In this document: one piece after another, positions 1 to 64,000 of the stretch
Position numbering within the stretch: position 1 is the stretch's first letter
Layout: the number at the start of each line of letters is the position of its first letter
Source of the DNA: Negaprion brevirostris
Taxonomy: Eukaryota
Assembly: GCA_030324005.1 (NCBI GenBank)
Contig: JARDVH010000121.1
Coordinates: 10,776,295-10,840,294 of the forward strand
Length of the DNA stretch: 64,000 nt
Direction: 5' to 3'
The notes under the pieces: generated by a model
What the model was told of the DNA's origin: nothing
Databases searched by the model: none
The model's input: only the letters and a program-made list of their open reading frames with translations
Translations under genes and position numbers: made by a program

Positions 1-2791
1 TTTCTTTCTAGTTTCTTTTGATTCTAACATCGTGACAATGTTTTCTTTTCTCTCACATATGCTTGCCCAGATCCGCATTTAGTGCATGCACCTTAAAATC
101 TCGCCGCCGTGGCCATATCGGCATTATTACCACGAGTTGACAGAATTACTTTTCAAGGCCTTGTTGGAGAATTGGCTACAGATGGGGTGGGATTCTCCAT
201 CCGCACTCGCGCAAAACCGGAGAATCCCACCTGAGGTCAATACAACGTTGCGTGGTCCCACATCCACCACCTGCTACAATTCCCGTGGTGGACGGGAGGG
301 GTGAATTTCCCCTCTTGACTCCCTCCGCTTTTCCACTTTCGGACAAGAGAACACATTCTCCACTGATTCTGACAAAACACGCCATAATTTTGAAGAACTC
401 TACTCAACCATTTAGGATTTATATATATTATATATGTATGTTATATATATACGCTGCCACGAGGGGATATAATCTGAAGGTGCAGTAAAAGTTTTAAATT
501 GTAAACTGATGCATGATGCTCTACGCTAACGGCGTCACTCTTGACTCCTCCAGAAGGGTTAAAGTATAAGTCTGATAAGCTAGAGTCGGGCCAGCAAAAG
601 TTGCCTTTAATTGCATTTTGGAAAAGCGGAAGGCGTTGCTTTCATTACCCTAGACCCTGGACAGGTAACCATTGTCTCTAGGTCTTTCAGTGACAACAGC
701 GATTAAGACTAAGTTAGTCCATTCGAAAATCTAGCGCCGTAATGCCTTCTTTCACCAATCCATTAGAATTGGTCTTGAATGTACGCATAAACCCAGTACC
801 ATAAATTTGAGGTTATCCACCTAGCTGCCACAAGAACTGGCTTCCTTTCACCGAACTTCCTCTCTCCTGGTTCCCACTGCCTAAGCACTGAACTCCTGTT
901 CTTTTTCAATTTCTCTGCTATGTCCTTCATGCCATACCTGACCTCATCTTGTCCCTAATCTGTGCCGACTATTATTTCTATCATTTGGTTCCTGTAACCT
1001 TCTGAAAATCGAACTTCTCTTATTAGTTATCTGTTGTCCGATACTATCAAAAGTTCCTAAACCTCATAAAATAACGCCCTCACTTTTAAATATGGCACTA
1101 TCAGATCTACCCTTCAAGAAATACAATGTTACACTGCAGTTTGCCCTTGCAACCGATCTCCACAAGTGTATCTTTTTTTTTAATTCAAAATTCACGGACA
1201 TATTTTATGCAGATCGATTCAGGAAATCCTTGCTTTTTTTGTCTCNNNNNNNNNNGGCATTCTGAGATGAAAGCAAATTACTGCGGATCCGGGAATCTGA
1301 AACAGAAAAAGAAATGCTGGAATATCTCAACAGATCTGACAGCATCCGCCACATTTGACAGGATTGGGGGAAAAAATCGTCCTCGCGAATCTTTTCATTT
1401 GTTGGGTGGAAATGAACAAACATTATTCAATTATGTAAAGCAGGTCAAGTCTATTGAAACCTGGCGGTAAAAAAGCTGGAATAGCTTCTTGCACTCATTG
1501 CTTGGTGTTACTTTTCCTGTCTCATTGACCCCTTTCATCCCGTAGTGACACCAAGAAAATAGTACGCAGCAAGACTGTCTTCGCGTTTGAATACGCAGCA
1601 GTGCACATCACAAACGCTTCTTAATACTTCACCACAGCCTCTTACGTATACATCTTGAATCTCGCCGTCTCAGAGCCAAGGTGCTGGAGAGTGTTTTAGA
1701 GGCTTTCCTGCATAGAAAGGAAGGGACACAGTTTCACCTGCAACCCGTTGTCCCACTTCTTCACGTACTCCCAGAGTCAGAACAGGGAGGAGCTGCCCAC
1801 CGTGCATTATACAATTGGAATGCGAGTGAGATAGACGACAAGAAACAAACGGAACTGATGCATTTCAACTAATGGAATGTGCTTAATTAGAATAGGAATA
1901 CAAACTGTCGGAATATAATTAAAATGCTGGTGGTGACATGGTGGGGATGAAGGTGGGGAAGAGAAGCCTAACGTAGCACTTAAAGAGTTTTGAATAGTTA
2001 TGGATCAAGATTTAACTTTAAGGGATCTGAGACCAGCTGATAAAAACAGCGCTTAAATTTAATATCTTATATTCAAAGAGTATCACTGTACTGCTATCTG
2101 ACTGTTTACTCTATGCAGGGTTGTTTCTTTTTTCCTTCGTCAACCCTTTATTGGTTTGCTTCCTGCAATCCCAGGTAACATGTCCAGTTGTCTACATAAT
2201 ACTTACTGGAACTATCAAAAATGATGTTACCTTACAAGACAACAAGGAAGCGGAATGGAGAGAGAGAGCTTCTTTTTTTCTAAACGTCGAAGTGCCATCA
2301 ATGGACGTTTGGAAGAAATATACGTGGAAGTTCATAACACAGATAATTAACATGCAGTGCCGGAATCCAAAGTAATAATTTAAAAGGACTATCCAAAAAG
2401 TATAAATTATTATTCTTTAGATCTGCTGGAATAGAATGTATGCAAAAACAATGTAAGTTTCAGCTATAGAAAGGTGGCAGTTACACAGCACAGGGACCAG
2501 GGATGCCAGGCCTCATGATGGACGGGGGTGAGATGGGTCGTCTCACATGGCTATCGTCAATGATCTGTGGACCCCCAGTCTTAAGCTATGATAAAAGGGT
2601 TCAGCAAGTTTGAAAGTTGATTGTAATGAAATGCGTCCCTGTAGCTCTTTGTTAAAACTTACAATCTAAAACTACAGATGAAAACATTGTATTGCCTTGG
2701 GGGCGCTAATCAGAGAAAAGCATAAGAGCAAAAACATTTGTGCATTTCTCAAATTGCACTTTTGATGCATTAATTTCCCTCTTACTGGCAG

Positions 2792-2818
2792 ATGAAGAAT
2801 TGCGGAAAAAGAAAGCAG
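2792..2818 (+). CDS. 27-nt microexon (D)EELRKKKA
   Basis: ttccctcttactggcag|ATGAAGAATTGCGGAAAAAGAAAGCAG|gtaaag. Confidence 0.85.
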
Positions 2819-5800
2819 GTAAAGTTCTTAGGAATAGTATGTTTTTTGTGGTATTGGAGTAAATTGTAGAACAAGCCAAATCAGAGTGGCAATTTTGATG
2901 TGCCAATTGACTTGATGTATCACTGACGTCCAGCTCTAATTAAGATCCAGATGTTTATTGCCAGCTCCCTTTATTTTTAGTGAATTTCCACTGGATAGAC
3001 ACAATGTCAATTTTTGGAAAAAATCACTATTGCTGTTTCACTTGCAAACAATGTAAACCATTCACACTTCGCACTTTTACTATCTGATACTTTCATTATT
3101 ACAAGAAAAACTGGATAGTGTGGGTTCAACTTTTCTGGACAATCTAGAGGACGTTGGATGACTTCATCAATTCTTTTAAGTTTACAATGGTGTTTGGCAA
3201 AGTAGCCAGCAAATGATCCTTCCATTGTTAGAGATTAAAATGAGTGGTCGGTAATAATATTTACTAACAAACACAGGAAATAATTCAGCGACACGACTTT
3301 ATTTTGCTGTGAGTGGTTAGAATAATGGACTTGTTACAAAAAGTGGCAATTGAGGTGAATGAGATTATGGCTTTATGGAGCAGCAAAATATATAGATGAG
3401 AGAGAAACGAATGTAAGTATGTGCTTNNNNNNNNNNNNNNNNNNNNNNNNNNNNNNNNNNNNNNNNNNNNNNNNNNNNNNNNNNNNNNNNNNNNNNNNNN
3501 NNNNNNNNNNNNNNNNNNNNNNNNNNNNNNNNNNNNNNNNNNNNNNNNNNNNNNNNNNNNNNNNNNNNNNNNNNNNNNNNNNNNNNNNNNNNNNNNNNNN
3601 NNNNNNNNNNNNNNNNNNCTGGTTTCCATTGGGCATGCTACATCCTCAACAGCATACCCGAACAGGTGCCAGAGAGTGGCACCGAGGGGTTTTTCACATT
3701 CATCAATTGTAGTGTTAATACACTCCTATTTATGACACTAATAAGTAAAGTCAAACTTAGTATGGCCACAATCAGTTGGACCGAATGTCATGGTTTTCCA
3801 CCTTGAATTACATGCCAACCGACGTAGCACACATATCCTGCACCTTGCCTTGTAGACGCAATGGATCTAGCACTGCTCCTCTTCAAGTTCCAGCTCTCCA
3901 TATCATGAAAACTTTAACCGATGTTTTAAACATTATTTTCGTTGCAGAGGTAACAGCTCTGCAGAAGAAAATACATGATTTAGGTAAGGGATCACTTCAA
4001 CTATCGCTTTGTCTCAATAAGTCTGCATCCCGTTTGCCTTGACTGCAACATAAACAACAACAGCTTGTTTTTGTATAGCACATTATCAAAGCAGAGCATC
4101 CTAAGGGGCGCCAGAGTCCAGTTGTCAATTCAAAGCAATAATATTGTACAACAGCAAGCGAACAGCATATCAAGTTGCAAAAGTTTTATAAAAGAATTGG
4201 GCTTTACGCTTTGTTTTAGATAGAAGCAGTGAAAAATCTGAATGTGATGAGAAAAAATGGCATGCAAAAGGGCAGAATTCTGTTTCATAGCGAGTTGTTC
4301 CACTGGAGAACAAAAAAGACGGATAGGGAATTTTGCTACAGATTGGTAAGCATATGACAAAGTGATGAATGGCAATTCGTATCAGCTAGAGTAGCAGCAT
4401 GGAAAGAACATAAGAACATAAGAAATAGGAGCAGGAGTAGGCCATCTAGCACCTCGAGCCTGCCCCGCCATTCAATAAGGTCACGGCTGATCTGTAAGTG
4501 GTTCAGTTCCACTTACCCGCCTGCTCCCCATAACCCTTAATTCCCNNNNNNNNNNNNNNNNNNNNNNNNNNNNNNNNNNNNNNNNNNNNNNNNNNNNNNN
4601 NNNNNNNNNNNNNNNNNNNNNNNNNNNNNNNNNNNNNNNNNNNNNAGTGGTTCAGTTCCACTTACCCGCCTGCTCCCCATAACCCTTAATTCCCCTATTG
4701 ATCAGAAATCTATCTACCTGTGGCTTAAACATACTCAACGAGGTAGCGTCCACTGCTTCAATGGGCAGAGAATTCCAGATATTCAGTACCCTCTGAGAGA
4801 AGAAGTTCCTCCTCAACTCTATTCTAAACTGACTCCCCCTTATTTTGAGGCTTTGTCCTCTAGTTCTTGTTTCCGTTCTAAGTGGAAAAAATCTCTCTGC
4901 TTCTAACCTATCTAGCCCCTTCATTATCTTATAAGTCTCTATAAGATCACCCCTCAGCCTTCTAAACTCCAACGAGCACAGGCCCAATCTACTCAATCTC
5001 TCCTCATATGCTCACCCCCTTATCTCCGGTATCAACCTGGTGAACCTTCTCTGCACTCCCTCCAAGGCCAATATATCCTTTTGCAAATAAGAAATATATC
5101 CTTTCGCAAATAAGGAAGCCAGGATTAGCTCTGGTCTCAACAATGAAACTTCGAAATCAGATCAGGAGAGTATTGGATTAGCCTTGACAGGCATGCATGG
5201 GTATTACAATTACAGCTGAACTGTTGTAGTGGGAGTTACTACTTCATGGAATGTAAGCGTCTTTTCATAACATGTTGCACAACTGATGTCCCTTTGTTTA
5301 TGCTTTTTATTTTGCTGTTTTAAATGACCTTCCGTTCCTCTTTCTGATCAGATGAAAGAGTGAATCGAAATGGCAAAGGTAAGCTCAGACAGCAGCGTTG
5401 GTGAAGACCTCCGCCCCCACCAATGTACTATAATGTCCTTCGTAGAAAGGTTGTGTGTTCTTGCTAGCACAACTGCAAATGGAAATTGAAACAATGGTCA
5501 CCTTCATAAGATAATAGTGAAAGTAAGAGCAAATATGATAGTGTTAGCGCGAGTGGGTGAAACGACCACTACGGACTCAGGGTGAAGTTCAATAACAGCA
5601 CAGCTTTATTTTCTTTGCGTCGACGGAGAAGTACAGTCAGGACGTACAATCGGACTGCCCCTAAAGTGCTCTAAAGACTCCCCCACAAGGGGCTACAGTT
5701 ATACCTGAACTTCGCGTTTCAAATGCTAATCCTTTAATTACAGTGTTTGACTTCAGCCATCCTGTTTCGATGTTTTCGAGTGTTGGAGCAATTGTTTTAA

Positions 5801-8800
5801 GTGTGTGTTAATCGTTTNNNNNNNNNNNNNNNNNNNNNNNNNNNNNNNNNNNNNNNNNNNNNNNNNNNNNNNNNNNNNNNNNNNNNNNNNNNNNNNNNNN
5901 NNNNNNNNNNNNNNNNNCCAATTTCCCTTATGTGCCAGCCCTCATTTGCATTCTAAAAGCATGCTCTTGCCTACTGATCAGTGTCTGTTACTTTATGATT
6001 TTAGTGGAGGGCTCTGAGGATAGCTTTAGTTTGCTTCCATTTTGTCTGCCCAATTTCATAAAATTTGTTGTCCGATAACAATAGTGACCTTATCCCCACT
6101 TCCCTGACTACTCACCACCCACTACCCCATATGCAGACCCTCTCCACCCACCCCACCCCCCGGCCCTCCCCCTACCCCACTCCCAGACCCAACGCCACCA
6201 GTGAGCCCCAGATCTAAGTTTGGTCAACAATGATCTAACTCCGCTTGGAAATTATCCAGTAAGCAGTCCCCGCTGATCTCTGTGGAAAACATTTCCAAGA
6301 AATACAGACCTACTGAGATAAGGCAGTCTTCCCCATTTCCGATTTAAGCGGGAGACCTTTCATTTCACTCTGTCCCAAACGCCCAAAGCTCGCCCACGAC
6401 TTGGGAGCGTTCATATTGCCAAGCCGCGTCTGAAAGTTCTGCTTCATAAAAATACAATTTTATCGTGTTCATCTCCAATGAGCAAAGGCCCCATGCTCAT
6501 TATTTCCTCATAAGGCAAGTTCTTCATCCCAAAATATGAATCCTATTGAAATGTCTAGGGATTGTTTATAAAGCCTGTCCAGGTATGAACTGTAAACAGA
6601 AGCAAATTTTAAGTATAAAATGAAACATAGCTGGGGGCAGTCAATTAAGCGCATAGTCCATTATACTCTACAATCATTTTAAAATAGGAAAACCTTCATA
6701 TTGTGCTCAGTTTGTGGCCTTGGAAATCCACTATCCAGTTGTAAAATTCCCCGACTGTCCCTCTTCCCACTTTGCATTTCAACACCTCGGCCAAAAATAC
6801 CCACATTCCATTATGTTTCCAAATAACAATACGTAATTGCATATTGTGTTGGATGATTCATGTACCAGGACACCCATTTCTCTCTGTACTGAGCATGCAG
6901 CTGTCGCTTTCCATTAAGTAATGTTCCTTATTTTTCGTCCTTCCTTTCTTAAGCTGTGTTGTCATATTTTGGTTCTTCCAACTGGCTCAGTCCTTTCTCA
7001 AGCACCTCGGATTGTTTTTCTTTTGCAAACTTTAAGCAATATATCCACATTCTCTCTTTATGATCACAGGACGCACGTTTTCAGATCCTTGCTAAGTTTC
7101 GAAATTAACTCACTTCGTTTTTCTAGTTGTCCTTGTTTTTCCTCTCTAGTAACAGTAGCTATCCTTATGTCATTTGAGCATTGATTTTTGAAGATATCTG
7201 AGATGCTTTGTACATCATCTACCGTGAAGGCAGAAACAAAATCTTAAATAAAACAATGTTTCGTTTCCAGGCTTCTCATTATCAATTCTCGAATTTCGAC
7301 CTGTGATGGACAAATGGATAATCTACCTGATCTCCTATTGTTAATATGTTTGCAGAAATTTCTTGCAATTACATATTAAATACCAGGATTTTTTTCATGC
7401 GCTAATTTCTCCATCTGTTTTTCTTTCTCACTTACCCCTTGCAGGATTATATTGTATCCCACATATCCGGGATTCCTCTGTTCTTTCCAACATTAATTAT
7501 ATTTTACGTCAATTTGATACCAGCCTTTACTTTTTTATTTATCCATAGATGATGCATCATTCTCGCAGCATCTTTCTTACTCGAAAGAATGTACATATGT
7601 TCAGAGTAATTAAATGTCTCCTTAAATGCCCATAGCTGCGTTCATTCCTTCACAGTTTCAAAATGTGCATCAAGTCCACGCTGAAGCCCAAGGCATTAGT
7701 GTCAGACCGCATCATCTCGCCCTCAAACTGAACGTGCATTCTATCATGTTTTCATAACAGTTGCATAGAGAATCAATTATTTTGAGGTCACCAAACAATC
7801 CTGCCGCATTACATATTAAAAACGCCGAGACAGCCTGTTAGACAGTTGGTACCAGGCAGTATCACTCTATGAAGGCGTCCTGAATGCAACCTATGAACTC
7901 AACCGACATGCTGCGTTAACCAATTTCATTCTTGGATCTACATGAGGTTTGATATCTACAATGGATGTTGCATTGCCTTTTGTACAGGCCTCCCGCGTTT
8001 TTTAAACTTATTTTTGTCCTACTTTAGTAAGCAAGATGCGATACTTCCATGAAGTAACGTATATCTTTTCTAATCCTTATTGCCATGAAAACGCATTCTA
8101 CATTTTGATCCTCCGAAATTAGGTCTGTTCTGATCTTATCCGTTATTAACTGCGAAACTCTACGCTTCTTGAAGTGCCATAAGCTCCTGAATATCATGGT
8201 CTCAGCCGGTTTCACTGAGCAACAGCGCACCTGTAATTATGTTCACCTCATCTTCGCTTATATGCACCTGAGCAAGCAATTTGCGCATGTTATCGCGAAC
8301 ATTGCGTATATTCATACAGCATCCCTCTGGTTCCCTGAGCTGTTATGTTTAACCCTGCCGCCAGTCACGAAACACAGCTTCTGGATTGAGTCTTTGGGCT
8401 GCAAAACTCTATCCTTTTAAATGTACTGTTTACTACTACAGTTGCGTTCCGCTCTTACTCCCACGTTTGATCGGTTCCGTGCGCCATGGTGCTGTGCTCA
8501 GTTTATGCAAAGCCCTTGTCGCTTCGCCCTCAAGCCCGCAAGGCCTAATAACCTGCATCCTTTTGCACAATTTCAAGCGCTGCAGATCCCACATTCCTAA
8601 CGTTGATAATCCTATGTCCACTTATTTTATAATCGCTCAGCCCTGTCAGACCACAGTTGAAAGCTCAAGTACTAAGCCTAAGAGTGTGACAGTCTCCTGC
8701 AANNNNNNNNNNNNNNNNNNNNNNNNNNNNNNNNNNNNNNNNNNNNNNNNNNNNNNNNNNNNNNNNNNNNNNNNNNNNNNNNNNNNNNNNNNNNNNNNNN

Positions 8801-11800
8801 NNTCAATATAATTCTTATCGGACAACAAATTTTATGAAATTGGGCACACAATATGGAAGCAGGCTAAAATTACACTCAGAGCCTCTCCACCAAAAATCAC
8901 AAAGTAACAGACAAAGATTAGCAGGCAAGAGCATGCTTTTAGAATGAAAATGAGGGCTAGCACACAAGGGAAGCTGGACAGGATGGCACCTACATGAACT
9001 AAATTAAAAAACACATCCCCACCCCACCAAATCAACACTTCCAAACCAGTCAAACAACCTATGGAGATACCTAAAAATTAACATAGCTAAGGAAACGTCC
9101 CTGGCCCCTCAAACTCTTCGAGATCCATCACATACCCACTGTACAAACCCCAGAGATCCTAGACCAGTAATAACCAATCAGACAAAAACAATTAACACAC
9201 ACTTAAAACAATCGTTCTAACACTCGAAAACATCGAGACAGGATGGCTGAAGTCGAATACTGTAAATAAAGTGTTAGCATTTGAATCGCATACTACACCG
9301 AAGTTCAAGTATAACTATAGCCAGTTGCGGCGGACCTTTAGAGTGCTTTCGGGACAGTCCGATTGTATGTCCTGACTGCACCCCCGTCGACGTAAAAGGA
9401 AATAAAGCTGCGCCGTTATTGAACCCTGAGTCCGCAGTGGTCGTTTCGCCCACTCGCGCTAACAATAACTAATTAATTTCCAAGTTTAGAAATAACAGTG
9501 AACAATTGCCTGTACTGTAGCAATCGTTTTCTGTATTGGATTCAATTTCAATGTCAGAATCAACTCAGTTCCTTTCATGAGTTACACTTTGTCACGCAAT
9601 GAACTGTTGCTGGGACAGGAGGCACTGAAGGACTTCCAGCAAACATCCAATTCATTCATCAAACATACATCTCTGCCTCAAATAAAGTTAATGGCATTAC
9701 AATGACATCAGAGCCAACGATAATTGCAGAGTCAATTGTACTGAACTCGTATGAAATCTAAAGGTACGAGCCAAGCTTACAGGAAATACTTAAATATTTA
9801 TCTATTTCTGTTTAAATGGAGCCTGAGACGAGAACTAACTAGAGAAGCCAAGTCTCCTTTTTAAAACTACAGCAAATGTTCTCGATAAAAGCAAGGCCAC
9901 ATCTGTAGGAAACGATTGTGAATGGATCAGAGANNNNNNNNNNNNAATGACAACGTGGCTGACAGAAGAATAATATGTAATTCGCACAGCAAGCTGTAAC
10001 ACTGCAAGTACGTGCTTTCAACTAATCGAGCCGCTGAAAGCGTAACAGGTTGACATGGACATTTTTCAAGCGCGATTACCCTAGCCCTGACCTGCGGCAC
10101 CACTGCAATCACATCTTAGACTGGGAAGAACTGCGTGTGACGACATTGATGACATGCTTTTCAAATGAAAGACCTTGGAAACAGCTTGAAATCCTACACT
10201 GTAGCAGCGCTAGCCTGATGGTAAGATCGCTGAACTATTAATGTAGTAAACGCACTTAATGTCCTGGACCCGCGATCAAATCCCAGTACAGCAGCCAGTG
10301 GAGTTTCAATTCAATAAAGAACATCAGGGATTAACCGTTTGCTGATAACATGAAGCCATTGCTGAGTGTTGGGAACCCTCATCTAATTCACTGATAGATT
10401 TGGCGGGAGTACAGAAACGTTTTACCAGGATGTTGCATGTTATGAATGATATTAACTATGAAGAGAGATTGAATAATCTGGGATTGTTCTCTCTAGAAAG
10501 ACGAAGGTTGACGGGCGACTTGATAGAAATTTATAAAATTATAGGAGGCATGGATAAAGTGAACAGTAGCAAGCTTTTCCCCAAGGCAGAAATGACAATT
10601 ATAAGGGGACTCAAGCTCAATGTAAGGGGGGAAAGCTTCAATACGGATACGCGGGAGACTTTTTTTACCAGAGGGTGCTGGGGGTGTGAAATGCTCTGCC
10701 AGCTGACATGCTTGAGGCCGACATGTTAGCGACATGTAACACTTAACTGGATAGACAGGCAGGGTACAGAGGGATACAGGCGGTTGGTCTAGAAAGAACA
10801 ATGTCATCTGTGCAGGCTTGGTGAGCTGACATCACATGTGCTTCAATTGCACATCAATTGCAGTACTTGTGCTGTAATGTGTTTTTGCTCTCCGTTCTAA
10901 TGTCCCTTTTGGAAGGAAACCTGCCGTCGTTGCCGGCTTTGGTTCGCATGTGGCTCCAAATCCACAGCAATGTGGTTGATTCTCAACTAGGGATGGGCAA
11001 TAAATGCTCTCCAATAAAACTCTCCATTCACCTGACGAAGAGGGGATCCCCTCGAAAGCTTGTGAGTTTACTGTGAAATAAATCGGTTGGACTAAAACCT
11101 GGTGTTGTCAGACTTTTTACTTTGTTTACCCCAGTCCAACGCCGGCATATCCACATCAATAAATGGTGGCCAGCCAGTAACGCCCACGAGCACCACGTGT
11201 AATCTTACATGATTGAGCCGTTTAATTGTTTTTAATACGGGTTTGAGACCGTCGTGAAGGCAAAACTACCATCCCCAGCAATTGCGTTTTCAGAAATATA
11301 TTTTGCCCATTCTACCTGAAATCGGTACATCTATTTCCACGCAGTGGAAGTGCGTGGAAATAACGATATACTTGTTTCATGTTATACTTAATGAGCATTT
11401 TCCCACATCAATAACTTTCGAACAAATTATTATTTCAATTCACCAAAGTGTTTTCCTAATCGTAGTGATTCTCGAATAGAAACGGAAAATGCTGGATGAA
11501 CTTAACACGTTGTTTAGCATCTGTGGAGAGAAACTGAGTTAATCTTTCGAGTGCTTATGATGCTGCAAGTTTGAAGAGGGAGAGATATGTGATAGATTAG
11601 ATAATTGGACGAGGGGTGGACAGAATGGAATGGCGCTGATTGGTCTGAGCTCAGAAGAGGTTGGCAAAGATGCCATAGGTTTTTAAGGTGCCATTGAGGA
11701 CTGAAGAGCGTTAATAGTGGCAGAAATGGGAGAAAGTGTAAACATAAGAACAAAGTTCAGTGCTAGCATTGCTATTCGTGCAATAAGACCTTCCAAATTT

Positions 11801-14800
11801 AAAACTGTATAATTCCATGTTAAGCACTTGCTTCTCACCGGGATGACTCATTCGAGGACATTGGATTATATAGAAATTGCTGCTCGCTGCTTGGAATTGT
11901 CTTTTAATATAAATCAAAAATGATACCTTAGGTGGTTGACCATGGTAAAATTGTCCCTTAGTGTCTAAAGATGTGTAGATTAGGGGGATTTTTCATGATA
12001 AATTGTCCCTTAGATGTGCAGATTAGGTGAACTGGCCGTGCGAAATTGCTCAGTAGTGCCCAACGACATGTATTTTGGATGGATTAGCCATGGGAGATAT
12101 GTAAGTTTACGGGATAGGGCGGGGGAAGAAGATAAGATATTATGTCAGAGAGTCGTTGCAAACACGACGGCCCGAATGACCTCTTCAGCACTGTAAGGTG
12201 TGCACACTGTATGATTCTATGACCGGTGAAACTGATGTGGTAACAGTTGTCCGAGTGTCAGGGACCTGAACCAACATCTACTCGCCTTTTAAGAAAACAA
12301 CTACGTCGGTACGTCAGTAACGAAAAACGTTAACAACCTTCGTGACTGTTTGTTTAGTCACTTCCTTATTTCGTCTTTGTGAGTAAAAGCGAAATATTGT
12401 AGATGACGGAATGCAAGATCAGACAGAATGTGCTAGAAATAATGAGTAGGCCAGGCTACAGCTCGAAGAAAGAAACAACGTCAGTGTATCAAAATCGATA
12501 TTTCAAATCGATTACCTTTCGTGATGCTTCACGCAATAACTTGAAGTATTGTTAAAATTCTTTTTTCTCTATGCAAGCTGCGCCTCCTTCTGAGTTTGGT
12601 TAACTTCTCCTATTCCGTTTCGAATGCCGAGCATAAGCATTGTTTTGTATTCATTTCTTCTGGTACTCTTTCTGCTTCATTCATTTGAAGATTTCAAACT
12701 TGCGGTTTGTTCTTAAAACTATGACTCTTAACTTTGGATTATGTTAATAACAGTCGAAATGCATGGGTATCGGCGTCGTTTCTACGGCCAACACTTATTG
12801 CTGATACGCTGCTTGTAGGTTTGGACGTCAATTTTATATCAGGGTATCATTATTATTTACAAGTTAAATCTTGGCATGTATTGTTAATGAAATAGAGTAT
12901 ACAAATAATATAAATGTTTTAAGTGTTGCTGTGCCTGTGCAAAATATCAGTGAGGCAGTACTTAAAATATTGTGCATAACCTTAGTCCTCTTATTTCAAG
13001 AGGAATGTAGTTGCATTGGAGACGGTGAGAGGAGGCTATCTAGATTGATTCCAGAGATGAGGGATGAGTTTTACAAAGAGAGATTAGGCAGCTTATTTCA
13101 TCACTCTACGAAGTTTAGAAGATCTAATTCAGATGTACAAGACGATAAGGTGGATGGAGGAAGCAGTCATGGAGAGGGAATTCCTCTTGTGGAGAAACCT
13201 AGAACTCGAAGTCATGGCTTTGGGGTAAGGGGGTGACAATTTAAAACAGAAACCAGGAGAAATTATTTCTCAGAAAGGATCGTGGGCCTGTGGAATTCAC
13301 TAACTCATAACGTGGTGGATGCCGGGGCATTGAGTTAAGTTATGGAAGAGGTGGATTAATTTTTGATAAGTTAAGATTGGAAGGGCTGCGGTATACCGGC
13401 AGGAAAGTGAAGTAGAGATGATATCAGTTCTATTTGTATTAAGTCGCGGAGTACGATCGGGGCGCTAAATTTCCTAATCCTGCTCCTAACTCTTACGAGT
13501 TCTTGTGGGATTCTTGCAATTCAGTAATGTGAGCCAAAATCAGCTTGGTGAATAAGCAAGCTGTTTCTCATTGCATGGAGCGTTTATTAAAAGGGATTGC
13601 TCCAAAGGTCGCTATTTTGTTTCTGAAAAATGCACACCGTAAACCACATGACCAGTTATGCATAATGCTTGCTCGCTGAACATGAGTTTTATTTCCTGAC
13701 TTCTCCCATCGGATTTTTTTTTCCGCATGCGACTTCTAAACCTAGTTGTGGCAGATCATCCCAGGAATAAAATTTTCTCTCTAGACTGTTGAACCGAAAA
13801 TTCAGGAGAACTGCAGTTGCAATAACGAGAAAAGGTCGCTTCTCGGTTTCTGGCTAAGATCAACTAATCAGTAATCTGTAAACTGTCTGTGCTGTTATAT
13901 GATCTGTCTGAGGCCAGAACTCTTCATTCACCTGACGAACAGGGAAACCTCGAAAGCTGTGAGTTTACTATCAAATAAATCGGTTGGACTTAAACCTGGT
14001 GTTGTCAGACTTCTTACTTTGTTTACCCTAGTCCAACGCCGGCATCTGCGCATTAAGATCAAGTGTAGCATCGGTTCTAATCAGAGATGCAGCGCAACTT
14101 AAAAATGGTGAATGACTACTCAGATTCATACATTAACAGCCACAATCTGCTCCTTTCAGAGATGCTTAAACAGAAAACGAACTTGAGTGAGGCAGGTAAG
14201 AAGAACGGATTCTGCTACCCGCCTTTACTGGAAACGATCATTTCTGCTGTCGCTTGTGTCCCCGTTAAAGAAGTCTTCATATCAGTGGAAAGTGCTCAGA
14301 CAGCTCTGCTATATAAAAGAAGCCCACTTGAATGCAGTCGGCCTTCCCCAAANNNNNNNNNNNNNNNNNNNNNNNNNNNNNNNNNNNNNNNNNNNNNNNN
14401 NNNNNNNNNNNNNNNNNNNNNNNNNNNNNNNNNNNNNNNNNNNNNNNNNNNNNNNNNNNNNNNNNNNNNNNNNNNNNNNNNNNNNNNNNNNNNNNNNNNN
14501 NNNNNNNNNNNNNNNNNNNNNNNNNNNNNNNNNNNNNNNNNNNNNNNNNNNNNNNNNACCAGGAATGAAAATTACAGGGCATTCGTCCGCTACCAAAAAT
14601 GCATTCGCTGTATGTTCGTGTATGATACTAACTAAACAGTGATTGCGAACAAAACACATCAATGCCCTCACGAATCAGGCCATCAGCATGTATTGATTGT
14701 TTTTTTTTCATCATATTGCCAGCCACATTGCACATGGGTGGATGTGTTATGTCATCTTCGTGGCGAGGACAGTTTTAATGTTGCCTAGAAACGGGGTAGA

Positions 14801-17800
14801 CAAATAATCCTTCATAAGAGGTCGTACCATTCAATGAGGCCCAGGCAGATCTTTGGCCTAAAGTGATGTCCTCAGCAGCGCAGTATATCACTGCAATACG
14901 TTTAATTCGTACAGGAGAAACAGAACAGCAGACTACTTTCAGTGACGCTTTCGCGCATATTGATTAAAAATGCTATTAATATTGTATACTGAGTGATATG
15001 TTTGTATATATGTTAATGTTCGGTATAATGGTAATGTTACGATCTCACTAATCTTACTAGCAAACAAAGTGCAGTTGCTCTAATAGTAGTACCACATTAA
15101 CGGGCACGGTCAAAATGTGTTTTCATTATTACCAATGTTAGTTTCTTTAGTGTATTAAAGACCTTCGTACGATTATATATAATAGTGTTGGCCGTGATAT
15201 TGCTTGAAGTTTATTGTGTATTATTGTATCAGAGGCAGCGTAAAAGCGCGTCATTATATTGTTGAAAACTGTTGCTATCTTTAGAAGAACAGCTGCAAAT
15301 CAAAACAAAGGGTAAGGCTGTGGTCAAGATCATTTTAAGGAACTCATTATAATGCGGTTTACTCGCTGTATCTCACTATCCTACAGCTGATTTCTCCTCC
15401 ATTGCCTTGTATCTTCCAACAACCTACTTTTCGAATTGCTGTCATTAATAGGCAGTGGCATTTTCATGGACAACCCCACTCCTGCATGATTTCGATGTCA
15501 TTTTATCTCAATATCGAGATGGAAGGAATGTGAGAAGGTCATTCATGTGATTGCGAAAAAGATTAAAAGGAAGAATGAGGCAGGATAAAACTCGGCTCTG
15601 CCACAGTTACTCCAAATCTATGTTCCCTTGATTTCGGTCCGTCCACCAGATGTGGCAACTGATGACGAGGCATTCACGAGGCACTGTGGGTAATCAGCAG
15701 CAGCGGAGTCCATAATCCCATGGCTTGGCATATCCCCGATTCTATCATTAACTCAAAGCCAAGTGATTTAACATGGCTCAATGAAAATTGCCTGTCGCAA
15801 TGCCAGGAGCACCATCAGGCATATCAGAAATTTAGTGCCAACCTGTGAAGGTAAGATAAGGCTTTGTACGTGCCCAACACCAGAAGGAGTACTTGATAGG
15901 CAAATTTGATTACCAACCGATCTAACTTAAGTTCTTCAGCCCTGTAACATCCAGCTCAGAATGGCAATGGACATTGAAATTAGGATGCTGGAGTTTGATC
16001 CACAAGTCTCCACACCTCCAATAATGGCGGAGATTCAATTACATTTAGTTACAAAAAATAAGGCTGAGGCAATTGCTAAAATTTTCAATCAGAAGTACGC
16101 AGTAGATGGCCAATTTCTGCCTCCTCCAGAAAAAGCAATCTTCAGCCAGTTTGGTTCACCTACTGGATATCAAGAAATAGCTTAGCACACTGAATGCCGC
16201 CAATGCAATGGACCATGACAGCATTCTAGCAACAATGCTAAAGATTTGAAATTCAGAACTGGCCAAGTCCCTTGCCAAGCTTGCCTGATCAATGCATGGT
16301 ACAACATCTATTTGGCAATGTGGAAAGATATGTTCCCGACACAAAAATTAGGAAAAGTACATGCAGTTCCATTTGATACCCCATCAGCCTACTCGATGCC
16401 ACCAGCATAGTGATGGAAGGTCTCAGCAACAGTGTCATCAGGTGACAATTGCTAAACAATAACCTGTTAACTGACGTTCAGTTAACGTTCTATAGAAATC
16501 ACTAATTTCTTGAATTCATTAAAAGCCTTTCGACAGCCATTGAGTAATGAGTGTTTGTTAAAATTAAGTTGAGTTTCCCATTTCAATTTGTTGAGCAACA
16601 GTGCATTTTTTTTCCTTTATACACTAATGTGAGTCTTTGTCCCCAGTTGAAATTTGCATGGCAACCCTGTTCCGTTTGGGACTTGCGTGTCGACCCTAGG
16701 AGGCAAAATGCCTCGAAGTGGACATCCTGGATGAAGAAATTCTGGATGGTGAAACACTGGATGGGAACACTCTGCAAGGCGTAAGCATGAGATGTATAAC
16801 CCTGGAAGACATAACGCCGGAAGGCCTAACATCAGAAGGCATAACCCAGGAAGGCATCACTTTTGATGGCATAACTCCCAAGGCCTTCACCCCAGAAGGT
16901 TTAGTCCCAGTAGGTGAAACACCAGGAGACAAATCCCAAGAAGGCAAAATTCTGGAAAGCAAAATCCTAGATAGTGAAACCCCAGAAGGTGATAGATAAC
17001 TCATAATGGGTTCAATTTACTTTGGGATTTGTTTTTTTGCTGCCGTAATGGATTTCTGTTGGCATTCTCTGGTGTTTATGTCAGCTTATTGTTTCAATAA
17101 TTTATCGTCGTAAATTTATAAAGCAGTTGGCTTGCAGTGCATTTCGATAAATTGTGCAATTAAAAATGAAGTTGGGACTCGTATGAGAGAGATAACAACA
17201 AGATAATAATTTTGAATCATTACAAGTGGATGACCTAAATATGCTCGTAATTTGGCGTCCTGGATCCTTGCTTTCATTGCACACACATAGCCTTGTCGAG
17301 TGAGATTTCCATAATTTCGATCTGAAAACTCTGAAAGGATGGTGATATCTTCAAGTCGAAACGCTGTGTGATTTGCAAGGCATATTGCAGTACTGGGGTT
17401 ACCATGCGCCGGCTAACATTGCTCCCAATTGCCATATTGTTGTCCCGATTGCAAGGAACAATCGACAAATACTTGGTGGGTTGATGCAGATCGTAGACAA
17501 TGGAGTAACGACGAGCATCTTAAATGGGAGGATGCAGTCCAATTTAAACAATATGCTTTAGGCATTGGATCCTGTTTAACTCCCTTAATGTTATCGGAGC
17601 ATTTGTATTCAAGCCAGAGAGGCGCTTCCATCAGAAGTGCATCCTGTGCTTCCTTGTTGTTGGACAGAGGTTAAATTTTTGCCAGCTAAATTACTTAACA
17701 TGGGATTGTGAGCGGGTTTTGTTTCCGCTGTTCTTTATGAGGTTGTTTCTTCTATTCCAGTTTTTTTTTAATGCGCTCGTCGCTAGCCAAGCATTTAATG

Positions 17801-20800
17801 ATATTCTGAAATGCCATTTTGCATCGGTTCAAAGTTCAAGACACTTGAATTGCAAGATTTCGAGACCTTTGCGATATACAACTTCAGAGAATTGCACATC
17901 TCCGATTTTCAACTTGGCACTGCAGCGATAGCTATCTGCCTCATGAGTCTCACTACTTCTTACTCGTCAATGTTCGGCAATCTATCGCTCTTGATGCCTT
18001 GGAATGAAACGTAATTTATGGTTGTTTCTTTTATCACCCTATCCCTACGTCAGGTGACGTGGCTCGTTTATTACATTTTGCTTGGTAACATTCGTATGAA
18101 GCCATTTGTAATCTTTCACTACAGTATATAAGCTATTTGAATCTGATTTCCTCATTTTGCTATATACCAGACGTACTGTATAGTTTTATCCACATTGAAG
18201 TTTTCGGTCGTAGGTCCATCGTGCCAACAATATTATTCAGTTTCATATATATATAACCACCACGAAAACACCCCGCATCTCCCCAAACGTGTTGCTAACC
18301 AAGGAATCACCGAAAATGATTTCACTGACGCTTTCTTTCTTTTTTTCCCCCTTTTGTTTGGTTAGGAATGGAAGATTTGAAAATTTCTCTGGGAGAAGCA
18401 GGTAATTGGAGACGTTTGTTCCAATGTTGCGTTGTAAGCCTTACTAGTGGCGTTCGAAGTGCATTCCGTTCGTCCAACTACTTTTCAGGAATTGTGTTAA
18501 ATTTACACTTTGTTTTTAAACCATATCGACAACAAAATAAGGAGTACATTCCAATAATTGATTCATTTCCTCTTAATTTGGGCTGTTAATACTTCAGCTA
18601 ATTCAGCATTATCCAAAGTATTCGTAACACCATTTTTCTCTCTAACCACCGATCTGAAACATTATTTAATGTCACCATGAGTTTCAACCACTATCTGATT
18701 CTTGATCCTCGTGTGTACATTTGAACAATGATGTTTCTTTTTAAGAGCAGAAAATATTAAACGGAAATATCAAACGTGTTCAGTACTATGAATTGTTGTT
18801 GAGATTATGAGTTTCATTCGAGATTCTGAGGCTTTATGAAATAAGTAATTATAGAACCCTACAGTGCAGAAAGAGCCTCTTCGGCCCATCGAGTCTGCAC
18901 CGAACACAATCCCACCCAGGCCCTAGTCCCACATCCCTACATATTTTACCCGCTAATCCCTCTAACCTAAGCATCTCACTAAGGGGCAATGTTAGCATGG
19001 CCAATCAGCCTAAGGGGCAATTTTTTAGCATGGCCAATCAGCCTAACCCACACATCTTTGGGCTGCATGTGAGAAGTAAAAAGAAATCGAACTGTCATGT
19101 CACAGTCAGCAGGTAAGTGATTGGCTGATGACTGCTAAGTAGTTTTTTGTTTCTTTTTTCTTATTTATTTTCCTCTTGGCATTCTAGTTGTTGTTGTGAA
19201 ATTAACTTAAGGATTAAGTCCTGGCAGGAGATTGCAGACCCATGTCATGCTCCTTCTGTATGATGTGGGAATTCAGGGATCGTTTGGGTGTCCCTGACCC
19301 CTTCATGTGCAGGAAGTGTGTCCAACTGCAACTCTTGTTAGACTGCTTGACAGCTCTGGAGCTGCAGATGAATTAACTTTGGAGCATCCGCGATGCTGAG
19401 GAAGTCATGGATAGCACATTCAGTGAGTTGGTCACACCACAGATAAACATTACTGAGGGACATAGAGAATGGGTGACCACCAGACAAAGGATGAATAGGA
19501 AGGCAGAGCAGGGGTCCCCTGCAGTCATCTCCCTCCTAAACAGATATACCGTTTTGGATCCTGTTGGGGGAGATGGCTCGCCAGGAGAAGGAAGCAGCCA
19601 GGTTGATGGCACTGTGGCCATTGTAAGGGGAATAGACAGGCATTTCTAATGATGGTATGTTGCCTCCCTGAAGCAAGAGTCAAGGATGTCTCAGAATAAC
19701 TGCAGGACATTCTGGAGGGGTAGGGTAAACAGTCAGCTGTCGGGGTGCATATACCAACGATGTAGGTGAAAAATGGGATGAGGTCCTACAAGGTGAATTT
19801 AGGGAGTTAGGAGTTAAACTAAAAAGTAGGACCTCAAATGTACTAATCTCTGGATTGCTACCAGTGCCATGTGATAGTCAGAGTAGGAAGGTCACGATAG
19901 CTAAGTTGAATATTTGGCTTGAGGTATGGTGCAAGAGGGAGGGATTCAAATTCCTGGGACATTGGAACCGGTTCCGAGGGAGGGATCAGTACAAATCGAA
20001 CGGTCTACAACAGGGCAGAGCTGGAACCAATGTCCCAGGGGAGTCTTTGTTAGTGCTGTTTGGGAGGGTTTAAACTAATGTGGCAGCGGGATGGGAGCTG
20101 ATGCAGGAAGTCAGAGGCAAGTGGAGACAGAAACAAAAGGCATTGCTGATTAACACAATAGTAAGGAATGACATTAGGCTGGATGAAGTGGAATCTATAT
20201 GGGTGGAGTTGCATAACACTAAAGGACAAACAATGTTAATGGGAGTTGTGTACAGACCACCAAACAGTAAGTGAAGTTGGGAAAGGCATCAAGCAGGAAA
20301 TTAGGGATGCGCGCAGTAAGGATACAGCAATTATCATGGGTGACTTCAATCTGCATATTGATTGAGCTCACCACGCTGGTAGCAATGCAATGGAGGAGGA
20401 TTTCCTGGAATGATCATATTGAATGGTCGTGCAGGCTCGAAGGGCCAAATGGCCTACTCCTGCACCTATTGTCTATGTAACAGTGATTGAGAAATGTGTG
20501 TGAGGAACAGAGATCGAAGAGAATGTGTGTGGTCAGGTCAGTGTTCGATTCAAAGTCTGCAGTAATATTATTGAATTCAGAGAGGGAGAGAGCAGCGATA
20601 GTAACAACAGATACACTTCCCCCTGACTGGCTGTACTTTGAGTGTGTGTTTACTTTGAAAGTGTGATTCATTGAGCCCTGGTCTGTTACAGAGGGCACCC
20701 AGATCCGGCTGGAGAGAGCATTCAGTCTTTAATGGGGGGGATCCTGTAGTGCTTTCTCTCTGATGCTTCTCTGTGAGGGTGTGATCAGGTTGTACCCACA

Positions 20801-23800
20801 CTGCTGTTGGAACTGTTTGCATCTGCTGTGTCAGGAGGCACAATGAGCTGCTGGCTGCTCCTGCTGCTTCTGACCAGCACTCTGTCCATCACGGGAACCT
20901 GGACTGTGTAAGCAGCTTCTCACCCTGACCTAGCTCCCTTCTACTGGAACCCAGTCACTCTCGCTCACTACTCTCTCTCCACCACCCATACTGCTTATAC
21001 TTTCTAAGTCTAAATTAAATCTACCTCTCTCTGGTTGTATTTTCATAGTTTCCTAACCTTCCCCCCTCCCCCACCCCCACTCTCAGAAACTCCATTCTAG
21101 ACTGATTTATGCTTGTTACTTACTCAACNNNNNNNNNNNNNNNNNNNNNNNNNNNNNNNNNNNNNNNNNNNNNNNNNNNNNNNNNNNNNNNNNNNNNNNN
21201 NNNNNNNNNNNNNNNNNNNNNNNNNNNNCCCGCACATCTTTGGACTGTGGGAGGAAACCGGAGCACCCGGAGGAAACCCACGCAGACACGAGGAAAATGT
21301 GCAAATTCCACACAGACGGTGACCCGAGCCAGGAATTGAACCCAGGTCCCTGGAGCTGTAAAGCAGCAGTGCTCGTCACTGTGTTACCGTGCTGTACAAG
21401 AGTGATAATGCACTGGTGCCACCTAGTGGAATTGAAACTCAATTCATAAAGATTAGATTTCAAATCTAGCCTCAGTAATGTAGACCCTGAAACTCTCATC
21501 GATGGTGTTGAAATAAAATCTTTTTGTTCACATTGCCTTTTATGGAAGGAAATTTCTCGTCCATATCTGGTATGGCCTACTTGCGAACGTAGAGAAAGAA
21601 TAACGTGGTTGACTCGCCACTGTCTCAGAAATGACGCAAAAATCACGTCATTCAATGGCCACCTGGGATGGAAAACGAATATTGGCCTTTCGACCGATGC
21701 CCACATCCCATTAATTTTTTTGAAAACTCCCTTCACATTGGGACGAAACGTTTCTTTTGCAAAAAAGCTGGTAATACAGTCAACATATTTCGGAATGAAG
21801 CAAAGACCTTTTTAGGAAACCGAGATATGTTCTATCTTATTCTTTCAAGTTATGTTATTAGTAAGCCTCATTATGTTTTATGTTCCTTAGCAGCAAACGC
21901 TTAGCAGGGTCTGGTTCTTGTAAAGGTGTTGAAAGAATTTTCAGCATTGGTTCTCAGCATTACTTTGGGTACGTGCTCAGAAAATAAACAAGTAGAAGGG
22001 TATGCCGAAATGGTTCAAGGAATATGTAGTCTGGTTCGAACAATCGCTAGGGTATAATTTATTTCGAAGAAAAAAAAAACAGGTCGTATTCTACCTACGT
22101 TATACATGCTACTTAGCTGTGTGGAAGGGCCAACTGTTTGAAGGGCACAGAGAGTCTGAACAGACATATAACTAAGCGGGCGCCAGGATAACAGATGGAG
22201 TACAATATGAAGAAGTACACATGGAAAACAGATATTATCAAAGGTGTGAAACTTGTAATTTCTGATGTTCAAAAAGACTTTAGAGTACAACGAATGCTGA
22301 ACGTAAGAGCATCGATCAATCCAGAATTCATAGAATGTGCTGGCTTCCACTGCAAGGGTTTGGGGTACAACAAAAAAGAAGGCATGCGACAATTGTTCAG
22401 GGGAGACTACCGGTGCAGCTCTAGATTCCACATATAAGAAAGATATAGTTGCACTGGTGACTGCAAGTGGAAGTTCAGTAAATTGTACGCCAAGCACGGA
22501 AGTGCTGTCATATGCTAAGAGGTTGAGTAAATTTGTCATTTACTCTCTGGAGTTTGGAAGAATGTAAGACGATCCTATTGTAAACTATAAAATTGTCAAA
22601 GAAGTTGATACGGAGGAGAGTGAGAGATCGTTTCCGCGAGTAGGGCAACTTAAAAGACAGGGGGAAATCTCAGGAAAACGGGATAACCATATTATTCAGA
22701 GATGAGATAGAAATTAATTCATTCAAATCGCAGTGAATCTTCGGAATTTATTAACCCAAAGTGTTGTGGGTGCTCCATGGTTGGGGTATTTTAACGCTGG
22801 GATAGAGGTTTGTTTTTAGTATTCTTGGAATTGAGGAATATGGGGAGCAGGTTGTAAAATGTGGTTGGTGTCCAACGTTAGCCATGAACATGTTGAATAA
22901 CTGAGCAATATCGACGGGGGCATGCTCCGGTTTCTTGTGTTCTTATGTGTTTTAATTGTTCAATTGAACAAATGAATTAATTCTTATTATTCATGTTTCT
23001 TTTAGAATCTAAGTTGAGTAGCAAAATTAAAGGTACTAGAGTTGATATATATTGATATCATAAAATGTGTCACAATTTGATTTGTGTGTATAACAATTCT
23101 ATCCCCGTTACGAAATCACTATCTCGTAAAAAAAACACACTTTTTGTGCCATAGAAATTCATCTCTCAACATGCCGAAGATGTGTCCCTGTGTTGCAGAT
23201 CGCCACCTGGGTGGAGAATAGTTCCCCGCCGTCCCTCTCACCTCTTAGTTCTGACCATGTGTCTACACGTCCTGTCTTTCATGCAATTCAATTAAGTCAC
23301 CTAGTAGCCTTCTCTACACCAAAGGAAATACAAGCCTCTCAGTGTTCCGCGTCATTGAGGTTTTTCTCATTACAGTGAACAAGCCTGTAAACGTCATCTG
23401 CACCATTTTTTGTTTTTTCGTAGTGTGGTGACCGGGACGGCACAGAGGGCTACAGCTCCGGGCAAATATCTGATTGACTCATTCCAGCATAACTTTGCAG
23501 CCATTCTCTTCTATACTTTGTTTAGTTTAATTATATTGGTCGGATATCTTCTCGAGCAATTTGTCTCCCTGTCCAGAGAGCCGCAAGAATCTGTGCAACA
23601 ACACTTTATGGTTCTGATTTTCCTCTCCATTACGGTATCTAAAGCTTTATGGTATACTATACCATATACTACCTTTCTTTCTTGTATTCCTTTCTCAACC
23701 TCAACTGAAAACATTGCATCCAGGAACTATCACCTGCCGTCACCTTTATTGTTCGAACCACATCTCAGGAGTAGCAATGAAGTCACGCACCTCCCTGTTA

Positions 23801-26800
23801 ATCTGTCATTTCAGCCTTCGTTCTTGAAGATCTTTCAATTAAGTACATATTATTGAATTCTTAGTTTATTTCCCCTTCTCTGTTCCCTCTGTCTTACAAA
23901 AAAGGTATTCCCTTCCTATTGGAAGCCCGCAATCGGAGGCTTAAAGGTAAGTGGTCACATGGCAATTCCCTGGAATGTGAACTTCCGTCTGGAAAAAGAA
24001 ACATGCCATTTAAATTGTTAATATCGGACGATTCCGCCAGGGTTGCACCAATAGTTCATCCGAAAAAAGTGACAAGAATCAAAAACTCTACTCTTTCTGG
24101 CAAAGAATCACAAAATTTCAGCCTCACCCCTGTACGGGACTTCAACCACATCCCCGACAATCCAACCGTTTTCTCCACTCCCTTAAGATATCGCCCCCGC
24201 ATGCTTGATCCTTTCACAACGTGTCCCATCAAACGCAATTGGGAAAACAAAAACTCGTCGAGTATCGGGTTACATAGTGACATGGAGAGGAAGATTGGCT
24301 AGCTGACACTGCAAGGCGTAAATTGGTCATTTTATGGCTGACAGAAAATGTAACGACTGGTATGCCAAATGGATCAATGCTGGGGTCCCAACTATTCAAC
24401 ATATGGTTGAAGGGACTGAGCTGCTGCGGGTTGACTTAGTAGTAAAAGCTGGACAGTTTAGGTTTGTATCTGCTGGAGCTCAGAAGAGCAAGACACAATT
24501 TGATCGAAAGAGATGAGGCCTTGCGGGGCAAAGCAGGGTGATGTGGTGAGGATGTTTCCCCTTGTTGGAGAATCTAGAAAGACAGATCACAGATTTAGAA
24601 TAAGGATTTTCCCACTTCAGGCAGAGATTTGGAAGATACTGTTTTTGCTGATGACACAAAGGTTGCAGGTGTTGTGGAAAGTGTGGAGGGATGTCAGAAG
24701 TTGCAGCGAGATATAGGTAGGATGCAAGACTGGGCGGAGAAGTGGCAGATGGACTTCAACCCGGATAAGTGTGCGGCGGTTCATTTTGGCAGGTCAAATG
24801 GGATGAAGNNNNNNNNNNNNNNNNNNNNNNNNNNNNNNNNNNNNNNNNAACTGGCTTCTCAGGTAGAGGATGTGGTTAAGAAGGCGTATAGTGTTCTGGC
24901 CTTCATCAATCGAGGATTTGAGTTTAGGGGTCGGGAGATAATACTGCAGCTGTATAGGACCCTGGTCAGACCCCACTTGGGTTCTGGTTGCCTCATTATA
25001 GGAAGAATGTGGAAGCCATTGAAAGGGCGCAGAGGAGATTTACAAGGATGTTGCCTGGATTGGGTGGCATTTCTTATGATGATAGGTTGAAAGAGTTCGG
25101 CCTTTTCTCCTTGGAGAGAAGAAGGATGAGAGGTGACCTGATAGAAGTGCATAAGATGTAGAGAGGTTTTGATTGGGTGGATTCTCAGAGGCTTTTTCCC
25201 AGGGCTGAAATGGCTGCCACAAGAGGACACTGGTTTAGGGTGCTGGGGAGTAGGTACAGAGGAGATGTCGGGGATATGTTTTCGCTCAGAGGGTGGTGGG
25301 TGCGTGGAATCGGCTGCAGGTGGTGGTGGTGGAGATGGATTCGATAGGGTCTTTTAAGAGACTTCTGGATGAGTACATGGGACTTAGCAGGATTGAGGGT
25401 TATAGGTAAGCCTAGTAGGTAGGAATATGATCAGTGCAACTTGTGGGCCGAAGGAACTGTTTGTGCTGTAGTTTTTCTATGTTCTATTCTTTCAGAAAGA
25501 CAACGTCCTTGAAGCATTTTAGGACAGAAATAGATAATGATCAGCAAGGGTGGGATGTTCTTTTGTAACAGGCTGGAATGTGAAGTAGAGGTTAAAATTG
25601 GATCGTATGCAATGGTGGAGTAGATTTGATGTCGCGAGTGGGCCAGCATTCCTAATTCGTAACCTTTAATGCCATGTTTAATATGAATGCCATTTAAATA
25701 AGGTTTATATATTGTGTTCAATTCGCCAATGAATTTTACTACTCTGTACAACATGTATGCAATGAAAGGTTTTATTTTAGAAATCTCATCTTCTGCAGGT
25801 CTTTATGTAATTGTTTGGAAAATCCTGATCAGACTTTTCAACAAATAAACTCAATTAAGATCGGATAACTCGTCAATTAGTTAAAACAATGACATTAAAG
25901 GTGAAATCATCAATCTCTATTAGCAGTTGAAATAATTTACCAGCGTCTCCCAATCATACAGCCTGCAAAGTTTATTTTGATTAAAATTGCATTTTAATTT
26001 TTTTAAATGATGTTTTGTCAACAAATCTGACATTGCCCTGATATGTAATGTCTTATTTAGCTGAAAGAATATGACAGACAGATAAGAACATAAGAAATAG
26101 GAGCAGGAGTAGGCCATCTAGCCCTTCGAGTCTGCCCCGCCATTCAATAAGATCATNNNNNNNNNNNNNNNNNNNNNNNNNNNNNNNNNNNNNNNNNNNN
26201 NNNNNNNNNNNNNNNNNNNNNNNNNNNNNNNNNNNNNNNNNNNNNNNNNNNNNNNNCTTCCCCTTAACGAATCCGTGCTGCGTCTGCTCGATCAAACCAT
26301 TCTTTTCTAGGTGCCTCGCTATTTCTTCTTTGAGGACGGATCTAGCATTCTCAGATACTGCGCAGTGTCTGAGAGCCAGAACCACAGCAGTTGGCCGTTC
26401 TCACCTGAACCACATTGCGTTTTGGAATATCTGCAGACGATGGTGAGGGGAAGTCCTCCTTTAATCCAAATTCTTACTGTGGCGATCACGTTAGGAAGGT
26501 TTCCGTTTGATTAGAGGTTAGAATGGCCATCGCCCACCGTCACTGTAAATTGCAGCCTCCAATAGATACAACTCACTACTCGTTATGTGTACATCATTCA
26601 GCATCCTCCACGCACCCGTTTTCTCGGAATCAAAATACAGTTGTGCCGTAATGCTGCGGATAATCTTCTAAAATGAGATAGCTGGTGCATTTTTTTGAAA
26701 GACCTGTGAACATGCTTCTCGCAACAACTCCATTGATTGGCTTATATATCTTCAAACTGAGTTATTAGCTGGATGCCGCAGATTAATTAGCGGCATCCAG

Positions 26801-29800
26801 GATCAACTTCTCTACTTTCTTTCCAGAAATCCAAAAAATGAAAGAAGCTTTCTTCGAATTTGGTAAGTGAAAAAAAATTGGCTTCACCACTTAGAATTAC
26901 GCTGATCTGCTGATGCGCATAATGTAAATGCAATACCAAGTTGCTTCACTCAGATGCGATCGAATCATCTGCTCGTAATCCTCATGGCCTGAAAGCCTCA
27001 GGATGTTCCTGGGAATTAATAGATTCCTATCGGCCGTCCAACAAATTTTAAGGCTCACCTGTCTCTTACGTTGGAGCTGTTGGGGATCTTCCATTAATGT
27101 CTGTATCGGCTCTTGTATGTTTATTGATGTTTCTTTTTTTACATTCACAGGCGATTCGGTCCGCCTTGTTGGCCAACAAGGGGCATACACGCGGTGGGTC
27201 GTGCGAGGGCTGCTCTTGGATGNNNNNNNNNNNNNNNNNNNNNNNNNNNNNNNNNNNNNNNNNNNNNNNNNNNNNNNNNNNNNNNNNNNNNNNNNNNNNN
27301 NNNNNNNNNNNNNNNNNNNNNNCGAGGGCTGCTCTTGGATGTTGCTTCGAGAGTTGCCTAGTGCTTCACGTCGTTAGTGTACGCTTAAACTGGACCAATT
27401 GACGGGCAACACGACAGCTCGGTGACTACCACTGTTTGCTGTGCAGTTACAGGGACCCAGGTCGGATCTCCGGCTTGGGTCAATGTCTGTGGGAGTCTGC
27501 ACATTCTCCCCGTGCTTGCGTGGGTTTTCTCCGTGTGCTCCGGTTTCCTCCCACACCCCAAAAACGTGCTTTTTAGGCTGATTAGTGTTAAGAAGTTGTC
27601 CCTAAATTGGATCTCCCTTAATCTGGCGCACATATAATTCCCTAAGTTTGCACCCCTTTATTGTGGAGTCCACTAGGTGTAGACAAAAGTCACAGCTTGA
27701 AGAAGGATTGGAATAAGGCACTCACTGAGTGTCAAAGTGGGTGGCGCGGGCTTGTAGGGCCGAAGGGCGTGTTTTCTATGCTGTGCTGTGCTGTTCTTTG
27801 CTCTTTGATCTTTGTCAATTTACTTTTGCACTGCATTTCCTGACCCTCAGCAGCTGCGTATAACGGCAGGGCAGATTGATGAAATGTGGAACTTCAGATC
27901 AACTGCAGGATTTCCGCACCGTACTGTAGAATATGTGCGCTTTCCAAAGGTTACAAGACGGCTGTGCAGAAGTGTTTTTCTCACATCATTTTTCGCCCTG
28001 TAATCAATTTTCTGTGCTACACAGATAAATGACAGAATACACGATTTCCAGCGTGATGGAAAGAATTTAGTATATCTCCCTGGCCTAGCCTTGACCTCAT
28101 ATTTTTGTCCCCCATCCTCATTCATGGTCTTTTCACCTTGTCCAGTTCACCCACCTCCTGCCCGATGGATTTTATTCCCTCTAATCAGCTGATCACTCCG
28201 TTTCCATTGTGCCCCCGATGTTAGCCGTCATGTTCAATGCCTTTTTCTTCTNNNNNNNNNNNNNNNNNNNNNNNNNNNNNNNNNNNNNNNNNNNNNNNNN
28301 NNNNNNNNNNNNNNNNNNNNNNNNNNNNNNNNNNNNNNTCCCCAATACCCCCACAATTTCTGGTGTAATCTAATAAACCTTCTCTGATTTTTTTATCATT
28401 TATTCATATATTTTTATAAAATGAGGAGGCCAGCACTGCAATTGTACTCCGGATGTAGTCTCTGCAATGCCCTGTATAAGCGACGCATAACCAACTCTAC
28501 TCTTACATCTATTTCCCTTGCAAAGAAAAATAATATTCCGGCTTACCACACCAGCATACCAACATTTTGTAATTCATGCATTTGAATACACAGAAATGCC
28601 GCTGCATACCATGGTGAGCCCTGCACCATATAGATAATATGCAGGGGGAAGTGCTACTGCGTAAACGGTGATATATAAAATATGTTTTTATGAAATGGTT
28701 GCAGTGGGATTCATCCATCCTTTTGAAAGTTTCTGTTACAACTTGATTCCATTTAAGTATTGACGCCGTCGTGGAATCTTCATTTTTCTTGAGCAGGCTG
28801 GTGCTGCGGGCTCATTTTTCCAGACTCAAGCTTGGCAAATGATTGGTATTTGCATTAAAAGAAAAGAGTCTTTAACATTCAAATGAAATCCATTGCTAAT
28901 AGTGTCTAAATTATGAATGATTCAAACCCACATGCCATCAGACACGAAAGTGGAAAGCAAGGAGAAAGGTAAGGTTGCATTTGTTGAGAACTGAGTCGCT
29001 GCTTCGCCTTTTGTTTTTTTTCCAATAGATGTGAATAGTATTCACATTTTAACTTGCTGCAAAACCACATAACGTCGTTTCACAAAACAAGATACAGCGT
29101 ATTTGGAGGTTCTCTGATGTCAGTTCCAGTCATTGTGACACATGCCAGACAGCTAAGATGGTGCCTAACCATCTATAAAGCTACCAGAGGCATGTGTAGC
29201 TGACAAATAAGTTGTGTGTGCCTGCCATTCTACATAACTATCTATTAGATAACTACATAGATGCAGCAGGCAGAAAGACTACCAGTCTACCTCTCTGTCT
29301 ATCTGCTTATCCAATTATCTATCTATCTATCTATGTGTTTGTTTACCTAGTTGCCACCTAGTAGTCTATCTATTTATCTGGTTGATAATTTACTGACTGT
29401 CTGTCTAATTCTTCTTTTGAATAGAACTGTATAAGTGGGTCATTTATTCAAAAATATTTAATTGATGCCCGGGAGTATTAAAATAGAGTGTGCGCTGACA
29501 ACTTTGGCACACCTATTCGAGACATACACATTTTTTTTCATTTCTCTTGAAGAGAAACATGCGGCAGACTCAAACACCGTACTTTGAAGAGTCTCAGTCT
29601 ATCAGAATATAAGTTAGAACTGGGGAGAAGTAGGCAGCATTAACTCTCCCAACAGCAATTCTGGTTGGTAAAGCACCTGGACTGTTAATCTGGAACCATT
29701 AACTAATCAACGTGAGAAATGAATGCAAATTCCGCTATGGATATGGGAAAGTTAAATTCAGCCAGTACGGCAAACATGAAATAGGTACTTAGCTGATTTG

Positions 29801-32800
29801 ATTTTTGCAATGAAACCACCAGATGTTGCAAATGGAAAGAAAAAGGTCTGAGTTATTGATGTNNNNNNNNNNNNNNNNNNNNNNNNNNNNNNNNNNNNNN
29901 NNNNNNNNNNNNNNNNNNNNNNNNNNNNNNNNNNNNNNNNNNNNNNNNNNNNNNNNNNNNNNNNNNNNNNNNNNNNNNNNNNNNNNNNNNNNNNNNNNNN
30001 NNNNNNNNNNNNNNNNNNNNNNNNNNNNNNNNNNNNNNNNNNNNNNNNNNNNNNNNNNNNNNNNNNNNNNNNNNNNNNNNNNNNNNNNNNNNNNNNNNNN
30101 NNNNNNNNNNNNNNNNNNNNNNNNNNNNNNNNNNNNNNNNNNNNNNNNNNNNNNNNNNNNNNNNNNNNNNNNNNNNNNNNNNNNNNNNNNNNNNNNNNNN
30201 NNNNNNNNACATATATGTTTCAGTCATTCCATGATCTCTTTGTTCAATGTGCAATGCCCATGACGGGCTAACATCTTCTCACGAGCAATCCGATGTAAAT
30301 AGATAATTCTCACCATAACAGTGTACCACTGTGTTGCCCTCCTAAGACGATACTTAAGTCACATGTAACCAAGCATTCGAACATCTGCCCTAAGATTTGT
30401 TTTGGTTCTTTGTCTCCGGTTTGCATCTCAAAGACATTTTTGAAAAGGCTTGGGACTTTGGATAATGTTAAAGGTGTTCTCTAAGCAAACACTGTTGTTG
30501 ATCGTGTTGATATTAGCTGAAAACTGAGAATGACTCCCTTACGTGGTTTCTGAGCAGTGACACAGTTTTACAATAGATTGAAGATTATTTTCCAATTATT
30601 CATGAATACCTTCATGAATTCGTGAATTCATGAATACCTTCATGAATTCCATCAGGGCGATGTTTAATGCTGCAATGAAAGCGAATAATAATTGCCACCA
30701 GTCATACAAGTTTGATTGCTTCTAACTTGAATACGAAACATCGGGACAAAAATATGCTTATTTCTACCATATAAGGAAGAAATGTTTGGCGTGAGGACTA
30801 GGAAGTAGAAAGTGCTACTAATAGATCGGCTAGAGAAAGGAACTCTCTCCAAACTGTGTGCACTACTCTTTGTATGTTAAAATGTACAAACAAGTTAATA
30901 CAAAATTTGGGTTCATTAACGTGGACGGGGCATTTTGGTCAGGAATACCAGTGGAAACCAAATGTATTCAGTAAATCATTAGCAAATGACCTGCGAATCT
31001 CACCGCTAACATCCCTTTTGTCCTCCCCACCCCAATCATCCATCCCAGTCCACATACCCACACATAGGCGTGCACACACAGAAAACTNNNNNNNNNNNNN
31101 NNNNNNNNNNNNNNNNNNNNNNNNNNNNNNNNNNNNNNNNNNNNNNNNNNNNNNNNNNNNNNNNNNNNNNNNNNNNNNNNNNNNNNNTCATCCGTCCCAG
31201 TCCACATACACACACATAGGCGTGCACACACAGAAAACTGTTGCAATTGTGGTTGTGTTGCTAACCTTTGGACCGGTTTAATAATCTTTAGCTCACATTT
31301 CACGAAACCGAATCATGCAAAAGAAAATGGTGAAATGGCGAGTATGCTGCTGATCCAAGAAGATAAACGGCATATTCGGCATTTCCCACCTCATGCTGTT
31401 TTGCTACTTTGACTGAAAAATAGTCCGATTTCTCCACGTTAACAACATAACCCATCTTGTTTCTTATCACCTTCTCACTCAAGAAGTGGGAAAGATTCGA
31501 AATCAGCTCTTGGATTGCGGTAAGTACAAAGTATTGAATTAGCTTTCCTTGATAACACCGCTACGCAGTTCACTATTCTCCATGTTGGAAGACACGCATA
31601 CAGGAGAAGGTTATTGCCAGATAAATGTCTCCTGCAGATCCCTTGGCAATTTTGCAACTTTTTCTTTTACGGGATGGTCACAATATGAGATAAAGGCGAT
31701 GCCCACAGTGCCACATTTTCAAATCCCCCCAGCTGCCATGACGAGATATCCAGTTTGGTCATTAGATCGGTTGTCTCACCTTCTGTGTTATTTTTCCGTG
31801 GTACTGTTGGATGGGCGGTTGCTGGCCGACGTGTCGATTCATGAACCACCAAACTATATTGAATCTCATCATGGCCAAGTCGGGTTTCTGAAATAACTAT
31901 CAAATCAATTCCCCATTCCTCCCTTCCTTCCGTTCATCCTGGATTTTTTTGCCCCCTTCTAATAATAAGTTACCTTTTGAAATCGCATTTCAACTTGCAT
32001 CCAGCAATAGTTCAGGCAGCGTATTGAAGTTCATAGAAACTTAGAAAGCCCGTCTTATTACCATTGTTATTCCGCCCCAGCTATCGTGTAGCTTTGTTTC
32101 CTGGTTACTTACCGTTCTATTGGTGGATCGCTTTGAGTCTACTTACCCCATATTACACCGACATCCCTTCCAATTCAAATACAACATATTTACTTCCTTT
32201 GTTCGTTGGAGAACGATCTCAGCTTTTATAGTGTCACTCAATATCTGAACTTCCATAGAATCCATAGAGTGCAGACGGAAGCGATTCGGCCCATCGATCC
32301 TGTCCCGACTGTCCGAAAAAGCCTCCTACCCAGGTCCACAGTCTTGTTGTATCCCATAAGGCTGTGCATTTGCCATGCCTAATCCACCTAACCGACACAT
32401 CGCTACGCACTAAGGGACAACTTAGCATGACATGTCCGGCTCACCTGCATGTCACTGGACACTAATGGACAATATAGCATGGTCAGTCCATATTATCGGC
32501 ACATACTTGAACAATAAGGGGTAACTTAGTATGGCCAATTCACCTAACCTGCACATCTTTGGACACTAATGGACAATACTGCATGGTCAATCCACTTAAT
32601 CTGCTCATCACTGGACACTAAGAGACAAATTAGCACGGCCAATTCATCTAAGCAGTATATCGGTGGATTGCAGGGGACAATGGCGCACCGAAAGGAAGAA
32701 CGCTGACGCAGGCAGAACGTGGAAAAGCCACACAGAGTTATCCGAGGCCCGAATCGAAGCCAGGGCCCTGACACTGTGATCAAACTGTTAACAATTCCTC

Positions 32801-35800
32801 ACGCCTGATATATCTCTGTTTAGTCACTGATTATTTTGCTACAATGTGTGCCATATGCAAGATGCATTTAAGCAACTGCAACAGATTCAATGAGAGACAA
32901 ATTTCAGCAGCAAAATCTGCATTCCAGGCTGACAAGAGCAGAAGTCACTTTGGGAAACCGTGATTGTTAATTTCTTTCAANNNNNNNNNNNNNNNNNNNN
33001 NNNNNNNNNNNNNNNNNNNNNNNNNNNNNNNNNNNNNNNNNNNNNNNNNNNNNNNNNNNNNNNNNNNNNNNNNNNNNNNNNNNNNNNNNNNNNNNNNNNN
33101 NNNNNNNNNNNNNNNNNNNNNNNNNNNNNNNNNNNNNNNNNNNNNNNNNNNNNNNNNNNNNNNNNNNNNNNNNNNNNNNNNNNNNNNNNNNNNNNNNNNN
33201 NNNNNNNNNNNNNNNNNNNNNNNNNNNNNNNNNNNNNNNNNNNNNNNNNNNNNNNNNNNNNNNNNNNNNNNNNNNNNNNNNNNNNNNNNNNNNNNNNNNN
33301 NNNNNNNNNNNNNNNNNNNNNNNNNNNNNNNNNNNNNNNNNNNNNNNNNNNNNNNNNNNNNNNNNNNNNNNNNNNNNNNNNNNNNNNNNNNNNNNNNNNN
33401 NNNNNNNNNNNNNNNNNNNNNNNNNNNNNNNNNNNNNNNNNNNNNNNNNNNNNNNNNNNNNNNNNNNNNNNNNNNNNNNNNNNNNNNNNNNNNNNNNNNN
33501 NNNNNNNNNNNNNNNNNNNNNNNNNNNNNNNNNNNNNNNNNNNNNNNNNNNNNNNNNNNNNNNNNNNNNNNNNAAATCGTTCTTTTCCTGTTCTCTCTCT
33601 CTCTCTCTCTCTCTCAGTCTGTGTGTGCGTGTGTGTTTGTGTGTGTGTGTGTGTTCGGAATATTTCTTCCCTGACGAGTAAGAAAGTCAGGTACACAAAT
33701 TATATTCCTGAGTTTCGGGCAGATTGTCTATCGGGTCTCTGTGAGTCTCCTTACAGTGATTAACTTTCAGCTCACCCATGCCTCCTAAATGCTGACTTTG
33801 GCCATCTATGTGGGACTCAAGCTTGGGACACTGCAGCATTGCTCAAGGTTGGTGACCTTTTCCACTACACAACAGAGGGAATCTGAGCATATTTCAGCTC
33901 ATCCATGCTTCCCAATAGAATTTTTTTAAACCATCTACTGCGGTGGGATTAGAGCCAGCGACCCAGGAGCAGTGCTCTATGATTGCGACTTTTCCTATTC
34001 AGTGATCTAACGGGCAAAGGATGTATTAAAATTAGCGGATGTGGTTTCAATTTGCAGTGGGGACGAGAAATGGTCTCATGCACATATTAAGTCTCAGAGG
34101 CAGCAACTAAAAACGCAGCCCAACTGCCCCTTACTCATGATCTCCTCCTGGGACGGTGCGATTCTCAAATTGGCAGCGGGCTTTTCTTTATGTCCGGAGG
34201 ACCTAGCTGGCCTGAACTGCCCGATTATCATTAAAGAGCAGAATAAATTCAGGTGATTCTATTGTTATATACTGGGTGTTTTTATTTTGTGATGTGATTA
34301 TACAGAATGCTATGAATCAGATAAGAAGACAGCAATATTCCTGAGCAAGATGAAGCTGGACGGTCACACAACATGGACGTCGGCACCAGAAACGACAGCG
34401 AATACCCCAGCCCCATCGTGCAATTTCATTCTTACCAACATCTGGGGGCTAGTGCCAAAGTTTGCAGAGCTATTCAGAGACGAGTAAAGCAACAGCCCAA
34501 GATAGTTACCTCCTTAGGCTGTACGACCTCTAAAATCTGTAAGTACAAGGACAGCAGATCAACTGATGGAATAGCACCACATGGAGGCTGGCCTCCATCA
34601 CTCATTATCCCAGCATGGAGATGTATCACTATTCTTTAACAATGGCTGAGAAAAATTCCTGGAATTCCTTGCCTGACAGCACTCAGGGTGTAGCTACAGA
34701 TCGAGATGTTAGCTCACCACCCCATTGTAACGGCAGCCAGAGTTAGCCCCTCAATGGTGGCGAAGTCAATGACGCTCAAATCTCGTAAACCAATAAAAAA
34801 AGAGACGGTGAACATAAGAAATAGGAGCAGGAGTAGGCCATCTACACTTCAAGCCTGCCCCGCCATTCAATATGGCTGACCTGAAGTGGATCAGTTCCAC
34901 TTTCCTTCTTTCTCCCCATAACCCTTAATTTCCTTGTCTGTCAAAAACCTATCTACCCGTGACTTAAATATATTTAGCGAGGTANNNNNNNNNNNNNNNN
35001 NNNNNNNNNNNNNNNNNNNNNNNNNNNNNNNNNNNNNNNNNNNNNNNNNNNNNNNNNNNNNNNNNNNNNNNNNNNNNNNNNNNNCCAACTCTCTGCCTCC
35101 TATTAGACAACCAATCCTCTATCCACGCTAACACCCTACCCCCAACTCCATGCCCCCTAACTTGTTGTGATTAAGAAATTGCACGGACTAATAGTTTTCT
35201 CCCACTCTCCTTCACTGGTCAAGTAAATCAATCCTCTTAATGATGGAATAAAGATACTGCAGCCCTTCCGCCATCTTAAGATTTATTTTCACGGCGATTG
35301 AAACTGATACATATACGGTGCACAAGTGAATTAAATATTTCAAAGTCAAAATGAATCTATTTTGTTGTAGTGGAGTCCTACACAATCTAACTCAATGGAA
35401 GACTCGGTCCAAGTGAGCAAACAGCTTCCTCCCTTTCGTGATGGACCTATCATGGCTTGAACAAGGTGGTGTGTTCCACTGCACTTGTGCTGCTATTGAG
35501 GATTAGATGTTGACTTTGAACTTCTTGACTTCTTCTGAACTATATGTCAGGGCAAGAAACAGGCAAAGATTCCAGACCAACTGTAGGCTCTATCAGGGAA
35601 GTATTTTCAATTATGCACAATTGAAGTAATTGCAACTTAATATAGTGTGTAACTTATATTGAATCGCTGATCAATAATTCTACCACATTAGTTGAATTCT
35701 ATCCGGTTTCCCAGTTCGAATTTCAATCATCGAATATATTGCTGCAAACAGGCGGGTTTGTTTCTGCTGAAGAGTTTTGTCTTCCTTCTTCCATTATCTT

Positions 35801-38800
35801 ACTTAACACGTTGTGGTGTAAGAACTCAGGCTACAAACAACCATCTATCGTCCCAACTGAGTTTCGAAGAAAGCGAAAAATGTGGCGTTTCAAATTCACT
35901 GCATGTTGGACTTGGCACACCAGTTGATGTCAGCAATTAGAGGAAAGGGAAACGTTGGACAGCTTATGAAATCGTCCATGGTTCATATTCGCATAAAATT
36001 CTGCAGGTAACGCTTGCGTTCAGTGACGTCAATGAAAGTTAACACCATAGTCACTTTTTGACGTGAGAATAGCAGAGAGCTCGTGCTAAACGAGACTCAA
36101 ATCCAGAGCGTGGGGCAAATGATTCTGAGTAAGAACGTAAGAACGTAAGAACTAGGAGCAGGAGTAGGCCATCTGGCCCCTCAAGCCTGCTCTGCCCATC
36201 AATATGATCATTGCTGATCGTTTCGTGATCTCTGCTTCACTCAGTCACCCGTTCGCCATGATCCTTAATTCCTTACTCGGGTTCAAATCCCATCATGGCA
36301 ACTGCAGAAATGAAATGCTAGAATAACGAAGTAAGGATCTGTTTTTGATCATCTTGAAACTGTTGGATTGTCGTCAAAGAACATTTACATTCACGAACTT
36401 CCTCTCAGAAAGGGAATCTACAAAGAATCGACAATTGACAACCCAATGAAGATGATTGCATCTTAAGTCCTAACGACCCTTCCTTAAAAAACGATGGACT
36501 GTAGCTGTATAAGAAGAATAATACTCACTGTCATCATCTGAAGACAATTTGGGATGGCCAAACAATGCTGATTATCTTTTTCATGTTCCTATCCGTGCAA
36601 TAATGTCTCAAATAGTTTACCGATCTCGTTCACTAGTGTCTTTTGGGGAACGAAATCTGCCGTTGTTAATTTGTATGCCCGACATGTCAGTCGACAGCCA
36701 TAGCAGTGTGGTTAACTTTCAACTGTCCTGTAAAATTACAACTCAAACAGATCAATCAAAGGCAACCAGGAATGGGAAATAAATGCTAGCCAGACAGTAT
36801 GTGGCTCGAATGAAACAGCAAAAACTCATCCTGATTAAATTATTATTTTCCAATAGCATTGGAAAAAGCCAAGAAAGAGATTTTTGATATTGGTGAGTAT
36901 TACATTAACTTAAACTTTCTTTGAACAGCTGGCTACCCGATCATTGCATTGCTTTGCTGATGCTTTTTGTATTCCCTCTTGAATGAAATTTCCCCTGAAT
37001 TCTTTTTGGAATACTCCTAGCATGTGTCGCACTGAGTATTACTCGAATAATCCAAAGAAAACACTTAGGAGAAGACAGTAACATATACAAAGCACTAGCC
37101 AATCGGATCAGGCAGAGAGCTCATCCAATAGACACTGAATTGTGTTACCAACGCATAAGATAAGAACAATCGCCTGTAGGCAGTAGATTTCACTGGAAAT
37201 AAAATGTACCAGGCATGATGAGATTAATAGAACAAGGACGTAATTTTAAGACTGTGCCATTTACCTCAACTTCTAACACCTGAAAGTACCTCCACTAAGT
37301 AAGAAGTAATGAAATTGATGGAATGTTCTCAGATTGTTTGGTGTTGTTGGGTTAATCGAGATGACTATCTTAACTTTAGACAATACAAAGGTCATCAGGC
37401 AGATATCTCTGTATAAAGACAAAACATTTGTTTAAATAAAACAAAACAGCTGCAAGGAGATCACGAAAAAGGCTAAGTAGCTCTAAGATAGAGACAGAAC
37501 CTCTCTGCATTCTTGTCTTATATTAGTTTAAAATCAACTACATTTAGTATATATTCGCCAATAATGATCGCTGACATATAACTCAGCTAATTACATTTTA
37601 CTATTCAGCATAATCATATTTCATTAATCCATTAAATCCGGATGCTAATTCCCATATCAGCTATAGTCACTTCCTGCTTATCTTAGATGCCCACTAAAGC
37701 GGTCAAAGTGGATTTTCTCAAGTGGATCATTACCAAACTGAATAGGCACGTGATCCCACATCTGGCAGGCTGTCATCCAAAGTCTTAACAATGAATACTC
37801 CTATCCATAAATGTCGAAATACATGTTCCTGCATAAGAAACTTGCTGATATTGAATTTTGCTAACTAGGGGTTCCCAGGCCTTTGAGTCTGAACTATTCA
37901 CCTTTACCAACGTACCTTATAGTAATCTGTTTTCTGCTGAAGTGAACAATGATTCTTACAATACTTAAAATACATTAAAATATCAGCATGCATGTTTTAA
38001 AATCTTAACTACCTGTTTAATTATCTTACTGCATTTACGTGCGTGTAATCTATTCCTCTTGTTAGCTTATTAGTTTGTTTCAAGAATCATTTCGCTCTTT
38101 ACCAATAGTGCTGTCGGTGCCTTAAAGTATTCTGTTTAAAAACGTTATTAACTGGTTAGAGATCTCCCACTTCAGCTGTGTACAGTGGCGTTAGTACACA
38201 AGAAGTTCGAAGGCATCAAGGATAAATCAGAACTACTTGTCATTTGTAGGCCACTTACACATCGAACACAATGTTTGCTGTGCAAAGTAAATTAGTGGAT
38301 GCAATGCAACAACCCATTGATATGTATGAGATAGTCCCAAACAGTTCTTTAGTATATAGTAACTGCAACAATAAAGTTAAAGAATGGAAATTCCATTCTC
38401 TACTGATCCCTCCCGCTTGGATTTTATTGGCTAGCTTCTACAGCTAAAGTATAAAGATACACGCTCCTGGAAAGTAATAGTTCATATCACTGCAGGGTTC
38501 AAGGGGCACACTGGTCCCCATCTTCGATGGCCACTTGGTATGGACAAATTCCATCCTTACAAGTAAATTTCATATCCTGGAAATGATTAACGGTGAATCA
38601 AAACTATAATAGTGTATAATATTAGACAAATTTTCAATGATGCTGGTTAAATTCAACCACTGTTTCAGACTTATCGTTTCATTTTTTCGCCTGGAGTAAT
38701 GAAAATAGAATACTCTTCGACAATTCACTTTCATTTTTGTATTTAGTCACTTAAGGCTGCTGATTTTCAAAATTATGTGTGGACGTCTACATGCAGATCA

Positions 38801-41800
38801 GTAGAACCGGGTTCAGTTGACAGAGTAAGTGGAAGAGGATTGAGTTGTGGCTTTCGCGTATGTATTTGAGGGGACAAAATTACCTGCTATGGGCACGTGG
38901 GATGGAAAGGAGATCTTTTAATAGCGTGGCGCTCTCGGTACAAAGTATTATACAGTGCAATATAAGAGGGAGAAGTGACCTATTGATTCCCGGTAGAAAA
39001 GATATAACATTTCATAGAGTTGGTACCCAGATTACACACAATGTCCTACTTTTGCTTGTTCCGCTAATTGTTCTGCTTCACTTTTCTCTCCAGAAGCAAA
39101 GTTGACTAGCAAAACCAAAGGTGAGAGATGGGAAAACACCTTAATTGTATGGTCAAAATGAAACTAAAATGCCATGTTTGACAGTGATTGAGTTGGGTAT
39201 TAAATTTAAGATGCAGAGATTTGGGAATCTGCGCACATTCGCATGTCATGGAAAAACTAGAGCCAATAAGCCAAAATAACGCTTTGGGCCGCTACATACC
39301 CGAAACACTGGAATACTCGAATGAATAGAAGCCATGTCACAGAATATAAAACACTGGAGCGTTACTGGACCAATGTGAATTATTCAGGTTATCAATGCAA
39401 TGAGGAGGAATGCGTTTGGAAATGAAAGGGTTTACCAAATTGACAGCTAGACGAGAGGAAAGATTGCACAAATTCCGGTTGTGCTCCCTGCAGTTTAAAA
39501 GCTAGGTGCATGGGTAGCAGGAAATGTATGGAATTATAAGGAGCACAGATGGGGAATTTATGTCAAACAATGATTTTTGCTGGTTGGCGCATCCGCTTTG
39601 GTGCATAATCGAAAATAAGAGCAAAGCTTTTCTCAAAAAGCAAGTTGTTTCAATGATGTGAGCTCCTCGCACAAGGAGCAATTGATTCTGGATCAATGGC
39701 TCGCTGAAATCAGAGATTAATGGTTCCATTTTAACTTACAATTGCAAGTGACATTGTGCACAGTTACAGAAACGGAATAATACCGAGGCTCAGCCAGCAA
39801 CTCAGTGAATTGTGGAATGGGATAGAGGTTCGAATGGAATAATGCAGCTTTGGTGTTAGCCATAAACAGCAAGATCCAATTCTTGCTATCTGGTGCTTCA
39901 TCTTCGGTCACACAACTTGACGTTGCAATCTGATACTATGTTCACTGTAATGATTACATTTTGAAAATCCAAACCTCAGCTGTGAATTGACAATTCGGTG
40001 TCAGCTTTGAGGAGCTCGAAATGTTTCCTACCACTCATTTTTGTTTACAGTTGTTTCTTCAAGAATAAAACATGTCAGGTTCGAATTTGTTTGAGAAACC
40101 TTAAGAAGGTAAGCCATGAAATCATATCATAGAACCCCTTCAGCGCAAAAGAGGCCATGGGCTCAACCGATATATCTTGACTGTCTCCCTTCCTGTCCCC
40201 CATATTTCCCATCGCTAATCCACCTAATCTACACATTTTGGGACACTAACCGACTGCATAGCATGGGCAATCTACCTAATTTACACAACTTTGGACTGTG
40301 GAAGGAAACCTGGAGCGAACACAAATAGAGAGGAGGAGAACACATAATCTCCACACAGTCACCCAAGGCCGCAATTGAACCCATATCGCAGAAGTCCTGA
40401 GAGTGCAGTGTCATCATGTAACCCACGGCATTCAACAAAACGGCAGGTCCACATTCTCAAACAGTGCAATAATATATCAGGTCCCCGATACTGCCTTACG
40501 TTCAAACAGCCCCGACTTCTGTATTCCAGTTAAGTGGTTAAATGGCCCCAACTTGCTGTGCAAGTGAAAGAGTGTGGGACTTGGTGTGTGAGTAAATCGG
40601 TAAGGTAATATGAGATTGTTAGATGCCTAAGAGTGTAGATGAGCGAGGCATGTGCGTAGGTAAGTGGGCTGCCAGATAGTTGAGGCAGTAGCTGCATGTC
40701 AAGGCAGTTGGATTGGGCAGCTGGTGAGTAAGGTGGTCGGGTGAGGTGGCAAGATCGTCGGGTGGCAGCTGGGTGGGGTAGAATCCTGCCATGGAGTTAG
40801 GTAGCTAAAGTGAACGCTGGGTTGTGTTCAAGCAGGTTAGGGTGGTGGCTCCGTCGGNNNNNNNNNNNNNNNNNNNNNNNNNNNNNNNNNNNNNNNGGTG
40901 TTGAGATGGCGGCGCGGGCTCGTTGGGCCGAAGGGCCTATTTCCCGGGCTGATTTTGTTCTTTGTTCTTTGTTCTTTGTTCTCTCTGAGGTCTTCAAATC
41001 AACACTGTAGACTATTTTTGCTTACGTTCGATTAATTTATTGTGTATTGGTACTCCAAGAAAGGCAGCAAATACACTTTATAACTTGATGATCTGGCCCT
41101 TATTATTATTTCCTCGCAATTTAAGTGCTTGCATCTCTTTATGGTCAACATTCTCTTTGGCGGAGAATTGGGCTCCACACAATCCACGCTCAGCACAACC
41201 ATGTTTGCAGTCTTAGCCCAATTCTGAAATATAGAATCTGTCTATTCACCATGACTACACTTCTTTCTGTCAAACCGTCTCTTACCCTTTGCGTTTCGGG
41301 GATCATTCCCTTTCTTGTACTGGGTAACCTTGTGGGACTGGTACCTACGAAATATTTTGTACTGTGTCCTCGGGGTCTCTGGTACGTTGACCATCTTTCT
41401 GGCCCAGGTGATGAGAAGGAAACATTCCACATCTTCTTTGGAACAGGGAAATGACTCTTTAGAATACCATCCTAGCAATTCAGTCAGTGCTTCAAGAATT
41501 CCTCAAGTCCCAGTGAATATTTTGGAAAAAGCAGATCCAGTCCCCAACGGCCCATCGACTGGAAAACACGGGCCGTTATGAAACTTCAGGTTTATCCTAG
41601 CAGACACTGTGAGGGATACCGAGAGATTAGTCAGAATCGTGAGAACTAATAACAATCCCACCTAGCCCGTAACCCCACGTATTGATCCTACTAATCCTTC
41701 TGAGGCAAAGGGTCAGTTTAATATGGCCAANNNNNNNNNNNNNNNNNNNNNNNNNNNNNNNNNNNNNNNNNNNNNNNNGGGAAAATGTGCAAACTCCACA

Positions 41801-44800
41801 CGGACAACCATCGAAAGCCAGAATTGGCAGTGTTAACCACAATACCACCTGGCCATCACCATCTCCCCCACACCTCCCTCCATCCCCGAACAATCTAGAA
41901 GTCAATATGGAAGAGATTGCCTGAAAGCAAGGTGGAAGTAGCTGAACAATATAATGCAACGGAAAAATGGTATCAATATTTGAAAATGAGGTGTGGTGAG
42001 CAATGTTGTTTAAAACCATTCGAAATAGAGTCAGAATTAAGAGCTTATTAGTTATCTGTTTTCAAGATGAGGTTTAGGCATCATGAACAGATTGGCTTCC
42101 ATCTAATATGTCTCAATGGATGTCTCCTTTTTATATTCATCAAGCAAAGGTGGCCGTAGCTCAAATATTTTGCGATCAATTGTAACTTCTCCACATCTCT
42201 GTTCTGTGTTAGGGTCACGCGACTTTTGAAGGCGTCTGCTGATTTTGCTTTCCTTTCAGCCATGTATTAATCGCGTACTTTGTCAAAAATCCACGCAACG
42301 TGGAACAGTCAGACATTCACCAATTTGCCTAAACGCATTGTAGATTGCCAACATGTTTTCTATCTTCTTGCTGTATAGCCCAAAATGACTGACATCAAGT
42401 AGAGATCAAACGCACCACCATGGGCGCGTTTTTGTAGGGTTGCAATATCTCTTTGTAATATTTATAAGCTAATCTTAACTTTTGACTTTGTCTATTTTTG
42501 GCTATTGTGGGGATACGCTATCTTTATTAGATTGTTTGTCTTTGGCATTTTTCTGTGATGCAAACCTCGATATTTCTACAACGCTATTTATTGAATGTTT
42601 TGTGCGTCGTCGAACTAGTTTGCATAACCATGACATTGTGCATAACCAACAACAATATATTTCATTGACACAGCACCGTTTGGAAATTGCATACATTGAA
42701 AGCTCTTGCTATGAAGAACCAACACTTTGGAAGAATTATTTCATTAGGCAAACGTGCCATAATATTACGCAGTCCTTGCTTTGAGAGTTTAGTTCATAAG
42801 CAACTGAAGTCATCGAGTACAGAGAAGCAGTAAGAGCCCCAAACTGGCAAGGATTCGTAAATTTTAGAAGATATTCAGAGCTGCAGGAGCTAGTTGAAAA
42901 AGGTGTCGAGATGTCTCACAGAAAATCGAAACTATGATAGGAAATTTGAATTCAAGGCAATGCGAGACCAAAAAGTAAGAAGTTATGGTGACAGGAACTG
43001 AAGTCAATTAACTGATAAATACATTCTGTAATTAGCGTAATTGATCCCATTCCCACGTGTCCTCGAAGTCATTATTTCTCAGAATCTGCGCTGGTCGTTA
43101 TCCTGAATACAAGCAAAACTTTAGCAAATCATCATTATTATTTTCTACAGAATTGGAAAACGAAAAAAATGACGCATTTGACGGTGGTGAGTACAATTAT
43201 TTCTTTGCATTAACTGTTGTCATCCAGGTCAGAAACTCCAATGAGTTTTATGTAGCCAGCCTAGACCATAAGTTTTGTATCTGGAATTTTAGCAAGGTAT
43301 AAGATATTTGACTCCAGATATGATTCAAATATCCCACAAGGGAGTTAATATCAAACAAATTTATTTAAGAATACAGCTAACACATAATAAGACAATTTGC
43401 AATAACTTCTACCAATTACAAGCAAGAAAAAAAACCGTGTTATCGGTTAAACTTCAAAGCTCCGAATACTGTTTTACCCAACCAGTCTTCTTAAAAACAT
43501 CCACCCATCCCAGGTTTAGCAGAAAATAACAATGCACACTTGATGCTGGGTTTTTTAGGTCTGCAAAGCCAGCTTGAATTATTCCATCGGAAGGAGAATT
43601 GAAGCTGTGAATTTCCAGCCCTGGAGCTTCCAGCCTAGCTCAAGGTAAACATAGAACACTGCTTGCCTCTATCTAGCAAGCCACAAATAACAAAGCTATC
43701 ACTCCAGGAGAGTAAGAAACACTGCTTCCAACCAGTTGGCAGTGTTTCAAATACCAGGGAAAGAGACGGAAATACTGCATTTCAGTCTGCAATCCAATAG
43801 CTTCTAACTCCCTAGCAGCCAAAACTAAGAACATAAGAAATAGGAGCAGGAGTAGGCCATCTAGTCCTTCGAGCCTGCCCTGCCGTTCAATAAGATCATG
43901 GCNNNNNNNNNNNNNNNNNNNNNNNNNNNNNNNNNNNNNNNNNNNNNNNNNNNNNNNNNNNNNNNNNNNNNNNNNNNNNNNNNNNNNNNNNNNNNNNNNN
44001 NNNNNNNNNNNNNNNNNNNNNNNNNNNNNNNNNNNNNNNNNNNNNNNNNNNNNNACTCCTCAACTCTGTTCTAAACTGCCCCCCCGCAACCTTATATTGA
44101 GGATGTGCCCTCTAGTTCTGTTTTCCTTTCTAAGTGGAAAGAATCTCTCTACCCCTACCCTATCTAGCCCCTTCATTATCTTCTAAGTCTCTATAAGATC
44201 CCCCCTCAGCCTTCTAAACTCCAGCGAGCACAGGCCCAGTCTATTTAATCTCTCCTCATAAGCTAACCCCCTCATCTCTGGTATCAACTGGAAGTAAAGA
44301 ACTATTCCAGCCTGACCTGTCAATCCTTCTCCCCCCAACAATTCAAAATGGTCGGAAAACACGAAAAACGTCTGGAAATTGCATTAGGATCAGAATAAAA
44401 ATGAACTATATGACTCTAACGACAACACAATATGTCACTACAGACCCCATGGTGCCAATAAAAAATCGGGTTGCTTAAAAGCTGCAGAAAACATGATTAA
44501 AAATACATTTCTTAAAGGCACAGTAGTGTCACTTCATCCAAGATCAAATAATTTCCTCCTTGCTAGATCTCGTTTGTTTCAATTTTGTAGCTTTGTTTCA
44601 ATTTGCTTTATTATCTTGAGCAAACGAATACAACAATATGCCAGAAAATATAGCTGGGCCATGTCTTCAATTTTGTTTTTATGTCGTGCTAAGTATCACC
44701 AGAGATATTATTGGAAGAGCTTTCAAGCCAATTTCATTTTTTTTCTTTAAATTTCAACGAAAACTTTTTCTAACTCTGAGATTTTCTGCTGTGGGAGTAA

Positions 44801-47800
44801 TTCGCTTTTGTTTTTATAGACTTCTCTTCCGATCATTTCCTGTAATCACATTCACATCCATGGAACACTAAATTTTTTCAGCCACTCTCCTTGACCACCC
44901 ACAGGAGAAATCCCCGGCAGTGCTGCGCATGAAATTCCTGCAACAAGGAATGTTTAACTGCCACTCCTTGTCTTTCAGGCATGACTTAGCAAGAGCCAAA
45001 ATATCAAACACTGAAGTCCCAGTCAGTCCTTTCTGTTCATCTGGCTGACTCCTAAAGTAAAAGCTAAATTTTGTGGATGCTGAAATTCTTAAATAAAATA
45101 ACAAATATTGGAAAAACTCAGTACATACTACAGCATCTGAAGGGAGAGAAACTAAGTTGTTTCCAGAGCCTATATGTATTCTTTTCAGAGCCAGGAAACT
45201 GACAAATGTGACAGATTTTATGTTTTTGAGGAAACAGAAGAGCAAAATAGAAGGTCAGGGATAAATGATACTTAAGGGGACATTTACCATTATGTCATTC
45301 TACACAATATAAAGTGCATGTCAACAGTAGCATCAAGGACTAAATAAGGTGTGTTTTTTTTTTCAGTTCAAACATGTGGTAGCTGCTGCCTAGACGAGCA
45401 TTTATTCTCTACCAACAATAATCTTTTGAGAAACTGGTGGTACATTCTTGAGTTATAGGTACACCCACAGTGCTGTTAATGACAAAGTTCAGGGATTTTG
45501 ACTCAGCAATAGCAAAGGAATGGTGATATATTTGCAAGTCAGAATGGTGACCATTGGAGGAACTTCCAAGTGGTGATGTTCACAAGCATCTCCTGCCTTG
45601 TCCTTCTAAGTGGTAGTAGTCTTGGGCTTGAAAGTTGCTCCCTAGAGATCGCTGGTGAATTCCTGCAGTGCATTTTATAAATGGTACACAAGGCTGCCAC
45701 TGTTCATCACTGGTGGAGAGAATGAATGTTTGTTCAAAGTTTATCAGTCAAGCGAGGCTGCTTTGCAATAGATGGTATTTGAGCTTCTTGACTGCCGTTG
45801 AAACTGCACTCATCCAGACGAATGTAGAGTAATTAAGACCTCTATTATTGGAAATGGTCAGTGCCTGGCAATTCTGTAGCATGAATGGCACTTGCCATTT
45901 GTCTGTCCCAGCCTGGATATTGTACAGGTATTGCTGAAGTTTGACATGGGCTGCTGTAGTGTATAAGGAGTCATCAATAGTGCTGTATGTTGTCCAATTA
46001 TCAGCGCAAATTCTATCTTTTGACCTTATCGTGGAAGAAATGTCATAGGTAGAGCTGCTAAAGATAGTTGGAAATAGGACTCCACCCTCAACACATCATT
46101 CGATGACGTCCTGGGGCTAAGATGATTGACTACCAATCACTACAAATATTTTCCTTTAAGCCAGTTATGATTCCATCTAATGGAGAAATTTCCCCCGATT
46201 CTCATTCGCTCCAGTCTTGCTAGGGTGTTTTGATGTCATACACAGTCAGGTGCTGCCTTATTGTCAAGGGCAGTCGCTCTTCCCTCATCTCTGGCATTCA
46301 ANNNNNNNNNNNNNNNNNNNNNNNNNNNNNNNNNNNNNNNNNNNNNNNNNNNNNNNNNNNNNNNNNNNNNNNNNNNNNNNNNNNNNNNNNNNNNNNNNNN
46401 NNNNNNNNNNNNNNNNNNNNNNNNNNNNNNNNNNNNNNNNNNNNNNNNNNNNNNNNNNNNNNNNNNNNNNNNNNNNNNNNNNNNNNNNNNNNNNNNNNNN
46501 NNNNNNNNNNNNNNNNNNNNNNNNNNNNNNNNNNNNNNNNNNNNNNNNNNNNNNNNNNNNNNNNNNNNNNNNNNNNNNNNNNNNNNNNNNNNNNNNNNNN
46601 NNNNNNNNNNNNNNNNNNNNNNNNNNNNNNNNNNNNNNNNNNNNNNNNNNNNNNNNNNNNNNNNNNNNNNNNNNNNNNNNNNNNNNNNNNNNNNNNNNNN
46701 NNNNNNNNNNNNNNNNNNNNNNNNNNNNNNNNNNNNNNNNNNNNNNATTGAATGGCGGGGCAGGCTCGAGGGGCTAGATGGCCTGCTCCTGCTCCTATTT
46801 CTTATGTTCTTATGTTCTTATGGCGCCTCTTCATCCAATGATGTTGTTTAACGGTCCACCAGCATTCGTAGCTGGGTGTGGCAGGACAGCAGAGCTTCCA
46901 TCTGATCAATTCGTTGTGGGATTGCATTGCTCTGTCTATTACTTGCTACTTCTGCTGGTTGACAGGCAAGTGGTCCTGTTGTAGATTTACCATATTCACA
47001 CCACATTTTTAGATGTGCCTGGTCTTGGTACTGGCATGATCTCCTGCACTTGATTGAATCAGGATTTCTGCTCTGTCTTGGTGGTAACGGTAGAGTGTGA
47101 GATATGTCGAGCCATCATGTTACAGATTTTGGGCGGACACAAATCGGCTGCTGCTGCTAAGCACTAGCAAATAACTTCTCCAGCATAACTGTGTCAGACA
47201 TTTTGAAGTCAACAAACCCATTCTCTTGTTCTCCTAACTGCCCCAAAAGCAACCACTGTGCACCAAGAATGTAAAGGCATCTCTCCCGCATCATGTGCCC
47301 CCCATATGTTCACTATTTCAATCATCCTCTTACTGATCGCTCGAGTCTTTGTCAATGACAGTTATTCGGAGGTCACGAACTTTGATGTCTCGTGTTCCAA
47401 TTTCTATACTGGCTCACTATACTCTATTTCTCTAACTGATTTGCTTCTGCTGCATTGCTGTTTGTGTTCTCATGGACCACATTCCCTAAGTGTTGGCACA
47501 AGTCCTTCAGGAGCTCGTGGAAATGTTCACTAACACCAATGCACTTGCACTAAACAGGAAACGTACAATTGTGGTTTCACATCTCCGGCTATAGTTGCCT
47601 ATTTCTGTTCCCCTCATCACAGGATCCCTTATGACTGCTGTGCTTGCATCCAATCCGACGCCCACCACACTTACAGCTGAGCCAATCACGCTACAGTGGC
47701 CGTAGTTGTGCCAACACTGTTCACAGGAATACTCCCGTTCAGTAGTATTAGGAAGTGAAAACTTGTTGAAAAGTGGCATACAGCCATCAGACAAGGTCCC

Positions 47801-50800
47801 AATATGCCTAGCCAAGATTGTTCCTTCCCATGTCAATTATTCTGCTGTTTTAAGCATGTGTTACTGACGTTCAGTGAGCAGAAAAAGAACATGTCTGCTC
47901 AAAATCTCTCAACTCGCACCAATGTAGTTATTGTAGAAGGATTGGAATGAGGCACTCACTGTGTGCTAAAATGGGCGGCGCGGGCTTGTAGGGCCGAAGA
48001 GCCTGTTTCCTGTGCTGTGTTGTTCTTTGTTGCTTGTTCTTTGTTCTTTACACCGCATTGCAAGGTGGAACAACCGGAGCACAAGCTACTCTACACAGAT
48101 GTTCTAGCTGGAACATTCCCTGAGCATGTTTTCAGCCTAGCAATGAGTAGTGTTGTCAAGTTGAGTTCTAAAGATGTAAACGTTGTTTGTAAAGGTGAAA
48201 AGAATGTTTTTAAATAACGTAAAGTAAGAAGGAGAACAACAGTGCATGGTCCCTTTAAAAGCTGCTTTGGTGCTCAATGCTGAGTTGTTTAAAATGCAGA
48301 CTTACAGAGTACACAGATAGCAACATTTGTTGCAGAGATCAAAGCATCAGGATTGCCTTGGTAACAGGCTCTGCAGTTTTTTGCATTTTGTTAGCCAATG
48401 AGTCTAAAAAATACACTCAGCTAAAGGGAACATATCAGAAATGAATTTGCTGTTGTTGCCAGCATCAAACCAATCCTCTCTGTTGCTGAAGTTGCCCTAC
48501 GAAGCTTTCTTTCCAGCTTCAACGCTTCTGTCATGGGGTTCTGTCTCAATCCAATGCTGTCAATGACAATCCTACCAGTGGAATCCATAGAATGCCTATA
48601 GTGCAGGAGGAGGGCATTCAGACCATTGAGCCTGAACCAGCAGCAATCACACCCAGGCTTAATCCCTGTAACGCCACATAATTACTCTGCTAATTCCCGT
48701 GACGCTAAGGGGCAATTTATCATGACCAACTAACATAACCCTAAGTGTGAGCAGAAACCAGAGGAACTCACACAGAAATGGGGAGAACGTACAAACGCCA
48801 CACAGACAGCCACTAGAGGCCCGAATTGAACACAGTCCCTGGTACCATGAAGCAGTAGTGTTAATCACTTTGTCACCATGCCGCCAAACTTTGCAAATAG
48901 TTGTATGTTTCCCTCCAACCCCCTGCTCACCATACGCATTCCATTGGACTCCAACATCTATGTCTCTCTCTCTCTTCATTCCTCACTCGACCAATATAAA
49001 ATATCAGAACACTGCCCCTTTCCCTCCTTGCCCCTTACTCGCTTAATTTCCTGAGTTCAATACATGATTGAAACAACACTGTGTCGAACTGGATCCCTGC
49101 TAATCTAATAGCCAGCTCTTTAATCAGATTTGACGACGTTTATCTGGATTCGTAATGTCTCTCGATTGCTCCGGAAGTTACATAAACCCTGTTGTCTCAA
49201 ACTTACTTTGCTAACAATGGAAGCAGTATAATTACCTTACACGTCTCGAAGTGACAGGATCGTGAATCCAACGTCTGGATGTTCTGGTGTCGCTATGACC
49301 AAAAAGTCATTGCTTCCCTGCTCCAAAAGAAAAAATAAGCACCAATAAAAAATTAAGTGAGAAGTCTAATTGGAACTGAAGAAACATGGAAATGAACATT
49401 TGCCTTTGATGTAACACTTCAGTTCACTGGGATATCTCAGCCACATGATTTCAATGTTGCGATAACTTCCTCCTTTTTGATAGGGTAGCATCGCAGTTGT
49501 GTCACTGGCCTAGTGACACGGGCATTGGAGTTTTCATCCGACAGCTATTGCAAGGCTTTATAAATTCAATGAAATTAACTTGGGATCTGTTTTGTCAACA
49601 GTGACACACAGATCCTAAACCCGCTTCCATCTGCAATGATCAGGTTGTAGATCCAAGTCAAACGCCAGAGCACTGAGTAAATAAATACAGGTTGTTGTGA
49701 AAGAGCAACAGTGAGGGATTATTGTACTTCCTGAAATCTCAAATGAAATGTTACACCAAACCCCTGCTCTCTCTCCATTGCACGCAGAAAGGCTTATGAA
49801 TATTCGCAGAATTATCTGTCATTAGGCTAATGTCAGTTCTAGACACTAAGGAATCGCTGCACTTGACATTCTAGAAAAAAATAAGAATCATATAAACGTC
49901 GAGAGGAGAGAAATGCAACAGAAACTATGTGCTGAGGTCGTCATTCTTCACCCCATGTTCATTGACTCCTCTGGAAATGAAATTATTTCCCTGCTGCGAA
50001 ACTTTCCTTTCTATTTCAAAAAACTCTGATTGTGATTCTTTTAGAACAAAGAATTCTGAAAAAGGACAAAGGTAAGTGAAAAAAAATCTAACTGAGGGCA
50101 TCACTCGACAGGCCAGAAAAGGAAAATGCTTATTGGACAAATATGCAAGACTGATGTTCCATTATAACAGGCAGCTAGCTTGCAAAAACATGGGCGGGTT
50201 GTTTAACGGTTGGATGATACGCGGCTTGTACTGCCATTCTGATTGATACATACAGGTTGGCTAGCATTTATTGACTGTCCCTAACCGTCGGTATTTGCCC
50301 ATGTGTCATCCACATATTGGTGTGAGCTTGGGGTCACAATGTAGGCCGAACTGTGAAAGTGGGGCAGATTTCCTTCCTGTCGAGGACATTAGTGACCCAT
50401 GTGAGCATTTTCTAAAATTGTCAATGGATTTAAATTTTTAATTCAAGATTTCTATGGAACTCGAATATAGATTTCAGCCGACCCTCAGATTTTGCTCTGA
50501 ATTTCTGGATTACTCGTCTATTGGTTATACCACTGAGCGACCACCTTCCCACCTGTACAGTTATATATTCCTCCGCTGTTCGGTGGCGACGTTATTTCCT
50601 GTGAACCAGTCGACAGCAGATTATTTCTCACTGCAACATTTTGAGTTCAGGGTCTATGTTAAATTTCGTAGCATTGTAATTATACTGAGATGAAATTTTG
50701 GATATGTCATGAATGGGACCAGGCATCGTGTTTCCTTGTGTACTCACCGCGGGATACTAAAGTTCTCCTGGAACTGTGTCTACCAATAACAGCAGACTTG

Positions 50801-53800
50801 TCACGCATGCTTTCCGCAATGTTTGTCGTTCTTGCACAGCAAGATAGAGATGTTGCTATGTACCACTTGCTTATTATTTTCTAGAGGGTACCTATGGGGG
50901 AGGGAGACAGCGACAAATTTGTGTGGTGGCAATAGATTTCACAGGAAAGCAATGGCCAGACTTGGAAAACATGTCATTATACGTGGCACGGAGTGAGATG
51001 CTGATATATGCTTTCCAAATACAACGCTACGTTTCACCGTTCTATTGTTTTTTTTTTCAATTTCCAATTGCTACAGTTCCGAAATGTTATTGCGCTAGTG
51101 GACAGGATTCTAAAGCCTAATTCTGAGTCTGATTAACTGAAAAATTATTCTTTTTTTTCTTTGCATACGGGAGTGGATTTCACATTAGAATGCCAAATCG
51201 AATTTGGCACAGAAGTGAGGCACCCACTGTTTGTTTCATTGGAGCATACAATCAATTGGCCGCGATTTGAACCCAGCTCTTAAACGACCACGATTTTCGG
51301 ACCATTCTAATCTGAAATCAATGACGTCAAGTTGTCTTTCACCTTTTTTGTGTTGTCTTTCAAGTTGTCTTTCACCATTATTTTGTGCTACCTTGCAACA
51401 TAGCTGAAGCCACGTTAGTTTCTACTCTTCCAATGTCCATTTTTGATCAGGTGACTATCTGGGAAAACTAACGGCAAATCACCCATGTGGAGTCATCTCG
51501 AAAGGAACAGGGCTTCTTATTGCACAGGATAAAGTAAAACAAAAAATGACAAGCCTGTGGTGAATACAACTGATCCCAACCTGGACAAAATAAATAATTG
51601 ATGCACTTGTGGGTCTACTTTATACAGGGCTTAATATACGTGCTACACCTGGAGCTCGTATTCAACGAGCCCTATGGGGAGATTAATCAATGATGCCCCA
51701 TGCATTTAAAAGAGGTAGTCACAATTTTAAATTAAGTTATATGAAAAGGGGGATAAAACAAAGTGAAACATAATTTGAAGAGCTTTTCAATATGTAACAA
51801 ATTCTTTTCTAGAATTGTTCTCTGCAACCTCAATCATTATTGAGGAAANNNNNNNNNNNNNNNNNNNNNNNNNNNNNNNNNNNNNNNNNNNNNNNNNNNN
51901 NNNNNNNNNNNNNNNNNNNNNNNNNNNNNNNNNNNNNNNNNNNNNNNNACCATACCGCTTCACCACTCATCCTCCGTTCTCATCAGCCCTGCAAAGCGTC
52001 ATGATTGGGCTTCATTGGAGCTAACATGTGGAAATCAGATGTAGGATGAAATCAAGTTTGTAGTTGGCAGGGTCTTCAACAGCTGGCAACAATACCTAGG
52101 GAGAGTCGAGAACTGAGGCAAAAAATGCCGAATGGAGATTTATGACACGGACGATCTTCGTGACGTCGGCCCACGTTATGGAGCATCAAGTTTACTTCCT
52201 TAGTAATGATGTAAGTGGAAGTTGATCTCGGAATCAAACGTATCACGAAGTTGGTGAACAAACCTGATTTCATCTCAAACTGTTTCCAGGTGAAGGCACA
52301 TAATTTCAGGTCGGCGACTAAAAACAATATCATAGTCAATTTTCAACTGGGCCCATTCATCCTTCGTAGTGAGAAGTTATTTCCATTCATTCTGTACAGC
52401 GTGTCAAAGAAGAATTCGGGTGCTTGAGTAATCACGGACGAATCGAGAAAAAAATGGTATTGGGTTAGGATGAAACATTTTTTACCATTAACGTAATTCT
52501 TATGAGTCGTTTGTAGATATTTTTAAAAAGATGGGTCTCATGGATAGAGTTACAAGAGGCAATGGTGGACGAGCAGGAATCCAAGCCTTTTGCATGATCC
52601 CATGCAGGGTATTTCATCAGTAAGAACGGGTGCAATTGAGAACAATTAAACACAGGAGGGCAACCGTGGAGAGATGTTGAAATAGGATGCAGCAGTCAAC
52701 CATGAAAATTCATGGAGATCGGAGGAAAGGGAAAATAAGGGAATGGTTTGTTTTGCCACACATATCTATGTATGCATTATGTAAGTATGTACGTATGTAT
52801 TTCTCTCTTTATCTCTCTGTTTATCTATCTATCTGTCTATTCATCTATCTATCTACTTATTTCATTCTCTCTCGCTTTTTTGTCTATCTATCTGTTTCCT
52901 AGCTGTCTGACTGTCTGTCTTTCCAGCGCTTATTCTATCCATCTCTCTATCTCTTTCTCTGCCTCTCTCTCCATTATTCTATTTAATTATTATTTTCTGT
53001 TTTAGTCATAGGAAAACTAAAAGAGAGTATCGCTGAATTGGGTGAGGAAAATAAGTCCTTTAAGCGATTATTTGGAACAAGTCGAAATAGAGTAGCGTTG
53101 TTTTGTTGTCGTTGTTGTTATTCACAGTACTACGCGATGACGGATAAATAAGTATTTCAACATTGAGTGTGATTCCGTTTGTTTTACAAGCCAAACTGAC
53201 ACGCAATTGCAATGCAGACTTAACGAACACATAACTGGGGAAAGGTACCACACTATATTGGCCGAAATGAAATGCCATCATGATTTCGAAGATAGTTTTT
53301 GTGAATAACTTTATTTATCTGATTTATGCTCCCTCCAGAACAAAAATTTGAGAACAGAGACAGAGGTGAGGATGGGACTTGGTTTAATGGATGTCGGAAA
53401 TGGGAACTATCATTTTTTGTCCTCCACGAATCTTCTTTTTAGCCACATCGAATGTAACATTGGACGTTGGCCTTAGCAGGAAGTGANNNNNNNNNNTTCA
53501 AGTCCCTGTTTTCACAAGTCTCAAATTATTCTGCGTGTTAAAGGTGGACAGGTACCTGACTTGGCAAGCAACTCTTCAGTCGGGTATTTTAAACAACATG
53601 TTTTTTTTATATTTCACATTAATTACCATGTGTACATCACTCATTTGTCACAGAAATTGTTTTTTTTAATGTTCCCAAGGCATATCTTCCTTCCAAGTTT
53701 TCTCCTTCCTTCCTTCCTTCCTTCCTGCCTTCCTTCCTTCCTTTCTTCCTTCCTTTCTGCCTTTCTTCCTTCATTCTTTCCTTCCAGTCCTCCTTCCTTC

Positions 53801-56800
53801 CTGCATTCCTTCCTTCTTTCTGTCATTTTTCAGTGATACTCCTCTGCACTTCTGCAATCCATTCACTATTCCTTCTTTATCGTTCTTCCTCTCTCTTTTT
53901 GCCTTATTTTTCTTTTACTCCTTCAAGTTATGACGTGCTAACATAACTGTTTTCTTTTATTGTAGAAATATCAAACCTGAAAGCAAGTCTGCAAGACGCA
54001 GGTCAATGGAACCATTTTTGACTGTCTTTAATCTCAAAGGCACAGTAGCCGCTTACTGTAATGGATAGACATGATGCTTCAAATGCCTCACTTATAAGGA
54101 TGGCATGAACAGTCAAGTCTTGTATTCCCTTCGTATGGACAATTAAGAGGCGAGCTAATTGAGACCCACTATAAATCGATAATGTCATCTCTCATGGAGA
54201 GAAACTGCAGAGAACTGCAACACAAAGGGACTTGGGGTACTTGTACAGGAAACAGACAAAACGATCATGCAGGTGCAACAGTAATCAGGAATGCGACTGG
54301 AATGTTAGCCCTTTGTCCCAAAGCTATTGGAGTTTAAGAGTAGGAAAGTCCTGCTGTAACTTTACAATTTACTGGCTGGATTACACTATGAGTTGTTTTG
54401 TTCCCCATTTTTAAGGACAAATATTAATTCATCAGAGACAGTTTAGCACATGTTCACAGGAATGATCATTGGAATGGACGGATAGCTTACACTGAAATGT
54501 TAAACAGGTTGGGGTCCATTTATTGGATTTTTACAAGAATGTGCGGCGATCTCGCTGAAACAAATGGGATTTTTAAGAGGCTTGAAAGGGCAAATGCTGA
54601 CAGGATGTTCCTCCTTACGGGAGAGTCTAGGAAAGGGAGGAGAGTCTCAGAATAGAGAATCAGAATGAGCTGAGAAGGAATTTCTTCTCTCACAGGTCTC
54701 TGAGTCTTTGGAAATCCTTGCCAGACAGAGTTGTAGCGAGTACAGTTTATTTTCTGTACATTTAAGTTTGGGACAGATAGATTTTTTAACAGTAATGGAT
54801 TCAAGTGTTACTGGGAAAGGGCAGGAAAATAGTCATGAGGAAAGTCGGATCAGCAATGGTTCTGTTGAATAGCAGAACAGACTCAAATTCCGAACGGCTT
54901 AATCCTGTTCCTATTTATTTTGACATTGTGAAATGCATACAATGGAATTTCGGTAGGTGATTTTAAGTCTCTGATATTGCAGGATAGCTTTCCAATAGCA
55001 AAGGAAGTGTGGTCGACAGGATATTTATTTCGGTGGAGCATGTTACTTATTAATAAAAAAAATGTCCTGAACAAAGCAGGTCCTTATGCACTCCAGTATA
55101 TTCCATTTGGGTACTAACTTGTCATTGCCTTGAATTGACCTAAACTTACTCCGGAAAATCTTGAAAGTCTAAAGATAACAACTTAAAGGGAAAAAGTCCC
55201 TATGCTGACACAGCATCGTACTAAAGGACGTGCAATATGTTTCCGAGTTAGAAAAATACTTCAGAAATATATTTACCACTGAAATACTCAACAAGTGTGA
55301 ATACCAGAAATTGAGTTCTGACCAATGATAATTGCTTGCAATGTTGGCACTTCTGGGGTGTAAATGCCACGACACGAAGGAGACTTCACATGAAATTCGA
55401 GTCAAGTTGTGGGACCCTTGGCGTCTCTCCCGAAACGGACATCGGGCCTTGTTTAATCTCTCACCTGAAAGACAGGACCTCGAACAATTAATAATTAACA
55501 TTAATAATTCCAATCTGGAATATTTTCTCAGGTATATGGAATGAGACACCAGAGCACAATCCTCTCACTCAGAGTCCGTCGTGGTCTCAACTTTGAGAAA
55601 GAAAAGCCATCGTTATTCTCACATATGCAAAATTCCAGTAGTTTATTGAAATGTTCCTTCCAACTGTTTGACCACGTTTCATCTTGGAAATTATTTGAAA
55701 TAAATTGTGATTTTTTTTCATAATCAGTTTGTGCCGTGATGAAGTCCTTGAAGGCAGAGGACATTTAAAGTCGGAACTAGAGGTTGCGTAGCATTCCTGG
55801 TTGGAATTGAATTGCACATTCCGTTTTCAAAAAAAAATCTTAATTTTCCATCCTTTTCCAGAAGAAGAAATTAGTAGGAAAGACAAAGGTAAAGATCAGC
55901 CAACTGCGATGTGGGACATGAGTGGGAAATTGTGTCGATATCAGTTCTCGAACTCGCAAATATTAATCCCATTGACGATCATGGAGTTGAATATCAGTAC
56001 GTGTAGAGAATGGGAAATAGTAGTGATGTCGCCTGTTTTGCCTCCACATTGAAAATTGATTTTAAGTTAATGGAGAACCGTTGAATCATAATTTCGATTG
56101 CATTGTTGAGTTCTTTCCTGCAATGTTATTAGGACGGCAATGATCCTTTTTCATTCATTTGTACGAGTTAGGCGTCAGTGGTTTGCCAGCATTTATTAGC
56201 AATACCTAACTCACTTCAACTAAGTGACTTGCACTCACAGAGCATTTCAGAAAACAGCTGAGAGTCAAACGCATTGCTATGGCTCCGGAGTCAAATATAG
56301 GGTAAGGACGGCAGATTTCCCTTCCTAAAGGACGTTAGTAAATCAAATGAGTTTTTGCGCCAATCGGTAGTAGTTTCATGGTCATCGGCGCATTCTTAAT
56401 TCCACATTTTTTTATTGAATTCAAATTGCGCCACCGGCCGTGGCGGGATTCGTACTCTGGGCCACAGATCATTAGCTGAGCTTTTGGATTGATAGTCCAG
56501 CGATAATAAGACTAGGTTATTACCTTCACATATAGTGGCAGTGAATAGTCGGAGAAAGCTGCTCATGAAAACCCCGACCCATTTACCCCTGAAAGTAGCC
56601 CCCTGCCTACTACAGTTGTTCTGTTTCTGCATTTAGATTTACTCATTCCTGAAAGAACCAGCAGCCTTCCCATACACTAATAATTGAGTAAACTGGAATA
56701 CAATCGACATCTTCGCTGCTAAAAATAGACTGAATTACCTATGGCCCTTCATTCGATGTAGCCACATCGAACCAATTAGTAGATATTCCGACGAATGTGA

Positions 56801-59800
56801 ACTTTCCTTCGTTCCTCGCGCACGATATGACACATGGAGTTCAATAGAAGTGAGTGACAGACGCGGGATGTAACAAAGCTTAAAGAAGATCCAAACTACG
56901 GCCTCATTTGCAAGTGGAGACAACAGTGAGGGTGGGGTGGGGGGGGGGCTCGTGTGAGGGGACCTCTACAGGCGGAACGTGCGAAAATTGTTGGAGTTGC
57001 TTTCCGATGTATGGTACAATATTAATTTAAATTGGCCAAGGAAAGCAACGTCTGATGCGGATTATTAAGGGGTGATTCACGATCAAGTGATCACTTTCTA
57101 TGCTGCACTGACAATGCATTCCATCTCCTGCCTCTATATANNNNNNNNNNNNNNNNNNNNNNNNNNNNNNNNNNNNNNNNNNNNNNNNNNNNNNNNNNNN
57201 NNNNNNNNNNNNNNNNNNNNNNNNNNNNNNNNNNNNNNNNNNNNNNNNNNNNNNNNNNNNNNNNNNNNNNNNNNNNNNNNNNNNNNNNNNNNNNNNNNNN
57301 NNNNNNNNNNNNNNNNNNNNNNNNNNNNNNNNNNNNNNNNNNNNNNNNNNNNNNNNATCTCACGAGAATTGGTGGTGTGGTAAATAGCGAGGTGGAAAAC
57401 CTTAGATGGCATGCTAATATAGACGAGTTGAACAACAGGTCAGAACATTGGTCGATGCAGATTAACCCTGACGAACCTGTGATGATGCATTTTGGGAGGA
57501 GCAATAAGACAACGGAATACATAATGAAAGACAGGATGTTGGGAAGTGCAGAGATGCAGAAGATTGCATGTCCAATGACCCCTGAAGACAGCAGGGCATA
57601 AGGATTAGGTGATTAAGAAGGCATATAGGATAATTTCCTTCATCAGCCAAGGCATGAATTTTAAGAGTAGGGAGTTTACGATGCAGCTGTATAAAATAGT
57701 TGTGACGCGCGGCTTAGCAGTAGGTGGCCAGTTTTTTTTTGTACAATATACAAAAACACAAGCATTGAAGCAAGAGGAGTCCACCAGACCTTCAAGCCTG
57801 CCCTGACATTCAATACGACCTTGACTGATCTATGCTGGTCTCAGTTTATTTTCTACCCGACTTCCCCAACGCCCTCCGTTCCTTGATCTATCAAACATTC
57901 ATCTACCTCCATTTTAAATACTTCAAATGTTCGAGCCTCCAATATCCTTCGGAGCAGTGACTTACCAGCCTCTACGTGAAGAAATGTATATGTATCCCAG
58001 TTTTAAATGGCCAGCCCATTATCTTGTAGCTGCCCCCTTGTTCAAGACTCTCTTACTAGTGAAACCATATCATCATATATCTTGCAAAAACCCCTCATAT
58101 GTTTGGCTAAGATCACCTCTCACGCTGCAAAACTCCAAGGAATACAAGCCCACACACTTCAGTCTCTCTTCATAATACTCTTCGTCTAGATTGCTATGAG
58201 GAATATGAACTCACTGCGTGACAGTAGCAGACAGAGAACCAATCAAATTGTTGAAAAGGTGTATGGATTGTGAAGAGCGCAGATGAGATTTACAAGAATA
58301 GGTCCAAGGATGAGAAACTTCAGCCCTGAAGATAAATTATAAGGGATGGCACTGTTCTCTTGGAGACAAGGAGGCCAGGAGCAGACTTGTTAGAGAAGTT
58401 CAAATTCATGAGGGAATTGGACAGAAAAGATGGCGGAAAATCCTTCCAAGTCACAAAATGATAAAGAACGAGAAGGACACAATTAACGTGATTTGCAAAA
58501 AAAAGCAATGTGAGACAAATACTTCTATACGCAATGAATGGCTTAGACCTGCAATGCCCTTCTTTGCAAGAATGGTGGAGATAGCTTTAATTGAGGAATT
58601 CAAGAGCGCAATAGGTGATTATTTAAAGAGAAAAAATGTGCAGGGGTGCCAGAAAAAGGCAAGGACATTAAGTCATTGCGCTTATTTGGCTAGCTGGTGT
58701 GGACATGATGTGAAAACTGTATTTCTTCTGCGGCACAGTAATTCTGTGGTTCAATGGTATGCAGCTGATGTACAGCTACAGACCACATTCTGGAAAGTGA
58801 GGTTAGGTTGTGTTTTACAAATGGCGAAGACACAACCAGCTAAGTGGTCTCATTCTATGCTTTCTATGATGTGAAAAAACGCAATACCCTAAATGACCAA
58901 CTATTGTCTCATCTCAGAGCGCAGCCAAACAAATGCTTTTGAAGGTTGGTCAGTATTGCAATAGTCAATAGCACACAGCTTCATTGCAAAGGCACGAATG
59001 ACAGAAGTGTCAAAAAATCAATTGGTTTCTTTCATGATAATATCTGTGCAATAGACATTGTCCCAGGACACCGGTCTGTCGCCTTGCTTTGCTTTCAATT
59101 TTTGGCTGTGGAACTTCCGCATCCAGCTGAGACAGAAACTTAAGTTTGTCTCTTATCTTGCTCCAGAAGGAGTACAGCTAAGGTTCTCGACGTTGATACC
59201 TGTGACAGCATGAGAGACTGAGCCAGTTCAGTTTGGATTCATTGGAGTTGAAAGAAGTGGGAGGCGTCTCATAGAAATGTACAAATTTCGAACAGGGTTA
59301 GACAGGGTAGATTCAGAAAGGATGCTCCCGATGGTGGGGGAGTCCGGAGTAGCGGTCACAGCTTGAGAATGAGGGGATAAACCTTTTAGAACTGAGGTGA
59401 GGAGAAAGTTGTTCACCTAGAGAATCGTGAATGTGTGGAAATTAGCAGCACGGAAAGTAGGTGAGGCCAAAATATTGTGTGATGTCAATAAGAAATTACA
59501 ATATATAGCTCTCGGGGCTAGATGAATCAAGGGATATTGGAGGGGGCGGGGGAGCCAAGATATTGAATTTGATGATCAGCCATGATCATAATGAACGTTG
59601 GAACAAGATCGGTGGGCCCAACGGCCTCCTACTGTTTCCAGTTTCTACGTTTCCAGCAAAAGAAAGACACGATCATTCATTCAATACTCAGTCACCAATG
59701 AGTGTTCAAACTTTAGTATGTATGTGCATGCCTGGCATGGTGTTCGGGCCTGTTCTGTTCAGAGGACAATCCACTTCAGCATTATTTATATTTAATTTTC

Positions 59801-62173
59801 AGAGCTGGAGAAACAAAAAGCCGTTCTGGAAACTACAGGTCAGTGGAATGTCCTGGCTCCAAATATTGATGCTGGAAAGGACATGCTCCCCGTTTCTCCA
59901 TTTGCCATTGGCTCAGTGAATTGTGATTCTGTTGTAGGCAGAAGCAAGAGAAGAGTGATTTTCTTCAATTTAAAGTATTGACAGAAAGAAATCGCTATGT
60001 ATCCCACTGAAATTTCACACTGTGTCTCCCTCCTTTGGAATCCTGCAACAAGTATCTTTATGCTGCACCCTAGTGCCAATTTCCTCGTGAATGCACTACA
60101 ACTAGCTATTCTTGATCGTTAACTTTCATTGCAACAGCTTTTGAATTGGCATCGTGTACACGATAGAAAGAATAGAAATTTCATCTGCCAAATTATTGGG
60201 AATACTGAAGACTTTTGCCTTCAATCTTCAACATTGCCCGTTTCTTCATCATGGAGTCCATTCCTCTCCGGAACGACTTCTTGGGCTTCGAAAACGTGGC
60301 TCCAGATTTGACCATATGTTCAACTTTTGAAACCAAAATCGGCTTGATCGCCAGTATTATTTCACTCAACTTAGTGCCTTTGTTATTTAGAAATTTGATT
60401 ATTCCAATGTTCTTCTGGGCAAGGTACAATTATTCAAACACGTCTCACGTCATCAGTGCTAAATCACCAAAACACAGGCCCAGTTTCTCAACAGATATAA
60501 ATTCCCTTCATCCATCACTCCTGAGCTTATTGATCTGCTTAGGCTTCTGCGATTACAAAAAATCAATAGAAAATTTTGNNNNNNNNNNNNNNNNNNNNNN
60601 NNNNNNNNNNNNNNNNNNNNNNNNNNNNNNNNNNNNNNNNNNTGTAATCTTTCTGTGGTTTTCAAATACCAGCTTCGTGTGTGTCCACGGTGCGATCGCT
60701 GTATTTGTCTGCTCTCCCTCCTCATCTTCCTTCTGTTCTTGTCTATCTCTTTCTTATTTTTTCTATTATATTGATTTGCAAGTCCGTGTCTATTTCTGTC
60801 GTTCTTGTTACTTTTGCTATCACTTTGTTCTCCTCCTCTGCTTACATTCCCTTCACCATAAACTCGTTTTATTCCTTGTTTCTGACGTCATTCTCAATTT
60901 TGCTCTCGTCTGCCTTCTGCTTCAATCAATTGTACCATTAATCGTGACAATTTATTTCAGAAAACAGTGTGAAAGAAAAGGTTAAAGGTAAGTGTAAAGC
61001 ACCGTGTTCCCTTACTAAAGTCAGCAGAAGGGATGTTTCCTGATAACGAACTGTATTGTCAAGAACCACATAGAATAATGTGGGATAAGATACACCAAAG
61101 AATCAGAGCTGTCAGAGCAGGTAAGAATGGAGTCATTGAGATGTACAGAACAGAAAGAGGCCTTTCGGCCCAACACATCAATGCTGGTCAGGTTTCAAAA
61201 GCTGAACTAGTCCCATTTACCATGGTCCATATTCTCCCTACCATTTCCTATCCATCTGCCTATCCTACATTGAATTTTGTAACTTTACCCCCTTGTCTGG
61301 CAGTTCATTCCATAAAAGCACTGCGCTCTGTGTGAAATAATTGCGCTCAGATCCCTTTTATATATTTCCTCTTTCACATTTAACCAATGCCATCTAGTTT
61401 TAAACTCCCCTATTCTGGGCAATGTACCTTGTAAGAAATCTCACAACACCATGTTAAAATCCAACAAGTTTATTTGGTAGTAAACGTCACAAGCTTTCTG
61501 GGCTCTGCCACTCACCTGACTAAGGGACAGAGCCCCAAAAGCTTGTGACGTTTACTACCAAATAAACCTGTTGGACTTCAACCTGGTGTTGTGAGACGTC
61601 TTACTGTGTTTACCCCAGTCCAAAGCCAGCANNNNNNNNNNNNNNNNNNNNNNNNNNNNNNNNNNNNNNNNNNNNNNNNNNNNNNNNNNNNNNNNNNNNN
61701 NNNNNNNNNNNNNNNNNNNNNNNNNNNNNNNNNNNNNNNNNNNNNNNNNNNNNNNNNNNNNNNNNNNNNNNNNNNNNNNNNNNNNNNNNNNNNNNNNNNN
61801 NNNNNNNNNNNNNNNNNNNNNNNNNNNNNNNNNNNNNNNNNNNNNNNNNNNNNNNNNTTCCTCATATGGCTAGCCTCCGTTTTCGGTGAGGGGCAACTCA
61901 TCTCAACAGCTACTCCACACAATGAACTCCAAACCTTATATTCACAACACATCTTTCAGTGAAAACGTTTCTTCGGAACGACCTTGTGAAATAAAGATCT
62001 TCTTCACGAGTGAAAACAGTGTTACTGTGTATTCTACTCAAAGCGTTCGTCACTTTCGAGCCACCCTCATGCTCCTTTTTATTTCATTGGCAGCCCACAT
62101 GCCAAAATAACGAAAATTTTCTTTGCTTTTGCTACAGAAACAGATAAGTTGAAGAAGCGTCTTCTGGACGCAG
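2792..62173 (+). CDS. Partial multi-exon gene: coiled-coil protein encoded by alternating 27/36-nt phase-1 microexons (5' and 3' ends outside window)
   Basis: 21 exons with pyrimidine tract+AG and G|GT donors. Spliced translation: DEELRKKKA EVTALQKKIHDL DERVNRNGK EMLKQKTNLSEA EEQLQIKTK GMEDLKISLGEA ESKLSSKIK EIQKMKEAFFEF DTKVESKEK EVGKIRNQLLDC [gap] ALEKAKKEIFDI EAKLTSKTK ELENEKNDAFDG EQRILKKDK VIGKLKESIAEL EQKFENRDR EISNLKASLQDA EEEISRKDK ELEKQKAVLETT ENSVKEKVK ETDKLKKRLLDA. No stops; clear heptad periodicity. Confidence 0.9.
3948..3983 (+). CDS. 36-nt microexon (E)VTALQKKIHDL
   Basis: attttcgttgcag|AGGTAACA...GATTTAG|gtaagg. Confidence 0.88.
4405..5091 (-). mobile_element. CR1-type LINE 3' fragment
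   Basis: ORF 4652-4996 reads LGLCSLEFRRLRGDLIETYKIMKGLDR (CR1 ORF2 C-terminus); tail CCTACTCCTGCTCCTATTTCTTATGTTCTTATGTTCTT. Confidence 0.9.
5352..5378 (+). CDS. 27-nt microexon (D)ERVNRNGK
   Basis: ttcctctttctgatcag|ATGAAAGA...GGCAAAG|gtaagc. Confidence 0.85.
5542..6080 (-). mobile_element. Solo LTR, copy 1
   Basis: TGTTA...TAACA termini, perfect 4-bp TSD ATAG on both sides, AATAAA on the minus strand; homologous to 8813-9464. Confidence 0.8.
8813..9464 (+). mobile_element. Solo LTR, copy 2 (inverted relative to copy 1)
   Basis: Reverse-complement match to 5542-6080 at both ends (tcttatcggacaacaaattttatgaaattgggc ... cactcgcgctaaca); flanks ATAAT/ATAAC. Confidence 0.75.
10400..10830 (+). 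mobile_element. CR1-type LINE 3' fragment
   Basis: VQKRFTRML...[29 protein letters not shown]. Confidence 0.85.
11021..11158 (+). mobile_element. Penelope-like short repeat with hammerhead-like core
   Basis: CTGACGA-a-GAGGGG-at-CCCCTC-GAAAGCTT followed by aataaatcggttggactaaaacctggtgttgt; related copies at 13921-14052 and 61510-61630. Confidence 0.6.
12880..13500 (+). mobile_element. Degraded CR1-type LINE 3' fragment
   Basis: RRLSRLIPEMRDEFYKERLGSL...KPRTRSH; 3' tail cctaatcctgctcct. Confidence 0.75.
13921..14052 (+). mobile_element. Penelope-like short repeat, second copy
   Basis: Clear similarity to 11021-11158; CTGACGA...GAAAGCT. Confidence 0.6.
14160..14195 (+). CDS. 36-nt microexon (E)MLKQKTNLSEA
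   Basis: ctgctcctttcag|AGATGCTT...GAGGCAG|gtaaga. Confidence 0.88.
15285..15311 (+). CDS. 27-nt microexon (E)EQLQIKTK
   Basis: gttgctatctttag|AAGAACAG...ACAAAGG|gtaagg. Confidence 0.85.
15650..16520 (+). mobile_element. Degraded LINE ORF2 fragment (CR1/L2-like)
   Basis: KNKAEAIAKIFNQK motif and downstream RT-proximal remnants broken by stops; boundaries approximate. Confidence 0.55.
16696..16996. repeat. Degenerate 15-bp minisatellite, about 20 units, open on both strands
   Basis: Units such as ctggatggtgaaaca, ccggaaggcctaaca, tcagaaggcataacc, ccagaaggtgataga; + strand (P/L)EGxT, - strand GVMPS-like. Confidence 0.8.
18366..18401 (+). CDS. 36-nt microexon (G)MEDLKISLGEA
   Basis: long pyrimidine tract...gttag|GAATGGAA...GAAGCAG|gtaatt. 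Confidence 0.88.
18850..19065 (-). mobile_element. HE1-like shark SINE, 3' part
   Basis: ggcccatcgagtctgcaccg...ggggcaatttttagcatggccaatc...cacatctttgg, shared with other SINE copies in the window. Confidence 0.7.
19220..20478 (+). mobile_element. CR1-type LINE with ORF1 (Zn finger + SGNH esterase remnants), internally deleted
   Basis: Cys-rich start, then VRGIDRHF, LPVP...FKFLGHWNRF, endonuclease remnant VESIWVEL...GVVYRPPNS, then the 3' tail directly. Confidence 0.75.
21229..21395 (-). mobile_element. tRNA-derived (HE1-like) SINE, 5' part
   Basis: ggactgtgggaggaaaccggagcacccggaggaaacccacgcagacacg; B-box-like GGTTCAATTCC on the minus strand. Confidence 0.8.
22150..22950 (+). mobile_element. 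Degraded CR1-type LINE 3' fragment
   Basis: YAKRLSKFVIYSLEFGRM; tail ttcttgtgttcttatgt. Confidence 0.65.
23006..23032 (+). CDS. 27-nt microexon (E)SKLSSKIK
   Basis: tgtttcttttag|AATCTAAG...ATTAAAG|gtacta. Confidence 0.82.
24380..25490 (+). mobile_element. CR1-type LINE fragments including RT C-terminus
   Basis: FADDTKVAGVVESVEGCQKLQRDIGRMQDWAEKWQMDFNPDKC; LQLYRTLVRPHL. Confidence 0.9.
26082..26345 (-). mobile_element. CR1-type LINE fragment (gapped)
   Basis: HLEKNGLIEQTQHGFVKGK and an AAGAACATAAGAAATAGGAGCAGGAG tail. Confidence 0.8.
26827..26862 (+). CDS. 36-nt microexon (E)IQKMKEAFFEF
   Basis: tactttctttccag|AAATCCAA...GAATTTG|gtaagt. Confidence 0.88.
27405..27810 (+). mobile_element. 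tRNA-derived SINE
   Basis: gtctgtgggagtctgcacattctccccgtgcttgcgtgggttttctccg, same family as 21229-21395. Confidence 0.75.
28942..28968 (+). CDS. 27-nt microexon (D)TKVESKEK
   Basis: cccacatgccatcag|ACACGAAA...GAGAAAG|gtaagg (weaker pyrimidine tract). Confidence 0.8.
31484..31519 (+). CDS. 36-nt microexon (E)VGKIRNQLLDC
   Basis: caccttctcactcaag|AAGTGGGA...GATTGCG|gtaagt. Confidence 0.85.
32255..32780 (-). mobile_element. SINE with internal ~52-bp tandem expansion
   Basis: About 6 degenerate copies of cacctaacctgcacatctttggacactaa..ggacaat..agcatggccaat. Confidence 0.7.
33592..33654. repeat. (CT)n(GT)n microsatellite
   Basis: Directly visible. Confidence 0.95.
34810..35160 (-). mobile_element. 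CR1-type LINE 3' end (gapped)
   Basis: FKSRVDRFLTDKEIKGYG; aacataagaaataggagcaggagtaggcc tail. Confidence 0.8.
36129..36276 (-). mobile_element. CR1-type LINE 3' UTR
   Basis: (gtaagaac)n taggagcaggagtaggccatc. Confidence 0.7.
36857..36892 (+). CDS. 36-nt microexon (A)LEKAKKEIFDI
   Basis: attttccaatag|CATTGGAA...GATATTG|gtgagt; first residue assumes the upstream exon ends in G. Confidence 0.87.
39094..39120 (+). CDS. 27-nt microexon (E)AKLTSKTK
   Basis: cacttttctctccag|AAGCAAAG...ACCAAAG|gtgaga. Confidence 0.88.
40120..40430 (-). mobile_element. Degraded SINE
   Basis: tttggactgtggaaggaaacctggagc...ctccacacagtcacccaaggcc. Confidence 0.7.
43151..43186 (+). CDS. 36-nt microexon (E)LENEKNDAFDG
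   Basis: attttctacag|AATTGGAA...GACGGTG|gtgagt. Confidence 0.85.
43826..44290 (-). mobile_element. CR1-type LINE 3' fragment
   Basis: Closely similar to 4405-5091. Confidence 0.88.
45400..47850 (-). mobile_element. Degraded LINE (CR1/L2-like) interrupted by a + strand CR1 whose 3' end is at 46747-46820
   Basis: Repeat-like motifs on both sides of the gap; CR1 tail ttcttatgttcttatgttctta near 46800; boundaries approximate. Confidence 0.5.
48580..48885 (-). mobile_element. SINE
   Basis: ggggagaacgtacaaacgccacacagacag...aattgaacac...caccatgccgcc. Confidence 0.7.
50045..50071 (+). CDS. 27-nt microexon (E)QRILKKDK
   Basis: gattcttttag|AACAAAGA...GACAAAG|gtaagt. Confidence 0.88.
52762..52980. 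repeat. Degenerate (TATG)n/(TCTA)n microsatellite
   Basis: Directly visible. Confidence 0.85.
53006..53041 (+). CDS. 36-nt microexon (V)IGKLKESIAEL
   Basis: ttttctgttttag|TCATAGGA...GAATTGG|gtgagg. Confidence 0.87.
53339..53365 (+). CDS. 27-nt microexon (E)QKFENRDR
   Basis: tgctccctccag|AACAAAAA...GACAGAG|gtgagg. Confidence 0.87.
53685..53920. repeat. Degenerate (TTCC)n polypyrimidine microsatellite
   Basis: Directly visible. Confidence 0.9.
53966..54001 (+). CDS. 36-nt microexon (E)ISNLKASLQDA
   Basis: ttcttttattgtag|AAATATCA...GACGCAG|gtcaat. Confidence 0.85.
54150..54920 (+). mobile_element. Degraded CR1-type LINE 3' fragment
   Basis: gagagtctaggaaaggg...agaaggaatttcttctctcacagg...tcctgttcctatt tail. 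Confidence 0.7.
55862..55888 (+). CDS. 27-nt microexon (E)EEISRKDK
   Basis: catccttttccag|AAGAAGAA...GACAAAG|gtaaag. Confidence 0.87.
56150..56540 (-). mobile_element. SINE-like repeat family (related copies near 10200, 21400, 36300, 50250, 62365)
   Basis: Shared blocks gtaaggacggcagatttccc, ttgaattcaaatt...gggattcg, ccagcatttatt. Confidence 0.55.
57357..58750. mobile_element. Cluster of degraded CR1 fragments (+ 57357-57740, - 57760-58180, + 58230-58750)
   Basis: WSMQINPDEPVMMHFGRSN; IKKAYRIISFISQGMNFKSRE; EEFKSAIGDYLKRKNVQG. Confidence 0.7.
59215..59650 (+). mobile_element. CR1-type LINE 3' fragment
   Basis: cattggagttgaaagaagtgggaggcgtctcatagaaatgtacaaa...ggcctcctactgtttccagtttcta. Confidence 0.75.
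59803..59838 (+). CDS. 36-nt microexon (E)LEKQKAVLETT
   Basis: tttaattttcag|AGCTGGAG...ACTACAG|gtcagt. Confidence 0.85.
60961..60987 (+). CDS. 27-nt microexon (E)NSVKEKVK
   Basis: aatttatttcag|AAAACAGT...GTTAAAG|gtaagt. Confidence 0.87.
61431..61630. mobile_element. Penelope-like inverted repeat (hairpin) element
   Basis: Arms ~61431-61507 and ~61523-61604 are reverse complements; same family as 11021-11158. Confidence 0.7.
62138..62173 (+). CDS. 36-nt microexon (E)TDKLKKRLLDA
   Basis: ttgcttttgctacag|AAACAGAT...GACGCAG|gtaaat. Confidence 0.88.
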
Positions 62174-63879
62174 GTAAATGGCAAATACTGGTTAGGGGTG
62201 TATTTGGAAACTCAGCTTCAGTAAAGCATTGTCTTCCAAGTGAAAAGTGTGNNNNNNNNNNAGGACCAAGCAACATTTTGTTAATAACGTATTGTTTATT
62301 CAATTCAAGGAAATGGGGACCATATGGGGACGTACAGTTGTGCAACATGCTGCATAAATGGGACAAAGTGTGGCCTAGTGGTAATGTCACTGAACTAGTC
62401 ATCAAGTGGTTAAGACTAATACGAGTTCAAGAGGTTGTTAATTCGGTTAAGAAAATCCACAATGGAAAGCTAGTCTCAGTAGTAGAAACCGTGGTCATTT
62501 CACTGATTGTCGTAAAAAAACATCCATCTGATTCACTATTGTCCGTTAGAGTAGTAGATCTGTCACCCATCGCTGGTCTCGTCTCCATGCGACTCCAGAT
62601 CTGTACCAATGCGAGTGCAGTATTACTGCCCTCTAAAGTTGTCCAGTAAGCCAGACTGTGTTAAGGCAATTACGGATTCACAAGAAATAATGACTTTGTC
62701 GGTGGTGCCCAAGACCCATGAAATAATCAAGAGCAAAAATATCAAAAATCGTTCACGTGACTCAAAATAGAGTCCAGCAACCGCACACAGAATTAAAACC
62801 TAACATTTCTACTCCTCGTTGTCATCGGTAACCCAATCTGCAACAGAGCAACACAGTTGCACAAATTTCACTTCGCCCCCAACACTGCCCAAACGATGAA
62901 ACTCTGAAAAGATAAATGTGGAATATATTCATTGGCGAAGATTCACCATCGCTTCACACTCGGAAGACACACATCCTCTTCAGGCAAACATACATCTGCT
63001 ACGATATCGAGTACGGGTTCAAATGTCCTGGTAAACGAGCATTACGCCACTGCAGCAACAGCTTCAATAGAAGACGGTTCGAAGCAAAGTTATGACATAG
63101 TTATTACATCTGGCGTTATGCACCTCGCTAAATCGTATCAACTTGAATAGAAGTTAATATGGAGGTGCTGACTAACTCTTGTTTATGCGATCCCACAGCT
63201 GTTACAGATCAGTCAACTTAGCTCTCTACTGACAAGGACAGAAGCAAAACCTGAATCTAGAGAGATGTCAACAAGAACGCAACAAGAATCTTGGGCATTC
63301 ATTGCTCCCAGTGCGGTCTCTGCTACATCGAGTAGTGTGGAGATTAAGCGCTGCTTGGGTGACTGCTTTGTGGAATAACTGCGAACTACCTGCAAACAGG
63401 GCGTGAGTGTTCCTGTCCCTTGCGACCTCATCTCAATATCTTGCTCTCACGCTCCTTTGAAGTCCAATGCAAACTGTAGTAGCAGCCCATACATATTCCG
63501 ATTGCGCATGTTACAATCTGTAATTCTGAAAATTCAGTTCCAGAACTTTCGAATGTGACTATTCTCCTCAAATTTGACCCCCTTTTCTCGAAGATCTTTT
63601 TTTTCCAACGCAACATCCTTGCACCCATCCTTCCCTCTCTCCAGCTGGGTCATTTGCCCCTTCTTCTTTGTGTCTGCTCTCACTGAGCACTCAGCTTTAC
63701 TTTTAATGAACATATTATGTTATCATATCTCAATGTCCCATAAGAACTTTCTATACCTCTTCACACAATGAATAACACCACCGCTGTGTCGTACGCTTCG
63801 CATTCTCTATTCGCTCCCACCCAACACTAACCTTCTACACTTCTCCATCTGCTGCACCCACCCGTTGTTCACACCAAAC

Positions 63880-63990
63880 GCTCTAACTTCAGCTCTGACG
63901 AAGAATCACATTCTCTCGAAATGTTAATTCTGCTGTTCTCTCCACAGATGCCGCCAGACTAGCTGAGTTGTTCTAGCATCTTCGGTTTTC
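63880..63990 (+). mobile_element. Penelope-like terminal repeat with hammerhead-like core
   Basis: CTGACGA-agaatcacattctctc-GAAA-tgttaattc followed by tctctccacagatgccgccagactagctgag; degraded reverse copies near 1300, 11480, 12420, 45100. Confidence 0.6.
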
Positions 63991-64000
63991 ACATGTAGCA

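Follow-up and report, generated by a model that had tools for sequence, protein, structure and literature searches.

A gene of at least 262 kb in Negaprion brevirostris, built from alternating 27- and 36-nt micro-exons and a terminal B30.2 exon, is predicted to encode a long coiled-coil rod with a B30.2 head

The 64,000 bases of Negaprion brevirostris DNA analyzed here (the window; G000:C121:10776295-10840294, with 3595 N across 26 gaps, in an assembly of 2.69 Gb and 96,185 contigs) lie within what we judge, on balance, to be one cartilaginous-fish protein-coding gene of at least 262 kb. The protein predicted from it has a rod part of no fewer than 730 residues and, after it, a B30.2 head; for this protein we propose a structure, a line of descent, and a role as a cytoplasmic tether. 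The gene model comprises two predicted steps, namely the joining of the exons in one mRNA and the pairing of two chains as a parallel coiled coil, and we hold it with high confidence; as a gene structure it is well supported by sequence and homology.

An earlier note on this DNA had described 21 small exons, ten of 27 nt and eleven of 36 nt, and all of them are present on the + strand at the places claimed (Table 1). Each is flanked by AG and GT, ends in G (21/21), and shares phase 1; together they provide the 666 coding nt claimed, are separated by introns of 297-8781 nt, and when joined contain 0 stops, versus 14 and 21 in the other two frames. The two sizes alternate in 19 of the 20 steps (permutation p = 5.5e-5). 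The note had attributed the single break in alternation to an assembly gap, and the intron concerned (31484 to 36857) does contain 693 N and plausibly conceals a 27-nt exon; however, 40 of 66 introns across the whole array also have at least 100 N, so the gap is a plausible rather than a proven cause.

Neither the minus strand nor shuffled sequence reproduces this series. Using a splice-site score that is independent of these exons (it was not trained on them) and a threshold of 7, eight candidates of 27 nt and 11 of 36 nt were found on the + strand, against one and none, respectively, on the minus strand, whereas other lengths between 9 and 120 nt gave a mean of 0.36 candidates each on the + strand. 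Stop-free candidates at threshold 6 numbered 20 on the + strand and 0 on the minus strand; 100 shuffles gave a mean of 0.68 and a maximum of 3, and 59 kb of control DNA past the gene end gave two on the + strand. These counts (20/0/2) are of raw candidates and possibly include a non-member. The weakest members in the window are those at 28942 (acceptor score -1.4) and 31484 (AAG acceptor), and a peptide-profile scan for exons of 15-69 nt yielded no others within the window. Candidates of 36 nt at 25290 and 554 and one in a TG repeat at 33618 were dropped. A 63-nt (27+36) AG..GT segment at 45191-45253, with an open frame and a K/E-rich end, was judged to be a chance occurrence; its acceptor is weak and it does not fit the repeat profile. 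No Rfam match was found in the window. Three pairs of interspersed repeat copies in the introns are 82-88% identical (window positions 4809-5036/44056-44288, 5539-5817/9186-9467, and 5923-6082/8811-8972), the first of which resembles a LINE 3' end.

Table 1. Micro-exons of the window, the gap at which alternation breaks, and the terminal exon. Positions are those of the window except for the terminal exon.
Feature	Position	Strand	Remark
27-nt phase-1 micro-exon	2792..2818	+	23 further array exons upstream of the window, back at least 86 kb
36-nt phase-1 micro-exon	3948..3983	+	
27-nt micro-exon	5352..5378	+	
36-nt micro-exon	14160..14195	+	
27-nt micro-exon	15285..15311	+	
36-nt micro-exon	18366..18401	+	
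27-nt micro-exon	23006..23032	+	
36-nt micro-exon	26827..26862	+	
27-nt micro-exon, weak acceptor	28942..28968	+	profile score 26.3, top non-seed match
36-nt micro-exon, AAG acceptor	31484..31519	+	
assembly gap, 593 N, in the intron where alternation breaks	32981..33573	.	may conceal a 27-nt exon (inference)
36-nt micro-exon	36857..36892	+	
27-nt micro-exon	39094..39120	+	
36-nt micro-exon	43151..43186	+	
27-nt micro-exon	50045..50071	+	
36-nt micro-exon	53006..53041	+	
27-nt micro-exon	53339..53365	+	
36-nt micro-exon	53966..54001	+	
27-nt micro-exon	55862..55888	+	
36-nt micro-exon	59803..59838	+	
27-nt micro-exon	60961..60987	+	
36-nt micro-exon	62138..62173	+	followed by 27 micro-exons beyond the window and the terminal B30.2 exon
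terminal PRY-SPRY (B30.2) exon	G000:C121:10951778-10952298 (= L013:1484-2004)		111 kb downstream

The gene that the earlier note had read from these exons is supported, but the window contains only part of it. Scanning 90 kb of scaffold upstream and 200 kb downstream showed that the array goes on in the same strand and phase for at least 86 kb upstream and for 107 kb downstream, with a B30.2 exon at its end. The final set consists of 71 micro-exons, 23 upstream of the window, 21 inside it, and 27 downstream; 35 are of 27 nt, 32 of 36 nt, two of 24 nt, and one each of 18 and 30 nt. They span positions -85,887 to 171,048 (extended window numbering), and the 521-nt terminal exon occupies 175,484-176,004. 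Across the whole array, 59 of 64 steps among the 27- and 36-nt exons alternate, a number not attained in any of 100000 permutations. The 71 micro-exons joined to the terminal exon encode 903 residues, of which at least 730 form the rod and 173 the head, and the joined frame contains a single stop, the terminal one, compared to 65 and 58 in the other frames. The array is still continuing at the upstream limit of the 90 kb scanned, and the 5' end lies between 10.361 Mb, where the previous paralogue ends, and 10.690 Mb; the upper bound on the gene span is therefore about 590 kb.

A few decisions in assembling the set should be recorded. After the peptide-profile scan, the 27-nt candidate at -79,602 was swapped for exons at -78101 and -75189; the column-profile, codon-position, repeat-profile, Mantel, Narcine-alignment, hydropathy, rod-cysteine, and N-glycosylation statistics given below refer to the earlier set of 70 micro-exons, which included -79,602. 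Candidates at -36362 and 66812 were dropped for having GC donors, and those at 92376, 149862, 148318, 152306, and 90463 were also dropped. Least secure in the array are its last four micro-exons, which match the repeat badly and were selected by splice signals and frame. About 9% of the gene span is N, so a second terminal exon could be hidden, and the exons of the window could then belong to a separate gene. We nevertheless predict that the array exons and the B30.2 exon are spliced into a single mRNA. In contigs from four sequencing runs over the terminal exon, the intron runs into the exon, as in DNA, and none of those shown contains a splice joint. The last intron contains a very high-copy repeat (L013:841-1169) that attracts nearly all of the more than 100,000 contigs per run and is probably a SINE. 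Some 23 kb past the gene end (L015:4722-4958, about 198,720 in window numbering) is a Myb/SANT-like DNA-binding domain (Pfam PF13873, E 2e-13); Harbinger transposons typically encode domains of this type.

That the array might be a decayed remnant or a chance pattern that is never translated is hardly credible. Nothing positive speaks for it, and all 71 micro-exons have GT donors and are free of stops, even though exons of the same size are only 46-47% identical to one another. Conservation is nevertheless higher at second codon positions (0.53-0.54) than at third positions (0.34-0.36), and this combination of divergence with better-kept second positions points to an array that is old and under constraint at the protein level. 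The same bias, together with a B30.2 that remains intact and shares 52-72% of its residues with orthologues in sharks and rays, argues against decay.

The product of the array was described in the earlier note as a K/E-rich helix with a 9+12 = 21-residue, three-heptad unit, and the array bears this out, with a Fourier peak at 3.50 and hydrophobic columns at positions 4, 11, 14, and 18 (hydrophobic fractions of 0.88, 0.93, 0.83, and 0.93, respectively). Numbering the unit from the 27-nt exon places a at 4, 11, and 18 and d at 7, 14, and 21; the a positions are then Leu/Ile/Leu, and the d positions Lys/Leu/small or Leu. Lysine occupies position 7 in 26 of 33 units, so that each third d carries a conserved Lys, which would form a regular polar interruption of the core. 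Glutamate is found at position 10 (g) in 24 of 30 units and lysine at position 15 (the next e) in 19 of 30. In coiled coils generally, Ile at a, Leu at d, and g-e' salt bridges favor a parallel dimer. In the second step of our proposal, two chains would pair as a parallel coiled coil with a core of Leu/Ile/Leu at a and Lys/Leu/small at d, and with Glu(g)-Lys(e') pairs. The rod would be about 108 nm (730 residues × 0.1485 nm) or longer, and parallel pairing would place the two B30.2 heads together at its tip.

Growth by duplication of a two-exon cassette, which the earlier note had proposed, can fairly be inferred from the alternation alone, but sequence similarity lends it nothing further: adjacent exons show no co-similarity either as 27-then-36 pairs (Mantel r = -0.14, p = 0.93) or as 36-then-27 pairs (r = -0.06, p = 0.75), and introns around similar exons have almost no homology, with only four short collinear matches, three of which barely exceed the exon. 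In the descent that we propose, the gene would derive from the 3' half of a butyrophilin-like ancestor, comprising the short juxtamembrane exons, a 27-nt exon before the PRY, and a single B30.2 exon; Ig exons of the butyrophilin type would have been lost or never present, and the heptad region would have grown longer as exons were added, with register preserved only by the 27+36 pair.

The terminal exon encodes a PRY-SPRY domain (Pfam SPRY, E 1.7e-15), the structural model of which has a pLDDT of 84.6. A fold search with this model retrieved the B30.2 domains of TRIM7, TRIM15, and BTN3A, all at a TM of about 0.75, with TRIM7 and BTN3A about equal; by sequence, the best solved match is the BTN3A1 B30.2 (118 bits), and TRIM7 scores 98 bits. 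The closest database proteins are from Scyliorhinus torazame (72%), Chiloscyllium punctatum (65%), and Narcine (53%), and all are fragments of 171-289 residues. A midpoint-rooted tree was made of 61 B30.2 domains picked from the search hits (20 family, 11 butyrophilin, and 30 TRIM). The 20 family domains, from sharks, rays, a chimaera, and this genome, fall on one side of a branch with 100/100 support, separate from all the butyrophilin and TRIM domains, and are not placed inside the butyrophilins; the B30.2 of the family is thus its own clade, seen in cartilaginous fish only. The B30.2 of this gene groups with shark and ray orthologues, joining Narcine XP_069797409 at 100/99, and two paralogues of this genome pair with Scyliorhinus partners, which suggests that the family consists more of old, retained lineages than of a recent burst. 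Elsewhere in the tree, shark butyrophilin and TRIM domains intermix, on short branches (models P0293, P0299, P0305, P0317, P0325, and P0327), suggesting exchange of terminal exons within their cluster. Around residues 95-120 of the B30.2 (L013:1486-2001) is a family motif, Trp-Asn ... Arg-x-x-Gly, with a hydrophobic stretch, unlike the shark butyrophilin or TRIM domains; model confidence is lower there, and this region may be a ligand or dimer surface.

This gene is not the only one of its kind in the genome. A 34-base pattern for the 27-nt exon gave 30 genome matches compared to 11 for a control; nine are in this gene, six more lie at 6.4-9.7 Mb of the same contig (C121), and six at 91.2-93.0 Mb of a second contig, C84, and on both contigs they adjoin family B30.2 exons. 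A loose pattern for the 36-nt exon did no better than its control (1443 versus 1543 matches), and two tighter patterns gave 5 and 12. There are at least five paralogous B30.2 exons on C121 (6.2-10.4 Mb) and one or two on C84 (91.2-93.5 Mb); the 6-11 Mb region of C121 holds six family B30.2 exons. The minus-strand pattern matches on C84 cover 91.24-93.0 Mb, and one paralogue there may be several hundred kb long. A frameshift in the B30.2 of a neighboring paralogue proved to be only apparent, being caused by a 10-N gap.

Relatives are also found among database models of other cartilaginous fish, annotated as 'zinc-binding protein A33-like', 'TRIM39/58/69-like', or 'nuclear-pore anchor-like'. XP_042192744 (Callorhinchus, 1697 aa), XP_038671249 (Scyliorhinus, 945 aa), XP_069797409/11 (Narcine), XP_055510696 (Leucoraja), GCB75680, and GCC29430 all fall in the family's B30.2 clade, and those that include a rod share the repeat. 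The joined protein is collinear with Narcine XP_069797409 through rod and head, at 43% identity over 286 residues. When the joined rod alone was compared by BLASTP with the retrieved proteins, nothing was found at E 1e-3, and a first profile search likewise gave nothing; the repeat profile, however, scores five family members at 167, 88, 47, 38, and 33 bits against 23, 18, 10, 6, and 13 for their own shuffles, and the weakest of the six at 16 against 7. With composition correction, four family proteins remain at E <1e-4. In five related genes, paired isoforms are distinguished by the clean presence or absence of 9-residue blocks (blocks of 6 and of 7 residues were each seen once), and for two of these genes the block corresponds to the exon immediately before the PRY. 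Such database isoforms usually rest on RNA-seq introns, and the blocks are indirect support for 27-nt exons being spliced, and sometimes skipped, in related genes.

The earlier note did not recognize this two-size architecture from any named gene. That stands for the 27/36 alternation, which did not turn up in the literature searched, but short heptad exons before a B30.2 exon are a known design; no published account of the family or of a 27/36-nt array was found in the literature searched, a coverage outside which most subscription journals fall. Butyrophilins, which are present in cartilaginous fish, combine IgV and IgC domains and a transmembrane region with several very short heptad exons and a B30.2 (PMC6790196, PMC8813856, PMC4046983); the heptad number varies in squamates (PMC12841164), and the juxtamembrane coil has been modeled as a parallel dimer (PMC10665462). 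The gene described here shares with them the very short heptad exons and a C-terminal B30.2 in one terminal exon, and human BTN3A1 is the best solved match of its head. Further, an aromatic residue 12 positions before the first PRY strand (-12) is found in most of the family relatives compared (Trp in four, Phe in one, neither in one) and likewise in shark butyrophilins P0305 and P0322 and one Amia protein; this gene has Cys, in other shark butyrophilin models the aromatic stands at -10 (two models) or is missing (two), and in two TRIMs it stands at -14 and -16 (16 of 19 database rows compared). Butyrophilins differ in having a few heptads rather than about 100, in having IgV and IgC domains of a type not found near this cluster, in lacking the 27/36-nt alternation, and in the separate position of the family B30.2 clade.

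The layout raises the possibility of a genuine receptor of the butyrophilin or BG type, whose 5' end would carry a transmembrane exon and an Ig domain that has diverged. Its heptad exons and B30.2 are arranged as in butyrophilins (PMC8813856, PMC6790196), and the paralogous arrays on C84 lie among butyrophilin and TRIM genes, C84 carrying the main cluster of both in the genome. However, a search with the butyrophilin-type IgC domain (the IgC2 domain PF22705) gave 24 genome matches, none of them at C121 6-11 Mb or C84 91.2-93.5 Mb (55/55 candidates scored). The butyrophilin-type IgV gave 33, again with none in those two regions (70/70 scored), although divergent V domains or those in gaps could escape; 150 of 927 candidates were scored in a general V-set search. 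No Ig domain was found in any family model scanned, and we consider this receptor reading improbable.

Chicken BG genes provide the other obvious comparison. They have 13 to 36 small exons per gene and a long heptad tail, and form a tandem family (PMC4046983); the exons are of 21 or 24 nt, and there is one IgV, a transmembrane region, and no B30.2 (PMC4046983, PMC8813856). The tails are described as the selected part, with partners unknown (PMC8813856). Like BG, this gene makes a very long heptad region of period 3.50 from many small exons, but a BG exon holds one heptad, whereas here there are at least 71 exons and only the pair holds register, and an in-frame B30.2 stands at the end of the chain. 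The BG tail and this rod are probably parallel outcomes from a related ancestor. The gene would work as a butyrophilin's inner half might if drawn out past the length of a BG tail, while being a member of neither group. What is new, and related to but distinct from the heptad micro-exons plus B30.2 of butyrophilins and from BG tails, is the alternating 27/36 array and the long rod before the B30.2.

TRIM proteins (TRIM7, TRIM21, and shark A33/TRIM39-like models) also have a coiled coil followed by a B30.2 of the same fold. TRIM coils are short and antiparallel. TRIMs further differ in having RING and B-box domains, neither of which was detected in the seven family models scanned, nor did the TRIM-type coiled coil PF25600 match any of the seven; in the genome, 99 B-box matches were found among the 150 of 289 candidates scored, none at C121 6-11 Mb or in the family cluster on C84. 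Enterophilins, of mammalian intestine, have an extended leucine zipper and a B30.2 without Ig or RING, and so resemble this gene in a comparison by architecture alone. Enterophilin-1 binds SNX1 (PMC13749957). Alternatively, the protein could be soluble and cytosolic, with nothing but rod and B30.2 (a TRIM derivative lacking the RING, for instance, or an enterophilin-like protein), and act as a scaffold or filament. This would be consistent with the majority of family database models starting within the rod; in the ESM Atlas, clusters of chordate proteins 1277-1802 residues long that carry no families besides SPRY/PRY and coiled coil are a lead in the same direction. The models may instead be 5'-truncated, micro-exons defeating annotation, and the pre-PRY spacing is closer to butyrophilins than to the two TRIMs checked; this reading, too, seems to us improbable, to about the same degree as the receptor.

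The Callorhinchus and Leucoraja models have a 15-residue hydrophobic segment at residues 3-17, followed in Callorhinchus by basic residues. These are two of 15 family models; Hemiscyllium is perhaps a third, one has an internal segment, and eleven have none. Database models without a leader are often incomplete. Searching this genome with the first 306 residues of Callorhinchus gave nothing beyond one match at E 6.4, and the recovered rod contains no transmembrane segment (maximum hydropathy 0.23). In the last step of our proposal, the N-terminus would most likely be a short hydrophobic anchor, the rod and head would be cytoplasmic, and the protein would act as a long tether presenting a dimeric ligand-binding head. 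This role is proposed by its likeness to the supposed roles of the butyrophilin juxtamembrane coil and the BG tail, and for the topology and tether role on their own our confidence is evenly poised.

The same gene could also be read the other way around, with the leader as a signal peptide or type II anchor and the rod and B30.2 heads secreted or facing outward on a collectin-like stalk. The hydrophobic segment is short, starts at residue 3, and occurs in two distant lineages, and four of the five Cys residues in the regular rod are at a or d positions, where they would suit interchain disulphides outside the cell. Amia calva MBN3300211 (P0227) carries its B30.2 at the C-terminus, behind a long stalk of repeated heptads, and has a hydrophobic segment inside the chain; long-rod B30.2 proteins may occur in bony fish as well. 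On the repeat profile it reaches 31.6 bits, but this drops to 9.8 with composition correction. Moreover, N-glycosylation sites are not enriched in the rod (4 versus 3.1 expected), the leader is known from models of relatives and none is seen in the recovered part of this gene, and butyrophilin B30.2 domains are cytosolic (PMC6790196). On these grounds we regard an outward-facing rod as unlikely. A basic run ending in Lys-Arg, resembling a furin site, was also observed at about residues 59-64 of Callorhinchus XP_042192744 (P0197), ~45 residues past the leader; it would fit a secreted precursor if that model is right.

A bolder version, which we regard as slightly more doubtful still, is a family confined to cartilaginous fish, leadered and Ig-less, that holds paired B30.2 heads extracellularly or in secreted form on stalks of at least 100 nm, whose length and rigidity are set by a module of two exons and three heptads and tuned by micro-exon skipping. 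If true, a domain that is mostly known as cytoplasmic would here be used in a collectin-like way; the family would be at least as old as the split between chimaeras and sharks and rays, and annotation would have missed its genes as only about 1% of each is exon.

If our preferred reading, a single large gene with a cytoplasmic rod and head, is correct, then sharks and rays possess a family of several very large B30.2 genes, which current annotation presents as fragments named after TRIMs. Its existence would carry the butyrophilin/BG theme, with another exon unit, back to the jawed vertebrates that branched off first, and would bear on the function of long heptad tails made from micro-exons. 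With neither exon coding for an integral number of heptads, the gene would also be a natural test of the limits that register sets on exon gain and alternative splicing; skips of single exons are expected to break the coil, whereas skips of a pair are not.

Follow-up and report, generated by a model that had tools for sequence, protein, structure and literature searches.

Structure of the locus

The window, a stretch of 64,000 nucleotides of Negaprion brevirostris contig JARDVH010000121.1 (C121), carries 21 phase-1 microexons on its + strand between positions 2792 and 62173, ten of 27 nt and eleven of 36 nt, as defined by refined splice-site scans (Table 1). All 21 are bordered by AG and GT and are phase 1-1, and they total 666 nt (222 codons, or 31.7 heptads) within a span of 59,382 nt. 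They form part of what is likely a far larger gene, termed here gene A, whose microexon array continues on both sides of the window and is followed by an exon encoding a B30.2 domain.

An AG..GT scan of segments of 12-60 nt, made with no reading-frame filter, showed an excess of 27-nt and 36-nt lengths that was confined to the + strand, with six segments of 27 nt and nine of 36 nt on this strand versus one and none on the - strand. The two lengths alternate at 19 of the 20 window junctions (shuffle mean 10.5, p = 5e-5), and the only break, a 36/36 junction between 31519 and 36857, spans two N gaps. The sequenced part of this interval holds no 27-nt candidate scoring above 5.4, against an array-exon median of 18, and we infer that the missing 27-nt exon may be hidden in an assembly gap. 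With that one extra exon the window encodes 33.0 heptads, in agreement with the ~33 counted in the earlier note, which had also allowed for a predicted exon in the gap.

When the window exons are joined, the phase-1 frame has no stops versus 14 and 21 in the other two frames, a comparison that is partly preselected, the exons having first been picked on splice signals and an open frame. For the 116 aa that follow the gap, the highest Fourier peak is a hydrophobic period of 3.5, of a height reached by none of 5,000 shuffles. In a held-out test, splice models trained on the window were run, again with no frame filter, outside the window within the same array, and returned 50 + strand candidates of 27 or 36 nt (41 upstream and nine downstream) versus five on the - strand; other lengths gave averages of 3.0 and 0.85 candidates per length. 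All 50 are open in the phase-1 frame, compared with 19/50 and 26/50 in the other frames. The array exons are diverged, with a median pairwise identity of 44-48%. The window's microexon array is real, and the long coiled coil of short phase-1 exons that had been proposed for this cartilaginous fish is supported. No IgV, TM or B30.2 exon was found within the 64,000-nt window, as had been noted before. The longest intron of the window contains a ~550-bp element twice in inverted orientation (5532-6082 and 8811-9474) with arms 87-89% complementary, and positions 61431-61604 hold 82-nt inverted arms around a 10-nt spacer, overlapping a dispersed repeat also present at 11061 and 13958.

Table 1. Microexons of the window, other features of gene A and chondrichthyan RefSeq models with a related B30.2 domain. 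Coordinates are those of the window, extended outward.
Feature	Position or accession	Strand	Basis or remark
27-nt phase-1 microexon	2792..2818	+	AG/GT scans
36-nt phase-1 microexon	3948..3983	+	AG/GT scans
27-nt microexon	5352..5378	+	AG/GT scans
36-nt microexon	14160..14195	+	AG/GT scans
27-nt microexon	15285..15311	+	AG/GT scans, refined
36-nt microexon	18366..18401	+	AG/GT scans
27-nt microexon, weak donor	23006..23032	+	AG/GT scans, refined
36-nt microexon	26827..26862	+	AG/GT scans
27-nt microexon	28942..28968	+	AG/GT scans, refined
36-nt microexon	31484..31519	+	AG/GT scans, refined
Two assembly gaps that may hide a 27-nt exon	32981-33573, 34985-35084	+	N runs
36-nt microexon	36857..36892	+	AG/GT scans
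27-nt microexon	39094..39120	+	AG/GT scans
36-nt microexon	43151..43186	+	AG/GT scans
27-nt microexon	50045..50071	+	AG/GT scans
36-nt microexon	53006..53041	+	AG/GT scans
27-nt microexon	53339..53365	+	AG/GT scans
36-nt microexon	53966..54001	+	AG/GT scans, refined
27-nt microexon	55862..55888	+	AG/GT scans
36-nt microexon	59803..59838	+	AG/GT scans, refined
27-nt microexon	60961..60987	+	AG/GT scans, refined
36-nt microexon	62138..62173	+	AG/GT scans
Gene A microexon array (contains the whole window, 1..64000)	-361,574 to +171,048	+	strict-cut-off catalogue
Gene A terminal B30.2 exon, phase 1, 173 aa + stop	+175,484 to +176,004	+	Pfam SPRY E 2e-15
Exon-free 53-kb interval expected to hold the gene A 5' end	-415.1 to -361.6 kb	+	6,929 N
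RefSeq model 'nuclear-pore anchor-like'	XP_042192744.1		same B30.2 clade, automatic name
RefSeq models 'TRIM39-like'	XP_038672306.1, XP_038668997.1		same B30.2 clade, automatic name
RefSeq models 'zinc-binding protein A33-like'	XP_069775384.1, XP_078422387.1		same B30.2 clade, automatic name
RefSeq model 'TRIM69-like'	XP_055510696.1 (Leucoraja)		same B30.2 clade, automatic name
RefSeq model 'TRIM58'	XP_042191566.1		same B30.2 clade, automatic name

The gene A array is followed by a B30.2 exon

We read 810 kb upstream and 200 kb downstream of the window, 1.07 Mb in all (12.7% N), of an assembly of 2.69 Gb; the position on C121 is the window coordinate plus 10,776,294. The cut-off of the exon catalogue was set at the score of the fifth-best minus-strand match. 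At this strict cut-off the gene A array comprises 114 exons, 66 of 27 nt and 48 of 36 nt, which extend over 533 kb (9.4% of the gene A span is N, with gap sizes nominal) and encode ~1,170 aa. A few short exons close the array before the terminal B30.2 exon, which sits 111 kb downstream of the window. A downstream PRY-SPRY/B30.2 exon was one of the two endings put forward in the earlier note, and with it in place the other, a lectin exon, falls away. The ~33 heptads counted there are greatly exceeded by the whole predicted rod of at least ~1,170 aa. No array exons were detected after the terminal exon out to +264 kb, nor in the 53-kb interval that precedes the array.

Over the whole of gene A the 27/36 alternation is seen at 81 of 113 junctions, so that the rod may be interrupted or exons may have been missed. 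Alignment of the 41 adjacent 36+27 pairs of gene A reveals a 21-residue unit with large hydrophobics at positions 1 (95%), 4 (80%), 8 (90%) and 15 (90%), Ala/Thr/Leu at position 11 and Lys/Arg at position 18 (78%), percentages that are inflated by selection with an exon-body profile; the window exons show the 3.5-residue period as well. The coil contains 3 Pro and 11 Cys in 1,169 aa, and N-glycosylation sequons are not enriched (6 versus 4.9 in shuffled sequences). Probable block duplication is suggested by cassette-like repeats, with 36-27-27 triplets close to the 5' end and at ~-163 to -94 kb, and by exon pairs in the array catalogue that are 78-85% identical. Intron flanks still align for only three exon pairs among 193 exons, all three in the neighboring gene B described below, and the duplications in gene A therefore look old.

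The B30.2 exon is intact in the DNA of a second organism, with 8 substitutions in 7 codons and no stop. In four DNA-like runs, which are uninformative on expression, contigs of this exon continue through the intron-exon border with no joint. The AlphaFold model of the domain is of low confidence (pLDDT 56); its listed PDB and Foldseek matches are all B30.2 domains, and a family profile finds its best solved-structure match in the B30.2 of BTN3A1 (112.6 bits versus 95.5 for TRIM21). We infer that the array would be spliced to the B30.2 exon in one mRNA. Possible synteny anchors in the downstream flank are a Myb/SANT-like gene (PF13873) at +198.7 kb and a DUF1619_N exon on the - strand at ~+250 kb, which we take to belong to the tectonic family.

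Paralogous arrays in the same genome

The region read contains just two B30.2 exons, each at the 3' end of an array. The second belongs to gene B, which contributes 79 further array exons on the + strand from -810 kb to -416 kb (within the region read) and a terminal B30.2 exon at ~-415.6 kb that is broken only by a 10-N placeholder. Genome-wide there are eight family B30.2 exons, six on C121 (6.2-10.95 Mb) and two on a second contig, C84, with microexon candidates upstream of each. The B30.2 of gene A has five close relatives in the genome (E 4.5e-42 to 8.7e-34, with the next B30.2 at 5.9e-26), and gene B and a member at C84:91.20 Mb complete the set of eight. The B30.2 exons of the paralogues share 66-75% identity with catshark RefSeq proteins, and in the case of the C84:93.46 Mb paralogue the predicted upstream exons line up, by inspection, with successive stretches of catshark XP_038672306.1. 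The 5' side of the C84 paralogue is bounded by a zinc-knuckle ORF at C84:93,579,463 (+) that resembles RBM4.

Sampling located a strand switch on C121 between gene B (+) and gene C (-), the latter of which ends at 8.85 Mb. The outermost detected 36-nt exons of the two genes, at 9,394,606 and 9,409,140, lie head to head 14.5 kb apart with 1,726 N between them, and spaced samples along the contig suggest lengths of ~950 kb for gene B and ~545 kb for gene C. In the DNA between the two genes, which has no repeat match within the regions read, an ATG with one further base and then a consensus donor, at C121:9,406,250 (-), might, speculatively, be a Met-only phase-1 first exon. Toward its 5' end gene B carries about eight 21-nt exon candidates in a row (C121:9,509,382-9,539,556, +), and gene C has repeated 45-nt and 24-nt exons (C121:9,339,827-9,360,244, -); the exon unit thus varies within the family. 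Gene B also contains two identical 27-nt exons, at -468,679 and -467,358, that lie 1.3 kb apart with flanks 89% identical and represent either a recent duplication of exon and intron or an assembly artefact.

A chondrichthyan family of predicted coil and B30.2 proteins

A profile search of 1.84 billion representatives, together with name look-ups, identified database homologues in Scyliorhinus, Cetorhinus, Narcine, Leucoraja and Callorhinchus. All eight homologues scanned have a SPRY domain (two with a weak PRY) and a coil, and no Ig, RING or B-box was detected in them; the Callorhinchus model XP_042192744.1 is a coil plus SPRY protein of 1,697 aa. The genomic family exons and the chondrichthyan RefSeq models form one clade apart from the sampled TRIM and butyrophilin B30.2s, with support of 100 (SH-aLRT) in a quick tree (17 of 46 rows, including all eight genomic exons) and 100/100 in an LG+G4 tree (10 of 28 rows, including six of the eight), which leaves out the partial B30.2 exons (gene B and 8.31 Mb), several family models and unnamed representatives. 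Because the profile was built from this genome's own paralogues, these are favored in the choice of in-group rows. Gene A has the family trait, a B30.2 of this clade preceded by a rod of phase-1 microexons. The occurrence of the family in chimaera, rays and sharks would place its origin before their split.

Isoforms X1 and X2 of catshark XP_038672306.1 differ by 9 aa, or 27 nt, which is consistent with skipping of a 27-nt exon in these automatic models, and short in-frame blocks likewise distinguish the isoforms within the Narcine and Callorhinchus sets. The start of the catshark model falls within a 9-aa repeat, and the automatic RefSeq models may be 5'-incomplete. A short hydrophobic stretch opens both Leucoraja XP_055510696.1 and Callorhinchus XP_042192744.1. 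The Leucoraja coil scores E 1.6e-5 with a profile of the 21-aa unit, and the long Callorhinchus model is absent among the 27 matches listed. A single-sequence search for longer homologues returned TRIM69 only, and a search centred on the Callorhinchus model returned just its own two versions. We found no description of the family in full-text literature, a search for which most subscription journals were outside the scope, nor in the passages of PMC11788884 available to us; supplements of genome papers could list such genes.

Search for the 5' end

Searches with tblastn and local profiles gave no IgV, IgC or RING/B-box match in the 1.07 Mb (12.7% N), and Pfam analysis of the 116 ORFs of at least 58 aa in the 53-kb interval gave one RVT_1 fragment, two weak sub-threshold matches and nothing relevant. 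As controls, the IgV profile recovered four of four held-out shark BTN V exons at E <= 2.5e-22, the TM-exon profile scored a held-out BTN TM exon at E 7e-14 (leave-one-out recovers three of five), and the RING/B-box profile found the TRIM exons of C84 at E 3e-59. The IgV profile gave nothing at E <= 1 in three 5' regions (gene A, B/C and C84:93.46 Mb). The 230 kb around the B/C strand switch, of which 46,077 bases (20%) are N, contain no notable Ig, RING/B-box or TM match (best E 0.07), and the 5' side of the C84:93.46 Mb paralogue likewise gave none as far as a neighboring gene ~53 kb past its first clear exon. Among the best candidates scored in genome-wide searches with V-set, BTN-type IgV and C2-set profiles, none lies at C121 3.7-11 Mb. 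The IgV and TM exons that the earlier note proposed to seek upstream were found neither in the 53 kb nor in the head-to-head interval of genes B and C, and the eight homologues have no Ig. With 9-20% of the searched DNA being N, the evidence leans toward absence of IgV and IgC exons from gene A.

One weak TM-profile match in the 53-kb interval, a hydrophobic ORF at -368.9 kb (E 0.003), was rejected as a TM exon since it has no splice sites. First-exon scans of the interval yielded about as many candidates as on the control strand, and a first exon holding only an ATG is hard to detect by such scans. The first detected exon of gene A is preceded by an in-frame ATG and 27 hydrophobic-rich codons at ~-361.66 kb, a stretch of a kind found at 2 of the 193 array exons.

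Proposed function and alternatives

We think it rather likely that gene A encodes a cytoplasmic coiled-coil rod of at least 1,170 aa with a C-terminal B30.2 head, probably with no Ig or TM segment, and that the 21 segments of the window are spliced into it. Each 36+27 pair would add three heptads, with hydrophobic residues at positions 1, 4, 8 and 15, a small or hydrophobic residue at 11 and Lys at 18 of the 21. Because every exon is a multiple of three and all share the same phase, the rod could grow by duplication of exons or cassettes and be shortened by skipping, in neither case with a frameshift. The rod would oligomerise as a parallel coiled coil, ~175 nm long if unbroken at 0.15 nm per residue, and the B30.2 heads would be held together at its C-terminal end as ligand binders. 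The portions of the literature available to us assign the B30.2 domain a general role in ligand binding (PMC8813856) and describe B30.2 domains mounted on a coil for recognising oligomers (PMC4455283). The protein may work as a long tether or avidity scaffold, like a BG or butyrophilin tail freed from the membrane, and by analogy our best guess is an innate-immune or epithelial cytoskeleton/trafficking role.

That the array consists of chance splice-like sites, repeat remnants or a dead gene, or belongs to a known coiled-coil gene such as triadin, is hardly credible. The exons are tiny and diverged, but the 50 of 50 held-out candidates open in one frame, the bias in strand and length, the alternation and the heptad period all speak against chance, and the B30.2 exon is intact in two organisms; the architecture of triadin does not end in a B30.2, and the ending of this array in one excludes it. 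A true butyrophilin- or BG-type membrane receptor whose cytoplasmic tail is extremely long, and whose exons for the signal, Ig and TM parts lie in gaps or far upstream, would account for an exon grammar equal to that of this genome's BTN tails and for the BTN3A1 match of the family profile, and assembly gaps do remain in gene A and in the 5' regions. We nonetheless regard it as improbable, given three independent 5' regions with no IgV, IgC or TM match, the absence of Ig from all eight homologues, the genome-wide Ig searches, whose best candidates include nothing at C121 3.7-11 Mb, the rejection of a clade joining the family to shark BTNs, and the below-shuffled match of the gene A 27-nt exons to BTN tails (both detailed below).

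Marginally less probable still is a short hydrophobic N-terminus, as signal peptide or anchor, which would make the protein a rod that is either secreted or anchored in the membrane, its B30.2 facing outward or lying in the cytosol, that is, an Ig-less receptor stalk. The ray and chimaera RefSeq models with hydrophobic N-termini would fit such a protein, as would the ATG and hydrophobic stretch at ~-361.66 kb and a bowfin model, XP_066577973.1, that combines TM, coil and B30.2. However, the -361.66 kb stretch is a post hoc observation and, as intron sequence would, spans a strong acceptor and a long tract of T, the first-exon candidates of the 53 kb are about as numerous as on the control strand, and sequons are not enriched. 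We also doubt, a little more strongly, that arrays A and B are transcribed together as a single unit of ~1.5 Mb in which either B30.2 exon can serve as the last, an arrangement that would deprive gene A of a separate 5' end and would itself be compatible with a rod plus B30.2. The two arrays share a strand, no first exon was identified in the 53 kb between them, and the last exon of B and the first of A are both phase 1, so that skipping the terminal exon of B would keep the frame. Against this, the outermost exons of A and B are of a similar 36-nt type after an exon-free zone, as in the separate gene C, their B30.2s do not pair as sisters in the quick tree, and an ATG-only first exon would escape the scans used.

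Extending the preferred reading, a cytoplasmic rod with a B30.2 head, to the paralogues is more tentative. Sharks, rays and chimaeras may carry an old, undescribed family of giant genes of 0.5 to ~1 Mb with 100-200+ microexons, encoding membrane-free rods of 175-300+ nm that bear a distinct clade of B30.2 and act as a length-variable intracellular recognition/tethering system, exon duplication setting the rod length and in-frame skipping adjusting it. Such a family would have been missed by gene annotation because nearly all of its exons are shorter than 40 bases. A microexon heptad tail with a B30.2 is already known; the family is visible in databases in fragments and is apparently undescribed. 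The locus points to a multi-megabase cartilaginous-fish gene cluster that annotation pipelines have caught only as pieces with misleading names (TRIM39-like, nuclear-pore anchor-like), extends several-fold the BG/butyrophilin way of assembling a coil out of microexons, is a natural case on which to test the splicing of >100 consecutive microexons, and may bear on the origin of 'orphan' proteins with a B30.2 and a heptad tail.

Comparison with known systems

Six BTN loci on C84 have IgV and/or IgC exons, a 120-nt TM exon, one to nine phase-1 exons mostly of 27 or 21 nt, and a B30.2; the gene at C84:98.90 Mb has nine 27-nt tail exons. These canonical genes and many PRY exons are on C84 rather than C121, as are two of the family members. 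Butyrophilins and BTNL proteins resemble gene A in having a run of short phase-1 heptad exons and then a single B30.2 exon, an arrangement given for the butyrophilin tail in the parts seen of PMC8813856 and PMC12841164, the latter of which, in those parts, treats only Ig-bearing BTNs in cartilaginous fish. They differ in having one to nine tail exons instead of >110 and in having Ig and TM exons, none of which were found in gene A, whose unit is 36+27 nt. The B30.2 of gene A lies in a clade separate from those of BTNs, and a single clade of the family with five shark BTN B30.2s is rejected (p-AU 0.007; LG+G4, 28 rows). When compared in register, the 66 27-nt exons of gene A match 24 shark BTN tail exons with a mean best score of 5.3, below the 8.3 of shuffles, which gives no support for deriving the main 27-nt class from BTN tail exons; a minority class does match them. 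Because the shark BTN B30.2s are themselves not one clade and are mixed with TRIMs in the 28-row tree, descent of the family from one BTN lineage would still be compatible with the trees.

The chicken BG genes, to which the locus had been likened, share with gene A a tandem multigene organization and a long coiled coil made from many tiny exons. According to the sections available, BG proteins have an IgV domain, a TM segment and a tail of 21-nt exons with no B30.2 (PMC4046983, PMC8813856), their coil is encoded by 13-36 exons of 21 or 24 nt, and a chicken zipper protein is presented as a BG tail in soluble form with an action on actin-myosin (both PMC4046983). Gene A has a 27/36-nt unit instead of 21 nt, three to eight times more exons and a B30.2. 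Runs of 21-nt exons, the BG length, do occur in gene B. BG identity is not supported for gene A since a B30.2 exon ends its array and its exons are of 27 and 36 nt, not 21 nt, and no match to a BG-type single IgV plus TM was found upstream, where gaps remain. What survives of the proposed BG/BTN-like nature is thus the butyrophilin-tail exon design with its B30.2, and what does not is the BG identity; the Ig and TM exons of a BTN were not found.

Stalks of CD23-like lectins use a 63-nt unit. This identity was rejected, as was a type II C-type lectin or SRCR stalk, since the terminal exon is a B30.2 with a stop codon. TRIM39, TRIM69, TRIM21 and TRIM7 share with gene A a coiled coil and a C-terminal B30.2 of the same fold, up to ~41% identical over the domain, but the gene A coil is a long microexon-encoded heptad rod, and no RING or B-box was found in the 1.07 Mb or in the eight homologues. 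TRIM membership is not supported on the latter ground, with gaps remaining. The chondrichthyan RefSeq models of Table 1 resemble gene A in their coil, their B30.2 of the same clade and their lack of RING, B-box and Ig, and differ in being mostly short and probably partial, with no clear gene A orthologue in the trees.

Guinea-pig enterophilins consist of a long heptad rod and a B30.2. They, by architecture alone, and the teleost long-coil plus B30.2 models are like gene A in lacking Ig and RING. The teleost group forms an ESM Atlas cluster of 137 members (score 0.92). A catfish protein, KAK3511214.1 (1,479 aa), has a long coil and two B30.2 domains, and its B30.2, like that of the bowfin model, falls outside the family clade. 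For enterophilin-1, the portion seen of PMC13749957 gives a role in trafficking with SNX1.
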